This document shows, piece after piece, positions 1 to 64,000 of a stretch of DNA of 64,000 nt; positions within the stretch are counted from its first letter, which is position 1, and every line of letters starts with the position of its first letter. The notes under the pieces are model-generated. The model searched no databases, was not told the origin of the DNA, and saw only the letters and a list, made by a program, of their open reading frames with translations. Origin of the DNA: a virus (Duplodnaviria > Heunggongvirae > Uroviricota > Caudoviricetes); IMG/VR virus record IMGVR_UViG_3300027798_000013. One strand, written 5' to 3'. The position numbers and the translations under genes were made by a program.

Positions 1-2
1 TT

Positions 3-2057
3 AAATTAAAAGATACTGCATCAAGTATGCAATTTAATGTTGCACAAAATCAAATTGCTGTTTGGGGATTCACCAACGCTAATAACAACTTACAGTCAGG
101 CGCATGGACAAATGCGGCATTTGATAAAGCTGGTGATTTAACCATAAACTGGGACGGCATCACATTAACTAGTACAATTCAAGGTGCTGTTGTATATGCA
201 ACCTATGTTAGTGGTGGTACTGCGGCTACTGGAACATTTAGTGCCACCATTAGTGGAAATATATTGACTGTTTCTGGAAGTCCAACAGTCACAGTACAAA
301 AGGGTATGATGTTAACTGGTGGTACTGTAACAGCAGGAACATATATTGTTGATACTGGATTAACAACTACCTCAGTTACTGGCACTGGCGGAGCTGGAAC
401 ATACTTGATTAATATTCCACAAGTATCAACATGTACAGGCGGAAGTGTTTTCTTATTGACATTAAACAGTTCAACTGGCATTATTCCTGGAATGATCGTT
501 AGTGGTACTGGATATACTGGAAGCCAAGTTGTAACCGGAAGTATCAATGCCAGTGTAGTTTCAATGAGTGCGGTTTATAACACAACACCAAGCGGTAGAT
601 TAGCATTTACCCGCAACGGTGCTGTGAATGACGGCAAGGTCAGCGCAACAGCGGCCATTGCACAAAGCAAGTTGGGAATGAACTTGGCCACTGCTACAAT
701 TAGTGCTGTTCCGACATTGGTAACAGTTACCGCAGGAAGTTTTGTTGTAGGAAAACGTTACAGAATTGCTACAGTGGGAACTACAAACTGGACTGCACCA
801 GGAACTGCTTTATGGGCAGGTGCTACTGCTGGAACTGCTGGTACAATTTTCCAAGCATTTACAATTGGTGGCGGCACCGGTACTGCTATTGATATAGACG
901 CACTACAAGCCGCAACTGGTGTAAGTCAATACGACAGTAGTCAATTTACTGTTACTGACGGCTGGGTAACATTACAAACTTCAACCAGTACGTCAACTGG
1001 TGTTCCATCAACTAAGTTGCAATGGATTACTGGTAACAGTGTGTTGGCCAATATCAGCGGCGTGGCTGCGGCAGTCAGTGTTACCACTACACAGGCCATG
1101 GTGGCCAACGGTGATGGTATACGTAATCAAGATATTTCATCAACTGGAAATAGCACTACAATACCAGTTGGTGGTACTGGTACACTGGCAACTTCAACTG
1201 GTGCTGTTATTAGAACTGGTGTCAAAGCATACGGAGTTATTGGTATCACTGCTACCGGTGCTAACAACATGTTGGTACAAACAGACAGTGGCGGTGTTGT
1301 TGATGTTAAAGGTATTAAAATAAGTTCGTTACCTACAAGTGGCAACATTTTACAAGTTGCTAGTACAACGTTGGAATTTTATACACCAGGTAACTTTAAA
1401 TTCTTAACTGCTGTGGGAACTTCAAGTTCTACCAATACATTCTACGGTACAAGCGATTTTAGTCAAACAGGTGCTACACTACAAAGTAAGACTTTAACAA
1501 CTGGTGCATCGGGCACAGCAGGTACAATTACCGGACAGTGGCAATTTGCGGCCAGTAGTTTGCTTGATGCAAGTTTGGTTACTTTGAAAGTGGCCACTAT
1601 ATCAACAGGCGCAGATGCTACTGGTTGTACAATGCAGGGTACTTACACTTTAAGTGGTGCAAGTAAACTACAAGCTACCTATGCTGACTTGGCAGAATAT
1701 TATGAAGGTGATCAGGAATACGAACCAGGTACTGTGTTGGTGTTTGGTGGAGACAAAGAAGTTACTACCACTGGTGAAATGAACGACACACGTTCAGCAG
1801 GTGTTGTAACAACCAATCCAGCATACGTGATGAACGATGCACAAACTGGCATGCGTGTTTGTTTAGCATTGGCAGGTCGTGTGCCATGTAAGGTAGTGGG
1901 TCGTGTGAAGAAAGGCGACATGCTGACAACATCCAGTACACCGGGTTATGCTGTGCGAGCTACAGATCCAAAACTAGGTAGCATTATTGGTAAAGCACTG
2001 GAAGACAAAGACAACGGCGAAGCTGGAATTATCCAAGTTGCTGTAGGGAGAGTATAA
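3..2057 (+). CDS. Tail fibre-like virion protein (5'-truncated by window), Gly/Thr-rich, with C-terminal YADLAE-type chaperone/autoprocessing-like domain
   Basis: Frame is open from nt 3 (KLKDTASSM...), so the true start lies upstream; C-terminus ATYADLAEYYEGDQEYEPGTVLVFGGDKEVT...GRVPCKVVG is typical of large-phage fibre proteins. Confidence 0.75.
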   Translation, partial: KLKDTASSMQFNVAQNQIAVWGFTNANNNLQSGAWTNAAFDKAGDLTINWDGITLTSTIQGAVVYATYVSGGTAATGTFSATISGNILTVSGSPTVTVQKGMMLTGGTVTAGTYIVDTGLTTTSVTGTGGAGTYLINIPQVSTCTGGSVFLLTLNSSTGIIPGMIVSGTGYTGSQVVTGSINASVVSMSAVYNTTPSGRLAFTRNGAVNDGKVSATAAIAQSKLGMNLATATISAVPTLVTVTAGSFVVGKRYRIATVGTTNWTAPGTALWAGATAGTAGTIFQAFTIGGGTGTAIDIDALQAATGVSQYDSSQFTVTDGWVTLQTSTSTSTGVPSTKLQWITGNSVLANISGVAAAVSVTTTQAMVANGDGIRNQDISSTGNSTTIPVGGTGTLATSTGAVIRTGVKAYGVIGITATGANNMLVQTDSGGVVDVKGIKISSLPTSGNILQVASTTLEFYTPGNFKFLTAVGTSSSTNTFYGTSDFSQTGATLQSKTLTTGASGTAGTITGQWQFAASSLLDASLVTLKVATISTGADATGCTMQGTYTLSGASKLQATYADLAEYYEGDQEYEPGTVLVFGGDKEVTTTGEMNDTRSAGVVTTNPAYVMNDAQTGMRVCLALAGRVPCKVVGRVKKGDMLTTSSTPGYAVRATDPKLGSIIGKALEDKDNGEAGIIQVAVGRV

Positions 2058-2305
2058 TGGCTAAACAAGTAATTAACACTGGCACTGCGGCCAATGCCAA
2101 GAACGGTGACCCGTTGCGCACGGCTTTTACAAAAGTAAATGCAAACTTTACCGAATTGTATACAGCATTAGGCACTGTTCCTAACGGAACCAAAACGGCC
2201 ACTGCTACCGGTACTGCTGGGCAAATCACTTGGGATGCTAACTATATCTATATCTGCACAGCAACTGACACTTGGAAACGTGCGGCGTTGACCGGCAGTT
2301 ATTAA
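2057..2305 (+). CDS. Small baseplate-associated protein with T4 gp9/gp10-like N-terminus
   Basis: MAKQVINTGTAANAKNGDPLRTAFTKVNANFTELY resembles the T4 gp10 N-terminal motif (NIG...DDGTGD.LR....KIN.NF.ELY). Confidence 0.7.
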   Translation: MAKQVINTGTAANAKNGDPLRTAFTKVNANFTELYTALGTVPNGTKTATATGTAGQITWDANYIYICTATDTWKRAALTGSY

Positions 2306-2312
2306 AATACGG

Positions 2313-2318
2313 TAAATA
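2313..2318 (+). promoter_or_regulatory. Late-promoter-like TAAATA motif
   Basis: GGTAAATATA, 25 nt before ATG 2338; the motif recurs before many genes. Confidence 0.55.
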
Positions 2319-2337
2319 TACTAAAGAGAGCGCAAAC

Positions 2338-3126
2338 ATGCCAATTCAAACAATTAATGTAGGAAGCTATGCAAACGATGGGTCAGGTGATGACTTGCGT
2401 GGTGCATTTAAAAAAGTTAACGAAAACTTCAGTTTGCTTGGAACTGACATTCCAATTTCTCAAGCATCAAACTTGGGTGTAAACACCATTGTTGTTAACC
2501 GTTTTTTAACTAAAACTGGTACTGGTCCATATTTGGTAACACTGATTATCAGCCAGCAAAGTGTGGTACCTGTCACCAATCAGTATTTCTATCTAACTGG
2601 CAATACTAATCCCTTGTATAATGGGCACTGGATTTGTACTGCCAGTTCGCAGACACAAATTACATTACGCTATCCCACAGATCCCGGAGTATATGGCACT
2701 GCTGACGGCACAGTCATTAGTTCTACCATTGGAGTTTTTAAAAATAAAAACGACACCACCGCAGAATTTAAAAGTATAACCAGTAGCGATAACAGTATTA
2801 ATATTATTCCAGGCACAAACACAATTGACTTAAAAAGTTCAGCCGGTGTTGTCAATGACCCAGCACCTGTGTTGGGCGGCGATTTAAATATCAATGGCTA
2901 TAGATTAATTGATACCGTAGGAACTGGCGATGTACAAACCACAGTTTATGGTATTCGTGTTGATGTCATGGACGCTATTTTTAGCATGATGGTTCAAACA
3001 AACAGTTTTAATATTGACATGGGAGTTATCATTGGAAATTACAACACCATAGATCTGGACATGGGTTACACATCACCAGGCCTAGGACCGTTGGTTAATA
3101 ATAATTTAGACTTTGGCATAATTTAA
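2338..3126 (+). CDS. Baseplate/virion protein with gp9/gp10-like N-terminus
   Basis: Start reassigned to ATG 2338 (MPIQTINVGSYANDGSGDDLRGAFKKVNENF), matching the gp9/10 motif. Confidence 0.7.
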   Translation: MPIQTINVGSYANDGSGDDLRGAFKKVNENFSLLGTDIPISQASNLGVNTIVVNRFLTKTGTGPYLVTLIISQQSVVPVTNQYFYLTGNTNPLYNGHWICTASSQTQITLRYPTDPGVYGTADGTVISSTIGVFKNKNDTTAEFKSITSSDNSINIIPGTNTIDLKSSAGVVNDPAPVLGGDLNINGYRLIDTVGTGDVQTTVYGIRVDVMDAIFSMMVQTNSFNIDMGVIIGNYNTIDLDMGYTSPGLGPLVNNNLDFGII

Positions 3127-3151
3127 TTGTCTAAGTCGCCGGAATTAAAAA

Positions 3152-5665
3152 ATGCTTAATGTTTGGACAAAACCCTCTGGATACACGTTACCTGGTATTT
3201 CAGGACTTACTGGAAATCTTGCGTTAGACACTGCAAGAACATCCTTCGACGGCCGAACCACTACATTTGACACAGGAACATTCCAAGAACGTGTGGTTGT
3301 AAATATACCTCTGCCAACTACAGGAAATTTAACTGGTATTACCTTTAGACTGATTTCAGGAAAATTACCAGAAGGTTTAAAAGTCAACGGGGCGTTTATT
3401 GCAGGCAATCCTTATAATGTTGCTAGAACTACTACATTTATATTTTGTGTACGTGCGCAGTTGGGTACTGATATTTCCGACAGAACATTTAATATAATAG
3501 TCAATGGCGGACAACTTCCCACTATAGTTACTCCAGCAGGCTTGTTGCCAGTTGGGCGATACGGTCAAAAATTCGCTGTAGGAAAATCAGTAATTGATTA
3601 TCAATTGAGTGCATTTGATCCAGATGGAGAAGCCTTAACTTATTTTATATCTTCAGGAGACGGAAAGTTGCCGCCGGGCGTAACACTATTGCCCAATGGC
3701 AAACTTACTGGCTTGGTCGAAACTGTGGCCAATGTGGATGTTAGAACATCTGGAGACGGCACTTATGATAACAGCTTTTATGACACATCATATTTTGACT
3801 TTGGTTTAAGAAGTACCAGCGGATATGACAGCTATATTTTTGACACAACTGATTTTGATTACAGCACTCCCACAAGAACTCCTAGAAATTTAAATCAAAC
3901 TTATGAATTTTTAGTAAGCGTTTCGACTGGCAGTGTTATTGTCAAACGAAAATTTGCAATTTTTGTAATAGGTGAAGACAGCTTTCATGCTGACTATACA
4001 CAAATTACAGACGATTCAGAACTGTTTACCGCAGACGTCACATTCTTACAAGAACCCATTTGGTTAACTAACAGCAATCTTGGCGTTTGTAGAGCAGATA
4101 ATTACGTTATGTTTGCTCTTGAATGTTTAGAAATTGTTGATAGTTTTCCTATCGTCTTTACAATAAACAATGTAAACAATTTGCCTCCGGGTTTAACATT
4201 CAACCCCGTTGACTCCACTGTGTATATTGCAGGACGTATTCCATTCCAAACATCCATTGCTAAATCTTATACGTTTACTGTTACTGCATCCCGTACCGGA
4301 GAAGATGTACAGCCCGCAGTAACAAGTAGAACATTTACAATACGTGTGATTGGAGAGATTGATAATAATATCACTTGGAACAGTCCGTACAATCTTGGAG
4401 AAATATCTGCTAATTTTGTATCGGATCTTTCAGTATCAGCCAGTTCAAGTTTAAATTCAAATTTAATTTATACCATTAGTTCTGGAAGTTTACCTCCAGG
4501 TTTGATATTATCCAGCGATGGCGAAATCACTGGCAAAGTTAATCAATTTGGTGTTGCAAACATCAGTAGAGAAATTTCTATAGACAACGACGCATTAACC
4601 TTGGACAACAGGTTTACAACAATTGACAAGGGCCATCAATATGATATCATTGGTGTACGTGGATTAATATTGTTTGATTCACAAAATAGTTTGTTTAGCA
4701 TAGACAGCGGCACAACTACTTTTGACAGATCATATAAGTTTACTGTGTTGGTTAAAGATCAGTATGGATTTGCAGACAGTACAAAAGAATTTTTTATTAA
4801 AGTTACTACACCAAATCAAAAATTATACAGTAATATTCGAACTCAGCCTTTATTAAGTATTCCGCAAAGAACTGTGTTTAAGCAGTTTATCACAGACACT
4901 GATATATTCACCAGCACAAGTATTTTCCGTCCGGGAGATTCAAATTTTGGAGTCAAAAGAGATTTAGGAATGTTAATCTATTCTGGAATAGAAACTAGCG
5001 AGGCCGCTAAATTTTTGGGTGCAATGGGACTGAATAACAAACGTAAACGTTTTCAATTTGGATCCATTAAAAAAGCAGTTGCTATTAAAGACAGCGCAAT
5101 AACATACGAAATTGTTTATATTGAAATGATAGATCCTTTAGAAATTAATGGTATCGCTCCTGGCCAAACAATTACTAACAATGCACGAGATCAGTATAAA
5201 TTGACTGGAGATATAAGCAACGAGATTTGGGCAAGTCCAGTGGATCCTGCTGGAATAACAGCTATGGAATTAGCAGAAAGTTGGCTGGATCGTCCAATCA
5301 ATAACATAACTATAGACAGCACAGCATACAATATTTCAGATACTGCGCCAAAAAAACACTATATTAACAGCATATCCAACTGGCGAAATAATTTGGCAGA
5401 CACTGGAACTACTGAAAGAAACTACTTGCCCTTATGGATGCGCAGTATACAGCCTGGTGAAAAGTTGCAGTTGGGGTTTAAACTTGCTGTGCCCCTGTGC
5501 TATTGTTTGCCAGGAAAAGCAGATGATATTATTATTAATATCAAATATAGCGGTTTTGACTTCAAATTGCTGGATTATACCGCAGATCGCTATATCATAG
5601 ATTCAGTCACTGGATATTCTAACGATAAATATCTAGTGTTTAAAAATCACAGTAGCATAGTGTAA
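3152..5665 (+). CDS. Large baseplate wedge-like structural protein with repeated Ig-like (He_PIG/cadherin-type) domains
   Basis: Repeated 'Y.L.SG.LPPG..L...G...G' units; structural gene context. Confidence 0.65.
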   Translation: MLNVWTKPSGYTLPGISGLTGNLALDTARTSFDGRTTTFDTGTFQERVVVNIPLPTTGNLTGITFRLISGKLPEGLKVNGAFIAGNPYNVARTTTFIFCVRAQLGTDISDRTFNIIVNGGQLPTIVTPAGLLPVGRYGQKFAVGKSVIDYQLSAFDPDGEALTYFISSGDGKLPPGVTLLPNGKLTGLVETVANVDVRTSGDGTYDNSFYDTSYFDFGLRSTSGYDSYIFDTTDFDYSTPTRTPRNLNQTYEFLVSVSTGSVIVKRKFAIFVIGEDSFHADYTQITDDSELFTADVTFLQEPIWLTNSNLGVCRADNYVMFALECLEIVDSFPIVFTINNVNNLPPGLTFNPVDSTVYIAGRIPFQTSIAKSYTFTVTASRTGEDVQPAVTSRTFTIRVIGEIDNNITWNSPYNLGEISANFVSDLSVSASSSLNSNLIYTISSGSLPPGLILSSDGEITGKVNQFGVANISREISIDNDALTLDNRFTTIDKGHQYDIIGVRGLILFDSQNSLFSIDSGTTTFDRSYKFTVLVKDQYGFADSTKEFFIKVTTPNQKLYSNIRTQPLLSIPQRTVFKQFITDTDIFTSTSIFRPGDSNFGVKRDLGMLIYSGIETSEAAKFLGAMGLNNKRKRFQFGSIKKAVAIKDSAITYEIVYIEMIDPLEINGIAPGQTITNNARDQYKLTGDISNEIWASPVDPAGITAMELAESWLDRPINNITIDSTAYNISDTAPKKHYINSISNWRNNLADTGTTERNYLPLWMRSIQPGEKLQLGFKLAVPLCYCLPGKADDIIINIKYSGFDFKLLDYTADRYIIDSVTGYSNDKYLVFKNHSSIV

Positions 5666-5672
5666 CGAACGA

Positions 5673-5689
5673 TAAATACACAGTAAATA
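5673..5689 (+). promoter_or_regulatory. Tandem late-promoter-like TAAATA motifs
   Basis: TAAATA at 5673-5678 and 5684-5689, before ATG 5704. Confidence 0.55.
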
Positions 5690-5703
5690 TATAGGATGAA
5701 AGT

Positions 5704-7002
5704 ATGTCAAACCCAACCGCAAGTTTAATCAACTTTGGCTCAGTAGATGCCACATACCCTGTTGCAGGGCAGGACAACAACAGCCAAGGTTTTAGAGATA
5801 ACTTTGGTACAATTAAGACTGGCTTAGGACAAGCCAGTACAGAAATTACTGCGTTACAAAACAATGCGGCATTCAAAAATTCCGCTAACGATTTTGGACA
5901 GAACACGTTATCAAATGCTGTTATTAAAACATTTTATGGCGTGGCATTGGATTTAGGTACCATTGTTACCAACACTGATATTAGTTTAACCAATGGCCCA
6001 TTGCAAAGTGTAACACTTGCTACCAACGCTACACTTACATTTAAAAATTGGCCAACCACTGGCAAATATGCGGCTGTGCGTATGATGCTTTATAGCGACC
6101 AAACTGCTGTTCGTATTCCCAGTTTTTCAACAGAAAATGCAGGTACACTACGTTATGACACGGCGTTCCCAACATTACCAAATAGTTCAAGCACCAGAGG
6201 CATCACAGTTGGTGGAGAAAGTTTAGCTACCGCAGTGGTTGGCAGTCCCGGTTCAGGTTATACCAGTGCGGCAACTGTGGTATTCAGCGGTGGTGGTTTG
6301 CAAACAAACGGTACACAAGCAACCGGAACAGCTACTTATACTTGCGTAAGTGCCACAATTGTTGGCGGTTACTCTGGTAACAGTTATAAACTAAACGATC
6401 AAATTATCATCAATGCAAATTCTGGAATTATTTTACAAGTCAGCGCATTGAATCTAACATTACTTGCTAATACCACTAACGGGCAGGCCAACTTGACAAA
6501 CGTAACGGATTTTAGAAACATTGCGGCTGGTGTAGCTCTTACTGGTGCAGGTATTCCAGTTGGGACTACAGTAAACTCATTCAGTGAGTCAGGCGGCACA
6601 ATTACTATGAGTGCAACAGCACAGGCAACTGCTACCGGTGTAACAGTTACTTACAGTGACGGTACATTGACAGGCCCGATCGGTGGCCTGATTGTCAGCT
6701 CAGGCGGAACCCTGCCATTGCCATTGGGCACAACATCTTATTCTACTAGTCCAATTGTTGGTATTGGTTTTGGCGCCCGAGTGATAATGGGATTCGGAGT
6801 TGGCGGAATAGTTGTTACTAACTACGGTGACGGTTACACCAGTCCTCCAAGTGTTTCATTTAATCCAACTGGTGGTGGATCGAATACATCGGTGACAACT
6901 GCAATTACCGCATTGACCGGTGATAACCCAAAAGTTATCGAAGCCTGGACACGTGATGCTGGCGCAAACGTGTACATGCGATATATTGGCGAATATAACT
7001 AA
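5704..7002 (+). CDS. Virion structural protein (tail/baseplate, Gly/Thr-rich)
   Basis: N-terminus INFGSVDATYPVAGQDNNSQGFRDNF; beta-rich composition; structural context. Confidence 0.6.
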   Translation: MSNPTASLINFGSVDATYPVAGQDNNSQGFRDNFGTIKTGLGQASTEITALQNNAAFKNSANDFGQNTLSNAVIKTFYGVALDLGTIVTNTDISLTNGPLQSVTLATNATLTFKNWPTTGKYAAVRMMLYSDQTAVRIPSFSTENAGTLRYDTAFPTLPNSSSTRGITVGGESLATAVVGSPGSGYTSAATVVFSGGGLQTNGTQATGTATYTCVSATIVGGYSGNSYKLNDQIIINANSGIILQVSALNLTLLANTTNGQANLTNVTDFRNIAAGVALTGAGIPVGTTVNSFSESGGTITMSATAQATATGVTVTYSDGTLTGPIGGLIVSSGGTLPLPLGTTSYSTSPIVGIGFGARVIMGFGVGGIVVTNYGDGYTSPPSVSFNPTGGGSNTSVTTAITALTGDNPKVIEAWTRDAGANVYMRYIGEYN

Positions 7003-7226
7003 TGCATCCATTAGTTAATGAACTGTCTGGATTGAAGGATCAAGAAATACACAATAAGATAAATGATCTTACCAAAAAGTATTTTATGACACGCAATCCA
7101 GATATTCAAAGACAAATTGCCAATATCTTAGACGAGTTACGTATCGAACTCAGTGATCGAAATCGCCGAATAATCGAAGAACAAATGAAAGATAAAAACC
7201 TTGACAGTTTAATTAAACTCAGTTAA
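7002..7226 (+). CDS. Hypothetical protein (helical)
   Basis: ORF overlapping the upstream stop (TAATG). Confidence 0.7.
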   Translation: MHPLVNELSGLKDQEIHNKINDLTKKYFMTRNPDIQRQIANILDELRIELSDRNRRIIEEQMKDKNLDSLIKLS

Positions 7227-7229
7227 ACT
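7201..7229 (+). promoter_or_regulatory. sigma70-type promoter
   Basis: TTGACA-N17-TAAACT just upstream of ATG 7237. Confidence 0.6.
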
Positions 7230-7236
7230 ATAGGCT

Positions 7237-7746
7237 ATGCGCCTAGACAAGTATTCCAATCCTATATTTTCAGAACAAGACCTATTTGATGCCTTGTATC
7301 AAAGCCATCAATTCAATGTCAACGACACCATGCTTGTTGAACGAACAGAGTCTATCAAACAATTAGAAACTGAACTTGGTTTCAAATTTCTTGAACCTTA
7401 CGAAACTCACTTTGAGGTAAGTGATTATGATTCAGCTTGCCAAAGCAATTGGTTTATGCCCAATGAATACAAAACACTGGACATCGAAGCATGGATATGG
7501 AAACAAACACCACCGTGGGATCCTCAACACTCTAGAGTAACTGAGGAACTGGCCGCGTTTAAAGAACGCAATATGATAGATTTATTACGGTGGTTAAAAT
7601 ACTTTGTAGACACTTGCCAAGCTAATAATACCGTTTGGGGTGTTGGTCGGGGCAGTAGTGTGGCTAGTTACGTGCTATTTTTAATAGGCGTACATAGAAT
7701 TGACAGTATAAAATATAATTTAGACTGGCAGGAATTCTTGAGATAA
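7237..7746 (+). CDS. DNA polymerase III alpha (DnaE)-like N-terminal fragment
   Basis: RVTEEL...VWGVGRGSSVASYVLFLIGVHRIDSIKYNLDWQEFLR matches DnaE 'GPGRGS.AGSLVAY.L.IT..DP....L.FERFL'; stops before the catalytic PDxDxD motif. Confidence 0.75.
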   Translation: MRLDKYSNPIFSEQDLFDALYQSHQFNVNDTMLVERTESIKQLETELGFKFLEPYETHFEVSDYDSACQSNWFMPNEYKTLDIEAWIWKQTPPWDPQHSRVTEELAAFKERNMIDLLRWLKYFVDTCQANNTVWGVGRGSSVASYVLFLIGVHRIDSIKYNLDWQEFLR

Positions 7747-7772
7747 GTAATATCATAATCCAGGAGATTAAT

Positions 7773-7994
7773 ATGGCAATGAAAGAACAACCAAAAAAAG
7801 TTTATCGTACAATGCAAGGTAAAGAAATTGATATGGGTAAACTAATTAACCAAAACGAAATGACTATTGCTGTGGGCAATATGCGTGTTAATGCTCGAGG
7901 TGACAAATTAGGCCCCGGTGGCAAAATTGTTCAAACTAGAGAAGAATTGCTAGCAGAGAAACAACAAGCAAATGATACCACAGGCGGCGTATGA
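7773..7994 (+). CDS. Hypothetical protein
   Basis: ORF with GGAG RBS; ATGA overlap with next gene. Confidence 0.75.
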   Translation: MAMKEQPKKVYRTMQGKEIDMGKLINQNEMTIAVGNMRVNARGDKLGPGGKIVQTREELLAEKQQANDTTGGV

Positions 7995-8392
7995 GTGTAG
8001 TAAAAGGAAAACTTATACCTGTACGTGACAATGTCCTTATTTCAGATATGGATTTCGGAGAGCAAAAATCCAAAGGTGGAATTGTTATTCTCAGTGACGA
8101 TGGCAAAAGCGAGGGCGTTAAGAATCGTTGGGGCAAAGTTTGGGCCGTTGGCGCTGAACAAAAAGATGTAAAAGTAGGTGAATGGATTTTACTTGAACAT
8201 GGCCGTTGGTCTCGCGGTATTACCATCGAGCATGAAGATGGTACTCAAACTATTATTCGTCGTGCTGATATCAAAGCTATTTTGGCGGTTGCCGATGATA
8301 AACCAAGCGAAATTATTCACGGTGTACACGAGTCAGTTACTCATGCCACTGTTGATCCATCCACGTTTGTGAATAAATCTTTCGAAAATTAA
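7991..8392 (+). CDS. groES: GroES-like co-chaperonin with C-terminal extension
   Basis: LIPVRDNVLI...KSKGGIVIL...GKVWAVG...VKVGEWIL follows the Cpn10 pattern. Confidence 0.8.
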   Translation: MSVVKGKLIPVRDNVLISDMDFGEQKSKGGIVILSDDGKSEGVKNRWGKVWAVGAEQKDVKVGEWILLEHGRWSRGITIEHEDGTQTIIRRADIKAILAVADDKPSEIIHGVHESVTHATVDPSTFVNKSFEN

Positions 8393-8408
8393 TTTTATTA
8401 TTTCGAGC

Positions 8409-8435
8409 AACAGGGCTATTGACTAGCCCTGTTTT
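8409..8435 (+). terminator. Intrinsic terminator-like hairpin after groES
   Basis: AACAGGGCTA-TTGAC-TAGCCCTGTT, perfect 10-bp stem ending in TTTT. Confidence 0.7.
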
Positions 8436-8447
8436 CACCTGTACAAT
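8419..8447 (+). promoter_or_regulatory. sigma70-type promoter
   Basis: TTGACT-N17-TACAAT. Confidence 0.7.
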
Positions 8448-8455
8448 AAACATTA

Positions 8456-8695
8456 TTGGAGAACATTATGAGTACACATGGCGAAGCAGTAGAAGATATT
8501 AAAAAGGCAAAAAGTGTTTTAGACGCAGGAAAAACTACAGTAACTAACAAAATTTTTACACATACTAGCGTTAGTATGATTAAAAGTGGATTTCGCATTT
8601 TAGCAGGTTTAGCATTATGTTTTGGTGATTTTGTAGTTGCCGGGGCATTGTTAATTGTTGCAGAGTTACTAGGAATTGCAGAGGAATTAGTATGA
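8456..8695 (+). CDS. Hypothetical membrane protein
   Basis: Hydrophobic C-terminal half; start could be ATG 8468 after GGAG. Confidence 0.65.
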   Translation: MENIMSTHGEAVEDIKKAKSVLDAGKTTVTNKIFTHTSVSMIKSGFRILAGLALCFGDFVVAGALLIVAELLGIAEELV

Positions 8696-8916
8696 TTGCT
8701 GATGATCAATTACAAGAATTATATTCTAAAAATTTAGCATTTGTGGATACACTGTGTGGTGAGTATGGTGCTATGGAAGTTGCGGGAATTATGATGGCAC
8801 AATCTCTTACCATTTACAAAAGTTCATTAAGTGAAAAAGAATATAATCAGATTGTTGACAATATTTCAGCAAGTAGAGACAGAGTTAAAACATTTGAAAG
8901 GCCAGTGATACAATGA
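8692..8916 (+). CDS. Hypothetical protein
   Basis: ATGA overlaps on both sides. Confidence 0.7.
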   Translation: MIADDQLQELYSKNLAFVDTLCGEYGAMEVAGIMMAQSLTIYKSSLSEKEYNQIVDNISASRDRVKTFERPVIQ

Positions 8917-9827
8917 TTGAATTATGGGTGGAAAAATATCGTCCCAGCACTATTGACGGATATGTCTGGCGTGATGGTGGACAGAAACGTCAGGTGGAAA
9001 GTTGGATCAAAGACAAATCAATTCCCCACTTGCTACTGAGCGGGCCGCCTGGTATTGGCAAAACAACAATGGCCAAGATGCTGGTTAATGAAATAGGCAT
9101 TGAAGAAGCTGATGTGCTAGAAGTCAATGCAAGTCGCGAAACTGGTATTGATTTTATTCGTAACAAGATTGTTCCGTTTATCAGTAGCATTGCCTGGGGC
9201 CCATTTAAGGTAGTATTGCTGGACGAAGCAGATCGGTTGAGTCCGCAAGCACAGGATAGCTTAAAAGGCATTGTTGAAGAGTACAGTAGCTTTGCCCGTT
9301 TTATTCTTACTTGTAATAATCCCAACATGGTTGTGCCAGCATTGCACAGTCGTTGTCAGCAGTTTCACTTTACCAAGTTGGATCAAACAGAATTTACAGC
9401 TCGTTCGGCAACAATTCTAGTAGAAGAAAACATCGAGTTTGATCTAGAAACCCTAGATTTATATGTCAGTGCGACCTATCCAGATTTGCGTAAATGCATT
9501 AATATGCTACAGCAAAATACCAGCGAGGGTGCGTTACACGCTCCGCACAAAGAAGATGCAGGCAGTTTGGATTACAGGTTTGAAATGGTTGCATTGTTCA
9601 AAGCAGGTAAGATTAGCGAAGCACGTAAGATGTTGTGTAGCAAAGCTAGACCAGAAGACATGGGTGAAATTTATCGATGGCTGTACGATAACATTGAAAT
9701 ATTCGGTGAAGAAGCAAGTCAGTTCAAGGCTATTCACATTATCAAACAAGGCATGGTTGACCATACACTTGTGATGGATCCTGAAATTAATCTTGCATCG
9801 GTTCTTGTTAGACTTACTAATATATGA
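8913..9827 (+). CDS. Clamp loader AAA+ subunit (RFC small subunit / T4 gp44-like)
   Basis: LWVEKYRP, GPPGIGKTT, LNASRE-like EVNASRE, LLDEAD, SRC motifs. Confidence 0.92.
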   Translation: MIELWVEKYRPSTIDGYVWRDGGQKRQVESWIKDKSIPHLLLSGPPGIGKTTMAKMLVNEIGIEEADVLEVNASRETGIDFIRNKIVPFISSIAWGPFKVVLLDEADRLSPQAQDSLKGIVEEYSSFARFILTCNNPNMVVPALHSRCQQFHFTKLDQTEFTARSATILVEENIEFDLETLDLYVSATYPDLRKCINMLQQNTSEGALHAPHKEDAGSLDYRFEMVALFKAGKISEARKMLCSKARPEDMGEIYRWLYDNIEIFGEEASQFKAIHIIKQGMVDHTLVMDPEINLASVLVRLTNI

Positions 9828-10270
9828 AAGACAAGTTCATAGATGCCTATATGGATGTGGCCGAACGCTTTGCTGAATTAAGCTCGGCACGTAGACTTCA
9901 TGTAGGTGCTATTGTGGTTAAGGATGATAGAATAATATCTATCGGCTACAACGGTATGCCGGCAGGTTGGGACAACAACTGCGAAGATGAAGTTGGACAT
10001 GTGCTAGACGTTGATGAAAATGTTGTTGAAATTAGATTAAAAACTAAACCAGAGGTACTTCATGCTGAAACTAATGCCATTGCTAAACTTGCTAAGTCTA
10101 ACGAATCTGGTATGGGTGCTACTATGTTTATTACCCATGCTCCATGTTTGGACTGTGCCAAACTTATATACCAAAGTGGCATTGGCAGTGTTCTATATAG
10201 GAACTCTTATAGGGATACTAGTGGTGTCACGTTTCTTAAAAAGTCGGGTATTCAAGTAACGCAGATATAA
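9824..10270 (+). CDS. dCMP deaminase
   Basis: IGYNGMP, HAETNAI, THAPCLDCAK zinc-binding motifs. Confidence 0.92.
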   Translation: MKDKFIDAYMDVAERFAELSSARRLHVGAIVVKDDRIISIGYNGMPAGWDNNCEDEVGHVLDVDENVVEIRLKTKPEVLHAETNAIAKLAKSNESGMGATMFITHAPCLDCAKLIYQSGIGSVLYRNSYRDTSGVTFLKKSGIQVTQI

Positions 10271-10272
10271 AA

Positions 10273-10300
10273 ATAGGGGCAACAACGCCCCTATCCTTTT
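10273..10300. terminator. Bidirectional terminator between dCMP deaminase and phoH
   Basis: ATAGGGGC-AACAAC-GCCCCTAT, with an A-run before and CCTTTT after. Confidence 0.75.
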
Positions 10301-10309
10301 GACGTTGAT

Positions 10310-11026
10310 TTAATCACCGTACAGCGATAACACCTCCTTGACTGCATTGTGACGTTCAATATCTTTGTGATCAAATTGCACGATGTCAATATGTTTTAGT
10401 GTTTTGCTGGTCAACAGGCCGCAAAAGTTCACTAAACCATTATCATTGACACGATCTGCTTGCGCCAAATCTCCTGTCACTACCATCTTAGACCCTTCTC
10501 CCAATCGGGTCAGTAGCATTTTCATTTGATTAGTTGTCGCATTTTGCATTTCATCTGCAATAATATAGGCATTCTTGAATGTGCGTCCACGCATGTATGC
10601 CAGTGGACTTATTTCTATCACTCCTTCTTCTAACATCTTAGCGATGTCTTTGGTTTGATAATACTCTCCTAGGACGTCAAATATAGGTCTTGTCCAAGGT
10701 GCCATTTTTTCATTAAGCGTTCCTGGTAAAAATCCTAAATCTTCGTCCACACTAACGGCGGGTCTTGTAACAATGATTTTATCAACTAAACCTTCTTGAA
10801 ACTGCTTGATACCATTTTGCACGGCTAGCATAGTTTTACCCGTGCCTGCTGGGCCAATAGCCAAGACAATACTTTTGGTTTCATCTTGTAACTTTTGGAG
10901 GTATGTTTGCTGGTTGGGACTTCTCGCATACAGACTTACTCTCTGCTTTTTCTGCGGAAGATATGGTTGAAAATCTAACACGTTAACTTCTGATTGAAAA
11001 CGTTTTTTCACTCTTTGTTTACTCAT
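10310..11026 (-). CDS. phoH: PhoH-like ATPase
   Basis: GPAGTGKT, TRPAV, LGFLPG, LAYMRGRTF, DEMQN, GDLAQAD. Confidence 0.95.
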   Translation of the reverse strand: MSKQRVKKRFQSEVNVLDFQPYLPQKKQRVSLYARSPNQQTYLQKLQDETKSIVLAIGPAGTGKTMLAVQNGIKQFQEGLVDKIIVTRPAVSVDEDLGFLPGTLNEKMAPWTRPIFDVLGEYYQTKDIAKMLEEGVIEISPLAYMRGRTFKNAYIIADEMQNATTNQMKMLLTRLGEGSKMVVTGDLAQADRVNDNGLVNFCGLLTSKTLKHIDIVQFDHKDIERHNAVKEVLSLYGD

Positions 11027-11039
11027 TGTTTAATGTCTC

Positions 11040-11108
11040 CTACATTGGGGAATGTAGAACGACTGTAGTGACCGCCCGATAACTACCGTTCGTCCTACAT
11101 AGTATTTA
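11040..11108 (-). promoter_or_regulatory. phoH leader: TAAATA motif plus alternative RNA hairpins
   Basis: TAAATA on minus strand at 11108-11103; long stem 11100-11052; competing hairpin 11057-11040 next to the RBS. Confidence 0.5.
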
Positions 11109-11155
11109 CAGAATACACAGAATAATAAACTGATACGTTATGATTTCGAACCAGC

Positions 11156-11161
11156 TAAATA
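11156..11161 (+). promoter_or_regulatory. Late-promoter-like TAAATA motif
   Basis: 32 nt before ATG 11188; divergent from the phoH motif. Confidence 0.5.
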
Positions 11162-11187
11162 AGTGTAGAAGCTTCTAGGGACAAATC

Positions 11188-11781
11188 ATGCATGATATTA
11201 TAGACATTATTACAAACATACAAGAACTATACGAAAATAATAGTAGTTTGGCCGCGCTTAAAGACTTTGAGCGAGTACTGGACGAAATGGATATGTACGT
11301 ATATAAAAACTGGAGTGATGGTGAATTGGCATTTGGTCCCAAAGTGGAGCGTCATTGGATCACTGCTAGCTTTATGTGGCCACGTGATAAGATGCCAGAT
11401 CCCATGGCCGCTAAACGATTACAAGAAATTGGCTGTAAAATCAGCTATCAGAAAACACACTTGATGGAAGCTCGTCCTATTAAAAATCCTGGTGACATTC
11501 GTCCAGGTACCAAAAAAGGATTCATGGATCGTAAACCTATTTGGGTCGTGGAAGTTACCATGCCAAAGAAACTGGTAGTTGATATTTACAAAGGTTACAT
11601 GAACAGAATGCGCGAAGAACTAGGCGATGATGGATTGAAAACTCAACCGCCAACTCCACTGGATACCAATGCGGCCAGTCAATTAAATACCGCTCCAATT
11701 AGCCCTCCAATGCCAGGTGGTATGCCTCTAGGCGGAGCACCAATCACACCACCGCCGGGTGGCGCACCGATGGCGGCATAA
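11188..11781 (+). CDS. Conserved phage hypothetical protein with Pro-rich tail
   Basis: Long ORF with good codon pattern; C-terminal PPMPGG..PPPGG. Confidence 0.75.
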   Translation: MHDIIDIITNIQELYENNSSLAALKDFERVLDEMDMYVYKNWSDGELAFGPKVERHWITASFMWPRDKMPDPMAAKRLQEIGCKISYQKTHLMEARPIKNPGDIRPGTKKGFMDRKPIWVVEVTMPKKLVVDIYKGYMNRMREELGDDGLKTQPPTPLDTNAASQLNTAPISPPMPGGMPLGGAPITPPPGGAPMAA

Positions 11782-11782
11782 T

Positions 11783-12526
11783 ATGAATATTAACGAATCA
11801 CTCAAAGCAAAAGATCTTAGAAATCTCGTAGACAATATTTTCGAAATTGATAATTACAGAAGTAAGGTTGGAGACGATAGAGATACTGTTGTATTGACAT
11901 TTACAGTTTTTTCTCATGATCCTGCAAAAGATTTAGAAAATTTTATTGAGATGGGTTATGAATTTGTATTGGATTCCGAAGCAACCAAAGGCGAACTTGA
12001 TGATGGAAATTTTCGAGTGTTTGTTGAGTTGGAACGCAGTAGGCATGTACCAGAGCAAATTATAGAAATGCTAGATGGTATTAGTAAATTGACAGACATA
12101 GAAGATTTTAAATTTCGATATCATAAAGAATTTAAAAGCCAAGATGCCACATTAGAAAAATTAACTGCTAAAATTCCAATGGATGGTGATGCATATGATG
12201 TGTCTATCCAAACAGAAGGATTAAATAATTTTAGTAATTTTTTTAGTAGTAGCTATGTAGACAATGTACAATTACTCAGCGAAACTATTAGATTAAAACG
12301 TATTCACAAAGATCCCATTACATTAAAAATTGTTGATTTTGGATCCAAGCAAGAAATGCATGAACAAACAAAAGGCCCAATCATATTAGAAGGTAACGGC
12401 ATGGCTGAAACTATCTATCTAACAAAATACATTGGCAACTATAATATAAACAAAATAGGTTCAAAGTTTATATTAGAAAAAGACGGTTATGCCTTAATAC
12501 TGGAGAAAGCAAATGGCGGATTTTAA
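11783..12526 (+). CDS. Hypothetical protein
   Basis: Start reassigned to ATG 11783 (MNINESLK), right after the upstream stop. Confidence 0.75.
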   Translation: MNINESLKAKDLRNLVDNIFEIDNYRSKVGDDRDTVVLTFTVFSHDPAKDLENFIEMGYEFVLDSEATKGELDDGNFRVFVELERSRHVPEQIIEMLDGISKLTDIEDFKFRYHKEFKSQDATLEKLTAKIPMDGDAYDVSIQTEGLNNFSNFFSSSYVDNVQLLSETIRLKRIHKDPITLKIVDFGSKQEMHEQTKGPIILEGNGMAETIYLTKYIGNYNINKIGSKFILEKDGYALILEKANGGF

Positions 12527-13142
12527 ATTTAATTTTACAAAAGATAAATTCAAAGCTATCATTGGTAACAACCCTTACCTTGATGATTGGTACGAATCTC
12601 TATGTCAAATACTTCCCGATTATGATATTGACACTGTACCACGTGTTGCGGCATTCTTGGCTCAAACCGCACACGAAAGCGGTAACTATCGTGCAATCAA
12701 AGAAAACTTAAATTACAAAGCAGAAAGTCTTTGCAAAGTATGGCCGAGATATTTTCCAGACTTGGCAGTGGCCAAGTCTTATGAAAAACAACCAGAACGC
12801 ATAGCCAATCGAGCATATGGTAATCGCATGGGCAACGGTCCAGAAGAGTCAGGTGATGGTTGGAAATATGCAGGTAAAGGTCTTATTCAGTTAACTGGTA
12901 AAGACAACTACACACGTTACGCCCAAAGTTTAGAAATTAGTGTGGAAGAAGCCAGCGAACATTTGACAACATTTGAAGGTTGTGTACAATCAGCGGCTTG
13001 GTTCTGGGAAGCAAATAATTTAAATCAGTGGGCAGACTCAGGTGACATACTAACAATGACCAAACGTATTAACGGTGGCACTATTGGTCTTGAAGATCGC
13101 ATTAAACATTATGACCACGCACTGCATGTATTAGAGGGTTAA
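12513..13142 (+). CDS. Endolysin, glycoside hydrolase family 19 (chitinase/lysozyme-like)
   Basis: AAFLAQTAHESG, ENLNY, YGNRMGNG, GKGLIQLTGKDNY, TKRINGG. Confidence 0.9.
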   Translation: MADFKFNFTKDKFKAIIGNNPYLDDWYESLCQILPDYDIDTVPRVAAFLAQTAHESGNYRAIKENLNYKAESLCKVWPRYFPDLAVAKSYEKQPERIANRAYGNRMGNGPEESGDGWKYAGKGLIQLTGKDNYTRYAQSLEISVEEASEHLTTFEGCVQSAAWFWEANNLNQWADSGDILTMTKRINGGTIGLEDRIKHYDHALHVLEG

Positions 13143-13145
13143 CCC

Positions 13146-13598
13146 ATGGAACAATTTCAGTGGATGTTTAGCATCATACCAGATGCAATATTGAACTGGG
13201 TCTACTGGGGCATCATTGCTGTGGGATTGACTGGTGTTGTAGCCGGGTGGTTGGGCAAATGGATTCCAGTATACGGAAGATATGCTGGAATATTAAAACC
13301 TATCGGCATTGTTGTTCTTGTGCTGGGTGTATGGTTGCGTGGTGGGTACGACACTGAACTAGCATGGCGTGCCAAAGTAGCAGAAGCAGAAGCAAAAGTA
13401 GTTGCGGCTGAAGCTAAATCCAAAGAAATTAATACTGTTATACAAACACAGTACAGAGACAAAATAAAAACTGTTAAAGAAATACAAGTTGTTGTACAAG
13501 AACGCATAGTTAAAGAAGCCGCTAAAATGGATGCAGAGTGCAAAGTTGATGCAGAAGCCATTAGTATTTTAAATCAAGCCGCGGGAGGTAAGAAATGA
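13146..13598 (+). CDS. Putative inner-membrane spanin (Rz-like)
   Basis: N-terminal TM helices then a coiled coil; directly after the endolysin; C-terminal Cys. Confidence 0.7.
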   Translation: MEQFQWMFSIIPDAILNWVYWGIIAVGLTGVVAGWLGKWIPVYGRYAGILKPIGIVVLVLGVWLRGGYDTELAWRAKVAEAEAKVVAAEAKSKEINTVIQTQYRDKIKTVKEIQVVVQERIVKEAAKMDAECKVDAEAISILNQAAGGKK

Positions 13599-13882
13599 AC
13601 TTGATTAAATTATTCTTTCTTGTAATTTTTATCATACTGGCATTTTTGATAACAGGGTGTGCTACTAGCGTTCCAGTTACTATGAATTTTCCACAAGTTC
13701 CTGAAGAGTTAAAAACAGCTTGCCCAGACTTAAAAACTATTCCCGAAGGCACTACTAAACTAAGTGAAGTTGTTAGTAGCGTTAGTGAAAACTACGGACA
13801 GTACCAAGAATGTAAAATTAAAATAGATGCATGGACGCAGTGGTACAATAGCCAAAAGAAAATATTTGAGAGCATCAAATGA
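13595..13882 (+). CDS. Putative outer-membrane spanin lipoprotein (Rz1-like)
   Basis: Signal peptide with lipobox LITGC; Pro-rich segment, ACPDL; overlaps the i-spanin stop. Confidence 0.72.
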   Translation: MNLIKLFFLVIFIILAFLITGCATSVPVTMNFPQVPEELKTACPDLKTIPEGTTKLSEVVSSVSENYGQYQECKIKIDAWTQWYNSQKKIFESIK

Positions 13883-14280
13883 AAAAATTATTAATAATTT
13901 TAGCAGTATGGGGCTTATCGGGTTGTGCATTAATTGATGCATATTTAATGGCCAGATTTGACAACAACGAATACATGCTGATTAATCGTGTGCGTACCCA
14001 AGCAAATTTAGGTGCGGCCAAGTGTGGTAAACCCGAAGTAGTTGAAGAAGTAGATAGCATATGGCGTACCACTGTGGAGTTAAAAAATTACACTCAAAGT
14101 ATTCCACGCAACGAAGAAGCCACTAAAATGAGCGCAGAGCTAGCAGAAATTGTTAAAGGGCTGAGTGATCGTTACAAGGGCACTGAACCAGTCAGCATGA
14201 TGTACTGTACTACAAAATTTAGCAGTATTGAGCGTAATGCTGTTACTATCCAAAACGTTATAGGGAAGAAACCAAGATGA
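13879..14280 (+). CDS. Lipoprotein of unknown function
   Basis: MKKLLIILAVWGLSGC lipobox. Confidence 0.7.
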   Translation: MKKLLIILAVWGLSGCALIDAYLMARFDNNEYMLINRVRTQANLGAAKCGKPEVVEEVDSIWRTTVELKNYTQSIPRNEEATKMSAELAEIVKGLSDRYKGTEPVSMMYCTTKFSSIERNAVTIQNVIGKKPR

Positions 14281-14525
14281 GCGTGGAACAACAATTAGAA
14301 GCCTTGTTTAACACCGGCGACCCAAGTTTACAAGATTTAGCAGTAAGAGCTAACGAATTAAAAAAATCCTTAGAAGCTAGAGAAATTAGCAAGGGCGAAT
14401 TTATGGAAATGTTACAGGATTTAGCCCACGAAAAGAATATCAACGAATCAGCACACGATTTACAAATAAAAATAGCAGTCAATGCGGCTTTAGAGGCACT
14501 AGTTAATGTAGCAAGTATGTACTAA
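14277..14525 (+). CDS. Hypothetical protein
   Basis: ATGA overlap; helical ORF. Confidence 0.7.
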   Translation: MSVEQQLEALFNTGDPSLQDLAVRANELKKSLEAREISKGEFMEMLQDLAHEKNINESAHDLQIKIAVNAALEALVNVASMY

Positions 14526-14528
14526 ATA
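14523..14528 (+). promoter_or_regulatory. Late-promoter-like TAAATA motif
   Basis: 31 nt before ATG 14554. Confidence 0.5.
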
Positions 14529-14553
14529 TATTATAAAGACAAAGGAGCGAACT

Positions 14554-15033
14554 ATGTCAGAAGAAGTTAAAAGCGCGAGCGAATCAAAAAAAGAAGATTG
14601 GATGAATTCTAAATGGCGTCCAATGATGGGTTGGATGTATATGCTGGTCTGTACTATGGACATGGTTATATTCCCAGTGTTATGGAGTTTGTTACAGTCG
14701 TTAAACGGCGGGCAAGTCACAAGCCAATGGAATCCATTAACATTGCAAGGTGCTGGCTTATTCCACATTGCAATGGGCGCAGTATTAGGTATTGCGGCAT
14801 TTGGTCGTACACAAGAAAAAATGGCAGGAGCAAACAATGGCGGAGCACAAACTCCAACACCTGCGCCAACATTTAGTCCTGCACCAGTAGCGCCTGCTCC
14901 TAGTTTTGGTAACACACCGTTTGTTGCTCCAACAAGTACAAGTTTTGCGCCAGCACCAAGTTGGGGCACAACCCCAGTAACAACAGCAAGCGGTAAGAAG
15001 ATTGTACCGGATGCTGATCAGCCAGCAATTTAA
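14554..15033 (+). CDS. Putative holin (3TM/GTA-holin-like) with Pro-rich C-tail
   Basis: KEDWMNSKWRPMMGW motif, two or more TM segments, lysis-cassette position. Confidence 0.6.
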   Translation: MSEEVKSASESKKEDWMNSKWRPMMGWMYMLVCTMDMVIFPVLWSLLQSLNGGQVTSQWNPLTLQGAGLFHIAMGAVLGIAAFGRTQEKMAGANNGGAQTPTPAPTFSPAPVAPAPSFGNTPFVAPTSTSFAPAPSWGTTPVTTASGKKIVPDADQPAI

Positions 15034-15045
15034 TAGGAGCAAGAT

Positions 15046-15168
15046 ATGTTAGATACATTATTATGGGTAGCAGTAGGAGCATTTGTAGGTTGGAATTTTC
15101 CACAGCCATTTTGGGCAAAGATTATTCAAGAAAAAATTCAAGCCATGTTAGCTAAAAAAGGAGTATAA
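15046..15168 (+). CDS. Small membrane protein, 40 aa (not in ORF track)
   Basis: AGGAG RBS; MLDTLLWVAVGAFVGWNFPQPFWAKIIQEKIQAMLAKKGV. Confidence 0.65.
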   Translation: MLDTLLWVAVGAFVGWNFPQPFWAKIIQEKIQAMLAKKGV

Positions 15169-15169
15169 T

Positions 15170-15385
15170 ATGAAATTAATTTTAGCATTAGTAGCAAGTT
15201 TGGCATTAGTTGGCACAGCATACGCCGGCGGCGAAATGAAAGAAGTTTGCACACCAAAAGTGGACAAAGCAGGCAAGCCAGTAAATGATAAAAAGACTGG
15301 AAAGCAAGCTCAAGATTGTAAAAAAATCAAAGTACACAAGAAAGTAGAAGGCGAAAAAGTTCCAGAACCTGCCAAGAAGAAGTAA
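15170..15385 (+). CDS. Small secreted Lys-rich protein
   Basis: Signal peptide MKLILALVASLALVGTAYA; two Cys. Confidence 0.7.
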   Translation: MKLILALVASLALVGTAYAGGEMKEVCTPKVDKAGKPVNDKKTGKQAQDCKKIKVHKKVEGEKVPEPAKKK

Positions 15386-15393
15386 TCAAAAAC

Positions 15394-15422
15394 TTGACAG
15401 GTCTCCTTTAAGATAGTATAAT
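15394..15422 (+). promoter_or_regulatory. Perfect-consensus sigma70 promoter with overlapping inverted repeat
   Basis: TTGACA-N17-TATAAT; ACAGGTCTC (15397-15405) / GAGACCTGT (15437-15445). Confidence 0.8.
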
Positions 15423-15455
15423 TACTATTATTAACCGAGACCTGTTATTACGACT

Positions 15456-16301
15456 ATGACTGATTATTACCAAACCCTAGGGATTAGCGAAGGTGCTAGT
15501 CCAGAAGAAATTAAGCGAGCATACCGAAGCTTGGCCAATAAACATCATCCCGACAAAGGTGGTGACCAAGCAATGTTCAAAAATATTAGTGTTGCAAACG
15601 ACACATTAAGCGACCCACAGAAACGGGCTGAGTACGACCAACAACGGCGAGCCCCACAAGGTCAGCAATTTCATTTCCATACCGGAAATAATCCTTTTGG
15701 AGATATATTTGGGGGTGCTAGTCCGTTTGGAGATATATTTGGGCAAATGCACAGACAACAAGTTCGAAGAAATAGAGATTTGAACATACAATGTCAAATT
15801 ACATTACTTGACAGTTATCTTGGCAAACAGTTGGAAGCGCAGTTTCAATTGCCCAGTGGTCGAACACAGACCGTAGTAATCAATGTTCCTGCTGGTATAA
15901 GCCATGGCGAAACTATTAGATACAACGGGTTGGGTGACGACAGTGTACAGGGTATACAGCGCGGAGATCTCAATGTAACTATTATTGTGATGAGCGATCC
16001 TAATTTTGAACGTCGCAACGATGACTTGTATACAGTTGTTGAACTTACTCCTATTGAGTCACTGATTGGTTGCAGAAAAAGCGTTAGAACTATCAGCGGC
16101 CAACATATCGATATCGATATTCGTCCAGGAGTTGATACTGGCGTTGAGTTTGCCAGTACCGGCCAAGGATTTAATAATGTACAACGCCGTACCAAAGGAA
16201 GATTTGTAGCGGTGGTTAAAATTAGATCTAAACCAGTTACAGATCCTGTATTAATAGAAAGATTGAGGCAACTAGATGTTGAAATTGCACAAAGAGGATG
16301 A
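15456..16301 (+). CDS. dnaJ: DnaJ/CbpA-type co-chaperone (no zinc finger)
   Basis: DYYQTLG...KHHPDKGG J-domain, G/F region, C-terminal GDL..I...F.R..DDL. Confidence 0.9.
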   Translation: MTDYYQTLGISEGASPEEIKRAYRSLANKHHPDKGGDQAMFKNISVANDTLSDPQKRAEYDQQRRAPQGQQFHFHTGNNPFGDIFGGASPFGDIFGQMHRQQVRRNRDLNIQCQITLLDSYLGKQLEAQFQLPSGRTQTVVINVPAGISHGETIRYNGLGDDSVQGIQRGDLNVTIIVMSDPNFERRNDDLYTVVELTPIESLIGCRKSVRTISGQHIDIDIRPGVDTGVEFASTGQGFNNVQRRTKGRFVAVVKIRSKPVTDPVLIERLRQLDVEIAQRG

Positions 16302-16764
16302 TCCAATTCTTAAACAACCAGCAGAGAACTGGGATTTTGAAAACCATGTCAATGCGGCTGTGGTAGAACGTGAAATGTTAGAACTAATGCGAGCTAATAA
16401 TGCTATTGGTCTAGCAGGCAATCAAATTGGCTTGTTACGCAGAATATTTGTTATGCGCACTACAGACGGTCGTGAATTTGGATGTTTTAATCCGTGGATC
16501 ATGTTTGGCGATAACGATAAGGCAGAAGGTGCGGAAGGTTGTTTGAGCTTTCCAAATCTCTGGCTTAAAGTTGCACGACACAATAAAATTACTGCCAGCT
16601 ATCTTGACAATGCTGGTAAACCATGTATAATAGAACTTGAAGGCCTGGATGCTAGATGCTTCCAGCATGAATTAGACCATTTAAATGGTGTTACGTTTAC
16701 TGAATATGTAAGCAATCTTAAATTACAAATGGCACGGAAAAAACAAAGGAAACTAAATGGTTGA
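16276..16764 (+). CDS. def: Peptide deformylase
   Basis: GLAGNQIG, EGCLS, QHELDHLNG. Confidence 0.95.
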   Translation: MLKLHKEDDPILKQPAENWDFENHVNAAVVEREMLELMRANNAIGLAGNQIGLLRRIFVMRTTDGREFGCFNPWIMFGDNDKAEGAEGCLSFPNLWLKVARHNKITASYLDNAGKPCIIELEGLDARCFQHELDHLNGVTFTEYVSNLKLQMARKKQRKLNG

Positions 16765-19042
16765 ACCAAGCGACAATCTACAAGCAGTATTTGAAAAGGC
16801 TATTGACACAGCTAAGAATCTTAATCACGAATATTTAACAATCGAACATCTTTTGTTTGCTATGCTGTGTGAAGAAGGATTTTCAAATGCTATTCAAGGA
16901 TACGGAAGTGATCCGGAATATATTAAAAAGAATCTCGAGCATTACTTAAAAAATAAATGCGATGAAATTACTGCGGCTGGCCCAGTTGCCAAGCCCAAGA
17001 AAACACAAGTAGTTGAACGTGTACTTAACAAAGCATTTACACAAGTGTTATTCAACGGACGTCAACGCATCGAAAGTACAGACGTATTCCTTGCCATGAT
17101 GAGCGAAAAACGCTCGTGGGCACACTTTTACATTCAACAAGCAGAAATTGACAAAGACAAATTTGCTGACTATATTAACAACAACTTAGAAGGCGGCGAA
17201 GAAGAAGAGATGGATCAAAGTGATGTACAAGGCAATAAAGCCCTTAAAGCCTTTACAACTAATCTTAACGAACTGGTCAAGAAAGGTAAGATTGATCCAG
17301 TAATTGGCCGCGTGGACGAATTAGAAAACATTGCGTTGAGCATGGGTCGACGCAGTAAAAACAACGTGATCCTTGTGGGCGATCCTGGTGTGGGTAAGAC
17401 TGCTATTGCAGAAGGGCTTGCTTTTAACATTGTCAAGGGTGCAGTTCCAGACTTCTTAAAAGAATATCAAGTGTTCAATTTGGATATCAGTGCAATGTTA
17501 GCCGGTAGTAAATATCGCGGAGACTTTGAAGAACGTTTTAAATTAGTACTCAAGGGTTTAGCTAAAAAAGGCAAGACAATTTTGTTTATTGACGAAGCGC
17601 ACATGATCAGTGGTGCCGGGTCAGCAAGCAACAGTGCTAACGATTTGAGCAACATGATGAAGCCAGCACTGAGCAAAGGCACTATTAAAGTTATTGCTTC
17701 AACTACATGGGAAGAATATCGCAAGCACTTTGAAAAGGATCGTGCGTTGATGCGCAGATTTCAACGCATCACTGTGGACGAGCCCACTGTGGAAGTCACA
17801 ATGCAAATTCTCAAAGGTATTAAGAAATATTACGAAGAGCATCACAAAGTTAAAATTAAAGATGACGCTTTACAAGAAGCAATCAAGCTGAGTGTGAAAT
17901 ATCAAGCAGACAAAAAATTGCCGGACAAAGCCATTGACTTGATTGATGTAGCTTGCTCACGTTTTAATTTAAAAATGCCGGACAGCGAACGGGTGGTCAA
18001 TTCCGAAGGCATACGTTTTGAACTTGCCAAGATGGTTCAAATTCCGGAAGAAGTTGTGGCTGAACAAGAAAGCGAAGGACTTGTTAATTTACAAGGACAT
18101 CTTGCAAAAGAAGTGTACGGACAAGACACTGCACTACAAGAAATTGTTGATAAGATTATAGTTGCACAGGCAGGACTTAAATCAGAAAACAAACCTGTTG
18201 GATCATTTGTGTTCATGGGCCCGACTGGCACAGGTAAAACTGAAACAGCCAAGAGTCTGGCTAAACACCTAGGCACTAAGTTGTTGCGTTTTGACATGAG
18301 TGAGTATCAGGAAAAACACAGTATCAGCAAGCTAATTGGTAGCCCTCCAGGTTATGTTGGCTTTGAAGAAAATTCAGGATTGTTGATTACGCAGATTCAA
18401 GAAAGTCCCAATGCTGTATTGTTGTTTGATGAAATTGAAAAGTCACATCCGGATGTAGCCACAGTATTGCTACAAATAATGGATAATGGTTTTATTACTG
18501 GATCAAATGGTAAGCAAGCAGACTGTCGTCAACTTATTCTTATTTTGACAACAAACGCTGGTGCTCAAAGTGCTGAAAAGAATGCCATTGGTTTTGGCGC
18601 ACAGGAAAAAGACTACAGCGATGTAGACTTGAAGAAGTTCTTAACACCAGAGTTCCGTAATCGTTTAGACGGTATTATTGCATTCAAGAAACTTGGCAAG
18701 CCAGTTATGGTCAAGATCGTTAACAAGTTCATTGACGAGATGCGTGATCAAGTCAAAGAAAAGGGTATCCGTATTAAAATCAATAACGAAGCAGTTGATT
18801 GGCTAATTGAAAAAGGCTTTGACAGCAAGATGGGTGCTCGTCCACTGCAACGTACTATTGATAAGGAAATCAAACGTGACCTTGCTAAGATGATGTTGTT
18901 TGGAGAACTTAAAAACGGCGGCTGGCTACATATCAGTGTTGAGGAAGGTAAAATCTTGCTTACTGCTAAAGTTAAAACTCCAAAACTACCATTAGTAGTA
19001 AGCGATGCTGAAACAGTTACTATAACACAGAATGAAGTATAA
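16757..19042 (+). CDS. clpA: ATP-dependent Clp protease ATPase subunit ClpA
   Basis: Clp N-domain (HEYLTIEHLL), GDPGVGKT, GSKYRGDFEER, GPTGTGKT, LIGSPPGYVGFE, ClpP-docking IGF loop. Confidence 0.95.
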   Translation: MVEPSDNLQAVFEKAIDTAKNLNHEYLTIEHLLFAMLCEEGFSNAIQGYGSDPEYIKKNLEHYLKNKCDEITAAGPVAKPKKTQVVERVLNKAFTQVLFNGRQRIESTDVFLAMMSEKRSWAHFYIQQAEIDKDKFADYINNNLEGGEEEEMDQSDVQGNKALKAFTTNLNELVKKGKIDPVIGRVDELENIALSMGRRSKNNVILVGDPGVGKTAIAEGLAFNIVKGAVPDFLKEYQVFNLDISAMLAGSKYRGDFEERFKLVLKGLAKKGKTILFIDEAHMISGAGSASNSANDLSNMMKPALSKGTIKVIASTTWEEYRKHFEKDRALMRRFQRITVDEPTVEVTMQILKGIKKYYEEHHKVKIKDDALQEAIKLSVKYQADKKLPDKAIDLIDVACSRFNLKMPDSERVVNSEGIRFELAKMVQIPEEVVAEQESEGLVNLQGHLAKEVYGQDTALQEIVDKIIVAQAGLKSENKPVGSFVFMGPTGTGKTETAKSLAKHLGTKLLRFDMSEYQEKHSISKLIGSPPGYVGFEENSGLLITQIQESPNAVLLFDEIEKSHPDVATVLLQIMDNGFITGSNGKQADCRQLILILTTNAGAQSAEKNAIGFGAQEKDYSDVDLKKFLTPEFRNRLDGIIAFKKLGKPVMVKIVNKFIDEMRDQVKEKGIRIKINNEAVDWLIEKGFDSKMGARPLQRTIDKEIKRDLAKMMLFGELKNGGWLHISVEEGKILLTAKVKTPKLPLVVSDAETVTITQNEV

Positions 19043-19670
19043 AGAGACCCGTAGTTTATTTTTAGGAAAATACCAGTACAAAATTGCACTGATATGTTCC
19101 AGTGCTACCTTGTTCAGGGGAGGCGATATTGACAATGCCATTATGGAGTTGGCAAAAATTGATGTCAAGTACCCTGAACATTTTTCCTATTGGGCCAGTC
19201 GAATCAAATCCACAGAAGATTTAGAATATGTGAGATCATTATGCAGTGATTTTAAAAAGATTACAGATTATGATTTGCGTGTGGAACAACCCATTATTAA
19301 CATTTACACTAACGATATCAAGTCAGTTAAGTTATTTGAAAAGAAATATACCGATACTATTAAGTTTATTAGTAAGCCGTCTGCGAATGGTGTGTTAACT
19401 AGCGATACTATCATCATGAATAAGATGAACTTTGAATATCGTATTACCATGGGTGCGACCAAGCAGGAATACAGCAGTTTTGTCGAATGGGCTGAAAATA
19501 ATGCTAAAATCAAGCTGACTAAGAGCTGTACACGAGATTTAAACCGTGGCAGAAGTTGGGGTGGTACGCACTTCTATGTCACAGGCGACAACAACTTACT
19601 CATGACTAAGATGCATTTAGGCGGTACTATAAGCAAAGTACAGCGTATTATACACCAGCCTGAAGTATAA
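19032..19670 (+). CDS. Hypothetical protein
   Basis: Long ORF overlapping the clpA end. Confidence 0.75.
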   Translation: MKYKETRSLFLGKYQYKIALICSSATLFRGGDIDNAIMELAKIDVKYPEHFSYWASRIKSTEDLEYVRSLCSDFKKITDYDLRVEQPIINIYTNDIKSVKLFEKKYTDTIKFISKPSANGVLTSDTIIMNKMNFEYRITMGATKQEYSSFVEWAENNAKIKLTKSCTRDLNRGRSWGGTHFYVTGDNNLLMTKMHLGGTISKVQRIIHQPEV

Positions 19671-19691
19671 AAGTCATTTTGTGTATTACGA

Positions 19692-19727
19692 TAAATACTC
19701 TAACTGCACCAGTTAGGGTATTTTTTT
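19692..19727 (+). terminator. Intrinsic terminator overlapped by a TAAATA motif
   Basis: ATACTCTAACT-GCACC-AGTTAGGGTAT plus T-run; TAAATA at 19692-19697 overlaps the 5' arm. Confidence 0.75.
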
Positions 19728-19744
19728 GATAAACGGGCCAATAT

Positions 19745-20107
19745 ATGCGTATAAATGAACTCTGCGAAAGCATCGATTTAGAATTAGAGAAAAATGGTAA
19801 CAAACACGGATTAGATTTCGATCTTAAGGATGACTTGTTATTCTATATGACTCACAACGATAGTGCATATCGCCGCCATACCTACCCAGCAATTATGGAT
19901 TGCAGTGATATGCTAGAATCAGGTAAGCAGACCAATCCTGCATTATTTAAAAATGCTGTGGAACAAGCATATAACTCATACTGTAACGAATTTCAAATAC
20001 GCGAACTTCCAGACGATATAGATCAGGAACTGTTAGACGAAGTATGTAAGCATATACACGAAGATGAGTGTGAAAAGATCAAAGACGGTCATTACAAGAG
20101 AAAATAA
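19745..20107 (+). CDS. Hypothetical protein, possible internal head protein
   Basis: N-terminus MRINELCES. Confidence 0.7.
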   Translation: MRINELCESIDLELEKNGNKHGLDFDLKDDLLFYMTHNDSAYRRHTYPAIMDCSDMLESGKQTNPALFKNAVEQAYNSYCNEFQIRELPDDIDQELLDEVCKHIHEDECEKIKDGHYKRK

Positions 20108-21328
20108 GTGTTACTTAGAGAATTATTCATCCGCGAAGATGCAAAGCCTAAAATCCCGCCTATGCTTGGGAGAGCATTTAACCACCCAGAACATTTTGTA
20201 ATCTTCTACGGTGTGAGCGGTATACTAGAAGCATTACAACATTTTGACGAAATCAGTGCCGAACCTCACCAATTAAGATTTAAATGGGACGGCAATCCTC
20301 AAATTTATTGGGGCAGAGAAGTTTCTGGCGGTCCGTTAATATTGGCAGGACACAACGGTTGGGGCAAGGGCGGACGTAACACTGGTACAACAATGGACGA
20401 CTTTACTAGTCCCGAAGCTGTTAAGAATTTTATTCTTAACAAAAGCGGTGAAGGTGCAAAAGGGCAAGAAATAACTCCCGAACGTCAACGCTTTGCAGAA
20501 GAATTTGCAAATTTGTATCCTACGTTTGATGCGGCTACTCCTAAAGACTTTGTGGGGTTTGTATATGCTGATGCAATCTTTATGCCTGCTACTAAACCCA
20601 AGATGGACAAAAGTGGTACATACAATATGCATCCTAACCCGCATAGTGCAACTGAATATCATGTTAGTAAAGACAGCGAACTGGGTAAACGTATAGCAGG
20701 TGCAAACCTTATGATAGCCGCGCATGGCACATTTGATACATTTGGTGCACCAGATGCTGAACAAAAACCCAAAGATGATTTTAGTGAGTTTAACGACACA
20801 CCTAAATTGATTGTGTTAAACCCTATTTACAACGATACTGCTCCTAATATTGACAAATCAAAATCCAGCAGTCTTACTAGTGCAAATGCAGAACTAGGTG
20901 AAACACAAAGCTGGTTAGAAAAGAATAGTAATAAAATTGATACATTTGTTGGAAGCGTTTCACATACAGATAAGAATGGTATTTTTTATCCGTTCCTAAA
21001 TCAAAAAAATGCAGGCGGAACATTTGATTCAATAAATGCAAAAGTATTTTTTGATTGGATGGCTGAAGCACAAGCCAACGGTAAGCCACGTGTATCTTTG
21101 CCTAAGCAACAGGTGATATATCAACTGGAACAACAGACTGGTGCTTTGGACGAAGTATTCCATGCTATGAAAGTTATTCGTGATATCAAACACGAAATAT
21201 ACGAAATTGCAAACAACACCCATACTGCTGATGTGTGGGCAACTAATAGCGAAGGGTATGTTCGTTACGCACAAGATGGTCACAAACACGGTAATATGAA
21301 AATCGTTGCACCAGGGTGGAAAAATTGA
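20108..21328 (+). CDS. DUF6267-like protein with KWDG motif (ligase-fold candidate)
   Basis: GTG start, MLLRELFIRE; LRFKWDGNPQIYWG resembles the T4-like cyanophage KWDG family. Confidence 0.55.
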   Translation: MLLRELFIREDAKPKIPPMLGRAFNHPEHFVIFYGVSGILEALQHFDEISAEPHQLRFKWDGNPQIYWGREVSGGPLILAGHNGWGKGGRNTGTTMDDFTSPEAVKNFILNKSGEGAKGQEITPERQRFAEEFANLYPTFDAATPKDFVGFVYADAIFMPATKPKMDKSGTYNMHPNPHSATEYHVSKDSELGKRIAGANLMIAAHGTFDTFGAPDAEQKPKDDFSEFNDTPKLIVLNPIYNDTAPNIDKSKSSSLTSANAELGETQSWLEKNSNKIDTFVGSVSHTDKNGIFYPFLNQKNAGGTFDSINAKVFFDWMAEAQANGKPRVSLPKQQVIYQLEQQTGALDEVFHAMKVIRDIKHEIYEIANNTHTADVWATNSEGYVRYAQDGHKHGNMKIVAPGWKN

Positions 21329-23169
21329 AAACATATCACTTAACAGAATCTGAACAAGATCAAGCGGCCATTATATTTGGAAGATTTAATCCTCCGCACT
21401 TTGGCCACAAAGCCGCGTGGGACATTGCGGCTGGTTTTCCTATATGGTACGTGGGTACAAATCAAAGTACACAAGGTCCTAAAGATCCTCTTCCATTTGA
21501 CATTAAAATGGAAGCTATGAAAACGTTCATGCCCGAGTTAGAGGATCATTTAGTGGCGGAACAAAGTTGGTTTACTCTAGCATCAATGGTTTACAAGCAA
21601 CACGGTGCTGTTACATTGCACATCGTTACAGATGCAAATGATGCAAAAATATTTGTGCCTGCGTTACAAAAACAAAACGGGCTAGAAGGACCTCATGGAT
21701 TTTATAAATTTAACGATATCGTTTGGTCTGAAGCAGAAAGAAAAAGCGAAGCAAGCAAGGTTAGACAAGCAATCAAAGATAATAATCCACAAGACTTTGA
21801 AACATATTCAGGAGTATCTGTTAATACAGAAGTAGCAGGTCATCCTTATTTCAATTTAGTAAGACATTACATGATGCCTTATATGCAAGCTGAAATGGAT
21901 AAAGAAAAGCAAAAGGCTGAAAGAGAAAAGCAAAAAGCTGAAAAAGAACAACAAAAAGCAGAGAAAGCCGCTATGAAACAAAACAAAACAAAAGGGCCTG
22001 CGCAAGAATTAGCAGAAAGCAATTTAAAAGAATTATCTACTGAATTATTAGGCAAGTATAAAAAAGCCGCTGGAGCTGATGCCAAAAAAGCAGATGCAGA
22101 AGGTGACTATGCTCGCGGCGACAAGCGTTTCAAAGGCATTAATAAAGCTACCAATAAACAGTTTGACAACGATCTCAAAAAGCACGGACAGCAAAGTGTG
22201 GTAAAAGGCAAAATAGACGAAGGTGTTAATGATCCTCACATTTTCAAATGTATATTATTATTTGGCCCAATGGGTGCAGGCAAAAGCACAATTGCTAGAC
22301 CGCTGTTAACACATACCGGTTTGCGTAGTGTAAACCTAGATAATTTCAACGAAATGTTTATTAAAAAAGGTGAAGTACCAACTGGACACTTGGCGCCGGA
22401 TCAACTTGAAAAAAGTTGGCAACTTAGTCAAACTCAACAAGGAAATTTTATCGATGGCAGGCTAGGTATTATTGTTGACGGATCCGGCAGAAACCCCGAT
22501 ACAGCGATAGGTGTAATTGAAAAACTACAGCCGCTGGGTTATGAATTCATGATGATATTTGTAAATGTCAGTGAAGCCACTAGCATAGCCCGTCAACAGT
22601 CAAGAGCAGACAAGCAACAGCAACAATGGGGAGTGGGTCGTCAAGTGGATGCCACTCTAGCTAAAGATACGTACTCACAGGTTCAAAAAAATCTTGAAAA
22701 GTACTCAGCCTATTTTGGACCTAAGCACTTTGTCTATGTTGACAACGAGAACACGCCAGATCTGTCACAGGCAACAAAAAAAGTTGACGCATTTTTAAGA
22801 GAGTCTACTACTCAACCAGAAGCACTTGAGTGGATAAAAACACAAAAAGGCGGCGAACAAGTTGCACAAAAACAGCGAAAATTAGCCACAGCACAGGATA
22901 GTCAGAACAACGCACTGAAACAATATAATCCATTAAATCCAAAATTTTGGAAAACTGATAGCCAAGGGAAAAAGCAGTTTACTGACCCGAGTCAGCAAGA
23001 TATAGCAGAAGTAAAACAACGGTTGGACCCAAAATGCTGGAAGGGCAAACACAAGGAAGGTACCAAGATCAAAGGCGGCATTCGTGTGAACAACTGTGTG
23101 CCCAACGAAGGTCGTGCAAGCATAGGTTACGTGCTTGAGGAAATCTGGCAACAGAGATTCAATAAATAA
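21316..23169 (+). CDS. Multidomain protein: HxGH cytidylyltransferase-like domain plus P-loop kinase (AAA_33/zeta-like) domain
   Basis: IIFGRFNPPHFGH; GPMGAGKST...IIVDG; C-terminal CWKG...RVNNCVP motif. Confidence 0.7.
   Translation: MEKLKTYHLTESEQDQAAIIFGRFNPPHFGHKAAWDIAAGFPIWYVGTNQSTQGPKDPLPFDIKMEAMKTFMPELEDHLVAEQSWFTLASMVYKQHGAVTLHIVTDANDAKIFVPALQKQNGLEGPHGFYKFNDIVWSEAERKSEASKVRQAIKDNNPQDFETYSGVSVNTEVAGHPYFNLVRHYMMPYMQAEMDKEKQKAEREKQKAEKEQQKAEKAAMKQNKTKGPAQELAESNLKELSTELLGKYKKAAGADAKKADAEGDYARGDKRFKGINKATNKQFDNDLKKHGQQSVVKGKIDEGVNDPHIFKCILLFGPMGAGKSTIARPLLTHTGLRSVNLDNFNEMFIKKGEVPTGHLAPDQLEKSWQLSQTQQGNFIDGRLGIIVDGSGRNPDTAIGVIEKLQPLGYEFMMIFVNVSEATSIARQQSRADKQQQQWGVGRQVDATLAKDTYSQVQKNLEKYSAYFGPKHFVYVDNENTPDLSQATKKVDAFLRESTTQPEALEWIKTQKGGEQVAQKQRKLATAQDSQNNALKQYNPLNPKFWKTDSQGKKQFTDPSQQDIAEVKQRLDPKCWKGKHKEGTKIKGGIRVNNCVPNEGRASIGYVLEEIWQQRFNK
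21901..21966 (+). repeat. Degenerate 21-nt repeat encoding EKQKAER/EKQKAEK/EQQKAEK heptads
   Basis: Visible in DNA and protein. Confidence 0.55.
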
Positions 23170-23477
23170 TGAAACAGTATAGAATAACTTCACAAGATCT
23201 AAATCAAGATAGTCCTGACGATTGCTATCTTGCACCCAACGATCCTATACAGGAATTAAAGATCTTATCGGGCATGGGTGGTTTAGGTGGAGAAGCTAGA
23301 CTGCACGAATATCGTGCTGGCCAAGGTAGCAATATCAGTGTAACTGGCAGTAGCAAAGGAGAACTGATGCGTAAAAACAATATCCAACCCGGAACTCCAG
23401 AATGGTTTAAATTATGGTTTAGTTTGCCTTATATGACAGGTGAACAACCAGTGGGAAACGACAATGAGAGCAACTGA
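23169..23477 (+). CDS. Hypothetical protein
   Basis: ORF overlapping the upstream stop. Confidence 0.7.
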   Translation: MKQYRITSQDLNQDSPDDCYLAPNDPIQELKILSGMGGLGGEARLHEYRAGQGSNISVTGSSKGELMRKNNIQPGTPEWFKLWFSLPYMTGEQPVGNDNESN

Positions 23478-23811
23478 ATTCATTACAGAAAAAACAAACA
23501 CGCTTGGTAAATCTGAACGTCTGGCTGGGCCTTATGCTAAACGATATGATGATATGGACACATATTATGACATGTATCGCTTGGGTATTGCTATTGCTGG
23601 TGGCGGAAATGCGGATGCTGAAGGCCCTGCAAGAGCAAGTCCAACTGTTTGGATTACCAACAGTGTTGAGGAAGACAAAGTTAAAACTGCTGAAAAAACA
23701 CTTGGTCAGAAAGGCACAGTAATTGTACCAAAAGGACCCAGCGAAGAATTACGCAGTACCAGTACTGTTAGCCCAGTGGCTAGTGTTAAAAAGAATCAGT
23801 ACGGCATATGA
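23464..23811 (+). CDS. Probable internal head protein
   Basis: Start reassigned to ATG 23464: MRATEFITE, similar to the T4 capsid-targeting sequence MKTYQEFIAE. Confidence 0.65.
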   Translation: MRATEFITEKTNTLGKSERLAGPYAKRYDDMDTYYDMYRLGIAIAGGGNADAEGPARASPTVWITNSVEEDKVKTAEKTLGQKGTVIVPKGPSEELRSTSTVSPVASVKKNQYGI

Positions 23812-24068
23812 GATTAAGAGAAATCATATCAGAAACCGCCACAGCCGGCGCCACAAGTGCGGCTAATATTGGTACTGTGGTAAGCCCACATCTTGCTATT
23901 GGTAAGAATCTCGGTAAAAAGAGTTATACAGGAAGTCCAGGAAAGTCCGGTACAAAGGCTCCTAAACCTCCCAAAATTGTTCAGAAAAAGAAAAAAGACG
24001 GTACAGCTACAAACGCTCTTGACATGAAGGGCAACATCTTCGGCGGCGGCTCAGCCATCAAAAGATAA
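23808..24068 (+). CDS. Probable internal head protein (basic)
   Basis: MRLREIISE N-terminus; Lys-rich. Confidence 0.65.
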   Translation: MRLREIISETATAGATSAANIGTVVSPHLAIGKNLGKKSYTGSPGKSGTKAPKPPKIVQKKKKDGTATNALDMKGNIFGGGSAIKR

Positions 24069-24071
24069 ATA
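24066..24071 (+). promoter_or_regulatory. Late-promoter-like TAAATA motif
   Basis: 29 nt before ATG 24095. Confidence 0.5.
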
Positions 24072-24094
24072 TTACAAGTTAACGGAGTCCTAAC

Positions 24095-25240
24095 ATGGCC
24101 AAACAAGATCTATATAAAACAGCGCAACAAAGTGCAAAACTATTCAAATTAATTCAAGACGAACAGCTATTAGAAAGCTGGGTCAAGAACAAAATTATCA
24201 GTGCCGCAGAAGATATTTCCACGGTATATCAGTACTTGAACTATGAAAAACAGTTTCAAGACTACAGCCGAATGATTGCTGAAAGTACTGATCTAAGCGA
24301 AAGCAAACGTGCTGTGTTAACCAGCAAACTTGCAGAAGCCAAAGAAAAAGTCAAAGAGCTTAAGAAAAAAGCGGCCAAAGAAAAGTCTGAAAAGATGGAC
24401 GAGGATACCACCAAAAGTACAAAAACTCAGCACGGAACAGCTACAGCCACATTTGATGATGACGGCAAGCGTAAGAGTGTAAAGCATACAGACGAGCGCA
24501 AATACTCCGACGGTGGCGATGATATGGATACCGATGCTAAATCAGGCAAAGGTAGCGGAAGTCATGCTAAAGCAGAAACAGCGGCACAGAAAAAAGAAAA
24601 AGCTCCAGCGCAAAAGCAAAGTCCTAAGAGTGCTAAGACATGGGGAATGAAAAACAGCGAGAAATTTGACAATCGTGATAAAGTAGACGAAGCCAAAGAT
24701 GAAAAGTGCAATCATTCTGCTAAGGGTAAAAAATGTCCAGTGCATGGTCTGAAAGAATGTGGCGGTGGCATGTACGAAGCCAAGAAGACAATGAGTCGTG
24801 CGGCCAAGGGTCATGAAAAGTACGGCAAAGAAGGTATGGCCGCATTGGCTAAAGCTGGTAAGGAAGGCAAAAGTCTAGAGCCAATCAAAGCCAAATACAA
24901 CAAGTACGACGAAGGTGCTATGCCAATGAAGAAAGTTGGTGGCAAGAGTGTGCCAGCATTTGCGGCAGACGGTAAAGGTAAAGATGATTTAGCAAAGAAG
25001 AAAGCATCTAGCAAAGTCAAAGAAGCCATTGCCCGTGCTAAAGATGTATTAGAAGGCAAAGGCAAAAAGAAAGATAAGATGGACACGGAAGGTAGTGCAT
25101 TTGGCCTGGCGGTAGTCAATGCTAAAAAAGATGGCATCCAGAAAGGTGAAAAGATTAAAGTAGGCAACAAAGAAATTCCATTGAAAGAGTCTACAGAGCT
25201 AGATCGTTTAAAAGCGTTAACACAACGTCTAAACGGATAA
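24095..25240 (+). CDS. Lys/Glu-rich modular hypothetical protein
   Basis: Short modules separated by xxE-[S/G/A] sites (LSES, VDEA, MYEA, YDEG, LKES). Confidence 0.75.
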   Translation: MAKQDLYKTAQQSAKLFKLIQDEQLLESWVKNKIISAAEDISTVYQYLNYEKQFQDYSRMIAESTDLSESKRAVLTSKLAEAKEKVKELKKKAAKEKSEKMDEDTTKSTKTQHGTATATFDDDGKRKSVKHTDERKYSDGGDDMDTDAKSGKGSGSHAKAETAAQKKEKAPAQKQSPKSAKTWGMKNSEKFDNRDKVDEAKDEKCNHSAKGKKCPVHGLKECGGGMYEAKKTMSRAAKGHEKYGKEGMAALAKAGKEGKSLEPIKAKYNKYDEGAMPMKKVGGKSVPAFAADGKGKDDLAKKKASSKVKEAIARAKDVLEGKGKKKDKMDTEGSAFGLAVVNAKKDGIQKGEKIKVGNKEIPLKESTELDRLKALTQRLNG

Positions 25241-25244
25241 TACC

Positions 25245-26132
25245 ATGGACATGAAGAAAATTTTACAGGCAATTGATAGCGGTTCTACAAAGCCTGTAGG
25301 AAATTCCAACGACATGAAGAAATTTTTGTCAGTTGTGACAGAAGGTGCTAATACACATAAGGTAGCATTGCCAGTACAAATGGCCATGCAACATTATTCA
25401 ACTCCCGCTGTTGCGCAACCAAGAACTATTAAAGAAGTTAAGAAAACAGCAATGTCCAGTATGTTGTATCAATACTATACAGAAGCTGAACAACAAATAG
25501 CTGAACAAGACACAGCCAAGAAAGAAATTATTAGCGAACAGGCACGCCGTATTGCTGAACGTGTACTTGCAAAAGAAGGCGCACAACAAGCGGCCATTGC
25601 CATTGCTAAGAAAGCATCTGGCAAATACAACAAAGACGGTAAGCGTATCAAAGAATCATTCAATCCAGAATATGATGACGAAGCTGGTATGGCAGATAAC
25701 AATTTAAACACACTGGAACGTGCTGTTGACGGTATCGATGATATTATCAATGCTGGAGACAATTTGCCAGAATGGTGCCAAGAAAAAATCGCAGTTGCTA
25801 AAAGTATGTTAGTCACAGTTTGGGACTACATGAAAAGTGAAGAAAATGGCGAGCAAGGTGTGGCGGAAATGCGTAATCGCAGAGATGCGTATCAACGAGA
25901 TTATGATTCTAGTCAAACAGGTTTTAGTCGTGAACACGATCATCGCGGGCTAGAGCAAGAACTAGCTCACGAAACAAATAACTATGCTGTAAGTATTAAC
26001 GGCAAACAATGGAAAGTGTTTGGTTCACGTCAAGAAGCTAATCGTGTTTCAAATGCCATGGAACGTAAATATCCAGATAAGAAAATTGGAGTACACGCTA
26101 CCGGTGCTCCAGTAAGTGAAGGCGCCAAGTAA
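25245..26132 (+). CDS. Modular hypothetical protein
   Basis: Contains LPEWCQEKIAVAKSMLVTVWDY module; IKES, VAEM, VSEG sites. Confidence 0.75.
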   Translation: MDMKKILQAIDSGSTKPVGNSNDMKKFLSVVTEGANTHKVALPVQMAMQHYSTPAVAQPRTIKEVKKTAMSSMLYQYYTEAEQQIAEQDTAKKEIISEQARRIAERVLAKEGAQQAAIAIAKKASGKYNKDGKRIKESFNPEYDDEAGMADNNLNTLERAVDGIDDIINAGDNLPEWCQEKIAVAKSMLVTVWDYMKSEENGEQGVAEMRNRRDAYQRDYDSSQTGFSREHDHRGLEQELAHETNNYAVSINGKQWKVFGSRQEANRVSNAMERKYPDKKIGVHATGAPVSEGAK

Positions 26133-26578
26133 TGGAAGAATTAATCAAAGCAGTAAAAGTGGCATTTGCCAGCGAGCATGTTTATTATGTCAAAGCTTCA
26201 TCATTTCACTGGAACATAGAAGGTTCAAACTTTCCCCAATATCACGATTTATTAAACAACATATACACAGAAGTGTATACCGCACAAGATCCGTTTGCTG
26301 AAAACATTCGCTATTTGGGATCCTATGCACTTGGCAGTAACAGCGCATTTTTAAAATACAGTGCCATCCAAGAAAGCAACTCAGTACCAGCACCAGAAGC
26401 CATGCTGTCTGAATTGTTGGCAGACAGTGAAAAAATTATTGCTTTTTTAAAAGTAGCATTCGATCTCGCAGAACGCGAACACGAACACGGACTAAGTAAC
26501 TTTATTGCAGATCGTCAAACTGCACATGGCAAACATGCATGGATGCTACGTAGCACTTTGAAGAACACAGGAATTTAA
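26132..26578 (+). CDS. dps: Dps-family ferritin-like DNA-protection protein
   Basis: KASSFHWNIEG..F...H.LL...Y....D..AE.IR; KHAWMLRS. Confidence 0.9.
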   Translation: MEELIKAVKVAFASEHVYYVKASSFHWNIEGSNFPQYHDLLNNIYTEVYTAQDPFAENIRYLGSYALGSNSAFLKYSAIQESNSVPAPEAMLSELLADSEKIIAFLKVAFDLAEREHEHGLSNFIADRQTAHGKHAWMLRSTLKNTGI

Positions 26579-26579
26579 A

Positions 26580-29279
26580 ATGGATTTGAAAGCACTTTTA
26601 AATAAATTAGATACTATTGACCAACGACAAGTGTTGTTGGAAAGTGCCACCATGATCGATGAAGTGTTAACTGCTGATTTACAATTATTAAAAGAATCAT
26701 ATATTGCTTTAATGGAGCGAGTTCGCAGAAAAGAACTAGAAGCCATAGCAAACATACAAGATGCCGGAGTACGTAGAAAACAGCTTGGGCAATTGGCAAT
26801 AAGAAACGACTATCCAGGATTATTTGATCCAGTCAACGGTAAGTGGGTAGATGCCAAGGGCGATTATGCTTGGTTTGGTCCGTACAAAGCTGAAGTTGAA
26901 CAGATGGAAAAAGACGGACTAGTTCCTGACATTGCAAAGACCAGTGCATTTTTTGGATTGATGGGCAAGGACGAGGGTGAAGCATTCAAAGCCAGCAACG
27001 TAAATCGTACCAAGTATGACCTAATCGATGATGCAGAAGACATTATTACTCAAGCATTAAAAAGCAAAGCTGTTCGATATGATGAGTCTGCTCCACAGGG
27101 CAAACTTGCTCAGGCATTAACAGAAGGCTTTGGTTATACATTTACTCCTTTGAAAGAAAGTATCACCGTTGACCAAGCTAAAAAATTATACGGAATAATT
27201 GACATACTTGCTAAGGATGCAAAATACGCCGACGACAAAGAAGTACAAGAGTTACTTACCAAATATCAAGAATACAAAAAATATAGAACTGTGTTAGTCA
27301 CAGCTATACAGTCAGCTATAACTGAATTGAAAGCCATACTAAACCCAGTAGCTACCCCAGTTAATGAATCAAAACAATATTTAAAAGAACAAGTATATCT
27401 TATTGAAACTGAAAACGACACTATCAGTGCAGTACACATTTACTATGATGCCAATGGAAACCCTGTTGAATACATCATTACAGAAGATGTTGAAGCATTG
27501 GGCAGAGGTGTGTTGGCAGGATTGACATTTGGTTGGGGCGACAATGCTATTGCCAAAATGATATCCACATACAAAGGTACAAAATACGGTGATGAATTAT
27601 TAAAACAATTGCAAGCCAGCGAAGCCGCAAAGAAACGTAGTCCTGTTTGGTACTACGGCGGACAAGCCGCTGGATCTATTGCTATTATTCCCGGAGGTGG
27701 CGGACTAGTTGCTGGCGCATTGAAAGTTGGCGGGGCAATGGCAGTACAAGCAGGAAGCGATGCATACATACGTACTCCGCACAATGCAAAATACGTTGGC
27801 GATGCGATGTCCAAACAAAAACCTGCTGATGCAGATGCAGTTAAAAAAGTACAAAAAGCGGCTGGTGCAGAACCAACTGGCGTATTGACTCCTGGTGATG
27901 CAAATGCTGTTGCACAACAAGGCACAGCTATTACCAAAACATCAGCAACTATGAGTTCAAAAACTGATCCAGCTGAAGTTGCAGAGGGTGGTGCTGAACA
28001 ACAGGCCGCTATGAAGGAATTCTTTGCCAAAGTTGGTGTTAAGAACTTAGAAGAATTAAAAACCAAAATGCCGAGAGATCTTAATCAAGCCGGCGAGTAT
28101 GTGGCAAAGATACTGGGTATTACTTCTCAGGCTCCTGTCGCTAATGAATCCATAATCTATTCAAGCATGACTGATACAGAACGCATGTCTTACTTGCGTG
28201 ACAAATTATCACAGCTAGATGAAGCTGGTCTTCCTTTAGGTGCGTTAGGTCGATTTGGGGCAAGATTTGGTATCGCTACTGCTGAAGGTAAGGCATTGTT
28301 TGCATTGGAAAAAATAATTGGAAAACAAGCAGACGAAGTTGTTATTGCCGCAGCCAGTACTCGACTTGGGCCTAGATTTGTAGATCCCGGTAATTGGAAG
28401 ATGATTCCAGGAACAGAAGGCAAGGTCTGGAAAAATACAACCACTGGCCAACAGACAGATGTAGTAACATTAACAAAACAAGCGGAAAAAGATTGGAAAT
28501 TGTTAGGTAAACCCGCACCTCCAGCACCAGCACCAGCACCTGCTCCAGCACCTGCTCCAGCACCAGCACCAGCACCTGCTCCAGCACCTGGGCCAGGAGC
28601 AGTAACATTCAATGCTGGTAAACAAGTTGCATCTGCTGAAATACAAGGTGTAAAATATGTTAAAGACAAAGCCGGCAATTGGTTTAGAGCAGAAGCTAAT
28701 GGTACGTTTACACAAGTTACAAAAAACAAGCTACTAACTAAGTTAGCGGCCGCTGAAGTTAAAACTCCTTTAATGGCAAGAATGGCTGGAAAATTTCCAA
28801 AGACTGTGGTCGCACTAGGTGCAATTGGAGCAGTTGCTAAATTTGGTTGGAATTATAAATGGTGGTTGGTTATGGCCGGGCTTGTGGCCGGTGCTTACTT
28901 TGTAAATCAAGATACCACCAACGGTCCTGAAGGTAACGGTAACAGCGATGGTCAACGAGTTGAAAAACCAGAAGAAACTGAAGCTAGACTAAAAAGAGAA
29001 GCTGAAGCAAAAGAAAAAGAAGCCGCTGAAAAGAAAGCCACCGCTGAAAAAACAAGCAAGATTCAAGCCAATGGTGCTAAATTACAAAAACTAATTACAG
29101 AATTGGTTAACATGTATCCAGTTGATGATATCACTAATGAATTAAAAACTCAGGTAGACGAATTATTCAAACAAGCCAACTACACACCAACTGGTATGGG
29201 ATCCGGTGACGCGGCCAAAGCCGCAGATACTACCAAGCGTAAACCCACTGGTGACGGCTGGTTAAACGCCAAGTATTAA
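26580..29279 (+). CDS. Large modular protein with Pro-Ala linker and C-proximal TM segment (possible ejection protein)
   Basis: 899 aa; hydrophobic Gly/Ala helices; [15 protein letters not shown]; many xxE-S sites. Confidence 0.7.
   Translation: [899 protein letters not shown]
28512..28595 (+). repeat. Hexamer-like tandem repeat (GCACCA/GCACCT/GCTCCA) encoding (PA)n
   Basis: [28 protein letters not shown]. Confidence 0.9.
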
Positions 29280-29286
29280 TTAATAA

Positions 29287-29312
29287 AAATGGCAGATTAA
29301 TTTCTGCCATTT
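29287..29312 (+). terminator. Terminator-like hairpin ending the late block
   Basis: AAATGGCAGA-TTAATT-TCTGCCATTT. Confidence 0.7.
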
Positions 29313-29325
29313 CCACCTCTAAAGG

Positions 29326-29354
29326 TTGCATTACACAGATAATTAGTATATAAT
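29326..29354 (+). promoter_or_regulatory. sigma70-type promoter
   Basis: TTGCAT-N17-TATAAT. Confidence 0.7.
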
Positions 29355-29378
29355 TAGGCTATAGTTAAGGAGACTTAC

Positions 29379-29636
29379 ATGTCAGGACGTTCATACGGTG
29401 CAGAAGAAAAGGCAAAACTAGAAAGATTGATTAGTGAAGGTTCTACAGTGCTTCGCGAAATTGAAGATTTATCAGAAGGCTTGAAAGAAACAGTTAAGGC
29501 AGTGGCAGAAGAACTCAATGTAAAACCCAGCGTTATCAATCGTGCTATCAAAATTGCACACAAGGGCGACTGGACTGCGCATAACGAAGATTGGGCAGAA
29601 ATTGAAGCTATTTTAGATATTACAAAACGTATCTAA
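29379..29636 (+). CDS. T4 DsbA-like double-stranded DNA-binding protein
   Basis: 85 aa; pattern L..LI.E......I......K......EEL.V.....NR.I...HK resembles phage DsbA/GapR-like proteins. Confidence 0.65.
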   Translation: MSGRSYGAEEKAKLERLISEGSTVLREIEDLSEGLKETVKAVAEELNVKPSVINRAIKIAHKGDWTAHNEDWAEIEAILDITKRI

Positions 29637-29710
29637 TAAATATTGTACGAAAGGTCGGCGGGCCATAAACCGCAAGTAGGTATTTGCAAGCCGTAAATTG
29701 CATATGGAGA
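29637..29710 (+). promoter_or_regulatory. Polymerase leader: TAAATA motif and two hairpins with near-identical 8-nt loops before the SD
   Basis: GCGG-GCCATAAA-CCGC (29658-29673) and TGCAA-GCCGTAAA-TTGCA (29685-29702); GGAGA at 29706. Confidence 0.55.
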
Positions 29711-29714
29711 ATAA

Positions 29715-32384
29715 ATGAGCTATGTAGACGCATGGTTTGACCGTAATAACGATGTTATTAAAGTTGTCGAACGCAACAAAAAAGGTGAAAGGGAATTTAG
29801 AGACATTCCTGTACGCCACACATTTTACTATAAAGACGCCCGTGGAAAGTATCTTTCAATTTACGGTGACGCTCTAAGCAAAGTTGTAGTTAAGAGCACA
29901 AAAGAATTACGCAAAGAACAAGCAATCAATTCAGGTAAGCAATTATTTGAAAGTGATATCAATCCAATCTTTGTAACACTGAGCGAAAACTATCTAAATG
30001 CAGACCCTCCCAAACTAAACGTAGCGTTTTTCGACATCGAAGTAGACTTTGATCCAGAACGTGGCTACAGCACACCAGATGATGCGTTCATGCCTATCAC
30101 TGCTATCGCTGTTCACTTACAATGGTTGGATACTATGGTGTGCTTGGCAGTTCCTCCAAAGACACTTACTATGGAAGAAGCCAAAGCAATGGTCGAAGAG
30201 TTTCCAAATACCATGTTGTTTAAAACAGAAGCGGAAATGTTGGATGTGTTTTTAGACCTGATCAAAGAAGCGGATATTTTAACTGGTTGGAACAGTGAAG
30301 GTTATGATATTCCGTACACAGTTAACCGTGTTACCAAAGCACTGAGCAAAGATGACACAAGACGTTTTTGTTTGTTTGATCAATATCCCAAACGTCGTGA
30401 ATATGAAAAGTTTGGTCGCGATTCAGTTACATATGATTTAGTTGGGCGTGTGCATTTGGACAGTCTTGAACTGTATCGCAAGTACACATATGAAGAACGT
30501 CACAGTTATCGATTGGATGCTATTGCAGAATACGAGCTGGGCGAACGTAAAACACAATACGAAGGCACACTGGATCAACTTTACAATCATGATTTTAAAA
30601 AGTTCATTGAATACAACAGACAAGACTGTGCGCTTCTTGATCGCTTAGACAAGAAGCTGAAATTCCTTGACCTTGCCAACACACTGGCACATGAAAATAC
30701 TGTGCTGTTACAAACCACAATGGGTGCTGTTGCAGTGACTGAACAGGCCATTATTAACGAAGCACACAGACGTAACATGCAAGTGCCTAATCGTACTAAG
30801 ATGGACGACCGTGAAGAAAACACAGCGGCCGCAGGTGCGTATGTTGCTTATCCCAAAGAAGGCATACATGACTGGATTGGTTCGCTGGACATCAACAGTC
30901 TTTATCCCAGTGCTATTCGTGCGCTGAACATGGGTCCGGAGACTATTATTGGACAATTGCGTCAAACAATGACTCAAGAGTACATTGATAACAAGATGGC
31001 AAAAGGTTCTAGCTTTGCGGCATCGTGGGAAGGTGTATTTGGATCACTGGAATATACCGCAGTAATGAATCAAGAGATTGGTACTGACATTACTATTGAT
31101 TGGGAGAATGGTCAAACTGATGTTATTAGTGCGGCTGAAGTATACAAGTTGATCTTTGATAGTCACCAGCCCTGGGTACTCAGTGCCAACGGCACTATCT
31201 TTACTTATGAAAAGGAAGGCGTTATTCCTGGCTTGTTAAAGCGTTGGTATGCTGAACGTAAAGAGATGCAGGCCAAACTCAAAGACTGTATTAAGACTGG
31301 CAACAAAATTGAAGAAGAGTACTGGGACAAACGACAGTTGGTTAAGAAGATTAACTTGAACAGTTTGTATGGTGCTATTTTGAATCCCGGTTGTAGATTC
31401 TTTGACAAGCGTATTGGACAGTCAACTACATTGACTGGTCGGCAAATTGTTAAACACATGGCGGCCAAAGTAAATGAAATTGTTGCTGGTGATTATGATT
31501 ACCGAGGTAAAGCAATTATCTATGGTGATACTGACAGTTGTTATTTTTCAGCATACACTACACTAAAGAAAGATATCGATTCTGGCAACATCGAATGGAC
31601 CAAAGAAAATGTAATTCAACTATATGATAATATTAGCGAAGAAGTTAACACAACTTTTCCGCAGTTTATGTTGGATACGTTTCACGTGCCAAAAACACGC
31701 GGTGAAGTTATCAAAGCAGGTCGTGAAATCGTTGGTAGTAAGAGTTTGTTTATTACTAAAAAGCGTTATGCCGTGCTGTACTATGACAAGGAAGGCAAAC
31801 GGGCAGACGTAGATGGTAAACCTGGCAAGATCAAGGCCATGGGCTTGGATCTGAAGCGTAGTGATACGCCGGAATTTATTCAGAACTTTTTAAGTGATGT
31901 ACTTGAAAAGGTCTTGACAGGAACCACCGAAAAAGATGTATTAGCACACATCAGTGAATTTAGATTGAGATTTAAAAGTAGGCCGGGTTGGGAGAAAGGC
32001 AGTCCCAAACGTGCCAACAAAGTTACTGAATATCAAGCTAAAGAAGCCAATGCGGGTAAAGCTAACATGCCGGGACATGTTCGTGCTAGCATTAACTGGA
32101 ATACATTAAAACGTATGTTCGGTGACAAATACAGCATGAACATCACAGACGGTCAAAAAGTTATTGTTTGCAAACTAAAACAAAATCCCATGGGGTTTAC
32201 ATCAGTGGCATATCCCGTGGATGAATTACGTTTGCCACAATGGTTTAAAGACTTGCCGTTTGATCACGCTGAAATGGAACAAACTATTATCGATAACAAA
32301 TTAGATAACCTAATTGGCGTATTGAAATGGGACGTTCGTAGCACTGAAGAAAAGAATACCTTTAATAGTTTATTTGAGTTCTAA
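29715..32384 (+). CDS. polB: Family B DNA polymerase (T4 gp43-like) with 3'-5' exonuclease
   Basis: FDIEVD, TGWNSEGYDIPY, LDINSLYPS, KINLNSLYG, YGDTDS, KKRY. Confidence 0.97.
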   Translation: MSYVDAWFDRNNDVIKVVERNKKGEREFRDIPVRHTFYYKDARGKYLSIYGDALSKVVVKSTKELRKEQAINSGKQLFESDINPIFVTLSENYLNADPPKLNVAFFDIEVDFDPERGYSTPDDAFMPITAIAVHLQWLDTMVCLAVPPKTLTMEEAKAMVEEFPNTMLFKTEAEMLDVFLDLIKEADILTGWNSEGYDIPYTVNRVTKALSKDDTRRFCLFDQYPKRREYEKFGRDSVTYDLVGRVHLDSLELYRKYTYEERHSYRLDAIAEYELGERKTQYEGTLDQLYNHDFKKFIEYNRQDCALLDRLDKKLKFLDLANTLAHENTVLLQTTMGAVAVTEQAIINEAHRRNMQVPNRTKMDDREENTAAAGAYVAYPKEGIHDWIGSLDINSLYPSAIRALNMGPETIIGQLRQTMTQEYIDNKMAKGSSFAASWEGVFGSLEYTAVMNQEIGTDITIDWENGQTDVISAAEVYKLIFDSHQPWVLSANGTIFTYEKEGVIPGLLKRWYAERKEMQAKLKDCIKTGNKIEEEYWDKRQLVKKINLNSLYGAILNPGCRFFDKRIGQSTTLTGRQIVKHMAAKVNEIVAGDYDYRGKAIIYGDTDSCYFSAYTTLKKDIDSGNIEWTKENVIQLYDNISEEVNTTFPQFMLDTFHVPKTRGEVIKAGREIVGSKSLFITKKRYAVLYYDKEGKRADVDGKPGKIKAMGLDLKRSDTPEFIQNFLSDVLEKVLTGTTEKDVLAHISEFRLRFKSRPGWEKGSPKRANKVTEYQAKEANAGKANMPGHVRASINWNTLKRMFGDKYSMNITDGQKVIVCKLKQNPMGFTSVAYPVDELRLPQWFKDLPFDHAEMEQTIIDNKLDNLIGVLKWDVRSTEEKNTFNSLFEF

Positions 32385-32385
32385 T

Positions 32386-33159
32386 ATGAAAATAATAATT
32401 GCAGGATACGGATTTGTTGGAAAGGCAGTGGCCAGTGCGTTGCAAACCAAACACGAACTGGTCATTATCGATCCAAAATATAACAGTAATCGAATCACTG
32501 ACCATATAGATGCAGATGGCATTATTGTTTGTGTATCTACTCCAACTACTGAAAATGGAATTTGTGATGCGAACAACATTGCCAATGTGTTAGATCATGT
32601 TCCATTTTTCATGCCTGTTATGATTAAAAGCACATTGACTCCTCCTAACGTGCAGGGCTTTAAAGAAGTTTACGAAAATCACAGCATTGTTTACAGTCCA
32701 GAATTTTTGCGGGCCAACAGTGCTGAGGCGGATTTTGTTAATCAAAAATACATTATTGTGGGCGGAGAAGATCCAGAAGGATTTTGGCACGAATTATTCA
32801 CCACTACATTGCCTAATTGCAAAATGATTTTTCAATGCAGTGAAGAAGAGGCATGCATGATCAAATATACTGTGAATTGTTTTCTTGCTCTCAAGGCCAG
32901 TTACTTTAATCAAATAGCTGATATTTGTGATAACAACAAAATGGACTACGATATTGTAAGACATATTGTAGGTCAGGATACACGCATTGGAGCAGGACAT
33001 ACACTGGTTCCAGGGCCAGATGGACAGCGAGGATGGGGAGGTGCATGTTTTCCCAAAGATACTGAAGCATTTTTAAAGTGGTCTAACACAATTGGAATGC
33101 CAGCAACATTGGTAGAATCATCTATCCAATACAACAATAAAGTAAGAAAAAACTCTTGA
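32386..33159 (+). CDS. ugd: UDP-glucose/GDP-mannose 6-dehydrogenase-like protein, short form
   Basis: IAGYGFVG, VCVSTP, IKST, YSPEFL, K..N.FLA, GWGGACFPKD; start reassigned to 32386. Confidence 0.85.
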   Translation: MKIIIAGYGFVGKAVASALQTKHELVIIDPKYNSNRITDHIDADGIIVCVSTPTTENGICDANNIANVLDHVPFFMPVMIKSTLTPPNVQGFKEVYENHSIVYSPEFLRANSAEADFVNQKYIIVGGEDPEGFWHELFTTTLPNCKMIFQCSEEEACMIKYTVNCFLALKASYFNQIADICDNNKMDYDIVRHIVGQDTRIGAGHTLVPGPDGQRGWGGACFPKDTEAFLKWSNTIGMPATLVESSIQYNNKVRKNS

Positions 33160-33184
33160 CTTTAAACAAAAACCTAAATATAAT
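33156..33184 (+). promoter_or_regulatory. Composite promoter: sigma70 with embedded TAAATA
   Basis: TTGACT-N17-TATAAT; TAAATA at 33175-33180. Confidence 0.75.
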
Positions 33185-33202
33185 ACACATAAGGAGATTC
33201 AT

Positions 33203-33934
33203 ATGAAAGATATTTTACAGGACTTAGTAGCACACACGCATAGTCTAGGATTTTTACCGCTAGTTAAAATTTCTAGCACAGACCAAGAAACAGTTATCGA
33301 AGGCATGGCAGAAGACCGTAGCGTTATTTTGCAGGCCAAAACAAATGCGCCCGTCAGTAATTTTGAAGGCACGTTTGGTATGCCTAACTTGAACAAGTTG
33401 GATTTGCATTTGAAGTGTCCCGAATACAAAGAAGGCGCAAGCATTGAAGTGGTTACACAACAACGCAACGGCGAAGATATCCCAACAGGCCTGCATTTTG
33501 AAAATGCATTTGGCGACTTTAAAAACGACTATCGTTTTATGAATGCTGAAATTATCAATGAACAAATGAAAACTGTCAAGTTCAAAGGCGCAAGTTGGAA
33601 TATTGAATTCGAACCCACTGTGGCTAGTATTCAAAAGTTGAAATATCAAGCGGCCGCGCACACTGAAGAAACAACATTCCAAGTAACAACTAAGGATGAC
33701 AACTTGATTTTTAGTTTCGGTGATGCAACAACACACTCTGGTAATTTTGTATTCCAAGCAGGAGTTACTGGTAAACTAAAACAAACTTGGGCATGGCCAG
33801 TTAGTCAAGTACAAAGCATTTTGAACTTGAGCGGCGACTGCACAATGCGTATCAGTGATGCAGGTGCATTGCAAATTACAGTAAACAGTGGATTGGCTGA
33901 ATACAATTACATTTTGCCAGCACAAGCTAAATGA
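33203..33934 (+). CDS. Sliding clamp / polymerase processivity factor (gp45/PCNA-like)
   Basis: 243 aa, alternating beta-rich pattern; replication context with polB and clamp loader. Confidence 0.65.
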   Translation: MKDILQDLVAHTHSLGFLPLVKISSTDQETVIEGMAEDRSVILQAKTNAPVSNFEGTFGMPNLNKLDLHLKCPEYKEGASIEVVTQQRNGEDIPTGLHFENAFGDFKNDYRFMNAEIINEQMKTVKFKGASWNIEFEPTVASIQKLKYQAAAHTEETTFQVTTKDDNLIFSFGDATTHSGNFVFQAGVTGKLKQTWAWPVSQVQSILNLSGDCTMRISDAGALQITVNSGLAEYNYILPAQAK

Positions 33935-34095
33935 GCCAAGTAGATCCAAAAATACTCGAATTGGAAAGACAGATACAGTTCTTGAAGGAACAAGTTATTC
34001 GTCTTTCTACTCGTGTAGAGTATTTAGATAGAGAACGAGTTCGTTCAAAAAATGAGATAGGTCAGATCGTGCATGAAGTACGATCACGGAAATAG
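33931..34095 (+). CDS. Small coiled-coil protein, 54 aa (not in ORF track)
   Basis: MSQVDPKILELERQIQFLKEQVIRLSTRVEYLDRER...; ATGA overlap. Confidence 0.65.
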   Translation: MSQVDPKILELERQIQFLKEQVIRLSTRVEYLDRERVRSKNEIGQIVHEVRSRK

Positions 34096-34096
34096 A

Positions 34097-34300
34097 ATGG
34101 AAACTAAAAAAAGAACAGTGGTGAGAATGCTTACATACCGGTTAACGGCATGGTTGTTCACTATCGTCTGGACATATTTGTTCACAGAAGATATTACTAG
34201 TGCTACAGGATTTGCCACAGCATTACATGTTCTTTTAAGTGTAGACTATTATATTCATGAAAGAATTTGGTTAAAAATAAAGTGGGGCAAAATTGAATAA
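34097..34300 (+). CDS. DUF2061-like small membrane protein
   Basis: METKKRTVVRMLTYR...YYIHERIW.KIKWG; start reassigned to 34097. Confidence 0.7.
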   Translation: METKKRTVVRMLTYRLTAWLFTIVWTYLFTEDITSATGFATALHVLLSVDYYIHERIWLKIKWGKIE

Positions 34301-35990
34301 GAACCTAACAGCACATCAGAGCGATTACGCATACTTCTTGCCAGCAACAAGTGGTTTTTACAGCACGTACATAGGTAAACAGCGTTACAGCAACTATGTG
34401 GATCCTGCTCGTATTCCTGCGAGCTTTGGCCCTATGGGCGTTGAAGCTATGAACTATTTGAATCCCAATGCGGCATTTTACTTTGACCATTGTTTGTATT
34501 CAGCTGGACATGCTAACTTGGACTTGACTAAACCAGACCCGAGTGAAGATATGTTTCGTAATAGAGACCGTAGCACCAGTTGGGTGCTAGGCGACTCTGG
34601 AGGTTTTCAGATTGGTAAAGGTGTGTGGGAAGGCGAATGGAATGATCCAACTGGGCCAGTAGTTGCACAACGTATGGCCGAAGCAGTTGCAAAAGGCATT
34701 GAACTAGTGCCACAAATGCATCCAACTGGTCATCCTAAAACAGATAAAAATGGCAATCCCAAGTATACTAAAGTTGATCATGTTAAAGTGTATCAAGCCA
34801 AACTGGATGCGGCACAAAAGAAACGTGAACAAGTATTAACTTGGATGGATGCTCTCATGGACTATGGCATGGTGCTTGACATTCCAGCATGGGTCGGTCG
34901 CAGTCCGGTTGGTGCTAAGAATAGTGGAGTTGCCAGTTACGACCAAGCTGTTAGTGCAACCAAATACAATAACGAGTACTTTATTAAACATCGTACAGGT
35001 GCTTGTAAGTTTTTAAATGTATTACAGGGCGAGAATCACGCACAGGCAGAAGATTGGTATCAGCAAATGAAAGACTTTTCCGATCCAACAAAATATGAAC
35101 GTCCGTTCAATGGTTGGGCCATGGGTGGCCAAAACATGTGTGATGTGGATTTAGTTTTAAGAAGATTAGTGGCATTGAAGTTCGATGGACTCCTTGAAAA
35201 GGGTCATCAAGACTGGATGCACTTCCTAGGCACCTCTAAGTTAGAGTGGGCATTGTTATTAACTGACATACAACGAGCTATAAGGAAATATCATAATGAA
35301 AACTTTACCATCTCTTTTGACTGCGCCTCACCGTTCCTTGCCACAGCAAACGGTCAAATCTATGTCCAAACAGAAATCAAAGACAGAGAAAAATGGCTCT
35401 ACCGAATGTTGCCGTCTCTTGATGACAAAAAGTACAGCCAAGATACACGACTCTTCCAAGATGTAGTTGTTCAGGATAAACACTTTATCAGTTTTACTAC
35501 AAGTCCAATGATGGACGGGGTAGAGGTTAAAGACATTTGTATCTACGGTCCAAATGACGTTAACAAAATTGGTAAGATAGGAAAGACCAGCTGGGATAGT
35601 TTTACTTACGCAATTATGATGGGTCATAATGTTTGGTTACATTTGAACAGCGTACAAGAAGCTAATCGCCAATATGATGCTGGACTATGCCCAAGTATGC
35701 TGGTAGATGAAAGATTCAATCGTACATACTTTAAAGATGTTGTCGATGCTATCTTTAGTACAGACGACAGAGCTATTGCTGAAGGGATTATCGAAGCATA
35801 TAGTAAATTTTGGATGGCTATTCCCGGCACACGTGGTGCCATTGGTAAGAAAACAGTTAACGCTAGTACTATGTTTTCCACTCTCTTTGACGAAGTAGAG
35901 GAAGATAGTGTACAATTAGAAGAAGAAGTAGATTTTGACACTGATAAATTAGATGACTTGGAAGCACAATTACATCATGACATTACCTGA
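34293..35990 (+). CDS. dpdA: TGT-fold guanine transglycosylase, DpdA-like (7-deazaguanine insertion into DNA)
   Basis: DSGGFQ, VLDIP, NVLQG, AMGG, HFLGTS, SFDCASP align with TGT active-site motifs; no tRNA-TGT CxCxxC zinc motif; folE and queE are nearby. Confidence 0.75.
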   Translation: MNKNLTAHQSDYAYFLPATSGFYSTYIGKQRYSNYVDPARIPASFGPMGVEAMNYLNPNAAFYFDHCLYSAGHANLDLTKPDPSEDMFRNRDRSTSWVLGDSGGFQIGKGVWEGEWNDPTGPVVAQRMAEAVAKGIELVPQMHPTGHPKTDKNGNPKYTKVDHVKVYQAKLDAAQKKREQVLTWMDALMDYGMVLDIPAWVGRSPVGAKNSGVASYDQAVSATKYNNEYFIKHRTGACKFLNVLQGENHAQAEDWYQQMKDFSDPTKYERPFNGWAMGGQNMCDVDLVLRRLVALKFDGLLEKGHQDWMHFLGTSKLEWALLLTDIQRAIRKYHNENFTISFDCASPFLATANGQIYVQTEIKDREKWLYRMLPSLDDKKYSQDTRLFQDVVVQDKHFISFTTSPMMDGVEVKDICIYGPNDVNKIGKIGKTSWDSFTYAIMMGHNVWLHLNSVQEANRQYDAGLCPSMLVDERFNRTYFKDVVDAIFSTDDRAIAEGIIEAYSKFWMAIPGTRGAIGKKTVNASTMFSTLFDEVEEDSVQLEEEVDFDTDKLDDLEAQLHHDIT

Positions 35991-36222
35991 CGAACGATAT
36001 CGAGCAGTAGTACAGACTCAACGATTTTTATTACAGATCTTAACTACTCCTCGAGTTCCAAAAGCAATTAAAGATCAAGCAAGAAGTTGTTTACGTCATT
36101 ATCCCAGCGACTGGGATATGAAACGTGCGGCTGAAGGTGCTCCAGACATATTCCAAGAACAGATGGAAGCTGTAACCCGTTTGTTTAAATCCTACGAGGA
36201 AAAGAAAAATGAGCAAGCGTAG
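35977..36222 (+). CDS. Hypothetical protein
   Basis: MTLPDERYRAV...; start reassigned to 35977. Confidence 0.7.
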   Translation: MTLPDERYRAVVQTQRFLLQILTTPRVPKAIKDQARSCLRHYPSDWDMKRAAEGAPDIFQEQMEAVTRLFKSYEEKKNEQA

Positions 36223-37093
36223 TCTAGTAATTGGCATGGGTATTGGTAACTTGTACAAAGATGTACTGACAAAACTTGGACACACTGTTGTTACTGTTGA
36301 CCAAGATATTAGTAAAAAAGCAGACTTTGATTCTGTTGATAAAGCATTACTAGTACACGGCTTATTTGATACTGCTCATATCTGTACTCCTAATTTTACA
36401 CACTTTGAAATTGCGGCCAGAGTTGCTCCACATAGTAAAATTGTGTTTATTGAAAAACCAGGAGTTGCCACTAGCGATACTTGGACTAAACTTGTAACTG
36501 AATTTAAACAAACACGTTTCATAATGGTTAAAAACAATATGTGGCGTAGTAACATAGAAGAATTAAAAACTCTAGCCAGCCAAGCTAAGACTGTAAAAAT
36601 ACGTTGGATTAGAAAGAATTGTATTCCCAGTCCCGGTAGTTGGTTTACAACTAAGAAGTTGGCGTTTGGCGGAGTTAGTAGAGACCTAATGCCACACTTG
36701 TTGAGTTTGTATGTGGCTATGAATTCTGATTGGAAACATGAAACGGTATCTGGGCAAACTGCCATGCAATGTTGGGAATTAACGGATATCGAAAGCACTG
36801 AGTACGGCACTGTCAATCCCACTGGTACATACAACGTTGATGACATGTGCGTGATTAACTTTGGTAACAAATGGCGGTTAGCGGCCAATTGGCGTAGTCA
36901 GGACGAAGAAGACAGTTCCATTGTGTTTGTCATGCCAGATAATAAGATAGAACGATTTGAATTGGGATGGTGCCCGGAAGAGGCATACCATAATATGATC
37001 GTGGATGCTGTTGCTAATATGGACAATTCCGATTTCTGGTTACAGCAATATGCCGTTGATACTTGGATCCATGAGAGAATAGAAAAACTATGA
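36209..37093 (+). CDS. Gfo/Idh/MocA-family NAD(P)-dependent oxidoreductase
   Basis: VIGMGIG Rossmann motif, HICTPNFTH, FIEKPG. Confidence 0.8.
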   Translation: MSKRSLVIGMGIGNLYKDVLTKLGHTVVTVDQDISKKADFDSVDKALLVHGLFDTAHICTPNFTHFEIAARVAPHSKIVFIEKPGVATSDTWTKLVTEFKQTRFIMVKNNMWRSNIEELKTLASQAKTVKIRWIRKNCIPSPGSWFTTKKLAFGGVSRDLMPHLLSLYVAMNSDWKHETVSGQTAMQCWELTDIESTEYGTVNPTGTYNVDDMCVINFGNKWRLAANWRSQDEEDSSIVFVMPDNKIERFELGWCPEEAYHNMIVDAVANMDNSDFWLQQYAVDTWIHERIEKL

Positions 37094-37989
37094 CACGCTG
37101 TTTACAAACAACAGGGCAAGGCTACTTTGAAGAAGTAGAGTACGACAAACCAGCACCCGCTTCAGATCAAATTGAAGTAAGAGCTGTAATGACTGGTGTA
37201 TGTCGCAGTGACATTGATATGATGATGGGCGACTTTGGACCATTGCCACTCAGTATGCAAGGGCATGAAGGATTAGGACAAGTTACACGAGTTGGTTCAT
37301 TAGTTACCGGTGTTAAAGAAGGCGACTATGTTGCCACACGTGGTGAACCTGCGTATGCGGATTATTATAATGTTCGTGATAAAGAGTTTGTAGTAGTACC
37401 AGAAGCTGATCCACGTTATATTATCGAACCGGTAGCATGTGGTATCAATGTGGTAGAGCAAGCGTGGCACGAAATCAAACAACGGTCGCAGGGTAAAGTA
37501 TTGATTTTGGGCAGTGGTTTCCTTGCTTGGGTGGCTTTTCACAGATTGAATACCTATAGTACTGGTACTAAGATAAAACAAATTGACGTACTAGGTTCTA
37601 GCAATATTGAACTGTGGAGTGATAAACTATTGGTTGGTACCAGCGAAAGTTATGACGTAGTTATTGACTTGGGTGGAAAATATTCTTTAGGTATAGATAT
37701 TAACCTAAATAACAATGCTCTTATTATCGACGGTATTGGTAAAGCAGTAAGCAGAGAAGAAGCACAGGCACAACTTTGGAAAGCCTGTACTACAGTTCGG
37801 CCAAGCCCACGTACTGATGGCTTTTTCCAATGTATGAAAGATGCAGTATGGATGATTGAAAACGGTTATCTCGAGGTTGATAGTTTTTGGACTCGGTGTT
37901 ATAATCGTAACACTGAATGGCAACAAGCGTTTGCGGATGGTAGGGATCGTCCAAGCGATTACAGCAGAGGTTATATCAAATGGGACTAA
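37090..37989 (+). CDS. Zinc-dependent medium-chain (MDR) alcohol/polyol dehydrogenase
   Basis: GVCRSD, GHEG.G.V..VG..V..VKEGD.V, IIEPVACG, ILGSGFLA; lacks the structural-Zn Cys4 lobe. Confidence 0.85.
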   Translation: MTRCLQTTGQGYFEEVEYDKPAPASDQIEVRAVMTGVCRSDIDMMMGDFGPLPLSMQGHEGLGQVTRVGSLVTGVKEGDYVATRGEPAYADYYNVRDKEFVVVPEADPRYIIEPVACGINVVEQAWHEIKQRSQGKVLILGSGFLAWVAFHRLNTYSTGTKIKQIDVLGSSNIELWSDKLLVGTSESYDVVIDLGGKYSLGIDINLNNNALIIDGIGKAVSREEAQAQLWKACTTVRPSPRTDGFFQCMKDAVWMIENGYLEVDSFWTRCYNRNTEWQQAFADGRDRPSDYSRGYIKWD

Positions 37990-38495
37990 ACACTGAACAA
38001 CGACAAGGCGTCGTTTACTTTACAGGTTATGAGGTCGAGCATACTATTTGTCATGGTATGTTCACATTGTTTGTTGTAGGTACACCACCTATTGAAGAAA
38101 TTCTTACAAAAGCAAAAGACGCTGATGTAAAACATATCTACTTTGGTACAAGCCAAAGTTTTAATCCAACGGCAATCAGCCACGAAGAATATAAAGCGTG
38201 GGATGACGTTATTATGGGCTGTCTAAAAGCAGACTACTGGGTATCACTAGACTTTGGTGTTGAACACATCGAAGGTGTATTGGAATCCGCATATAACGAA
38301 TATCCTCGCTTTGTCCCTATGATTAGTGTCAAATTACCTTACATTAATCAACTCAATTACAATGCCACACTTAAACTGGACGACCGAACTTGGGGTGCTA
38401 CAAATCCAGGCGTGTGGACACATCACTTACAGAGCTTGATGAGTAAAGACAAGTATACTCATTGGGATCAGTACACTCAAGATACAACATTATGA
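37980..38495 (+). CDS. Conserved phage protein of unknown function in the deazaguanine locus
   Basis: FTGYEVEHT...TLFVVG...HIYFG..QSF...NPGVW. Confidence 0.75.
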   Translation: MGLNTEQRQGVVYFTGYEVEHTICHGMFTLFVVGTPPIEEILTKAKDADVKHIYFGTSQSFNPTAISHEEYKAWDDVIMGCLKADYWVSLDFGVEHIEGVLESAYNEYPRFVPMISVKLPYINQLNYNATLKLDDRTWGATNPGVWTHHLQSLMSKDKYTHWDQYTQDTTL

Positions 38496-39007
38496 GTAAA
38501 AGTTTCATACTGTATTTGCACAATGATCTATCAGGAAATCCTGATTGGAAAAAACTTGGTAAGGCAATGACTCCGTATTCGGCAGTACGCAGTCGACAAA
38601 AAAATTGTTCTGAAAAGTTTTATCTCAATCATGTTTTTTTAGGAGATCCAGTACACATAAACTTCCTTGAAGAGACTTTTAAACGTGATTTTTATGTGTA
38701 TTCCGGTACACATATTAATAAAATAAGTGGGCAAACTGAACTTTTTAAAATGCCAGAAGATGCTATACTACTAGAGTTATCTAAGATAATTGAGAATTAT
38801 AAATTGCATGTTAAGAAAGTAGAGTTGGATTATCCATATTCTGCATGTAATAGCGGAGAATGCCCGCTTAATATTCCTTCGGAAGCAAATTCATATTCCT
38901 TTTTAAGAGATAAAATTATTAAAACTTGGGGTGTTTGTTCTAATACAGTTTCTAAAAAAATGTATAGAGCAGATTCATATTTTAACTTACTATTTGAAAC
39001 AACATGA
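38492..39007 (+). CDS. AT-rich hypothetical protein, possibly T5orf172/GIY-YIG-like
   Basis: Start reassigned to 38492; KKLGKA..P....RSRQK pattern; visibly more AT-rich than neighbours. Confidence 0.5.
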   Translation: MSKSFILYLHNDLSGNPDWKKLGKAMTPYSAVRSRQKNCSEKFYLNHVFLGDPVHINFLEETFKRDFYVYSGTHINKISGQTELFKMPEDAILLELSKIIENYKLHVKKVELDYPYSACNSGECPLNIPSEANSYSFLRDKIIKTWGVCSNTVSKKMYRADSYFNLLFETT

Positions 39008-39399
39008 TTATTAAACAAGACATCCGCCCTAACAAAATGATCTGGGTTACCTTTCGTAAAGAAGGTATTCATTGTTACCCGGCCGCGGCCACAGATCCTA
39101 ACCTAGCAACAGGAGATCAATATGATGTATCGTTTTTGGCTAATCCTCATCGCCATATTTTTCATTTCAGGGTATGGCTTAGTGTCACCCACAATGACAG
39201 AGATGTGGAATTCATTCAATTCAAGCGATGGCTTGAACAACTGTATTCTAGCACACAAAATATTTTGTCGCTAGATCATAAGAGTTGCGAAATGATGTCA
39301 GACGAACTTTATGGCATGATTTCCAATAAGTATCCAGGCCGTGAGGTCTGGATTGAAGTCTCCGAAGACGGAGAAAATGGTTCTTTTATCAAATACTAA
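39004..39399 (+). CDS. T-fold QueD-like protein (DpdL-like candidate)
   Basis: LANPHRHIF (LxxxHRHxF) instead of the QueD CxxxHGH; SCEM and VSEDGENG T-fold motifs. Confidence 0.7.
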   Translation: MIIKQDIRPNKMIWVTFRKEGIHCYPAAATDPNLATGDQYDVSFLANPHRHIFHFRVWLSVTHNDRDVEFIQFKRWLEQLYSSTQNILSLDHKSCEMMSDELYGMISNKYPGREVWIEVSEDGENGSFIKY

Positions 39400-39411
39400 T
39401 AAGAAGGCTTT

Positions 39412-39681
39412 ATGGCTAAAAACTACAAAGAAATTAATTATTTCGAAACCCGCCCTGACATTGTTAAGATCTTCGGTGATCTTGAAGCATTGTTGGATTT
39501 TTGTAGAATCGAGTTGCTTGCGTACAACGAAGCAGACTTGTATAATAGAGAAAGCCATGTGTGGCGCTCTTTTGAAAACAGCCGTCGTCCTAAGAAGGCA
39601 TGGACTGGCGAACGTAAACCGTACTTGGGCAAAAACCCTCGTCCACAAAATACGTTCAACAAGCCACGTTTTAACAACTAA
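39412..39681 (+). CDS. Hypothetical basic protein
   Basis: ORF with RBS-like GAAGG; operon context. Confidence 0.7.
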   Translation: MAKNYKEINYFETRPDIVKIFGDLEALLDFCRIELLAYNEADLYNRESHVWRSFENSRRPKKAWTGERKPYLGKNPRPQNTFNKPRFNN

Positions 39682-40776
39682 ATGACAATCTTCTTAGTTG
39701 ACTTGGAATCAGTTGAGACTAGGTACACGGGTCAGTGGAAGACTCATGTACCTGCTTTACTTAAAAAGGCAGGACACAATGTTCAAATTATCTCTGGCCC
39801 TGAGGATATTCCTACAGCCACTACTCCTGGTGCTTTTCTTAATTTTGGTGGCACCAATATATACAAGTCTCGGCAGGTTGAGCAAATGGGCCGTTTATTT
39901 TGTAGCGGATCCGTTCATCCCGGCGACCACTTTATTTTTACTGACGCTTGGCATCCGGGCATTATAAACTTAAAGTATATGAGTGAGCTGTTGCAGATTC
40001 CAGTAACCACACATGGCCTTTGGCATGCTGGTTCATACGATCCTCAAGATTTCTTAGGACGTATTGTCGGGCCTAAGAAATGGGTAAGACGTGCAGAACA
40101 AAGTTTCTTTCACGGATTTGATCATAACTATTTTGCTACTGAATTCCATGTGAAATTATTCTTTGACGAATTGTTACACAACGGTGCTCCTAGCGAAAAC
40201 CCCTGGTATCACGAGGACTGGGAAGAACGTTACGAAAACGGAAAAATTGTACGTAGTGGTTGGCCAATGGAATATATGGATCATACGTTGGATCTTTACA
40301 AGAGCATGCCAAAGCGTGATCTTATTTTATTCCCGCACCGGATTGCTCCAGAAAAACAAGTTGAAATTTTCCGTGACTTGGCAACACACTTGCCACAATA
40401 TGAATTCGTAGTATGTCAGGATCAACAATTAACAAAAAATGAATATCACAACTTGCTAGGTGAAGCTAAAATGGTATTCAGTGCTAACTTGCAAGAAACA
40501 CTGGGTATTAGTTGTTACGAAGGCGCAGTAGTTGACGCTATCCCATTGGTGCCGGATAGACTTAGTTATACAGAAATGTATTATGATACATTCAAGTATC
40601 CTAGCGTATGGACTGAAAGTTTTGAAACGTACGAAGTTTATCGACAAGATTTATGTCGATTAATTATCGAACATATGGCTAATTACAATACACGTATTCC
40701 ACAGATTCGTAAACAGACACACCTTTTAACTGAAAACTTTTTCTCAGCACATGCATTGTTAGAAAGATTAAAATGA
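39682..40776 (+). CDS. GT-B glycosyltransferase (GT4-like)
   Basis: FPHRIAPEKQ and E-x7-E motif (QETLGISCYEG). Confidence 0.8.
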   Translation: MTIFLVDLESVETRYTGQWKTHVPALLKKAGHNVQIISGPEDIPTATTPGAFLNFGGTNIYKSRQVEQMGRLFCSGSVHPGDHFIFTDAWHPGIINLKYMSELLQIPVTTHGLWHAGSYDPQDFLGRIVGPKKWVRRAEQSFFHGFDHNYFATEFHVKLFFDELLHNGAPSENPWYHEDWEERYENGKIVRSGWPMEYMDHTLDLYKSMPKRDLILFPHRIAPEKQVEIFRDLATHLPQYEFVVCQDQQLTKNEYHNLLGEAKMVFSANLQETLGISCYEGAVVDAIPLVPDRLSYTEMYYDTFKYPSVWTESFETYEVYRQDLCRLIIEHMANYNTRIPQIRKQTHLLTENFFSAHALLERLK

Positions 40777-41210
40777 TACTTGAACTGTTAGAACGCTTGG
40801 ATCGCAAACGCATCATTATGGATCGTCAGTGCAACGAGCCGTTACTAACACGCTATTATTTGTTTTTGAAAGAACGTAAGAATTTTCCATTCAACGTGTT
40901 CTTACACAAGTTTCACAAAGGTGATCCTGGCGATGTGCATGATCATCCATGGCCCTATTTTACATTAATACTGGCAGGCGGTTATTACGAATGGATACTT
41001 AGCGGCAACTGTGAAGTACGCAAATGGCGTGGGCCTGGACACTTTAGATTTTGTAGTGCTACAAGTTATCACCGTATTGAATTAAAATCAGATGTTACGC
41101 CCTGGACGTTGTTTATACCAGGGCCACATAAACGAGAATGGGGATTCCTCGTTAATAAAAAATGGATACATAATGAGTTATACTTATACGACAAACAACA
41201 CAACGGCTAA
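40773..41210 (+). CDS. Cupin (RmlC-like) domain protein
   Basis: LHKF...D..DVHDHPW.Y..LIL.G.Y.E...YHRIEL. Confidence 0.7.
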   Translation: MILELLERLDRKRIIMDRQCNEPLLTRYYLFLKERKNFPFNVFLHKFHKGDPGDVHDHPWPYFTLILAGGYYEWILSGNCEVRKWRGPGHFRFCSATSYHRIELKSDVTPWTLFIPGPHKREWGFLVNKKWIHNELYLYDKQHNG

Positions 41211-41697
41211 TACCGGCACTGACTCTTCAACTGGTTACGGTGCAATTCCGCCGTTAACTACTTCTCAAGTGTTTACAATTAATACTGGCGCAGGCGGCGC
41301 TGGCAATGCTAGTATATTTGGCAGTGCTGGTGGCGCTGGTAATATTACACTAAATGGCGGTAGCCACATTTATACTAGTCCCACTGTAAGTATGGGCGGC
41401 AGTAGTGGTCAGATTTATACAACTACAGGTACCAACGGTGTAAATTGGGCTAATTCAAATGACAATGTTATGATTGTCAAACAAACTCCACCAGAATTAG
41501 AAGTTAAAGGTCGAATGGTTATCAACGGTAGAGACTTGGAAGAACGGTTAAAGACAATTGAAAAAGTCTTGAGTATTCCCGAAAGAGATGTTATACTTGA
41601 AAAGAAACATCCAAAGTTAAAAAAACTGTATGATGAATACATTGCGGCATTGGGAAAATACAGAACATTTGAAGCAATCAAAGGCGAAGATGAATAA
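41173..41697 (+). CDS. Gly/Thr-rich hypothetical protein
   Basis: Start reassigned to ATG 41173 (MSYTYTTNN). Confidence 0.65.
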   Translation: MSYTYTTNNTTANTGTDSSTGYGAIPPLTTSQVFTINTGAGGAGNASIFGSAGGAGNITLNGGSHIYTSPTVSMGGSSGQIYTTTGTNGVNWANSNDNVMIVKQTPPELEVKGRMVINGRDLEERLKTIEKVLSIPERDVILEKKHPKLKKLYDEYIAALGKYRTFEAIKGEDE

Positions 41698-42208
41698 AAT
41701 TTATTACACATGGCAACAAGTAGAAGGTGCTTGTTTAGACATAGCTAGACAGATTCGTGCTAGTGACTGGGAACCGGATTACATCGTAGGTATTGGCCGA
41801 GGGGGATTGATCCCTGCTAATTTGTTAAGTCAGTATATGGGTATTAAAATGTCCAGTTTAGATATTAGTTTACGTGACGGTGGCGATACTGTCAGCAACT
41901 GTGGCATGGCTGAAGATGCTTTTGGATACAATGCGGCGGGAGTCGGTGATCCATGTTGTAAAAATATTCTCATTGTTGATGATATCAACGATCAAGGTTC
42001 GACTATTGCCTGGATCAAACAAGACTGGCAATCCAGTTGTTTGCCTAACGATGCTCGCTGGTCGCATGTGTGGGGACAGAATGTTCGCTTTGCTACACTT
42101 ACTAACAATCTCAGTAGCAAAGAAGATGTAGACTATTCCGTATGGGAAGTTAACAAAGCAGAAAAAGATTGTTGGCTAGTTTACCCTTGGGAGGATTTTT
42201 GGCTATGA
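41690..42208 (+). CDS. Purine phosphoribosyltransferase (XGPRT/Gpt-like)
   Basis: YYTWQQV, IVGIGRGGLIPA, ILIVDDINDQGST PRPP loop, WLVYPWE; start reassigned to 41690. Confidence 0.8.
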   Translation: MNKIYYTWQQVEGACLDIARQIRASDWEPDYIVGIGRGGLIPANLLSQYMGIKMSSLDISLRDGGDTVSNCGMAEDAFGYNAAGVGDPCCKNILIVDDINDQGSTIAWIKQDWQSSCLPNDARWSHVWGQNVRFATLTNNLSSKEDVDYSVWEVNKAEKDCWLVYPWEDFWL

Positions 42209-42405
42209 AGATTTTTTTAAAATTTATTTTAGGTGTTGCTATTCTAATAGTAGCAGTGGCAGTCGGACCAATCTTAATGATTTGGTCATTGAACACGCTA
42301 TTTCCAACATTGGCAATTCAATACACATGGGAAACTTGGACCGCGGCTTTCTTGCTATCTGCGCCGTTTGGTAGTGGCTTGTTCAGGAAATCCAAAAAGG
42401 ATTAA
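42205..42405 (+). CDS. Small membrane protein
   Basis: Two hydrophobic helices; start reassigned to 42205. Confidence 0.65.
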   Translation: MKIFLKFILGVAILIVAVAVGPILMIWSLNTLFPTLAIQYTWETWTAAFLLSAPFGSGLFRKSKKD

Positions 42406-42406
42406 T

Positions 42407-42592
42407 ATGACCCCGGAAGAAGAGAGAGATCATCTTGAGAAAAAGATTCAACAAGTAATATTAGATATCGATCTGCTTAGACAAAAAGGCACTGACGATA
42501 AAAAACTTAATGTTATGATACTTTATCAAGAGTATCTCGAGGACGAACTCAAAAGACTACAAATAAAGTTGAACGGGGTTGGCAATGGGTGA
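42407..42592 (+). CDS. Hypothetical coiled-coil protein
   Basis: MTPEEERDHLEKK; start reassigned to 42407. Confidence 0.6.
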   Translation: MTPEEERDHLEKKIQQVILDIDLLRQKGTDDKKLNVMILYQEYLEDELKRLQIKLNGVGNG

Positions 42593-42854
42593 CGGTGGAA
42601 AGGGAAGTAAACCTAGACCATTTAGCGTTAGCCAAGATGAATTTGCTAACAATTTTGAAAATATATTTGGTAAAAAGGATAAGGACATGCAAGTAAGAGT
42701 AAAAGAAGATCCAAAAGAATTTGGCAAGTGCGGTTGTGGTCGTAGCCCAAGTGGCTACTGTTGTGGTTGGCATGGGCTGACCGAAGAACAATATGCAGAT
42801 CGCAAAGAAAAATACGAAACAGGCAAACAGGATCTGAGTGGAAAAGACATTTAA
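42579..42854 (+). CDS. Small protein with CDGSH-like Fe-S/Zn motif
   Basis: KCGCGRSPSGYCCGWH. Confidence 0.55.
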   Translation: MAMGDGGKGSKPRPFSVSQDEFANNFENIFGKKDKDMQVRVKEDPKEFGKCGCGRSPSGYCCGWHGLTEEQYADRKEKYETGKQDLSGKDI

Positions 42855-43044
42855 TCGAATTGTGGTGTTGTGGGATAATCAAAACGGATTCTGGTGGAAT
42901 GAAACATGTGCTATGGTATTAGAAGTGTTTGGACTGCCTGGAGATCGTTACGAATCCAGACCATCACACGATGCTATGTTTTTTGATTTTAAAAATAAAA
43001 AAGATGCTGACTTATGTCGTATCTTATTAAGTGAGAGATTATGA
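42838..43044 (+). CDS. Hypothetical protein
   Basis: GTG-start ORF overlapping both neighbours. Confidence 0.6.
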   Translation: MEKTFNRIVVLWDNQNGFWWNETCAMVLEVFGLPGDRYESRPSHDAMFFDFKNKKDADLCRILLSERL

Positions 43045-43604
43045 TAGTATTTCAAAATCAGTGGGAAACATTTGAATCTTTTGATTTTGATAATTTAATC
43101 ACAGCCGCAGATCAAAAATCAGCAATGGCTGATATTAGAGCTATTATAGATTCTGGCAAATACTTTACCAATAGTCCTAGATATCAAACTAATGTAAATG
43201 TGTTTGGACAATATGGCGAACATTGGATGAAATTTAAAATGAGTTTCATCTTCAGTTGTTTTATGTATTTGAAAGAAGAAGTAAAGATCGATCAAATACA
43301 ATCTTGGAGTTTTATGACTTCAAACAAAACAGTTGAAGATAGAGATAAACTTTGGCATACACACCAATATGGTAGCGAAAGAACACTGTCGGGTATATAC
43401 TACTTGCATATTCCAGATGACATTACAGATATGAATACTTGTGGAACTGAGTTTGCTATAAACGGTTTGGATGATCCAGAACGCTTTACAGTCAAACCCG
43501 AACAGTACAAGTGGTTGATTTACCCAGGAAAAACTTGGCACAGACCTTGCCCGCCGCAGTCTAGTCAGGATCGATTTGTAATTGCGGCAGACATGGTATT
43601 TTAA
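43041..43604 (+). CDS. Putative 2OG-Fe(II) oxygenase
   Basis: WHTHQ...LSGIYYL.IP...GTEF...LIYPG..WH.P...RFVIA.D. Confidence 0.65.
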   Translation: MIVFQNQWETFESFDFDNLITAADQKSAMADIRAIIDSGKYFTNSPRYQTNVNVFGQYGEHWMKFKMSFIFSCFMYLKEEVKIDQIQSWSFMTSNKTVEDRDKLWHTHQYGSERTLSGIYYLHIPDDITDMNTCGTEFAINGLDDPERFTVKPEQYKWLIYPGKTWHRPCPPQSSQDRFVIAADMVF

Positions 43605-43614
43605 GGAGAATTAT

Positions 43615-43848
43615 ATGTACCACGAAAGTTTAGATGTTAAAGAATTTGTTGTCAAAGAAAGTGCTGGCTTCTGTGTGCGTGTTCGTACACACGAAGTAAT
43701 TTCTCCAAAAGGATTGTACAGTTTAGATTTTATCCAAGAAAGTTTGAACGATAAAGGCGAAGTACAGTCTGATCAAACTTATAATTTTTTCATGACAAAA
43801 GATGAGGTCCGGACTCTATGCAATGGTCTAATGTCAAACGTTATCTAA
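43615..43848 (+). CDS. Hypothetical protein
   Basis: AAGGAG RBS; start reassigned to 43615. Confidence 0.7.
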   Translation: MYHESLDVKEFVVKESAGFCVRVRTHEVISPKGLYSLDFIQESLNDKGEVQSDQTYNFFMTKDEVRTLCNGLMSNVI

Positions 43849-44036
43849 GCAGTTTACTCATTGTAATAGTCATTACAATAGTGTTTATTATCCCTGTTAT
43901 ATTCTTATCCATACCAAAACCAGAAGGTGTTTGGATCAATTGCGGAGTCAGTGAAATTAGTCCCGATTTCACTACAGAGATGCGTGAAGCATGTAGACAA
44001 CTTCGAGCAACAAATAACTTGCAAAAACCTAAATAA
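43818..44036 (+). CDS. Small membrane-anchored protein
   Basis: N-terminal TM; C..SE..PD......ACR. Confidence 0.6.
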   Translation: MQWSNVKRYLSSLLIVIVITIVFIIPVIFLSIPKPEGVWINCGVSEISPDFTTEMREACRQLRATNNLQKPK

Positions 44037-44047
44037 ACCTATATACT
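44019..44047 (+). promoter_or_regulatory. Composite promoter: sigma70 with TAAATA in the spacer
   Basis: TTGCAA-N17-TATACT; TAAATA at 44030-44035. Confidence 0.7.
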
Positions 44048-44066
44048 ATACACATAGGAGTAATAA

Positions 44067-44804
44067 ATGACTGAATCCGTAACGTATAACAACATAGACG
44101 ACAAAGGCTATGAAGAAACTAACCTAGCAGATGCTATTCGCTTTAAAATGAAGCGTGATGGTAAAAGGTTTTGGGCTGGCGATAACGTCAGTGATTATCT
44201 ACACGAAGATGATAAAAACATTCTAATTGAAGAAGCAACAATAGCTTTTGAAAAAGTATTGGATACTCTACTAATTGATAGAGAAAATGATCCAAACAGT
44301 AAAGGTACAGCTCGGCGTCTAGCCAAGATGTACTTCAACGAAATTATGGAAGGTCGTTATGTTCCAGCACCAGATGCAACAGCATTTCCAAATGACTCTG
44401 CAGATCGCTACGAAGGCATGCTCGTGGTTCGCAGTGAGCTACGGTCCATGTGCTCTCATCATCACCAGCCTGTGGTTGGGGTTGCCTACATCGGTATCAT
44501 TGCCGCTAATAAACTCATTGGTCTTTCTAAATATACTCGTATCGCACAATGGTGTGCTCGTCGAGGAACACTACAGGAAGAACTCTGCAACGACATAGCC
44601 CGTGAAATCCAAAAAGCCACAGGAGCAGAAAACTTAGGTGTATATATTCAAGCCACACACGGATGTTGTGAAAATCGTGGTATTATGGCACACAGTAGTC
44701 TGACACAGACCACAGTACTAACTGGTTCGTTTAAAACTGATCCGGGTGCTAAGAAAGAGTTTTTTGATAATATTAAATTACAACAGGAGTTTGCCCCAAG
44801 ATGA
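44067..44804 (+). CDS. folE: GTP cyclohydrolase I
   Basis: TARRLAKMY, SMCSHH, GLSKY.RI, LQEEL, HGCCENRG. Confidence 0.95.
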   Translation: MTESVTYNNIDDKGYEETNLADAIRFKMKRDGKRFWAGDNVSDYLHEDDKNILIEEATIAFEKVLDTLLIDRENDPNSKGTARRLAKMYFNEIMEGRYVPAPDATAFPNDSADRYEGMLVVRSELRSMCSHHHQPVVGVAYIGIIAANKLIGLSKYTRIAQWCARRGTLQEELCNDIAREIQKATGAENLGVYIQATHGCCENRGIMAHSSLTQTTVLTGSFKTDPGAKKEFFDNIKLQQEFAPR

Positions 44805-45016
44805 CAACAGCCCAAGAACTAACTGATCAATTGATCAACCGTGCAAAAAATTTACAAGAGTTTGTGGTTCAACGTGAGTGGGAAGAAATCCCAGCAGGCG
44901 TTGTTCGATTTAATATACAGCACACACAAGGACATCTTGCTAGAATTTTCGTGCCTGCTCTCACACAATCAGAAGCAGAATCTATGGTCAATGAATGGTT
45001 TGAAGAGGAAGTATAA
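44801..45016 (+). CDS. Hypothetical protein
   Basis: ATGA overlap with folE. Confidence 0.7.
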   Translation: MTTAQELTDQLINRAKNLQEFVVQREWEEIPAGVVRFNIQHTQGHLARIFVPALTQSEAESMVNEWFEEEV

Positions 45017-45189
45017 TGGACCCTAAACACCTGTACACATTTAGATGGACACAGCCGTACTCAACATACCGACAACGTCCGTATTTGCGTAGCCAGCATG
45101 AAGCATACGAACAACTAGTCGAACGGTTCCTTGAAGATGGTAATTTTAAAGAAGCAAACATAGCAATAGAAAGAATAATGAAATTATGA
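45016..45189 (+). CDS. Hypothetical protein, 57 aa (not in ORF track)
   Basis: MDPKHLYTFRWTQPY...ERIMKL; TAATG and ATGA overlaps. Confidence 0.6.
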   Translation: MDPKHLYTFRWTQPYSTYRQRPYLRSQHEAYEQLVERFLEDGNFKEANIAIERIMKL

Positions 45190-45506
45190 ACTGGTTTAAA
45201 CGAATAATAGTCAAGTGGGTACGTGAGGATTGGGAAAATTCTGGACGAGTTCCGCAGGAAGATTGGGACCCAAGTACCAAAATGAGTCGTGGCAATTCTA
45301 TCAGCACTATCAGTGGTCGTGCCAATGTTGACAGCGAGCCCACACTTCAATTCAAAGTGTACAGTGCTGTGGGCGGAAAGATTGTGGAGTTTAGTCGCTA
45401 TGATCCAAAGTCTGACAGAACTGACCGTCAAATTTATATTATTGGCAAGGAAGAAGACTTTGGCGAAAAGATTGCTAAAATTTCAACATTAGAGGCGCTA
45501 CGATGA
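45186..45506 (+). CDS. Hypothetical protein
   Basis: Operon-coupled ORF. Confidence 0.7.
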   Translation: MNWFKRIIVKWVREDWENSGRVPQEDWDPSTKMSRGNSISTISGRANVDSEPTLQFKVYSAVGGKIVEFSRYDPKSDRTDRQIYIIGKEEDFGEKIAKISTLEALR

Positions 45507-45892
45507 ACACACAGGTACCAGCAGAAGGCATAATGAAAACAAACGATTGGGGAGACAGCAGAGTCTATCGAATTGCTTGTAATTGTGGTGATGAAAATCA
45601 CAATCACAACATGTGGGTGGAAGCAGATGATTGTGACATTGTTGTAACCATTTATACCACAGGCAAAACAAACTGGTGGAGTAAAACACGCTGGTATCAC
45701 ATTTGGACATTGTTAACCAAAGGTTATATTGATACTGAATCCACTGTACACTTAACCAAACAACAAGCACTTAATTATGCTGAAACTTTGAAAAGTGCCA
45801 TTGATGATCTCGAAGCTTTTCGTAATGCTAGACAACACAACGAAGAACGTGCTACAATAAAAAAAATGGCAAATGAACAGGATTGTGTATGA
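45503..45892 (+). CDS. Hypothetical protein (CxC..H motif)
   Basis: YRIACNCGDENH. Confidence 0.7.
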   Translation: MNTQVPAEGIMKTNDWGDSRVYRIACNCGDENHNHNMWVEADDCDIVVTIYTTGKTNWWSKTRWYHIWTLLTKGYIDTESTVHLTKQQALNYAETLKSAIDDLEAFRNARQHNEERATIKKMANEQDCV

Positions 45893-46743
45893 GCAAAATT
45901 AAAATAGCGGAACTGTTTTACAGTATCCAAGGTGAAGGACGCTACATGGGCGTCCCGTCTGTGTTTCTACGCACATTCGGTTGTAACTTCAAATGCGCTG
46001 GCTTTGGTATGCCACGTGGTGAAATAAGTCACGAAGCAACTGACATTGCGGCCACACACAAAATGATTACGCCGTTTACAACATATGAAGAACTTCCTTT
46101 GGTTTCTACGGGCTGTGATAGTTATGCTAGTTGGCATCCTGATTTTAAAGAACTTAGTCCAATGCTCACTTCAGAAGCAATCGCCGACAGAATCTCGGAA
46201 ATTATTCCATTTGGAGAATGGCGAGACGAACACTTAGTTATCACAGGCGGTGAGCCCTTGTTAGGTTGGCAACGTGCTTATCCAGACTTGATTAACAACA
46301 CCAAGATGCGCGGATTGAAAGAAATTACATTTGAAACAAATGGTACTCAGAAACTTACACCAGAATTTAAAGAATACTTGAGAAAGTGGAACAGTGTAGT
46401 AGGTAGAGAACTTACATTTAGTGTAAGTGCCAAACTGCCATGTAGTGGCGAAGTGTGGGAAGAAGCTATCCTTCCAGAAGTGGTTTGTGAATACGAACAA
46501 GTTGGCACAGCATATTTGAAGTTTGTTATTGCCACAGAACAAGACTTTGCTGATGCTGAGTGTGCTATTGCGGCATATCGTACAGCAGGATTTAAAGGAC
46601 ACGTTTATCTGATGCCAGTAGGCGGTGTAGAAAGTGTATACGCAATGAATAATAAAAACGTAGCAATACTGGCTATGAAAAACGGCTTACGTTATAGCGA
46701 CAGATTACAAGTGCCGTTATTTAAAAATGAATGGGGTACTTAA
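45889..46743 (+). CDS. queE: 7-carboxy-7-deazaguanine synthase (radical SAM)
   Basis: ELFYSIQGEG, FLRTFGCN, VITGGEPL, FETNGT, SAKL, YLMP, RLQV; start at 45889. Confidence 0.9.
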   Translation: MSKIKIAELFYSIQGEGRYMGVPSVFLRTFGCNFKCAGFGMPRGEISHEATDIAATHKMITPFTTYEELPLVSTGCDSYASWHPDFKELSPMLTSEAIADRISEIIPFGEWRDEHLVITGGEPLLGWQRAYPDLINNTKMRGLKEITFETNGTQKLTPEFKEYLRKWNSVVGRELTFSVSAKLPCSGEVWEEAILPEVVCEYEQVGTAYLKFVIATEQDFADAECAIAAYRTAGFKGHVYLMPVGGVESVYAMNNKNVAILAMKNGLRYSDRLQVPLFKNEWGT

Positions 46744-47150
46744 TGAAAAAGTTTATACAAAAGATTTTTGGTATTACAAAGTTAATTGAAGAAAAGGACT
46801 TAGCGTTAGCTGAAGCAAGCAAAGCTAAGGAAGCAGAAGAACATGCTAAAATGTCTCCAAAAGAACGTGCTAACAAAAGAAAAGAACCGTGGGTAGCTGT
46901 ACTAGAAACGCATGTTAACAAAGATAATCCAGCAAATGGATTTTTTGAGCTTGACTGGAATGAATATTTTGTGCTACAATTAAGACAAGCAGGTTACGGT
47001 TACGAAGGTGATACTGATGAATTGATTGTTGACTTGTGGTTTAAAACACTAGCACGTAACATGCTTAGTGATGAGGGTTTGGATTTGAATCGTAGTCAAG
47101 GTTTTATTAATGTTCAGAAACTGGACGCAAACAGATCGGAAATTGGATGA
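46743..47150 (+). CDS. Hypothetical protein
   Basis: Start reassigned to 46743 (MKKFIQKIFG). Confidence 0.7.
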   Translation: MKKFIQKIFGITKLIEEKDLALAEASKAKEAEEHAKMSPKERANKRKEPWVAVLETHVNKDNPANGFFELDWNEYFVLQLRQAGYGYEGDTDELIVDLWFKTLARNMLSDEGLDLNRSQGFINVQKLDANRSEIG

Positions 47151-48166
47151 CATATATTATAGTTGATACTGCTAACACATTCTTTCGTGCTAGACACGTG
47201 GTTCAAGGCAGTGCTGACATTAAGTTGGGTATGGCATTCCACATTACCCTCAACAGTATTAAAAAAGCATGGCAAGACTTTGGTGGTAGCCATGTGGTGT
47301 TCTGCCTCGAGGGTCGAAGCTGGCGCAAAGATTTTTACAAGCCTTACAAAGCCAATCGTAAAGAAGCTAGAGATGCATTAACTGAACGCGAACAAGAAGA
47401 AGACAAATTGTTCTGGGAAGCATTTGACGAATTTAAAAAATTTGTTACCGAAAAAACTAATTGCACTATACTACAGCATCCACGTTTAGAAGCTGACGAT
47501 TTGATTGCAGGTTGGACACAAGCTCATCCGGATGCAAAACATGTTATCATTAGTACAGATGGCGACTTTGCGCAATTGATTAAACATAATGTAAGTCAGT
47601 ATAACGGTGTAGGCGATTTGCATATCACGCATGAAGGCACATTTGATGCCAAGGGCAAACCTGTTAAAGACAAAAAGACAGGCGAGCCTAAGGCCGCACA
47701 AGATCCAGAATGGATGCTGTTCGAAAAATGTATGCGTGGCGACACTAGCGATAATGTGTTTTCGGCATATCCAGGTGTGCGTACTAAAGGTTCTAAAAAC
47801 AAAGTTGGTCTTACTGAAGCATTTGAAGACCGTAAGAGCAAAGGGTTCTCTTGGAACAATCTCATGTTGCAACGTTGGGTCGACCACGATGGTCGAGAAC
47901 ATCGTGTGTTAGAGGATTATTTGCGTAACGTACACTTGTGCGATTTAACAGCACAACCCGAAGACATTAAACAATGTATTCGTGAAACAATTGAAACAAA
48001 CGCAATATCTAAGAGTGTAGATCAAGTGGGTATTCGTATGCTTAAATTCTGCAATGCATGGGACATGAAAAAAATTGCAGACAACATACAAACGTATGCT
48101 GAACCGTTTCAAGCAAAATATCCAACTACCAAAGCCGCACAAAACTTATTCGAGGAACAACTATGA
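47147..48166 (+). CDS. rnh: RNase H / 5'-3' flap exonuclease (T4 rnh-like)
   Basis: IIVDTAN.FFR, SWRKDFYKPYKANR, EADDLIA, ISTDGDFAQL, GDTSDNV. Confidence 0.88.
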   Translation: MTYIIVDTANTFFRARHVVQGSADIKLGMAFHITLNSIKKAWQDFGGSHVVFCLEGRSWRKDFYKPYKANRKEARDALTEREQEEDKLFWEAFDEFKKFVTEKTNCTILQHPRLEADDLIAGWTQAHPDAKHVIISTDGDFAQLIKHNVSQYNGVGDLHITHEGTFDAKGKPVKDKKTGEPKAAQDPEWMLFEKCMRGDTSDNVFSAYPGVRTKGSKNKVGLTEAFEDRKSKGFSWNNLMLQRWVDHDGREHRVLEDYLRNVHLCDLTAQPEDIKQCIRETIETNAISKSVDQVGIRMLKFCNAWDMKKIADNIQTYAEPFQAKYPTTKAAQNLFEEQL

Positions 48167-48648
48167 CAGAGATACACGCAAAGCCCATTGTAGATGGCAA
48201 ATTTTGGATCGTGGAAAAAGACGGCAACAAAATTGCCACACTACACAAAAAAGAAAACAATCGTTTTGTGTTATCCAGCACCAACGGTGAAGTGATGTTT
48301 AACAAAAAAGAAGACTTACAAAAACAATTTGGTAAAGAGTTCTTTTTAAAGAATACCAAAGTTAAAGTAACTTCTGCAGAACCTGAAACACATGAGGTGC
48401 ACGGATTTCCAGCTATGTGTAAACCTTATAACAGTATGTATGATGTAAAACGTAAGCTACCGTTGTTTACTAAATCAAATGCCAGTAAAAGTTTGTATTG
48501 TGCAGGTTACTACACAATCAAATTTGAAAAAGGTTGGGTACGTAGTTTTTGTCCTAAACTAATTACAATTGAACGTTATCCAAATAAAGGTCCGTTTATG
48601 AGTGAGTTTGAAATGAAGGCAGTGTTGGCAAATGCAAAATCCAATTAA
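48163..48648 (+). CDS. Conserved phage hypothetical protein
   Basis: Operon-coupled ORF. Confidence 0.72.
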   Translation: MTEIHAKPIVDGKFWIVEKDGNKIATLHKKENNRFVLSSTNGEVMFNKKEDLQKQFGKEFFLKNTKVKVTSAEPETHEVHGFPAMCKPYNSMYDVKRKLPLFTKSNASKSLYCAGYYTIKFEKGWVRSFCPKLITIERYPNKGPFMSEFEMKAVLANAKSN

Positions 48649-48880
48649 TACTGCCGCACTATTACAATTTACTCAATTGTTAAAATCTGCCGAATTGACT
48701 CAACAAAAAGAACTAAAGATGACAATTCAACAGGCCAGATTACTTAATATAGCCCTTACTGAAGTATTGACCAAGTTATCGCAAGATTACGAAAGTTTAT
48801 TTCATAGTTTAAAACAATCCAGTGCTAACGAAGTAGTTAGCATACAACTAGACGGTGGAGTGTTTGGCGAGGAAAAATAG
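48632..48880 (+). CDS. Hypothetical protein
   Basis: Helical ORF. Confidence 0.65.
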   Translation: MQNPINTAALLQFTQLLKSAELTQQKELKMTIQQARLLNIALTEVLTKLSQDYESLFHSLKQSSANEVVSIQLDGGVFGEEK

Positions 48881-48881
48881 A

Positions 48882-48887
48882 TAAATA
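48882..48887 (+). promoter_or_regulatory. Late-promoter-like TAAATA motif
   Basis: 32 nt before ATG 48914. Confidence 0.5.
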
Positions 48888-48913
48888 TATACGTACATAT
48901 CGAGACGTATATT

Positions 48914-49198
48914 ATGAGTCGACCAAAACCAAAAGTATTATTAGAGTATATCAGTAAAAAAACCTATAAAGCTGAACAAGTTTTAGAGTCGGAAGCCATT
49001 TGGGCTGTGTTCTATAAAGCTGAGCCGTTCAATCTCAAATCTTTTAGTAGTGTCACAAGCTATCCTGGACCTAAGTACAAAAAGACAAGTTTCTCAAATC
49101 CCGGTCATGCACATAATCTAGCAAAAAAACTAAATTTAACTTTTGGTACTACGGATTTTGAGGTATATAAACTCACAACCGGTACCTTAGTTAAATGA
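48914..49198 (+). CDS. Conserved phage hypothetical protein
   Basis: MSRPKPKVLLE...GPKYKKTSFSNPGHA. Confidence 0.72.
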   Translation: MSRPKPKVLLEYISKKTYKAEQVLESEAIWAVFYKAEPFNLKSFSSVTSYPGPKYKKTSFSNPGHAHNLAKKLNLTFGTTDFEVYKLTTGTLVK

Positions 49199-49593
49199 TA
49201 TCAAACAATACATATACCAAAATATTTTTAAAACAATGGGACAAGAGTAGCGATGAGGCCAATGTCCAATTGTTTCAACGTAAGTGGTTTGTAAACAACA
49301 GAACCAAAATTGGCGGCGGCCTTAGACTTACTGAAGATGGAATGGATTTTTTGGTAAAAGAATTGGATCTGGCTTGCTATGAAGTTCCGTTTACCGAATT
49401 GATTGAGCTAAGTCCGCAGACCATAATCTTTTTGGACAGATATATTGACTGTCCATATTTCCTCACAAATCAAAGTATTACTGTGTTTTCCGAACGTAAA
49501 AGTTTTGAGCTGTATATGTTTTCGGACGACATCCGTAAATTTGGGCTAATGAAAGCCATGAAAAATAGGCAAAGTACAGAAGATTCTGCTTGA
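49195..49593 (+). CDS. Hypothetical protein
   Basis: ATGA overlap. Confidence 0.7.
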   Translation: MISNNTYTKIFLKQWDKSSDEANVQLFQRKWFVNNRTKIGGGLRLTEDGMDFLVKELDLACYEVPFTELIELSPQTIIFLDRYIDCPYFLTNQSITVFSERKSFELYMFSDDIRKFGLMKAMKNRQSTEDSA

Positions 49594-49618
49594 CGTGACC
49601 TTGGAACGGTGCTATAAT
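49590..49618 (+). promoter_or_regulatory. sigma70-type promoter
   Basis: TTGACG-N17-TATAAT. Confidence 0.75.
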
Positions 49619-49678
49619 ACTTACATAGCGTAAAAGATTACCTAGCAATTTAAACCCGTAACTTAAAGGAAATGCAAA

Positions 49679-50779
49679 ATGGCAGAAATTAACAGCCGAA
49701 CAGTTGGACCAAAAGGCGCAAAAAAATCCCTGCGCAAAGCGTTCAAAAACAAACGTCCAATTTTCCTGTGGGGTCCTCCCGGAATTGGTAAATCCGACAT
49801 TATCAAACAACTTGGTACCGAGCTTGATGCTCATGTGATCGACGTTCGTTTGAGCCTTTGGGAACCTACTGACATCAAAGGTATTCCTTACTTTGACTCA
49901 AACACTAGCAAAATGGTTTGGGCACCTCCGTCAGAATTGCCTGATGCAGAACTTTCTAAGAAACATAAAACAATTATCCTGTTCATGGACGAGATGAACA
50001 GTGCGGCTCCTAGTGTACAGGCCGCGGCCTATCAGCTGATTTTGAATCGCCGTGTTGGTACTTACAGCTTGCCAGACAATGTTGTTATGGTAGCGGCTGG
50101 TAATCGTGAAACTGACAAAGGTGTCACTTTCCGTATGCCTGCTCCGTTGGCAAATCGTTTTGTTCACTTGGAAATGACAGTGGACTGGGACGACTACTTT
50201 GACTGGGCAGTGGATAATAAAATCCACACTGATGTTGTGGGCTTTCTGACTTTCAGCAAGAAAGACTTGTACGACTTTGATCCCAAAGCTAGCTCGCGCT
50301 CGTTTGCTACTCCACGTAGCTGGTCATTTGTAAGTGAGTTGTTGCACGACGATGACTGCGATAATGACACATTGACTGATTTGGTATCAGGTTCAGTTGG
50401 TGAAGGTCTTGCTCTTAAGTTTATGGCACACCGTAAACACTCTAGCAAAATGCCTAACCCTAGCGATATTTTGAGTGGTAAGGTTAAGAAGATGGACTCA
50501 AAAGAAATTTCAGCCATGTATTCTTTAACTGTGTCCCTGTGCTACGAATTGAAAGATGCAAACGAAAAGAATGCAAAAAACTGGAACGACCAAACTAATA
50601 ACTTTTTTGAATTTATGATGAATAACTTTGAAACTGAATTGGTTATTATGGGCACAAAGATCGCATTAAGCACTTACAAACTGCCGTTGGATCCGGACGA
50701 AATTAAATGTTTTGATGCCTTCCATGCCAAGTACGGCAAGTACATTGCACAGGCCACTGACAAGGAAAGTCGTAAATAA
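49679..50779 (+). CDS. MoxR-like AAA+ ATPase
   Basis: WGPPGIGKS, LFMDEMN, AAGNR, PLANRF, TPRSW. Confidence 0.85.
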   Translation: MAEINSRTVGPKGAKKSLRKAFKNKRPIFLWGPPGIGKSDIIKQLGTELDAHVIDVRLSLWEPTDIKGIPYFDSNTSKMVWAPPSELPDAELSKKHKTIILFMDEMNSAAPSVQAAAYQLILNRRVGTYSLPDNVVMVAAGNRETDKGVTFRMPAPLANRFVHLEMTVDWDDYFDWAVDNKIHTDVVGFLTFSKKDLYDFDPKASSRSFATPRSWSFVSELLHDDDCDNDTLTDLVSGSVGEGLALKFMAHRKHSSKMPNPSDILSGKVKKMDSKEISAMYSLTVSLCYELKDANEKNAKNWNDQTNNFFEFMMNNFETELVIMGTKIALSTYKLPLDPDEIKCFDAFHAKYGKYIAQATDKESRK

Positions 50780-50795
50780 TACGGTTTAGTACCAT

Positions 50796-50824
50796 TTGAC
50801 ACCTCCTTCGGGAGGTGTTATAAT
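50796..50824 (+). promoter_or_regulatory. Perfect-consensus sigma70 promoter whose spacer is a cUUCGg hairpin
   Basis: TTGACA-N17-TATAAT; GACACCTCC-TTCG-GGAGGTGTT at 50798-50819. Confidence 0.8.
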
Positions 50825-50849
50825 ATATACATACAGTAAAGGAGCATTC

Positions 50850-52028
50850 ATGTCACACATAGATCCAATTATCGACAAAATTATTGTAGCCCGTGTGGGT
50901 CTACTACTTCGCCATCCATTCTTTGGCAATATGGCAACTCGTTTGCAAATTAAAGAAGCAGAAGAATGGTGTCATACAGCGGCTACCGATGGTCGAGCTA
51001 TCTATTTTAATCGTAAGTTTTTTGAACCTCTTTCAATTAAACAAATCGAATTTGTTATTGCACACGAAATCTTGCACAACGTATTTGATCATATGGGACG
51101 TAACGAAGGTCGTAACCACCGTATTTTTAACATTGCGGCTGACTATTGTGTGAACGGACAAGTTGTTCGTGACCGTATTGGTGATCACGAAATTGAAGGT
51201 ATTAAAATCTTCCATGACCCAAAGTACTACGGTATGGGTGCAGAAGAAATCTATGACAAAATCTTTGACGAAATGGACGAGGAAGAACTCGATGCACTTG
51301 GCCAGTTGTTAGACGACCACATCGACTGGGGCGAAAAAGACCCCAATGGTAATCGCCCCAGCTACAGCAAAGATGAATTGAAAAAGATTCGTGACGAGAT
51401 GCGTGAAGCAACCATGGGGGCCGCGCAGGCCGCGGGTGCAGGAAATACTCCTGCAAGTATCCAACGCATGATTAAGGAACTCACAGAGCCTAAGATGAAC
51501 TGGCGTGAAATTATCCGTCAGCAAATACAAAGTGTTATTAAGGATGACTTTAGTTTTATGCGTCCTAACCGAAAAGGTTGGCACATGGGTGCGATTCTTC
51601 CAGGTACTAACTTCAAAGAAACAATCGATATTTGTGTAGGCATTGATATGAGTGGTTCTATTGGCGATGAACAAGCCAAAGACTTCTTGACAGAGATCAA
51701 AGGTATTATGCAAGAATATCAAGATTTTAGTATTAAAGTATGGTGTTTTGATACTTGTGTTTACAACGAAGCAGACTACAATAGTTACAACGTAGACGAG
51801 TTTGACGAGTACGAACCTATGGGTGGTGGCGGTACTGAGTTTATGGCTAATTGGGAATACATGAAAGAAAATGATATTCAGCCTAAAAAGTTCATCATGT
51901 TTACAGATGGATATCCATATGGATCATGGGGAGATGAGAACTATTGCGATACAGTATTCATTATTCATGGTAATGACAAAATTGTCCCTCCTTGGGGCGA
52001 ACACGCCTACTACGAATTTAAAGAATGA
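50850..52028 (+). CDS. DUF2201-type metallopeptidase (HExxH) plus VWA domain protein
   Basis: TAATDG, IAHEILH, IDMSGSIG (MIDAS), GGGGTEF, FTDG; start reassigned to ATG 50850 after AAAGGAG. Confidence 0.85.
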   Translation: MSHIDPIIDKIIVARVGLLLRHPFFGNMATRLQIKEAEEWCHTAATDGRAIYFNRKFFEPLSIKQIEFVIAHEILHNVFDHMGRNEGRNHRIFNIAADYCVNGQVVRDRIGDHEIEGIKIFHDPKYYGMGAEEIYDKIFDEMDEEELDALGQLLDDHIDWGEKDPNGNRPSYSKDELKKIRDEMREATMGAAQAAGAGNTPASIQRMIKELTEPKMNWREIIRQQIQSVIKDDFSFMRPNRKGWHMGAILPGTNFKETIDICVGIDMSGSIGDEQAKDFLTEIKGIMQEYQDFSIKVWCFDTCVYNEADYNSYNVDEFDEYEPMGGGGTEFMANWEYMKENDIQPKKFIMFTDGYPYGSWGDENYCDTVFIIHGNDKIVPPWGEHAYYEFKE

Positions 52029-52297
52029 CATTAAAAGCTGGCAAACCCAACCCGTTAAATTATTTTGGCTTACGCAGGGTTGAGTTTGCTTGCCCGCATT
52101 TTAACTATACCACATTAGATAAGTTTGCTCCCAATCTCACTAAAGAAGTAGATAGTTGGATACGTCAAAATCTTAACGGGCGATACTATATAGGACAGGA
52201 TCTAGTACTAGATCATACCAACACAATTGTTTATATTACTAAGATAGGATTTGAGGTCGAGAAAGAACTTAGTTTTTTCAAGATTGCCTATACCTGA
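52025..52297 (+). CDS. Hypothetical protein
   Basis: ATGA overlap. Confidence 0.7.
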   Translation: MTLKAGKPNPLNYFGLRRVEFACPHFNYTTLDKFAPNLTKEVDSWIRQNLNGRYYIGQDLVLDHTNTIVYITKIGFEVEKELSFFKIAYT

Positions 52298-52344
52298 ATT
52301 CTAAACAGATAAATTATATTGTGCTTTTTCAATAAGGAGATATT

Positions 52345-52614
52345 ATGACTGATAAAGTAGAACAACTGCAAACAGAACAACCGCAAACAGAACAACCGCA
52401 AACTGAGGGCAAAGATCCAGGTACTGATTTAAACATTCAGGATTTGAGTGCAATGAAAGCTATTATTGACGTGGCTAGTACACGAGGTGCTTTTAAACCA
52501 GCCGAAATGCAAATGGTTGGTCAAACCTATAATAAATTAACAGCTTTTCTAGACCAAGTAGCTAAACAGGCAGAAGCCCAAAAAGTTGCTCAGGCTGGAA
52601 CAGCACAAGGATAA
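52345..52614 (+). CDS. Hypothetical protein
   Basis: AAGGAG RBS; TAAATT late-like variant at 52310. Confidence 0.72.
   Translation: MTDKVEQLQTEQPQTEQPQTEGKDPGTDLNIQDLSAMKAIIDVASTRGAFKPAEMQMVGQTYNKLTAFLDQVAKQAEAQKVAQAGTAQG
52360..52404 (+). repeat. 3 x 15-nt tandem repeat (EQ[L/P]QT)
   Basis: gaacaactgcaaaca gaacaaccgcaaaca gaacaaccgcaaact. Confidence 0.85.
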
Positions 52615-52618
52615 AATT

Positions 52619-53215
52619 ATGTCAGAAATCAAACACGTAGGTAGAATTAGGACTAATAGTAAAAAGTGTATTGTGGTATTTCGTACACTGCCAGGCGATG
52701 CATATAATTGCTTGATTGCTCCAACAGAAAATTTGCCTGATTCTTATCACGATGCTTTAATCAATTTAGTTGAAAGCACCGGTGGTCAAAATGCTAATGA
52801 ATTTGGCGAAGTTATGGCTCGTAGCAATTTCCCGGACGGAAGTATTATGCTGGCCGCAATGCATACACAAGGTATGTTAGTTAAGGTATCAACTGATCAA
52901 GTTGATATGATTCCCAATAATACAGTGCGTATTCCGTTGAGTGAATTAAATCAAATTATTGCAGAACAGCAAGGTGTTGCAGTTGATGCTTTGTCGATTA
53001 AATCGACTATTGCAGAACCGCAAAAGCCAAAAAATACTGGAAAAGTTGAAGTACAAGAAGTTGGCAGTGTAAATGAAATGCCATCCGATCCTACTGATAT
53101 GACTCCAGAAGCTCAAGCAAAACGATTCCGCAGTGAAGCAGATAAGCTGGCAAAACAAGCCGCTGAAATGCGCCGCAAAGCAGAAGAACTTGTGCCTACT
53201 AAGAAAGCTAAGTGA
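52619..53215 (+). CDS. Conserved phage hypothetical protein
   Basis: Start reassigned to 52619 (MSEIKHVGRI) after AAGGA. Confidence 0.72.
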   Translation: MSEIKHVGRIRTNSKKCIVVFRTLPGDAYNCLIAPTENLPDSYHDALINLVESTGGQNANEFGEVMARSNFPDGSIMLAAMHTQGMLVKVSTDQVDMIPNNTVRIPLSELNQIIAEQQGVAVDALSIKSTIAEPQKPKNTGKVEVQEVGSVNEMPSDPTDMTPEAQAKRFRSEADKLAKQAAEMRRKAEELVPTKKAK

Positions 53216-53532
53216 CACGACCTGGGAAAAAACTTCCCAGCGATGTCGTAGCACACTGGCCTGAAATATTTTCTGAAGTGCAATTAAATGTACTACCAAT
53301 AAAATATTTACATGCAGTATTGATTAATTTCAAAGATGGCAAAACTTGGGAAGTAAAAATATCAGCTGAAGCCCGAAAGGACGGATGGAGTGTCTTTGAA
53401 AAACAACTTCAAGAACTAGTAAAGAACTACGAAGAAAATATTGAGAATGTTGATTTTAAACTGGATACACCTAGAGTTAAAAAAGATATTGAAAAAGGCA
53501 CAGAACAATTTTTTAAGAAGAAGAAGTTATAA
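53212..53532 (+). CDS. Hypothetical protein
   Basis: GTG start overlapping the upstream stop. Confidence 0.68.
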   Translation: MTRPGKKLPSDVVAHWPEIFSEVQLNVLPIKYLHAVLINFKDGKTWEVKISAEARKDGWSVFEKQLQELVKNYEENIENVDFKLDTPRVKKDIEKGTEQFFKKKKL

Positions 53533-53535
53533 TAC

Positions 53536-54204
53536 ATGAATGTTCGATTACTTAGTTACAGTCAGCCAACCGAAGAATTTGCAGGCATGGGTCTACAAGA
53601 CGCACAGGAACTCATTGCGTATTGTGCCCGTGTCAGCAATCCCTCTAATCAGCTCAACACAGACACATCAGAAAAACTCATCCGATACTTGGTCAAACAC
53701 CAACACTGGAGCCCACTTGAAATGGTCTCAGCCTGTATTGAAATCACCACAACCAGAGATATTGCAAGACAAATACTCCGACATAGAAGTTTCAGTTTCC
53801 AAGAGTTCAGTCAGCGATATGCTGACCCTACTAAAGACCTGTCGTTTGTATGTAGAGAAGCACGGTTGCAAGATCCAAAGAACAGACAAAACAGTGTCGA
53901 CGTCGATGATCAACTGTTACAAAACGAATGGTACAGAGCTCAACAACGAGTCATCTATGCGGCCAAACGTGAATACGAATGGGCTATCGCTAATGGCATA
54001 GCAAAAGAACAAGCTCGTGCTGTGTTGCCAGAAGGCCTTACAGAAAGTCGTTTATATATGAATGGAACACTGCGTAGCTGGATTCACTTTATTGAATTGC
54101 GTAGTGCTAATGGCACACAGAAAGAGCACCAGGAAGTTGCCATTGCTTGCGCTAAAGTGATAGCTGAGATTTTTCCGCTAGCCACAGAACTTCTAGCCAA
54201 GTAA
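53536..54204 (+). CDS. thyX: FAD-dependent thymidylate synthase
   Basis: YCARVS, HWSPLE, RHRSFSFQEFSQRY, AKEQARAVLP. Confidence 0.95.
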   Translation: MNVRLLSYSQPTEEFAGMGLQDAQELIAYCARVSNPSNQLNTDTSEKLIRYLVKHQHWSPLEMVSACIEITTTRDIARQILRHRSFSFQEFSQRYADPTKDLSFVCREARLQDPKNRQNSVDVDDQLLQNEWYRAQQRVIYAAKREYEWAIANGIAKEQARAVLPEGLTESRLYMNGTLRSWIHFIELRSANGTQKEHQEVAIACAKVIAEIFPLATELLAK

Positions 54205-54853
54205 AGTCATTTATCTTACTTAATGCCTCCTTATTGGAGGCATTATTTTCTCCGTAAGCTCGGCCGGCGAGTGCGCCTGAATAGGCATAAAACCCATACG
54301 GCACACCTTCGTTGAGCATACACCAAGTATCTAGTCGTTGCTGTGTTTCAATATCATTCTGGCGCTCAATGCTACTACTGGATAATTTGACGCATTCTCT
54401 AAAGGCACTGCGCCATGTGCTGAATGGATCTGTGTTAAATGCTGTGATGTTGGCTATTTCAGGCATGGGTTTGAACAATGTGCTGATACTGGTTGTCATA
54501 TCTATGCGGCTACTATCCATATTCATTGTTAATTTTCGTGGTAATAATTTAACTCCACCGTTGCCATACACCAGTCCGTTAACTGGGTTTTGACTGCGCC
54601 AAACGTGTACATAATCCAATTCAGTGTTGGGTACTTGATAGCTAAAATTAAAGGTATCTAGTACTTCAGCATCTCCATCCACTACCCAAAACATTTTTGT
54701 CATGGCCTTTTTTGCGGCCGCAATATGTGCATTGTGTATGCCTGCAACCCCGGTTATTCTCTTCAAAATAGGTGACGAAAACCTAGATGACAGTCTATTG
54801 TAGTTTTCTTCTGCATTAAGCTCGTTATAGCTGATAAACACAATATCGTACAT
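54152..54853 (-). CDS. GT-A-like glycosyltransferase, paralog A1
   Basis: YDIVFISYNE, FWVVDGD (DxD), YGNGGVKL, WRSAFRECVKL. Confidence 0.65.
   Translation of the reverse strand: MYDIVFISYNELNAEENYNRLSSRFSSPILKRITGVAGIHNAHIAAAKKAMTKMFWVVDGDAEVLDTFNFSYQVPNTELDYVHVWRSQNPVNGLVYGNGGVKLLPRKLTMNMDSSRIDMTTSISTLFKPMPEIANITAFNTDPFSTWRSAFRECVKLSSSSIERQNDIETQQRLDTWCMLNEGVPYGFYAYSGALAGRAYGENNASNKEALSKINDFTWLEVLWLAEKSQLSL
54221..54250 (+). terminator. Hairpin terminating thyX transcription, embedded in the opposite-strand CDS
   Basis: TAATGCCTCC-TTATT-GGAGGCATTA, perfect 10-bp stem followed by TTTT. Confidence 0.7.
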
Positions 54854-55746
54854 TATTGACGGTTCTTTATGATTCTAGGAGTATTAACATACACACGTTT
54901 GAAAAATTCACTAGCGGTAGAATCCATTTCGCCTACTTCTAGTTTGCATTCATGTTTGAGTGTTTCACCTAATCCCATTATTTCGTAGGGCAACATTTTA
55001 TCAGTAATCTTGCTATATTTGGTTTCCCATTCATTGGTAAGCCAATCAAAGTCACGTACACTGGCATAATCCCAATCTGTGCAATTGGTAAGATATGCGC
55101 CTTCTCTAGCGCCGTATATCGACCATACACCGTTCTTTACATCAGCACCTATGTTGCACCATATTAATAAACGCTGATAATTTTGCCACCATATACCACG
55201 TAGATCTTTTACTTTTGCGCCCTGGTCTAAGCTCATCTTTACGCCTTCACGGAATCCTGCTCTCCATGCTTGGAAAGGAGTTGCATTAGTAAAGCTCTCG
55301 CTATAATTTTCGTTGAATTGATAATACAGGTCGTTGAAACAAAATTCAACTAATCCTTTTACATCATCAGGATCTGAATTTTCATGTGTTTTCATCTCGT
55401 TTACAAATTTACGTGTCCACATTTTTAAGCCACCATTGCCGTACTCTAAGCCGTTAACATGAACACGCCCACACCAACTAAACACATGATCTGCTGTTAA
55501 TCCCAATGCGTCTATATCCACTTCAACTTCGAGGAATTTTGGATCAACAATGTTGTCAGCATCCACAGTAATAAAGTATTCTGTTTCGCTTAGTTTGGCG
55601 CAGGCTTTATGTGCGGCATCTGAACCTTTAACTCCATGCACACGTTTTGCCCACGGTGCTTTTGTCAGCAAGTCTGCGTAATTTTTTTCAGCATTTGGTT
55701 CATCATAGCTGAGGAAGACGATGTCTTGATCTATTACTTTAATCAT
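54853..55746 (-). CDS. GT-A-like glycosyltransferase, paralog A2
   Basis: DIVFLSYDE, FITVDADN (DxD), YGNGGLKM, WRAGFREGVKM. Confidence 0.65.
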   Translation of the reverse strand: MIKVIDQDIVFLSYDEPNAEKNYADLLTKAPWAKRVHGVKGSDAAHKACAKLSETEYFITVDADNIVDPKFLEVEVDIDALGLTADHVFSWCGRVHVNGLEYGNGGLKMWTRKFVNEMKTHENSDPDDVKGLVEFCFNDLYYQFNENYSESFTNATPFQAWRAGFREGVKMSLDQGAKVKDLRGIWWQNYQRLLIWCNIGADVKNGVWSIYGAREGAYLTNCTDWDYASVRDFDWLTNEWETKYSKITDKMLPYEIMGLGETLKHECKLEVGEMDSTASEFFKRVYVNTPRIIKNRQ

Positions 55747-56344
55747 TTTTAATTCTCATCCCGTAACTTTCAAAAAACGGTAAAGTGAACATTGATATGT
55801 TTTCAATATCTTTTTCTTTGTCATTTATAAATGGTACCAATACGTGGCCATTGCCTATTAAATTACGCAGTTGAACTTCCAATTGACGTATTAATAAATT
55901 TATGTTACTGTCATTTGTTATGAAAAAATGAAGTTTTGCATTTAAACTTTTTGCCCGTGGATGCTGAAGAAATAGTTCATTCATTATAAATTTCCAACCA
56001 TCTTTGGACCATTCAACTGTAAGTATAGTTTCTCTATCGCTTAATCTTATGTTTTCAATTATATTAGTTTTAAAAATTAAATCGCCTTGATTTTTATTTA
56101 CAAATTTAATCGATCCGTCATTGTCAAATGCTATTTTAAAATTAATAAAATTTTCAGTGCCATTAAAAAACTTTTCAATTTCTGCAAACTCTACTTCTAC
56201 AAAATTTTCATAATCTAACTTTTCATTAGACAGTGCCAAAATGTTCCCTGTATCTTTTTCAAAATACACAAAATAAGTAAACACATATTTTACATCTAAT
56301 AGTGCTTGAAGTTGTTCAGCTGTTAAAAATTCTTCTTCATCCAT
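55739..56344 (-). CDS. Hypothetical protein (AT-rich)
   Basis: Operon-coupled ORF. Confidence 0.7.
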   Translation of the reverse strand: MDEEEFLTAEQLQALLDVKYVFTYFVYFEKDTGNILALSNEKLDYENFVEVEFAEIEKFFNGTENFINFKIAFDNDGSIKFVNKNQGDLIFKTNIIENIRLSDRETILTVEWSKDGWKFIMNELFLQHPRAKSLNAKLHFFITNDSNINLLIRQLEVQLRNLIGNGHVLVPFINDKEKDIENISMFTLPFFESYGMRIKND

Positions 56345-57170
56345 TTGATAGCTTCTTTAATTTTTTAATTATATCAATATCCAGAAAATCATTTTCCACA
56401 TAATGAAACAAATGATGCTGGCGTATATTGCCAACTGTTAAGTTTCCAGCTTTAGTATAAGAATATGGAATTGTGTTTCGCCAACTTGACGGTACCGGGT
56501 GCCACCCTTGTACTCCTGCTTTCATATGTACAAATTTTAATGGACTACACACGTCTACAGAACTGTGATAACCGCACAACTCCACAGCAATGGCCGCTGA
56601 TAGATCCATACTTAACCAATTTTGATAATGCTCGCTGGCCAATTTGCCATAGCACCATGCCCAGTTGTTAACCACAAATTCTAGTGTTTTGTAAAAATAT
56701 TCTGCACGTTGTGATTTTTTAAAATAATGCAATGCAAAATAAGGACTTGGCAAATCGTTTGCTGTAAAAGTTTTTCTGTATATGCTATTTTCAATAGCAT
56801 CGCCTTTATAATCAAGTGCAGATGTACAAAATAATAACTCGTGATCTTGACAGTACCACCACCAATCATTGATGTCTTGCAAAAATATCATATCTGTATC
56901 TAGCACAATTGTTTCATCGTAAGGAGTTACGTGGTATATTTTCCAACGATGTTCTGCTACGTACCTTGACGAAATTTGATCTTCCCACGGTATTGGAATG
57001 ATTTGATCAAACACTTCTTGGTATTCTTCCGGAACATTATCATTAGTAATAATGCTAATGGCTGTTTCTGTTTGAGTTGCATGTATACTCAGCGCCAGCA
57101 CATAGGCTTGTTTGACGTAATCTGTATCGTCTGTGTTTTTTGCTAAAACTACAAACCCTTTAGACATCAT
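56337..57170 (-). CDS. GT-A-like (GT8/mannosyltransferase-like) protein, paralog B1
   Basis: YVKQAYVLALSI, YHVTPYDETIVLDTDMIF, FVHMK. Confidence 0.62.
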   Translation of the reverse strand: MMSKGFVVLAKNTDDTDYVKQAYVLALSIHATQTETAISIITNDNVPEEYQEVFDQIIPIPWEDQISSRYVAEHRWKIYHVTPYDETIVLDTDMIFLQDINDWWWYCQDHELLFCTSALDYKGDAIENSIYRKTFTANDLPSPYFALHYFKKSQRAEYFYKTLEFVVNNWAWCYGKLASEHYQNWLSMDLSAAIAVELCGYHSSVDVCSPLKFVHMKAGVQGWHPVPSSWRNTIPYSYTKAGNLTVGNIRQHHLFHYVENDFLDIDIIKKLKKLSNG

Positions 57171-58008
57171 GATCTCCGTCTATATATCGTGTTAAACTTT
57201 GTTTATTCATAACATGTACATCTGTTGCATTGGTACTTACCAATGTGTATTCACCAGGGTAGTGTGCTTTTTCAACAAGAAATTTCATCTTGTTTTCTTT
57301 CATATCAACCATGATATCTCTATCCAACACATAGGTCATTAGTCCAGGAAGCTCGTGCGCAAAATCTCCTTCTGTACTGCCGTTCATAACGTGTATGGCA
57401 ATACTAAAAGCAAAATCGTTACGAAATGTTGGACTATCAATTTTATAGATAATTCTAAAATATTCCCAGTTGAGTTTTATGTATTCTATAAGATCAAACA
57501 AACTGCGTGTGCTGGCTGTTTTTTCAAATATAAACACAGTTCCCCAATAGAAAGGAACACTGTATTGATTAATACGCATAAAACTACTGTCATCTCGCCA
57601 TCCAGCTAAATCAAAACTTTTACGAAATATCTGAAAACTATAATCATTTTTTAATGCTTTTTCCAGTGTGTTACTGTTGATGATATAGTCGCTGTCGATT
57701 ACCAGTGTACGATCATACGGAGTAATATCGTATGCTTGATTACGGGTTAAATTTTTCCATTCGGCCAGTTTGTAGGCCAGAGATCCATCATAAAACTTTT
57801 TTTGCTGAGTTGTATTTCCTTGGATAGGAATTATTTTATCAAACACTTCAGTGTGTTCAGGATAAAACTCTAGCCAGGCTTGACTGTCAGTAGCAAGGCT
57901 TACTGGAATATTCAAATGTTCTTTGACACGTCTAGCCGCAAACAATGCCAGTTTGACATAGTCTACACCAACTGTGTTTTGAGCAAAAATCAAGCAACCA
58001 GTTGTCAT
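57160..58008 (-). CDS. GT-A-like protein, paralog B2
   Basis: YVKLALFAARRV, YDITPYDRTLVIDSDYII, RNDFAFSIA, HVMNK. Confidence 0.62.
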   Translation of the reverse strand: MTTGCLIFAQNTVGVDYVKLALFAARRVKEHLNIPVSLATDSQAWLEFYPEHTEVFDKIIPIQGNTTQQKKFYDGSLAYKLAEWKNLTRNQAYDITPYDRTLVIDSDYIINSNTLEKALKNDYSFQIFRKSFDLAGWRDDSSFMRINQYSVPFYWGTVFIFEKTASTRSLFDLIEYIKLNWEYFRIIYKIDSPTFRNDFAFSIAIHVMNGSTEGDFAHELPGLMTYVLDRDIMVDMKENKMKFLVEKAHYPGEYTLVSTNATDVHVMNKQSLTRYIDGDHDV

Positions 58009-58355
58009 AGTTCAACAAGATCTTTTACATTGCGTTTTTTCTTAATTTCAGCAAATTTAGTTTGATATTCGTTCACCGCTTCAAAATATACAGATATCAA
58101 ATTGTCAAGAAAATCTTGTACATCAGCAATGATCACTGGCTGATTATTTGCATCCACAAATGCAATATTTTCAGTATGCTCCATGTCTACTAAATTTTTG
58201 GCAAAGTTAATTAAATTATAATCAACACGAAAGGTTGCGCCGTTAATATAGTATACTAATTTTTGATTGTATTCTTCAAGAATGACTCGTCTTTGATTTG
58301 AAAGTGTAGCCATATAATTGGCCACTTCAAATGCTTTTTCTATTCGTTCGTCCAT
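58005..58355 (-). CDS. Hypothetical protein
   Basis: GGAG RBS; first gene of the minus-strand operon. Confidence 0.72.
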   Translation of the reverse strand: MDERIEKAFEVANYMATLSNQRRVILEEYNQKLVYYINGATFRVDYNLINFAKNLVDMEHTENIAFVDANNQPVIIADVQDFLDNLISVYFEAVNEYQTKFAEIKKKRNVKDLVEL

Positions 58356-58375
58356 AATGACTCCACTGAGTGTGT

Positions 58376-58404
58376 AGTATACACTCTAGTAGTTATCATG
58401 TCAA
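58376..58404 (-). promoter_or_regulatory. sigma70-type promoter for the glycosyltransferase operon
   Basis: Minus strand TTGACA-N17-TATACT; short IR GAGTGT/ACACTC around the -10. Confidence 0.75.
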
Positions 58405-58422
58405 TAGATTCTGATTGAGATT

Positions 58423-60489
58423 TTAGGGCCAGCCAACCCAGACAAGTCCAGAGCCGCCAAGGCCGCCAGCTTGAGAAGTTTGTGTACGTGTGAATATAGT
58501 GCCGCCACTTATACTGGCTCCGCCACCTCCGCCACCCGAGCCAGTATTTGCGGCTGCGCCTGTACCAACAGCGGCAGAGCCGCCATTGCCAGCACTGTAA
58601 GTTCCGAAACCGCCTACACCTGCGGCTCCACCTCCACCTCCACCTGCCGCATAATATGTTATGAGACCAGTTACGCTAGGATAGAATGAATAAGCAACTC
58701 CTATACCGCCAGTGCCGCCATCATAGCCTGTGCCAGCAGTATTTGAGCCAGCACTACCAGCTCCACCAGCGCCACCACCACCACCACCTGCATTTAAAAA
58801 CTGATTGCCAGAGTTATTAAAGCTGGCTCCGCCACCGAAGCCGTTGCCAGAAGTTCCGCCAGCACCACCATTATGAGTTCCACTTGTGCCGGTGCCACTG
58901 GTTGAGCCGTTGCCGCCGGCACTGCCGCCGCCTGAGTTGTTACCGCCAAAACTTGAAAGCCCGCCTGCGCCGCCGCCGTTGGAGCCGCCGCCACCCACAG
59001 TTATACCATAAGCCTGGCCAGGTAAGACATTGGTAGTTAGTAGCCTATACTGTCCAGCGCCACCACCACCGCCTGCATGATTACCGCCACCGCCGCCGCC
59101 ACCCAAAATAATCACACTGACTGTTCTAACACCTGCTGGTGCGGTCCATTGTTGATTACCAACTGCGGTGAACAACTGTGTGCCTGTTGGAGTTTTTGAA
59201 GTGTCGTTGATGAAAATTGTCGTGCTTGCTAATCCATTATAAAGAACAACGTTAAAACTGGTGTCGCCGTCAGTGAACAAATTGTTGGCCACTGTGAATG
59301 CAATTTGAGCAGTGTTGTTATTAATTGTGAAATAGCTGTCTGTGGAGCCTGCGCTGAATCTTGAATTTGTAATGCCATTAACTGTGTAATTGATATTACC
59401 AGTGCATTGATAAGTTACAAATGTACCGTTTGGAACGTTTCTAGTGTTGAGTGTGACCACTACACTGCTACCTTCGTTCACCACATAGTTGCTGGCCACT
59501 AAACCATATACTGCTCCGCTGGCATTTTGAAAATCGCCAGTTAGTGAAGTGGTCGGTGAAGCTATACTAACATAACTGCCGCTGGGTCTGTGGATTACCA
59601 CTGTTTGAGTTATTTGGCCGTCGATGTATTCATCGTTTATACCGCCTGGTGTGCCTGCACTTGTGCCCGGAAAGTTAGGGCCGCCGGAGCCAAGGCTAAT
59701 GTCATTATACTGAATTGTAAAAATTACCGTGCCGCCTGATATTTTTGCAAGTATTCTAAATTCGTTTCCCGCATAAGCACCTGCGGGCGCGGCTTTGATA
59801 AAAATAGTTTGATCAGTGTTGGTTAAATTAAAATAACCGATACCAGTTGAAGGAGTTCCAGTACTGCCAGCATCGAGATATGTACTAGTACGATCCATTG
59901 AAATAGTACCCATCTGACTAAACATAGTTACCCATGTGTTGTCTTTTACTGTACTAAAGCTATTAAAAGTACCTGTCATGCCCACATTAAATTTTACTAT
60001 GCCGCCTGCGTTGAAAAATGCTCTGATGGTTGGAACATCACCAAAGTTCATAGTGATAGTGTTAACAAGATTTCCATTCCAATCATCCAGTCGATGTGAT
60101 GTGTTTGCAGTGTCAATTGTGAATTGGCCGGTACCAAGAGTATCACGATAAGTGTTTAATGTGACTGCATAATCGAAATATTCCAAACGTAATGCTTCTC
60201 TAATTAAAACAGCACTGGTTGGGACAGAAATGTTATTGGATTCAGAACCTGAACCTGATTGATGGCCGCGAGCTTTGATGGCATCTGTTCGTAGGTTTAG
60301 CCAATGACTTAGTGTTACTTTATTACCAACAGAAACTTGACTACTGGAAACTGATTGATTATATCCAAATCGTGGTGTTGAGTCGGTTGGAGCCCCCAGT
60401 ACTTTTGCTACTGCGGCTTGAATTGTGTTATAATCCCCAAGTGTGTTTGCAGATATAACATTACCTAATCCTGGACCTAATGTTGCCAC
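58423..60489 (-). CDS. Tail fibre-like virion protein with glycine-rich C-terminal domain
   Basis: N-terminus paralogous to the next gene; VIILGGGGGGG, GGAGGAG repeats; ends GGSGLVWVGWP. Confidence 0.7.
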   Translation of the reverse strand: MATLGPGLGNVISANTLGDYNTIQAAVAKVLGAPTDSTPRFGYNQSVSSSQVSVGNKVTLSHWLNLRTDAIKARGHQSGSGSESNNISVPTSAVLIREALRLEYFDYAVTLNTYRDTLGTGQFTIDTANTSHRLDDWNGNLVNTITMNFGDVPTIRAFFNAGGIVKFNVGMTGTFNSFSTVKDNTWVTMFSQMGTISMDRTSTYLDAGSTGTPSTGIGYFNLTNTDQTIFIKAAPAGAYAGNEFRILAKISGGTVIFTIQYNDISLGSGGPNFPGTSAGTPGGINDEYIDGQITQTVVIHRPSGSYVSIASPTTSLTGDFQNASGAVYGLVASNYVVNEGSSVVVTLNTRNVPNGTFVTYQCTGNINYTVNGITNSRFSAGSTDSYFTINNNTAQIAFTVANNLFTDGDTSFNVVLYNGLASTTIFINDTSKTPTGTQLFTAVGNQQWTAPAGVRTVSVIILGGGGGGGNHAGGGGGAGQYRLLTTNVLPGQAYGITVGGGGSNGGGAGGLSSFGGNNSGGGSAGGNGSTSGTGTSGTHNGGAGGTSGNGFGGGASFNNSGNQFLNAGGGGGGAGGAGSAGSNTAGTGYDGGTGGIGVAYSFYPSVTGLITYYAAGGGGGGAAGVGGFGTYSAGNGGSAAVGTGAAANTGSGGGGGGASISGGTIFTRTQTSQAGGLGGSGLVWVGWP

Positions 60490-60539
60490 GTTTACCTCTT
60501 TCTTTTATATAGTCTTTGTAGACAACTTGCAAAAATAAA

Positions 60540-61919
60540 TTATGCTATTGATGTTACGTTGACCGGCGGAGTAATTACAGATACATTTGCACCACTTGCA
60601 CGGGTCGCTGAAATATCAATAGTTAATATACCGTCAACGTTTTCATCAATTCCGTAAGGAGGAGCCGCACTGGCATCATCTTGGAATCTGATAATGATTG
60701 TTAAAATTGTGCCTGTGGCATCCAGACGGGCAAACACATTTAATACGTTGGCGGAATATGCGCCGCTCGGTGCTTGTTTACTAAAAACTAATCTATCAGA
60801 TGTGGTCAACCCAAAATACCCAATTGGGTAATGAGTACTAGGAGTTGGAGAATAATCTGTAGGAGTTTGAATACAGTCATTGGCTCTAAAAGCAATCTTG
60901 TTGATTTGGCTAAACATAACTTGCCATGTTTGATCTTTTAAAACTGATCCTGATCCAAAAGAACCAGTTAGTGACGGAGAGAATTCAAAAGCACTGCCAC
61001 TATTGAAGAATGCTCTAGCGCCATCACGTGATGGAAAAGTGATAGTTGCTGTGGCCTGTATATTTCCGTTCCATGCTGTTGTTCTTGTAACAGAAGTAAT
61101 GGGCTCTGTACTCAGTTGGTTACCAGCTACTACTTTAACTCCAGATAATAGTGTAAGTGTAAACGTGCCGCCTGATATGCTAGTACCGGCCGCATTGCTC
61201 AATGTAAGACTTGTGCCAGGCAAAACTGCTGTGACTGTAGTAGTTGCTGAAATTCCAGATCCAATAATAGTAGCACCCAGCATCAGAATTGAAGCATTTG
61301 CACTGCTCATAGTAGTAGTGGCGTTGGTTGTTCCTGTAATAGTAACCGTTGGATTATACGCATTAAGGTATGCATTTTGCGCATAGGATAGATACTGAGC
61401 TCTTACCGCATCTGTTAACACACTACTAATTTTTACAGGTTTCACTGTGCTGTAAGTTCCGGGGTTATTGTTATAACTTAATGTAATTGTGCTGGGAGTA
61501 CTTGCAGTTGACAAATAAACACCATTGTAATTTGCGTTTGCAGATCCTTGAATTTTATAAGGTGCGCCAACGGAAGGTATAATATTGCCGGGTGTGGCTG
61601 TAAATCCAAACGTTACCAAGTAAGGGCCCGAGCCTGATATACTAATAAAACTATTGACACTGCGTGGATCCAAATTACCAGGAATAGTTAACAGTGAACC
61701 TTCGGTCGCAGAGCCGGTTTGATGGGCGCCAATTTTTAATAAATCAGTACGTAAATTAATCCAATCCTGTAATAGAAATGGATCTCCTACCCTTACTTGC
61801 GTACTAGCAACTAGTTGACCAAATCCGTATTGTCCGGAACCAACTCCCAATACATTTTGAGCAAAAGTCTGAACAGCATTAAAGTCCGAAGCTAATATTT
61901 TTTGACCTACACCAGGCAT
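60540..61919 (-). CDS. Virion structural protein (tail fibre/baseplate-associated)
   Basis: G..YGF.Q...S.QV..G......W.NLR.D....G.HQ.GS, shared with 58423-60489. Confidence 0.68.
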   Translation of the reverse strand: MPGVGQKILASDFNAVQTFAQNVLGVGSGQYGFGQLVASTQVRVGDPFLLQDWINLRTDLLKIGAHQTGSATEGSLLTIPGNLDPRSVNSFISISGSGPYLVTFGFTATPGNIIPSVGAPYKIQGSANANYNGVYLSTASTPSTITLSYNNNPGTYSTVKPVKISSVLTDAVRAQYLSYAQNAYLNAYNPTVTITGTTNATTTMSSANASILMLGATIIGSGISATTTVTAVLPGTSLTLSNAAGTSISGGTFTLTLLSGVKVVAGNQLSTEPITSVTRTTAWNGNIQATATITFPSRDGARAFFNSGSAFEFSPSLTGSFGSGSVLKDQTWQVMFSQINKIAFRANDCIQTPTDYSPTPSTHYPIGYFGLTTSDRLVFSKQAPSGAYSANVLNVFARLDATGTILTIIIRFQDDASAAPPYGIDENVDGILTIDISATRASGANVSVITPPVNVTSIA

Positions 61920-61929
61920 AATAATTCCT

Positions 61930-63402
61930 TTATAGTACTAAAACTTCAATAGTTTTTTCGCCGGGCTCGTTACTGGTACCCAGTGCAATTGCAAACACAT
62001 CTGAACTGCTGTTGTAAGCTACCTGTGCCGCGCCGTTGGTTCCAGCTACTAAACGTTGGCCTTTTTTAACTTGTCCAACTACTTTGCACGGCACACGACC
62101 TTTCAATGCAATATAAGTGCCGCCTTCTAAACCGCTGTTCATCATGTAAGCCGGATTTGCACTAACAATACCAATTGCTCTGTCGCCAACTGTACATGCA
62201 GTTACTTCTTTTTCGCCGCCAATTGTCACAACTGTTCCAACAAGATACTCTGCATCTGCTAGATATTTTTCGGCCAAGTCAGCGTAGTCTGCTGAGCTAG
62301 CAATACCTTGAAACACGTTGGCATAAATGTCTGCGCTGGCATCTCGAACTGCTACAGTACTTGCGGCCGCACCAGTATTACCTGAACGATATAAACCGCT
62401 AACTGTTTCTAAAATCTGATTGGCCTGACTTGCAATGCCGCTAAATGATGCCGCATAAATTGTGTTATAAATTTTGGTTGGAGATCCAATACTTGAAATA
62501 TTAGTGTCTCCTGGGATCAAATCTGTGCCTACTAAAGATAATGGATTTCTGGTAACGCCTGCTACTGTTGTTAAAAAAGTAATTGTATTACTTAATACGT
62601 TTGCAATAGTTGGAGTGCTTCCAGTAATCTTAACTTCCAAATCTCTAAGAGCTCCAACTGTATATCCAGCGTTACTAAAATTAATAGGAGTTGCAAAACT
62701 TGTTGTGTTGGCTCTTAAATATTCGCTGGACGCAATGCCGCCTAATTTATCCGAGTCGCTTGCTGTTCCCCAAAATCTTTGGTCGGTGGTGCTGGTTCTT
62801 CCAAGCACACTACCGATAGTACTGTTAACTAGTGTGATACCCTTACCAATTTTTGTAAAACCAGTAATTGGATTTAAACTAGTGCTAAGTATAAACTCGT
62901 CTGCACTAACAATATACATTACCTGGCCGTTAGTTACTGCTTGGATAACTGAGTGGCTTGCTCCAACATCATCTAATACGCTGATACTTTGCATCTGAGT
63001 AGTGCCGGCGCCTGCAACACTTTGGGGTCCAACTAGTGTAAATGTTGTTCCATTCCAAACATAAATTTGTTTGTTTGCAGTATCATACCAAAATTCGCCA
63101 GGAGTTAACCCTACTGGTGCAGTAGCACTTGATTCGGCACCACTTGCTACACGATATTTGCTACCGTCAAAGAATTTTAATTTACTATTGGCACTATCAA
63201 ACCAAATTTGTCCCGAAAGCGGGTTATTGGGGCTGTTTGCGCCGCTAAAGTTTTCTAATAAAAATACAAAATTTTCATTTTGTAATTCGCCATAGCCAGC
63301 ATAATTTTTACCAATCATTTTAATTGATAATGTGCTATCTATTGTTCCGTCGGCAACCACAGTTATTTGTGTTCCGTTGTATCGATTAATGGTGTATGAC
63401 AT
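61930..63402 (-). CDS. Tail fibre/baseplate-associated protein with C-terminal YADLAE domain
   Basis: MSYTINRYNG, GKNYAGYGE.QNENF..LLENF, GQIWFD; C-terminal YADLAEKY...KGRVPCKVVG. Confidence 0.72.
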   Translation of the reverse strand: MSYTINRYNGTQITVVADGTIDSTLSIKMIGKNYAGYGELQNENFVFLLENFSGANSPNNPLSGQIWFDSANSKLKFFDGSKYRVASGAESSATAPVGLTPGEFWYDTANKQIYVWNGTTFTLVGPQSVAGAGTTQMQSISVLDDVGASHSVIQAVTNGQVMYIVSADEFILSTSLNPITGFTKIGKGITLVNSTIGSVLGRTSTTDQRFWGTASDSDKLGGIASSEYLRANTTSFATPINFSNAGYTVGALRDLEVKITGSTPTIANVLSNTITFLTTVAGVTRNPLSLVGTDLIPGDTNISSIGSPTKIYNTIYAASFSGIASQANQILETVSGLYRSGNTGAAASTVAVRDASADIYANVFQGIASSADYADLAEKYLADAEYLVGTVVTIGGEKEVTACTVGDRAIGIVSANPAYMMNSGLEGGTYIALKGRVPCKVVGQVKKGQRLVAGTNGAAQVAYNSSSDVFAIALGTSNEPGEKTIEVLVL

Positions 63403-63422
63403 CAGTTATTCCTCGTTCCTAA

Positions 63423-63428
63423 TATTTA
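63423..63428 (-). promoter_or_regulatory. Late-promoter-like TAAATA motif
   Basis: CGATAAATATT on the minus strand, about 26 nt before ATG 63402. Confidence 0.55.
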
Positions 63429-63444
63429 TCGTTATAAGCTAGTG

Positions 63445-63999
63445 TTACCAACTGCTAAGTGCCGCTCTTTTCCATGTGTTTACTCCCACGCAGATATAAA
63501 CAAAACTTGACCCCCAAGCTATTTGCCCAGGAAGGCCATCTGCTGTTGCGCTTGCTGGAACTAATGAAGTATTAATAATCAAAGAAGTTCCGGATAAAGT
63601 TAAATTTCCTCTAACAATTGCATTTCCGTTAACGTCCAAAGTTGCAAGTGGATTTGTTGTGAATATACCTACTTGTTGTGAAGCACTCTTCACAAACACC
63701 GCAGGGGTATTTGCACCGTTGGGATTGACTGCAATTACAAAATTTTGTCCAATAGTTTTAGCATTTAAGCTAAATGTTCCAGTATCCACTTCAATTGTGC
63801 TGTTCTGTGCAAGTCCCAACGTCAACGGTTTAGAGTTTGCAATTACTAATTGGCTGGTAGTTATTTGTTTGTAGTCAGCCGCACCAACACCTGCAATACC
63901 TGTATTTAAAAAGTTTTCGGCTGTTTTACTAGTGCCGTCTGCCGCAATTAAAATTGTTGCTGACTTAGATTGCACATTAAATGTAATACCTGGAAGACT
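63445..63999 (-). CDS. Virion structural protein (5'-truncated by window edge)
   Basis: Frame is open to the window end (SLPGITFNVQ...); C-terminal GQIAW...YICVGVNTWKRAAL module. Confidence 0.68.
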   Translation of the reverse strand, partial: SLPGITFNVQSKSATILIAADGTSKTAENFLNTGIAGVGAADYKQITTSQLVIANSKPLTLGLAQNSTIEVDTGTFSLNAKTIGQNFVIAVNPNGANTPAVFVKSASQQVGIFTTNPLATLDVNGNAIVRGNLTLSGTSLIINTSLVPASATADGLPGQIAWGSSFVYICVGVNTWKRAALSSW

Positions 64000-64000
64000 A

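Follow-up and report, generated by a model that had tools for sequence, protein, structure and literature searches.

What base does this phage build into its DNA, and does that base carry a sugar? The question arises from a locus in a 64,000-nucleotide stretch (the window) of a Caudoviricetes virus (IMG/VR record IMGVR_UViG_3300027798_000013), where genes of the 7-deazaguanine pathway lie among genes for sugar-type enzymes. Family and fold searches recovered the genes named in the original prediction, namely a DpdA-like transglycosylase, a Gfo/Idh/MocA oxidoreductase, a Zn-dehydrogenase, a 171-aa protein, a glycosyltransferase (GT), a purine phosphoribosyltransferase (PRTase), FolE and QueE. 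Its reading of the region as a 7-deazaguanine DNA-modification locus with a linked GT stands, while 7-carboxy-7-deazaguanine (CDG) as scaffold, a role for a 2OG-Fe(II) oxygenase and the dehydrogenases as core components are not supported. To the product that we propose, a glycosylated and possibly further oxidised deazaguanine in phage DNA, we give an even chance; the sugar is suggested by gene linkage, and the enzyme steps and product are predicted from gene content. If true, the locus predicts a sugar-bearing purine in DNA, which would be new relative to the literature, where we found no published description of one.

Organization of the locus

The genes of the locus occupy positions 32374-46743, all on the + strand, closely spaced and frequently overlapping. 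The module belongs to the early genes of an uncultured giant phage of ~350-380 kb and lies between the PolB/clamp-like genes and RNase H. The order PolB, clamp-like protein, DpdA is conserved and is marked by the putative clamp-like protein (33203..33934; phrog_12062, 2.3e-34), whose homologue is labelled a sliding clamp in Phosso and a structural protein in PA5oct. The order of the enzyme genes specific to a lake-phage clade is kept in 27/27 related loci, the 27 being those long enough for presence or absence to be judged.

A base pathway that stops short of preQ0

The locus encodes FolE, GTP cyclohydrolase I (44067..44804; PF01227, 4.3e-38; phrog_2197, 1e-43), and a QueE-like radical-SAM CDG synthase (45883..46743; phrog_2076, 2.7e-48 over residues 4-285), the homologue of which is annotated in PA5oct as 7-carboxy-7-deazaguanine synthase. 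The T-fold protein at 39004..39399 had been predicted to be QueD-like; a T-fold protein it is, but its motif LANPHRHIF fits the DpdL signature LxxxHRHxF (PMC10516641) rather than the CxxxHGH of QueD, and QueD identity was rejected on this ground. The predicted absence of queC, queF and gat from the window was borne out, as phmmer searches with phage examples against six-frame ORFs of at least 40 aa (E <= 10) gave no match to these genes, to yhhQ or to a canonical queD. The original prediction called for a search of the rest of the genome for queC and queD; in two relatives (96-100% complete) a canonical QueD lies ~60 kb from the locus, and no QueC was found in either. FolE and QueE, with QueD supplied from elsewhere in the genome, would thus convert GTP to CDG, and the DpdL-type protein would decarboxylate CDG to 7-deazaguanine, an activity predicted for DpdL by Cui et al. 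(PMC10516641). Without QueC the pathway would be unable to proceed to preQ0, and the presence of DpdL, with QueD elsewhere and no QueC, points to a phiST-type base pathway giving 7-deazaguanine. A 7-deazaguanine DNA-modification locus that stops short of preQ0 is supported, and because the "QueD-like" gene is dpdL, unsubstituted 7-deazaguanine, not CDG, is the most likely scaffold base.

Base exchange would fall to the 565-aa DpdA-like protein (34293..35990). This protein has no match in Pfam, PHROG or NCBIfam; it carries DSGGFQ and FDCA motifs, and its AF2 model (pLDDT 90.9) retrieved tRNA-guanine transglycosylases (TGTs) as all of the top 50 PDB matches (E ~1e-7, probability 1.0). D101, S102, G104 and D343 are invariant among 60 diverse homologues, and the iterated profile extends to ACP17, to the BUDD "TGT" and to phiST DpdA3. 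Judged by its modelled fold, it is a guanine transglycosylase, a long and distant DpdA3 relative with the TGT catalytic pair intact, which would exchange guanine for 7-deazaguanine in the DNA of the phage. In Vibrio phage 2.275.O the homologue adjoins queF, yhhQ, queC, gat and folE.

Among the closest known systems is that of Cellulophaga phage phiST, with DpdL and DpdA3 and with 2'-deoxy-7-deazaguanosine as its product (Cui, Hutinet et al., NAR 2023, PMC10516641). Both systems comprise FolE, QueD, QueE, a T-fold protein with the LxxxHRHxF signature and a DpdA3-related transglycosylase, with no QueC; homology is direct for DpdL (tblastn match to CGPG_00067, 34%, 1e-8) and detected through the iterated profile for DpdA. 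PhiST differs in having no GT, oxidoreductases or PRTase, in the length of its DpdA3 (259 aa) and in the presence of MazG beside DpdL.

A glycosyltransferase linked to DpdA and DpdL

Between the base genes lies a GT4-like (Glycos_transf_1) glycosyltransferase (39682..40776), a conserved partner of DpdL and DpdA. The window GT itself has no Pfam match and its family profile no significant match to any solved GT; PF00534 is matched by 5 of 10 diverse family members (best 6.8e-12), and Atlas features of 0.96-1.0 link the GT to PF00534 clusters. R220, K225, E272 and E280 are invariant in 22 homologues down to 30% identity, and this retention of the donor-binding R/K and the catalytic signature E-x7-E argues for kept glycosyl-transfer chemistry. 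The same residues weigh against the GT family being a non-catalytic or otherwise acting partner of DpdA (such as a scaffold, DNA-binding or base-flipping subunit) that transfers no sugar and is required for efficient base exchange. Such a role, which we consider very improbable, would fit the tight adjacency of GT and DpdA in phages and bacterial islands, where stop and start codons often overlap, and the requirement of bacterial DpdA for its partner DpdB; it would not fit the recurrence of UDP-glucose-dehydrogenase (UGDH)-like, sugar-nucleotide-type genes beside the GT, in positions that vary between clades.

Co-occurrence of the GT with dpdA/dpdL had been set beforehand as the refutation test of the original prediction, and the co-occurrence was confirmed. 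At least six lineages of cultured phages have the GT near DpdL and/or DpdA: it adjoins one or both of them in PA5oct-like phages, Phosso, ACP17 and BUDD, and tblastn positions place it 2-3 kb or less from DpdL in X1 and BCSR5. Across bacterial and archaeal genome contigs, a scan seeded solely on the GT's own motifs returned 35 loci, in 34 of which at least one deazaguanine gene (DpdA, DpdL, QueE or FolE) adjoins the GT, the lone exception being a 2-kb contig fragment; a DpdA-family ORF lies within 8 kb in 30/35.

These counts bear on a rival reading, in which the DNA carries plain phiST-type dDG (or dCDG) and the GT and oxidoreductases act elsewhere, for instance on a protein of the virion or host, on a sugar of the cell envelope or on some small metabolite, being merely co-transcribed with early DNA-metabolism genes. 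Near DpdL homologues do occur without a GT in RHph_I1_18 and phiST, and phiST DNA is fully modified with plain dDG (PMC10516641). Envelope glycans are the usual GT4 product, several GT homologues bear the JGI label "involved in cell wall biosynthesis", and the cupin family found in the locus is widespread among phages. Chance co-transcription, however, does not account for the outcome of a scan that was seeded on the GT only; some of the loci that it found are chromosomal islands of isolates with no phage replication genes nearby, and the GT keeps its place by DpdA/DpdL although other gene order differs between phage lineages. We regard this rival reading as doubtful.

For the glycosylated base that we propose, the GT would move a sugar from an NDP-sugar onto deazaguanine, an acceptor suggested by the occurrence of the GT essentially only beside DpdA/DpdL. 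No ThyA-family hydroxymethylase was found in G001, G002, ACP17 or BUDD, so no T4-style acceptor would be supplied. It counts against the proposal that 7-deazaguanine bears no hydroxyl, and the acceptor atom could be N2, C7 or another; GT4 enzymes are retaining O/N-glycosyltransferases, and we know of none that is a C-glycosyltransferase. Because some bacterial GT-DpdA pairs have no DpdL in the flank, the acceptor may be other than unsubstituted deazaguanine. Two routes appear about equally probable. In one, the GT would act on DNA after insertion of the base, as do the alpha- and beta-glucosyltransferases of T-even phages, which glucosylate DNA containing hydroxymethylcytosine. There too a phage GT-B-class NDP-sugar GT is encoded with genes for a non-canonical base and protection from restriction is expected, but here a pyrimidine hydroxymethylase is lacking, the base, a purine analogue, bears no hydroxyl, and sequence comparison of the GT with the solved T4 glucosyltransferases detected no similarity. 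In the other route, the free base would be the substrate of the GT and insertion would follow. HuiG of the huimycin/dapiramicin pathways glycosylates a free 7-deazapurine in this way, at its 2-amino group (PMC7439116; bioRxiv 10.64898/2026.04.15.718813), which indicates that a 7-deazapurine base can serve as a GT acceptor. These pathways likewise combine FolE, QueD and QueE with a GT, but they make actinomycete secondary metabolites, are preQ0-based with QueC, and involve neither DpdA nor DNA. By either route, G-containing sites would, if the proposal is true, be shielded from restriction and other DNA-targeting defences.

The DpdA-GT-DpdL core is also carried by Wroclawvirus PA5oct, whose module (EST35_0316-0322) runs with its neighbours in the order PolB, clamp-like, DpdA (33% identity), GT (42%), DpdL (54%), orf201-like, PRT-like, QueE and RNase H, with QueD elsewhere in the genome. 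PA5oct DpdL has HFH in place of the HRH seen here, and its module has no Gfo/Idh/MocA protein, MDR protein, 171-aa protein, cupin or short UGDH. PA5oct resists G-site restriction enzymes and contains a modified G of structure not yet known (PMC12191111).

Sugar-type oxidoreductases and cupin of the lake-phage clade

The Gfo/Idh/MocA, MDR, cupin and short UGDH genes are an add-on of the lake-phage clade outside the module core, since they are absent from the modules of ACP17 and BUDD as well as PA5oct. The predicted association of the dehydrogenases with dpdA accordingly holds within this clade only, where the Gfo/Idh/MocA and MDR genes accompany dpdA in 27/27 related loci.

The short UGDH-like protein (32374..33159, with the likely start at the ATG at 32386; PF00984, 4.9e-22; PF03721, 1.1e-10) consists of an NAD domain and a central domain with the catalytic-Cys motif GGACFPKD. 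It has no C-terminal UDP-binding domain, and PF03720 is absent in two complete relatives also; alignments to UDP-glucose dehydrogenases in the PDB (up to 2.4e-22) stop where that domain begins, and 70 of 71 near-full-length ORFs of the family in related loci measure 260-299 aa stop to stop. Lack of the UDP-binding domain suggests a substrate other than a UDP-sugar. This gene lies just upstream of the interval covered by the original prediction.

The Gfo/Idh/MocA NAD(P) sugar oxidoreductase (36209..37093; PF01408, 1.5e-7) has as its best solved relative DgpA (PDB 7xr9; 2.3e-8, residues 45-215), which we take to be the glycoside 3''-oxidoreductase by which a gut bacterium metabolises the C-glycoside puerarin. 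DgpA would then presumably oxidise a sugar bound to an aromatic aglycone, although the similarity is distant and the family also uses free sugars and NDP-sugars. The MDR/Zn-alcohol-dehydrogenase-like gene (37090..37989; PF08240, 1.5e-10) begins just before the Gfo gene ends; only the N-terminal GroES-like domain of its product scores, and PDB alcohol dehydrogenases match the N-terminal 80 residues only. The cupin (40773..41210) is present as predicted and is a thiol-dioxygenase-like three-His protein (phrog_4786 "cysteine dioxygenase", 9e-34; Atlas leads to CDO_I at 0.78-0.82 only) with an HDHP...YHRIE pattern, and its HDHP...H residues suggest an oxygenase, not an epimerase of the RmlC type. 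In these phages the sugar may be remodelled after transfer, with the UGDH-like enzyme oxidising C6 and the DgpA-like protein and coupled MDR reductase oxidising and then re-reducing a ring hydroxyl. The roles proposed for the Gfo, MDR and cupin proteins, all of broad families, are guesses.

Purine phosphoribosyltransferase and a passenger oxygenase

The 6-oxopurine (xanthine/guanine-type) PRTase (41630..42208; PF00156, 5.3e-14; NCBIfam xanthine PRT, 5.6e-12; PDB purine PRTs, 3e-13) is conserved in the lake-phage clade and has a short homologue, EST35_0321, in PA5oct. In its simplest role it would recycle the guanine released by DpdA to GMP and hence to GTP for FolE. It might instead join deazaguanine, or a glycosylated form, to PRPP, the product being reduced, phosphorylated and incorporated by PolB, with the GT and oxidoreductases acting on free base or nucleotide and DpdA left a minor or proofreading part. 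Tubercidin and toyocamycin pathways do ribosylate CDG or preQ0 by a PRTase, and conservation of the enzyme and the position of the module between PolB/clamp-like and RNase H would suit incorporation during replication. We nevertheless find this nucleotide-level route unlikely: the ACP17 and BUDD modules and related loci L026, L027, L030 and L063 lack the PRTase yet keep DpdA, DpdL and GT, DpdA is universally kept with its catalytic residues intact, and guanine salvage is the simpler account of the PRTase. In all known deazaguanine phages, according to Cui et al., the base is inserted after replication (PMC10516641).

The 2OG-Fe(II) oxygenase-like gene (43041..43604), predicted to be part of the pathway, is a passenger: its PF13759 score of 26.8 bits is below the cut-off of 27 (phrog_81, 5e-8), and it occurs in 1/27 related loci, being found only in the window and L009.

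Conserved and variable ORFs

A window-specific ORF at 38462..39007 had no Pfam or PHROG match and 0 tblastn matches across 83 loci; it occupies an insertion hot spot where relatives carry insertions of varying length and probably lies outside the pathway. Two 89-aa ORFs, at 35953..36222 and, between DpdL and GT, at 39412..39681, gave no family match (Pfam and PHROG for the former), and each is present in 27/27 related loci. The 171-aa protein (37980..38495) has an alpha/beta fold, could be assigned to no family and carries two invariant motifs, TNPGVW and K-x-DD. Its AF2 model (pLDDT 77) matched nothing in the PDB significantly and a single unnamed homologue in AFDB. The ACP17 homologue of this protein lies directly upstream of DpdA, and the protein belongs to the wider module, not just to the lake-phage clade. 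The ORF at 41092..41697, which probably starts downstream of 41210, is kept in relatives, and an iterated profile finds PA5oct EST35_0319 at 6e-12.

A predicted DNA transglycosylase related to DpdA3

Every gene named in the original prediction was found at its predicted position, beginning with the DpdA-like transglycosylase. This 565-aa protein (34293-35990) has no match in Pfam (including PF01702), PHROGs, NCBIfam or the PDB, by sequence or by a 60-sequence profile; its placement comes solely from fold and iterated profile. The AF2 model (pLDDT 90.9) has tRNA-guanine transglycosylases (TGTs) as all of its best 50 PDB matches (E ~1e-7, probability 1.0, TM by target ~0.5). The protein carries the motifs DSGGFQ at residues 101-106 and FDCA at 342-345, and four of their residues (D101, S102, G104 and D343) never vary across 60 diverse aligned homologues; we take its catalytic aspartates to correspond to those of the Zymomonas mobilis TGT numbering. 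An iterated jackhmmer search via 150 representatives, in a small database where E-values are generous, reaches phiST DpdA3 (5e-12), a BUDD protein annotated as “queuine tRNA-ribosyltransferase” (1.6e-24), and a 424-aa protein of phage ACP17 (8.5e-29) that adjoins a relative of the glycosyltransferase discussed below. A further homologue, in Vibrio phage 2.275.O, lies beside queF, yhhQ, queC, a Gat-type amidohydrolase gene and folE. We do not class it as a TGT proper, acting on tRNA: tRNA TGTs carry a CxCxxC...H zinc site, and the sequence contains no CxCxxC. Fold, catalytic motifs and the link to phiST DpdA3 thus bear out the transglycosylase claim, and we accept the protein as a predicted DpdA, in a long form related to DpdA3.

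A probable DpdL-type base pathway

Two enzymes of deazaguanine synthesis are clear in the locus and agree with the original prediction: FolE (PF01227, 4e-38) and QueE (phrog_2076, 3e-48). The QueE-like protein (45883-46743) has an odd cysteine spacing, C-x3-C followed after ~39 residues by a third C, compared with the compact CxxxCxxC radical-SAM motif. The 131-aa T-fold protein (39004-39399), previously called QueD-like, requires a different name. Its residues 45-53 read LANPHRHIF and fit the motif LxxxHRHxF, which replaces the CxxxHGH of QueD and defines DpdL, a proposed decarboxylase of 7-carboxy-7-deazaguanine (CDG) that would yield 7-deazaguanine (Cui et al. 2023, PMC10516641); in the literature this activity is itself a prediction (PMC10516641). 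A sequence search of the PDB with the protein gave nothing significant, and tblastn aligns it with the founding DpdL, phiST CGPG_00067, at 34% identity over 92% of the query (1e-8). The gene is excluded as the QueD of the pathway by the missing catalytic cysteine and by a separate QueD in relatives. From its signature and homology, we identify the T-fold protein as DpdL and not QueD, with decarboxylation as its predicted role.

As originally noted, the window lacks queC, queF and gat-queC; no ORF in it resembles QueD, QueC, QueF, Gat or YhhQ. The search for queD and queC beyond the window, suggested at the outset, was run in two near-complete relatives, G001 and G002, as stand-ins for the whole genome. 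Both encode a canonical QueD (PF01242 above cut-off, CxxxHGY motif) ~45-65 kb from the locus, and neither has a QueC above cut-off. The company of DpdL is therefore as expected of DpdL systems throughout: the window supplies FolE, QueE and DpdA, and the two relatives have a QueD and lack QueC. Phage systems for preQ0, ADG, G+ and preQ1 have QueC, QueC*, Gat-QueC or QueF, whereas the window has none of these, and its base pathway is that of phiST, which is known to yield 2'-deoxy-7-deazaguanosine (dDG). With DpdL here, QueD elsewhere and no QueC, the pathway would run from FolE, QueD and QueE to CDG, through DpdL to 7-deazaguanine, and from there into DNA by DpdA. It is highly likely that the locus serves to modify DNA with deazaguanine and belongs to the DpdL type of such modules.

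A glycosyltransferase that travels with the module

The protein at 39682-40776 has no Pfam match of its own. Among ten aligned members of its family, PF00534 (Glycos_transf_1) is found in five (best 6.8e-12) and PF20706 (GT4-conflict) in two; its language-model (Atlas) features fall in PF00534 clusters with scores of 0.96-1.0. The donor-binding residues R220 and K225 and the signature E272-x7-E280 are kept without exception in 22 homologues, with identities as low as 30%. Against the PDB, the family profile finds only WlaC (E 0.13) and the single sequence nothing significant. We regard the protein as a GT4-like glycosyltransferase (GT), and very probably it still transfers a sugar.

A lack of co-occurrence between GT and dpdA, part of the refuting condition set by the original prediction, was not seen: GT adjoins DpdA, DpdL or both in several cultured lineages. 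Eleven PA5oct-like records have the order DpdA-GT-DpdL; ACP17 has QueD-FolE-x132-DpdA-GT-DpdL-QueE, BUDD has FolE-...-GT-DpdA-DpdL-QueE, and Phosso has DpdL-GT-...-FolE-...-QueE, while in X1 and BCSR5 tblastn matches to GT and DpdL lie 2-3 kb apart. An independent scan, in which each prokaryotic species was represented by one genome and the search patterns were drawn only from GT, recovered 35 loci. A DpdA-family ORF lies within 8 kb of GT in 30 of these, mostly adjacent, and at least one of DpdA, DpdL, QueE and FolE is near GT in 34, the sole exception being a 2-kb contig. Several of the loci are on large isolate contigs (Pelagibacterium, Aurantimonas, Magnetospirillum, Shimia, Pseudooctadecabacter). 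On two bacterial chromosomes, those of Shimia ponticola (locus L116, 3700-13500) and Magnetospirillum aberrantis (locus L111, 4000-12900), the GT-DpdA pair has as neighbors a second GT, a CoiA-like nuclease, a YhhQ/Vut_1-like transporter, MASE1 histidine kinases and an ABC-3C system CTD6 protein. Such a setting resembles a chromosomal defense-type island using the same modification pair.

Xanthomonas PhiXhv phages have more remote homologues of GT (25% identity), whose neighbors are amino-sugar genes and include no deazaguanine genes, and DpdL occurs without GT in phages RHph_I1_18 and phiST. By analogy with glucosylation on hydroxymethylcytosine, the linkage pattern is that of an optional decoration on a base pathway. 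A structure-based complex test of DpdA with GT scored 0.00, a value that counts neither for nor against an interaction. Overall, we consider GT a probable functional part of the deazaguanine module. The sugar could instead be destined for a hydroxymethylpyrimidine, as in T4; glycosylation of that type needs a ThyA-family dCMP/dUMP hydroxymethylase to make its acceptor, and among the phages checked PA5oct does have one (PF00303). None was found in G001, G002, ACP17 or BUDD, and its absence from the first two excludes the usual T4-type acceptor for the lake-phage clade to which the window belongs.

Clade-specific enzymes and other genes of the locus

Conservation was assessed in 27 related IMG/VR loci whose sequence extends 8 kb or more beyond DpdA. 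All 27 have, in this order, DpdA, an 89-aa ORF, a Gfo/Idh/MocA oxidoreductase (Gfo), a Zn-ADH-like dehydrogenase (MDR), a 171-aa protein, DpdL, a further 89-aa ORF, GT and a cupin; FolE and QueE follow wherever the sequence reaches far enough. The predicted association of the dehydrogenases with dpdA is thus complete within these relatives, and it does not extend to the sister jumbo-phage contigs L098, L099 and L101, whose lack of the Gfo-MDR pair marks it as an insertion in one subclade. Both identities are confirmed: the best solved relative of Gfo is DgpA, which presumably oxidizes the sugar of an aryl C-glycoside, and in MDR only the N-terminal domain scores.

A third putative oxidoreductase lies at 32374-33159, just outside the interval of the original prediction, and directly precedes the clamp-like gene in 21 of the 27 loci; its position relative to GT varies between clades. 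This short UDP-glucose-dehydrogenase-like (UGDH-like) protein matches PF03721 and PF00984, carries the catalytic-cysteine motif GGACFPKD and aligns to solved UGDHs, and it ends at the border of the C-terminal UDP/GDP-binding domain (PF03720). The short form is the rule, at 260-299 aa from stop to stop in 70 of 71 near-full-length ORFs of this family in related loci, and neither PF03720 nor a separate C-terminal domain was found anywhere in G001 or G002. Given the missing domain, we do not class it as a UDP-glucose or GDP-mannose 6-dehydrogenase proper. Its consistent loss hints that the substrate is not a UDP-sugar, and may instead be a sugar already attached to something.

The cupin (40773-41210) belongs to a phage family labeled cysteine dioxygenase (CDO; phrog_4786, 9e-34) and has an HDHP...H three-histidine pattern, features which make it more likely to be an oxygenase than a sugar epimerase; as a single sequence it has no significant relative in the PDB. 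Together, the Gfo-MDR pair, the truncated UGDH-like protein and the CDO-like cupin form a putative clade-specific tailoring layer. The phosphoribosyltransferase (PRTase) is confirmed as a 6-oxopurine enzyme of the xanthine/guanine type, is kept in 23 of the 27 loci, and has a short homologue in the PA5oct module; the simplest role for it is recycling of the guanine released by DpdA, with synthesis of a deazaguanine nucleotide as the alternative. In one subclade (L026, L027 and L030, ~18300-19440) there is no PRTase, and just 5' of FolE lies another short UGDH-like gene, divergent from the first (34% identity).

In ACP17 the gene immediately upstream of DpdA encodes a homologue of the 171-aa protein, which so belongs to the wider module. 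Its model has an alpha/beta fold (pLDDT 77) with no significant PDB relative and one unnamed homologue in the AFDB clusters. Matches of the model to partial barrels, radical-SAM proteins and QueE are weak and were discounted, and an Atlas assignment as a glycoside-hydrolase fragment scored at most 0.82, the level of chance. Between this gene and DpdL lies an ORF (38462-39007; 181 aa, likely start ATG at 38492) with no counterpart in 83 related loci. Insertions of 0.2-1.2 kb occupy this site in relatives, as would be expected if it is a hot spot for small mobile genes. The 2OG oxygenase, counted originally among the members of the locus, scores below the Pfam cut-off and occurs in one of the 27 loci; it is a passenger, and this distribution also rules it out as the source of a hydroxyl for glycosylation. 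The original observation is confirmed with corrections and its interpretation borne out in part: a deazaguanine module with a GT travelling with dpdA stands, the T-fold protein becomes DpdL and the 2OG oxygenase drops out.

The proposed product

That the transferred sugar ends up on deazaguanine in DNA has, in our estimation, close to an even chance, perhaps a little less. TGT pockets tolerate substituents at position 7 and bury the 2-amino group of the base. A sugar on N2 would therefore have to follow insertion of the base, while one linked through C7 could precede it. Huimycin provides a precedent for the N2 linkage, as its GT glycosylates the 2-amino group of a free 7-deazapurine (PMC7439116). 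It is rather doubtful that Gfo, MDR and the UGDH-like protein remodel this sugar; if they do, oxidation or epimerization would take place after transfer, by the UGDH-like protein, its UDP-binding domain shed, together with the DgpA-like/MDR oxidoreductase pair. As a tentative overall proposal, for which the odds are somewhat against us, virion DNA of this clade would contain a glycosylated 7-deazaguanine whose sugar is oxidized or epimerized after transfer, PA5oct, ACP17, BUDD/X1, Phosso and BCSR5 would contain a simpler form, and in bacterial defense islands the GT-DpdA pair would serve to label self DNA.

In the 7-deazaguanine bases known to date from phage DNA, the substituents at position 7 are small, and to our knowledge the glycosylated bases of DNA are all pyrimidines, namely derivatives of hydroxymethylcytosine and hydroxymethyluracil, and base J. 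Our literature search found no report of phage DNA with a deazaguanine that is glycosylated or carries a hexose; the eight deazaguanine DNA bases reviewed by Cui et al. (2023, PMC10516641) include none with a sugar, and a glycosyltransferase is not mentioned there. If true, no purine with a sugar on it would have been described in DNA before the proposed base, which, as a deazapurine, would represent a new class of DNA hypermodification. New enzymology would follow, either in a GT acting on a purine analogue or in sugar tailoring after transfer, with bearing on restriction, CRISPR, type IV and glycosylase defenses, on sequencing, and on phage therapy with PA5oct-like phages. The prediction is readily testable, as the core module is present in several cultured phages, and PA5oct already has a reported G modification: its DNA resists restriction enzymes with G in their sites and bears a modified G of unknown identity (2025 preprint, PMC12191111).

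The phage and its wider genome

No cultured phage matched the locus by megablast, so that the window has no close cultured relative at the level of DNA. The gene order PolB, clamp-like, DpdA-like ... QueE, RNase H is common to the window, the Pseudomonas jumbo phage PA5oct and the 469-kb Sinorhizobium phage Phosso, and the contigs of the DpdA-bearing relatives G001 and G002, 383 and 356 kb long, have completeness ratings of 100% and 96%. This shared order, with the size of the near-complete relatives, indicates that the window is a piece of an uncultured jumbo phage from an abundant clade. At least 594 loci in IMG/VR have a DpdA-like relative, and relatives on genome contigs stem from lake and marine MAG bins. 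At E <= 0.001 the DpdA search gave at least 7619 homologues and the GT search at least 8000, numbers which suggest that the product of the module, whatever its nature, is common in lake and marine viromes; two word-indexed homologue searches yielded only relatives at least 74% identical.

The window has a G+C content of ~40%, is transcribed almost entirely from the + strand up to ~54 kb, and encodes a family-B DNA polymerase, an RNase H/FEN protein, a ClpB-like ATPase and virion-type proteins. ARAGORN found no tRNA or tmRNA genes in positions 1-64000, and scans of 32000-48500 for promoters and terminators gave counts no higher than the shuffled expectation. Just 5' of the clamp-like gene, at 33156-33184 and so at the very start of the interval of the original prediction, is a near-consensus sigma-70-type promoter (TTGACT, 17 nt, TATAAT; 11 of 12 positions), in a region where promoter-like sites as a whole are at or below shuffled expectation. 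Upstream of the locus, 16757-19042 encodes a full two-ring AAA+ chaperone of the ClpB/ClpA type (PF07724, 3e-50), and a 617-aa protein at 21316-23169 has a Zeta-toxin-like kinase domain (PF06414, 5.5e-14).
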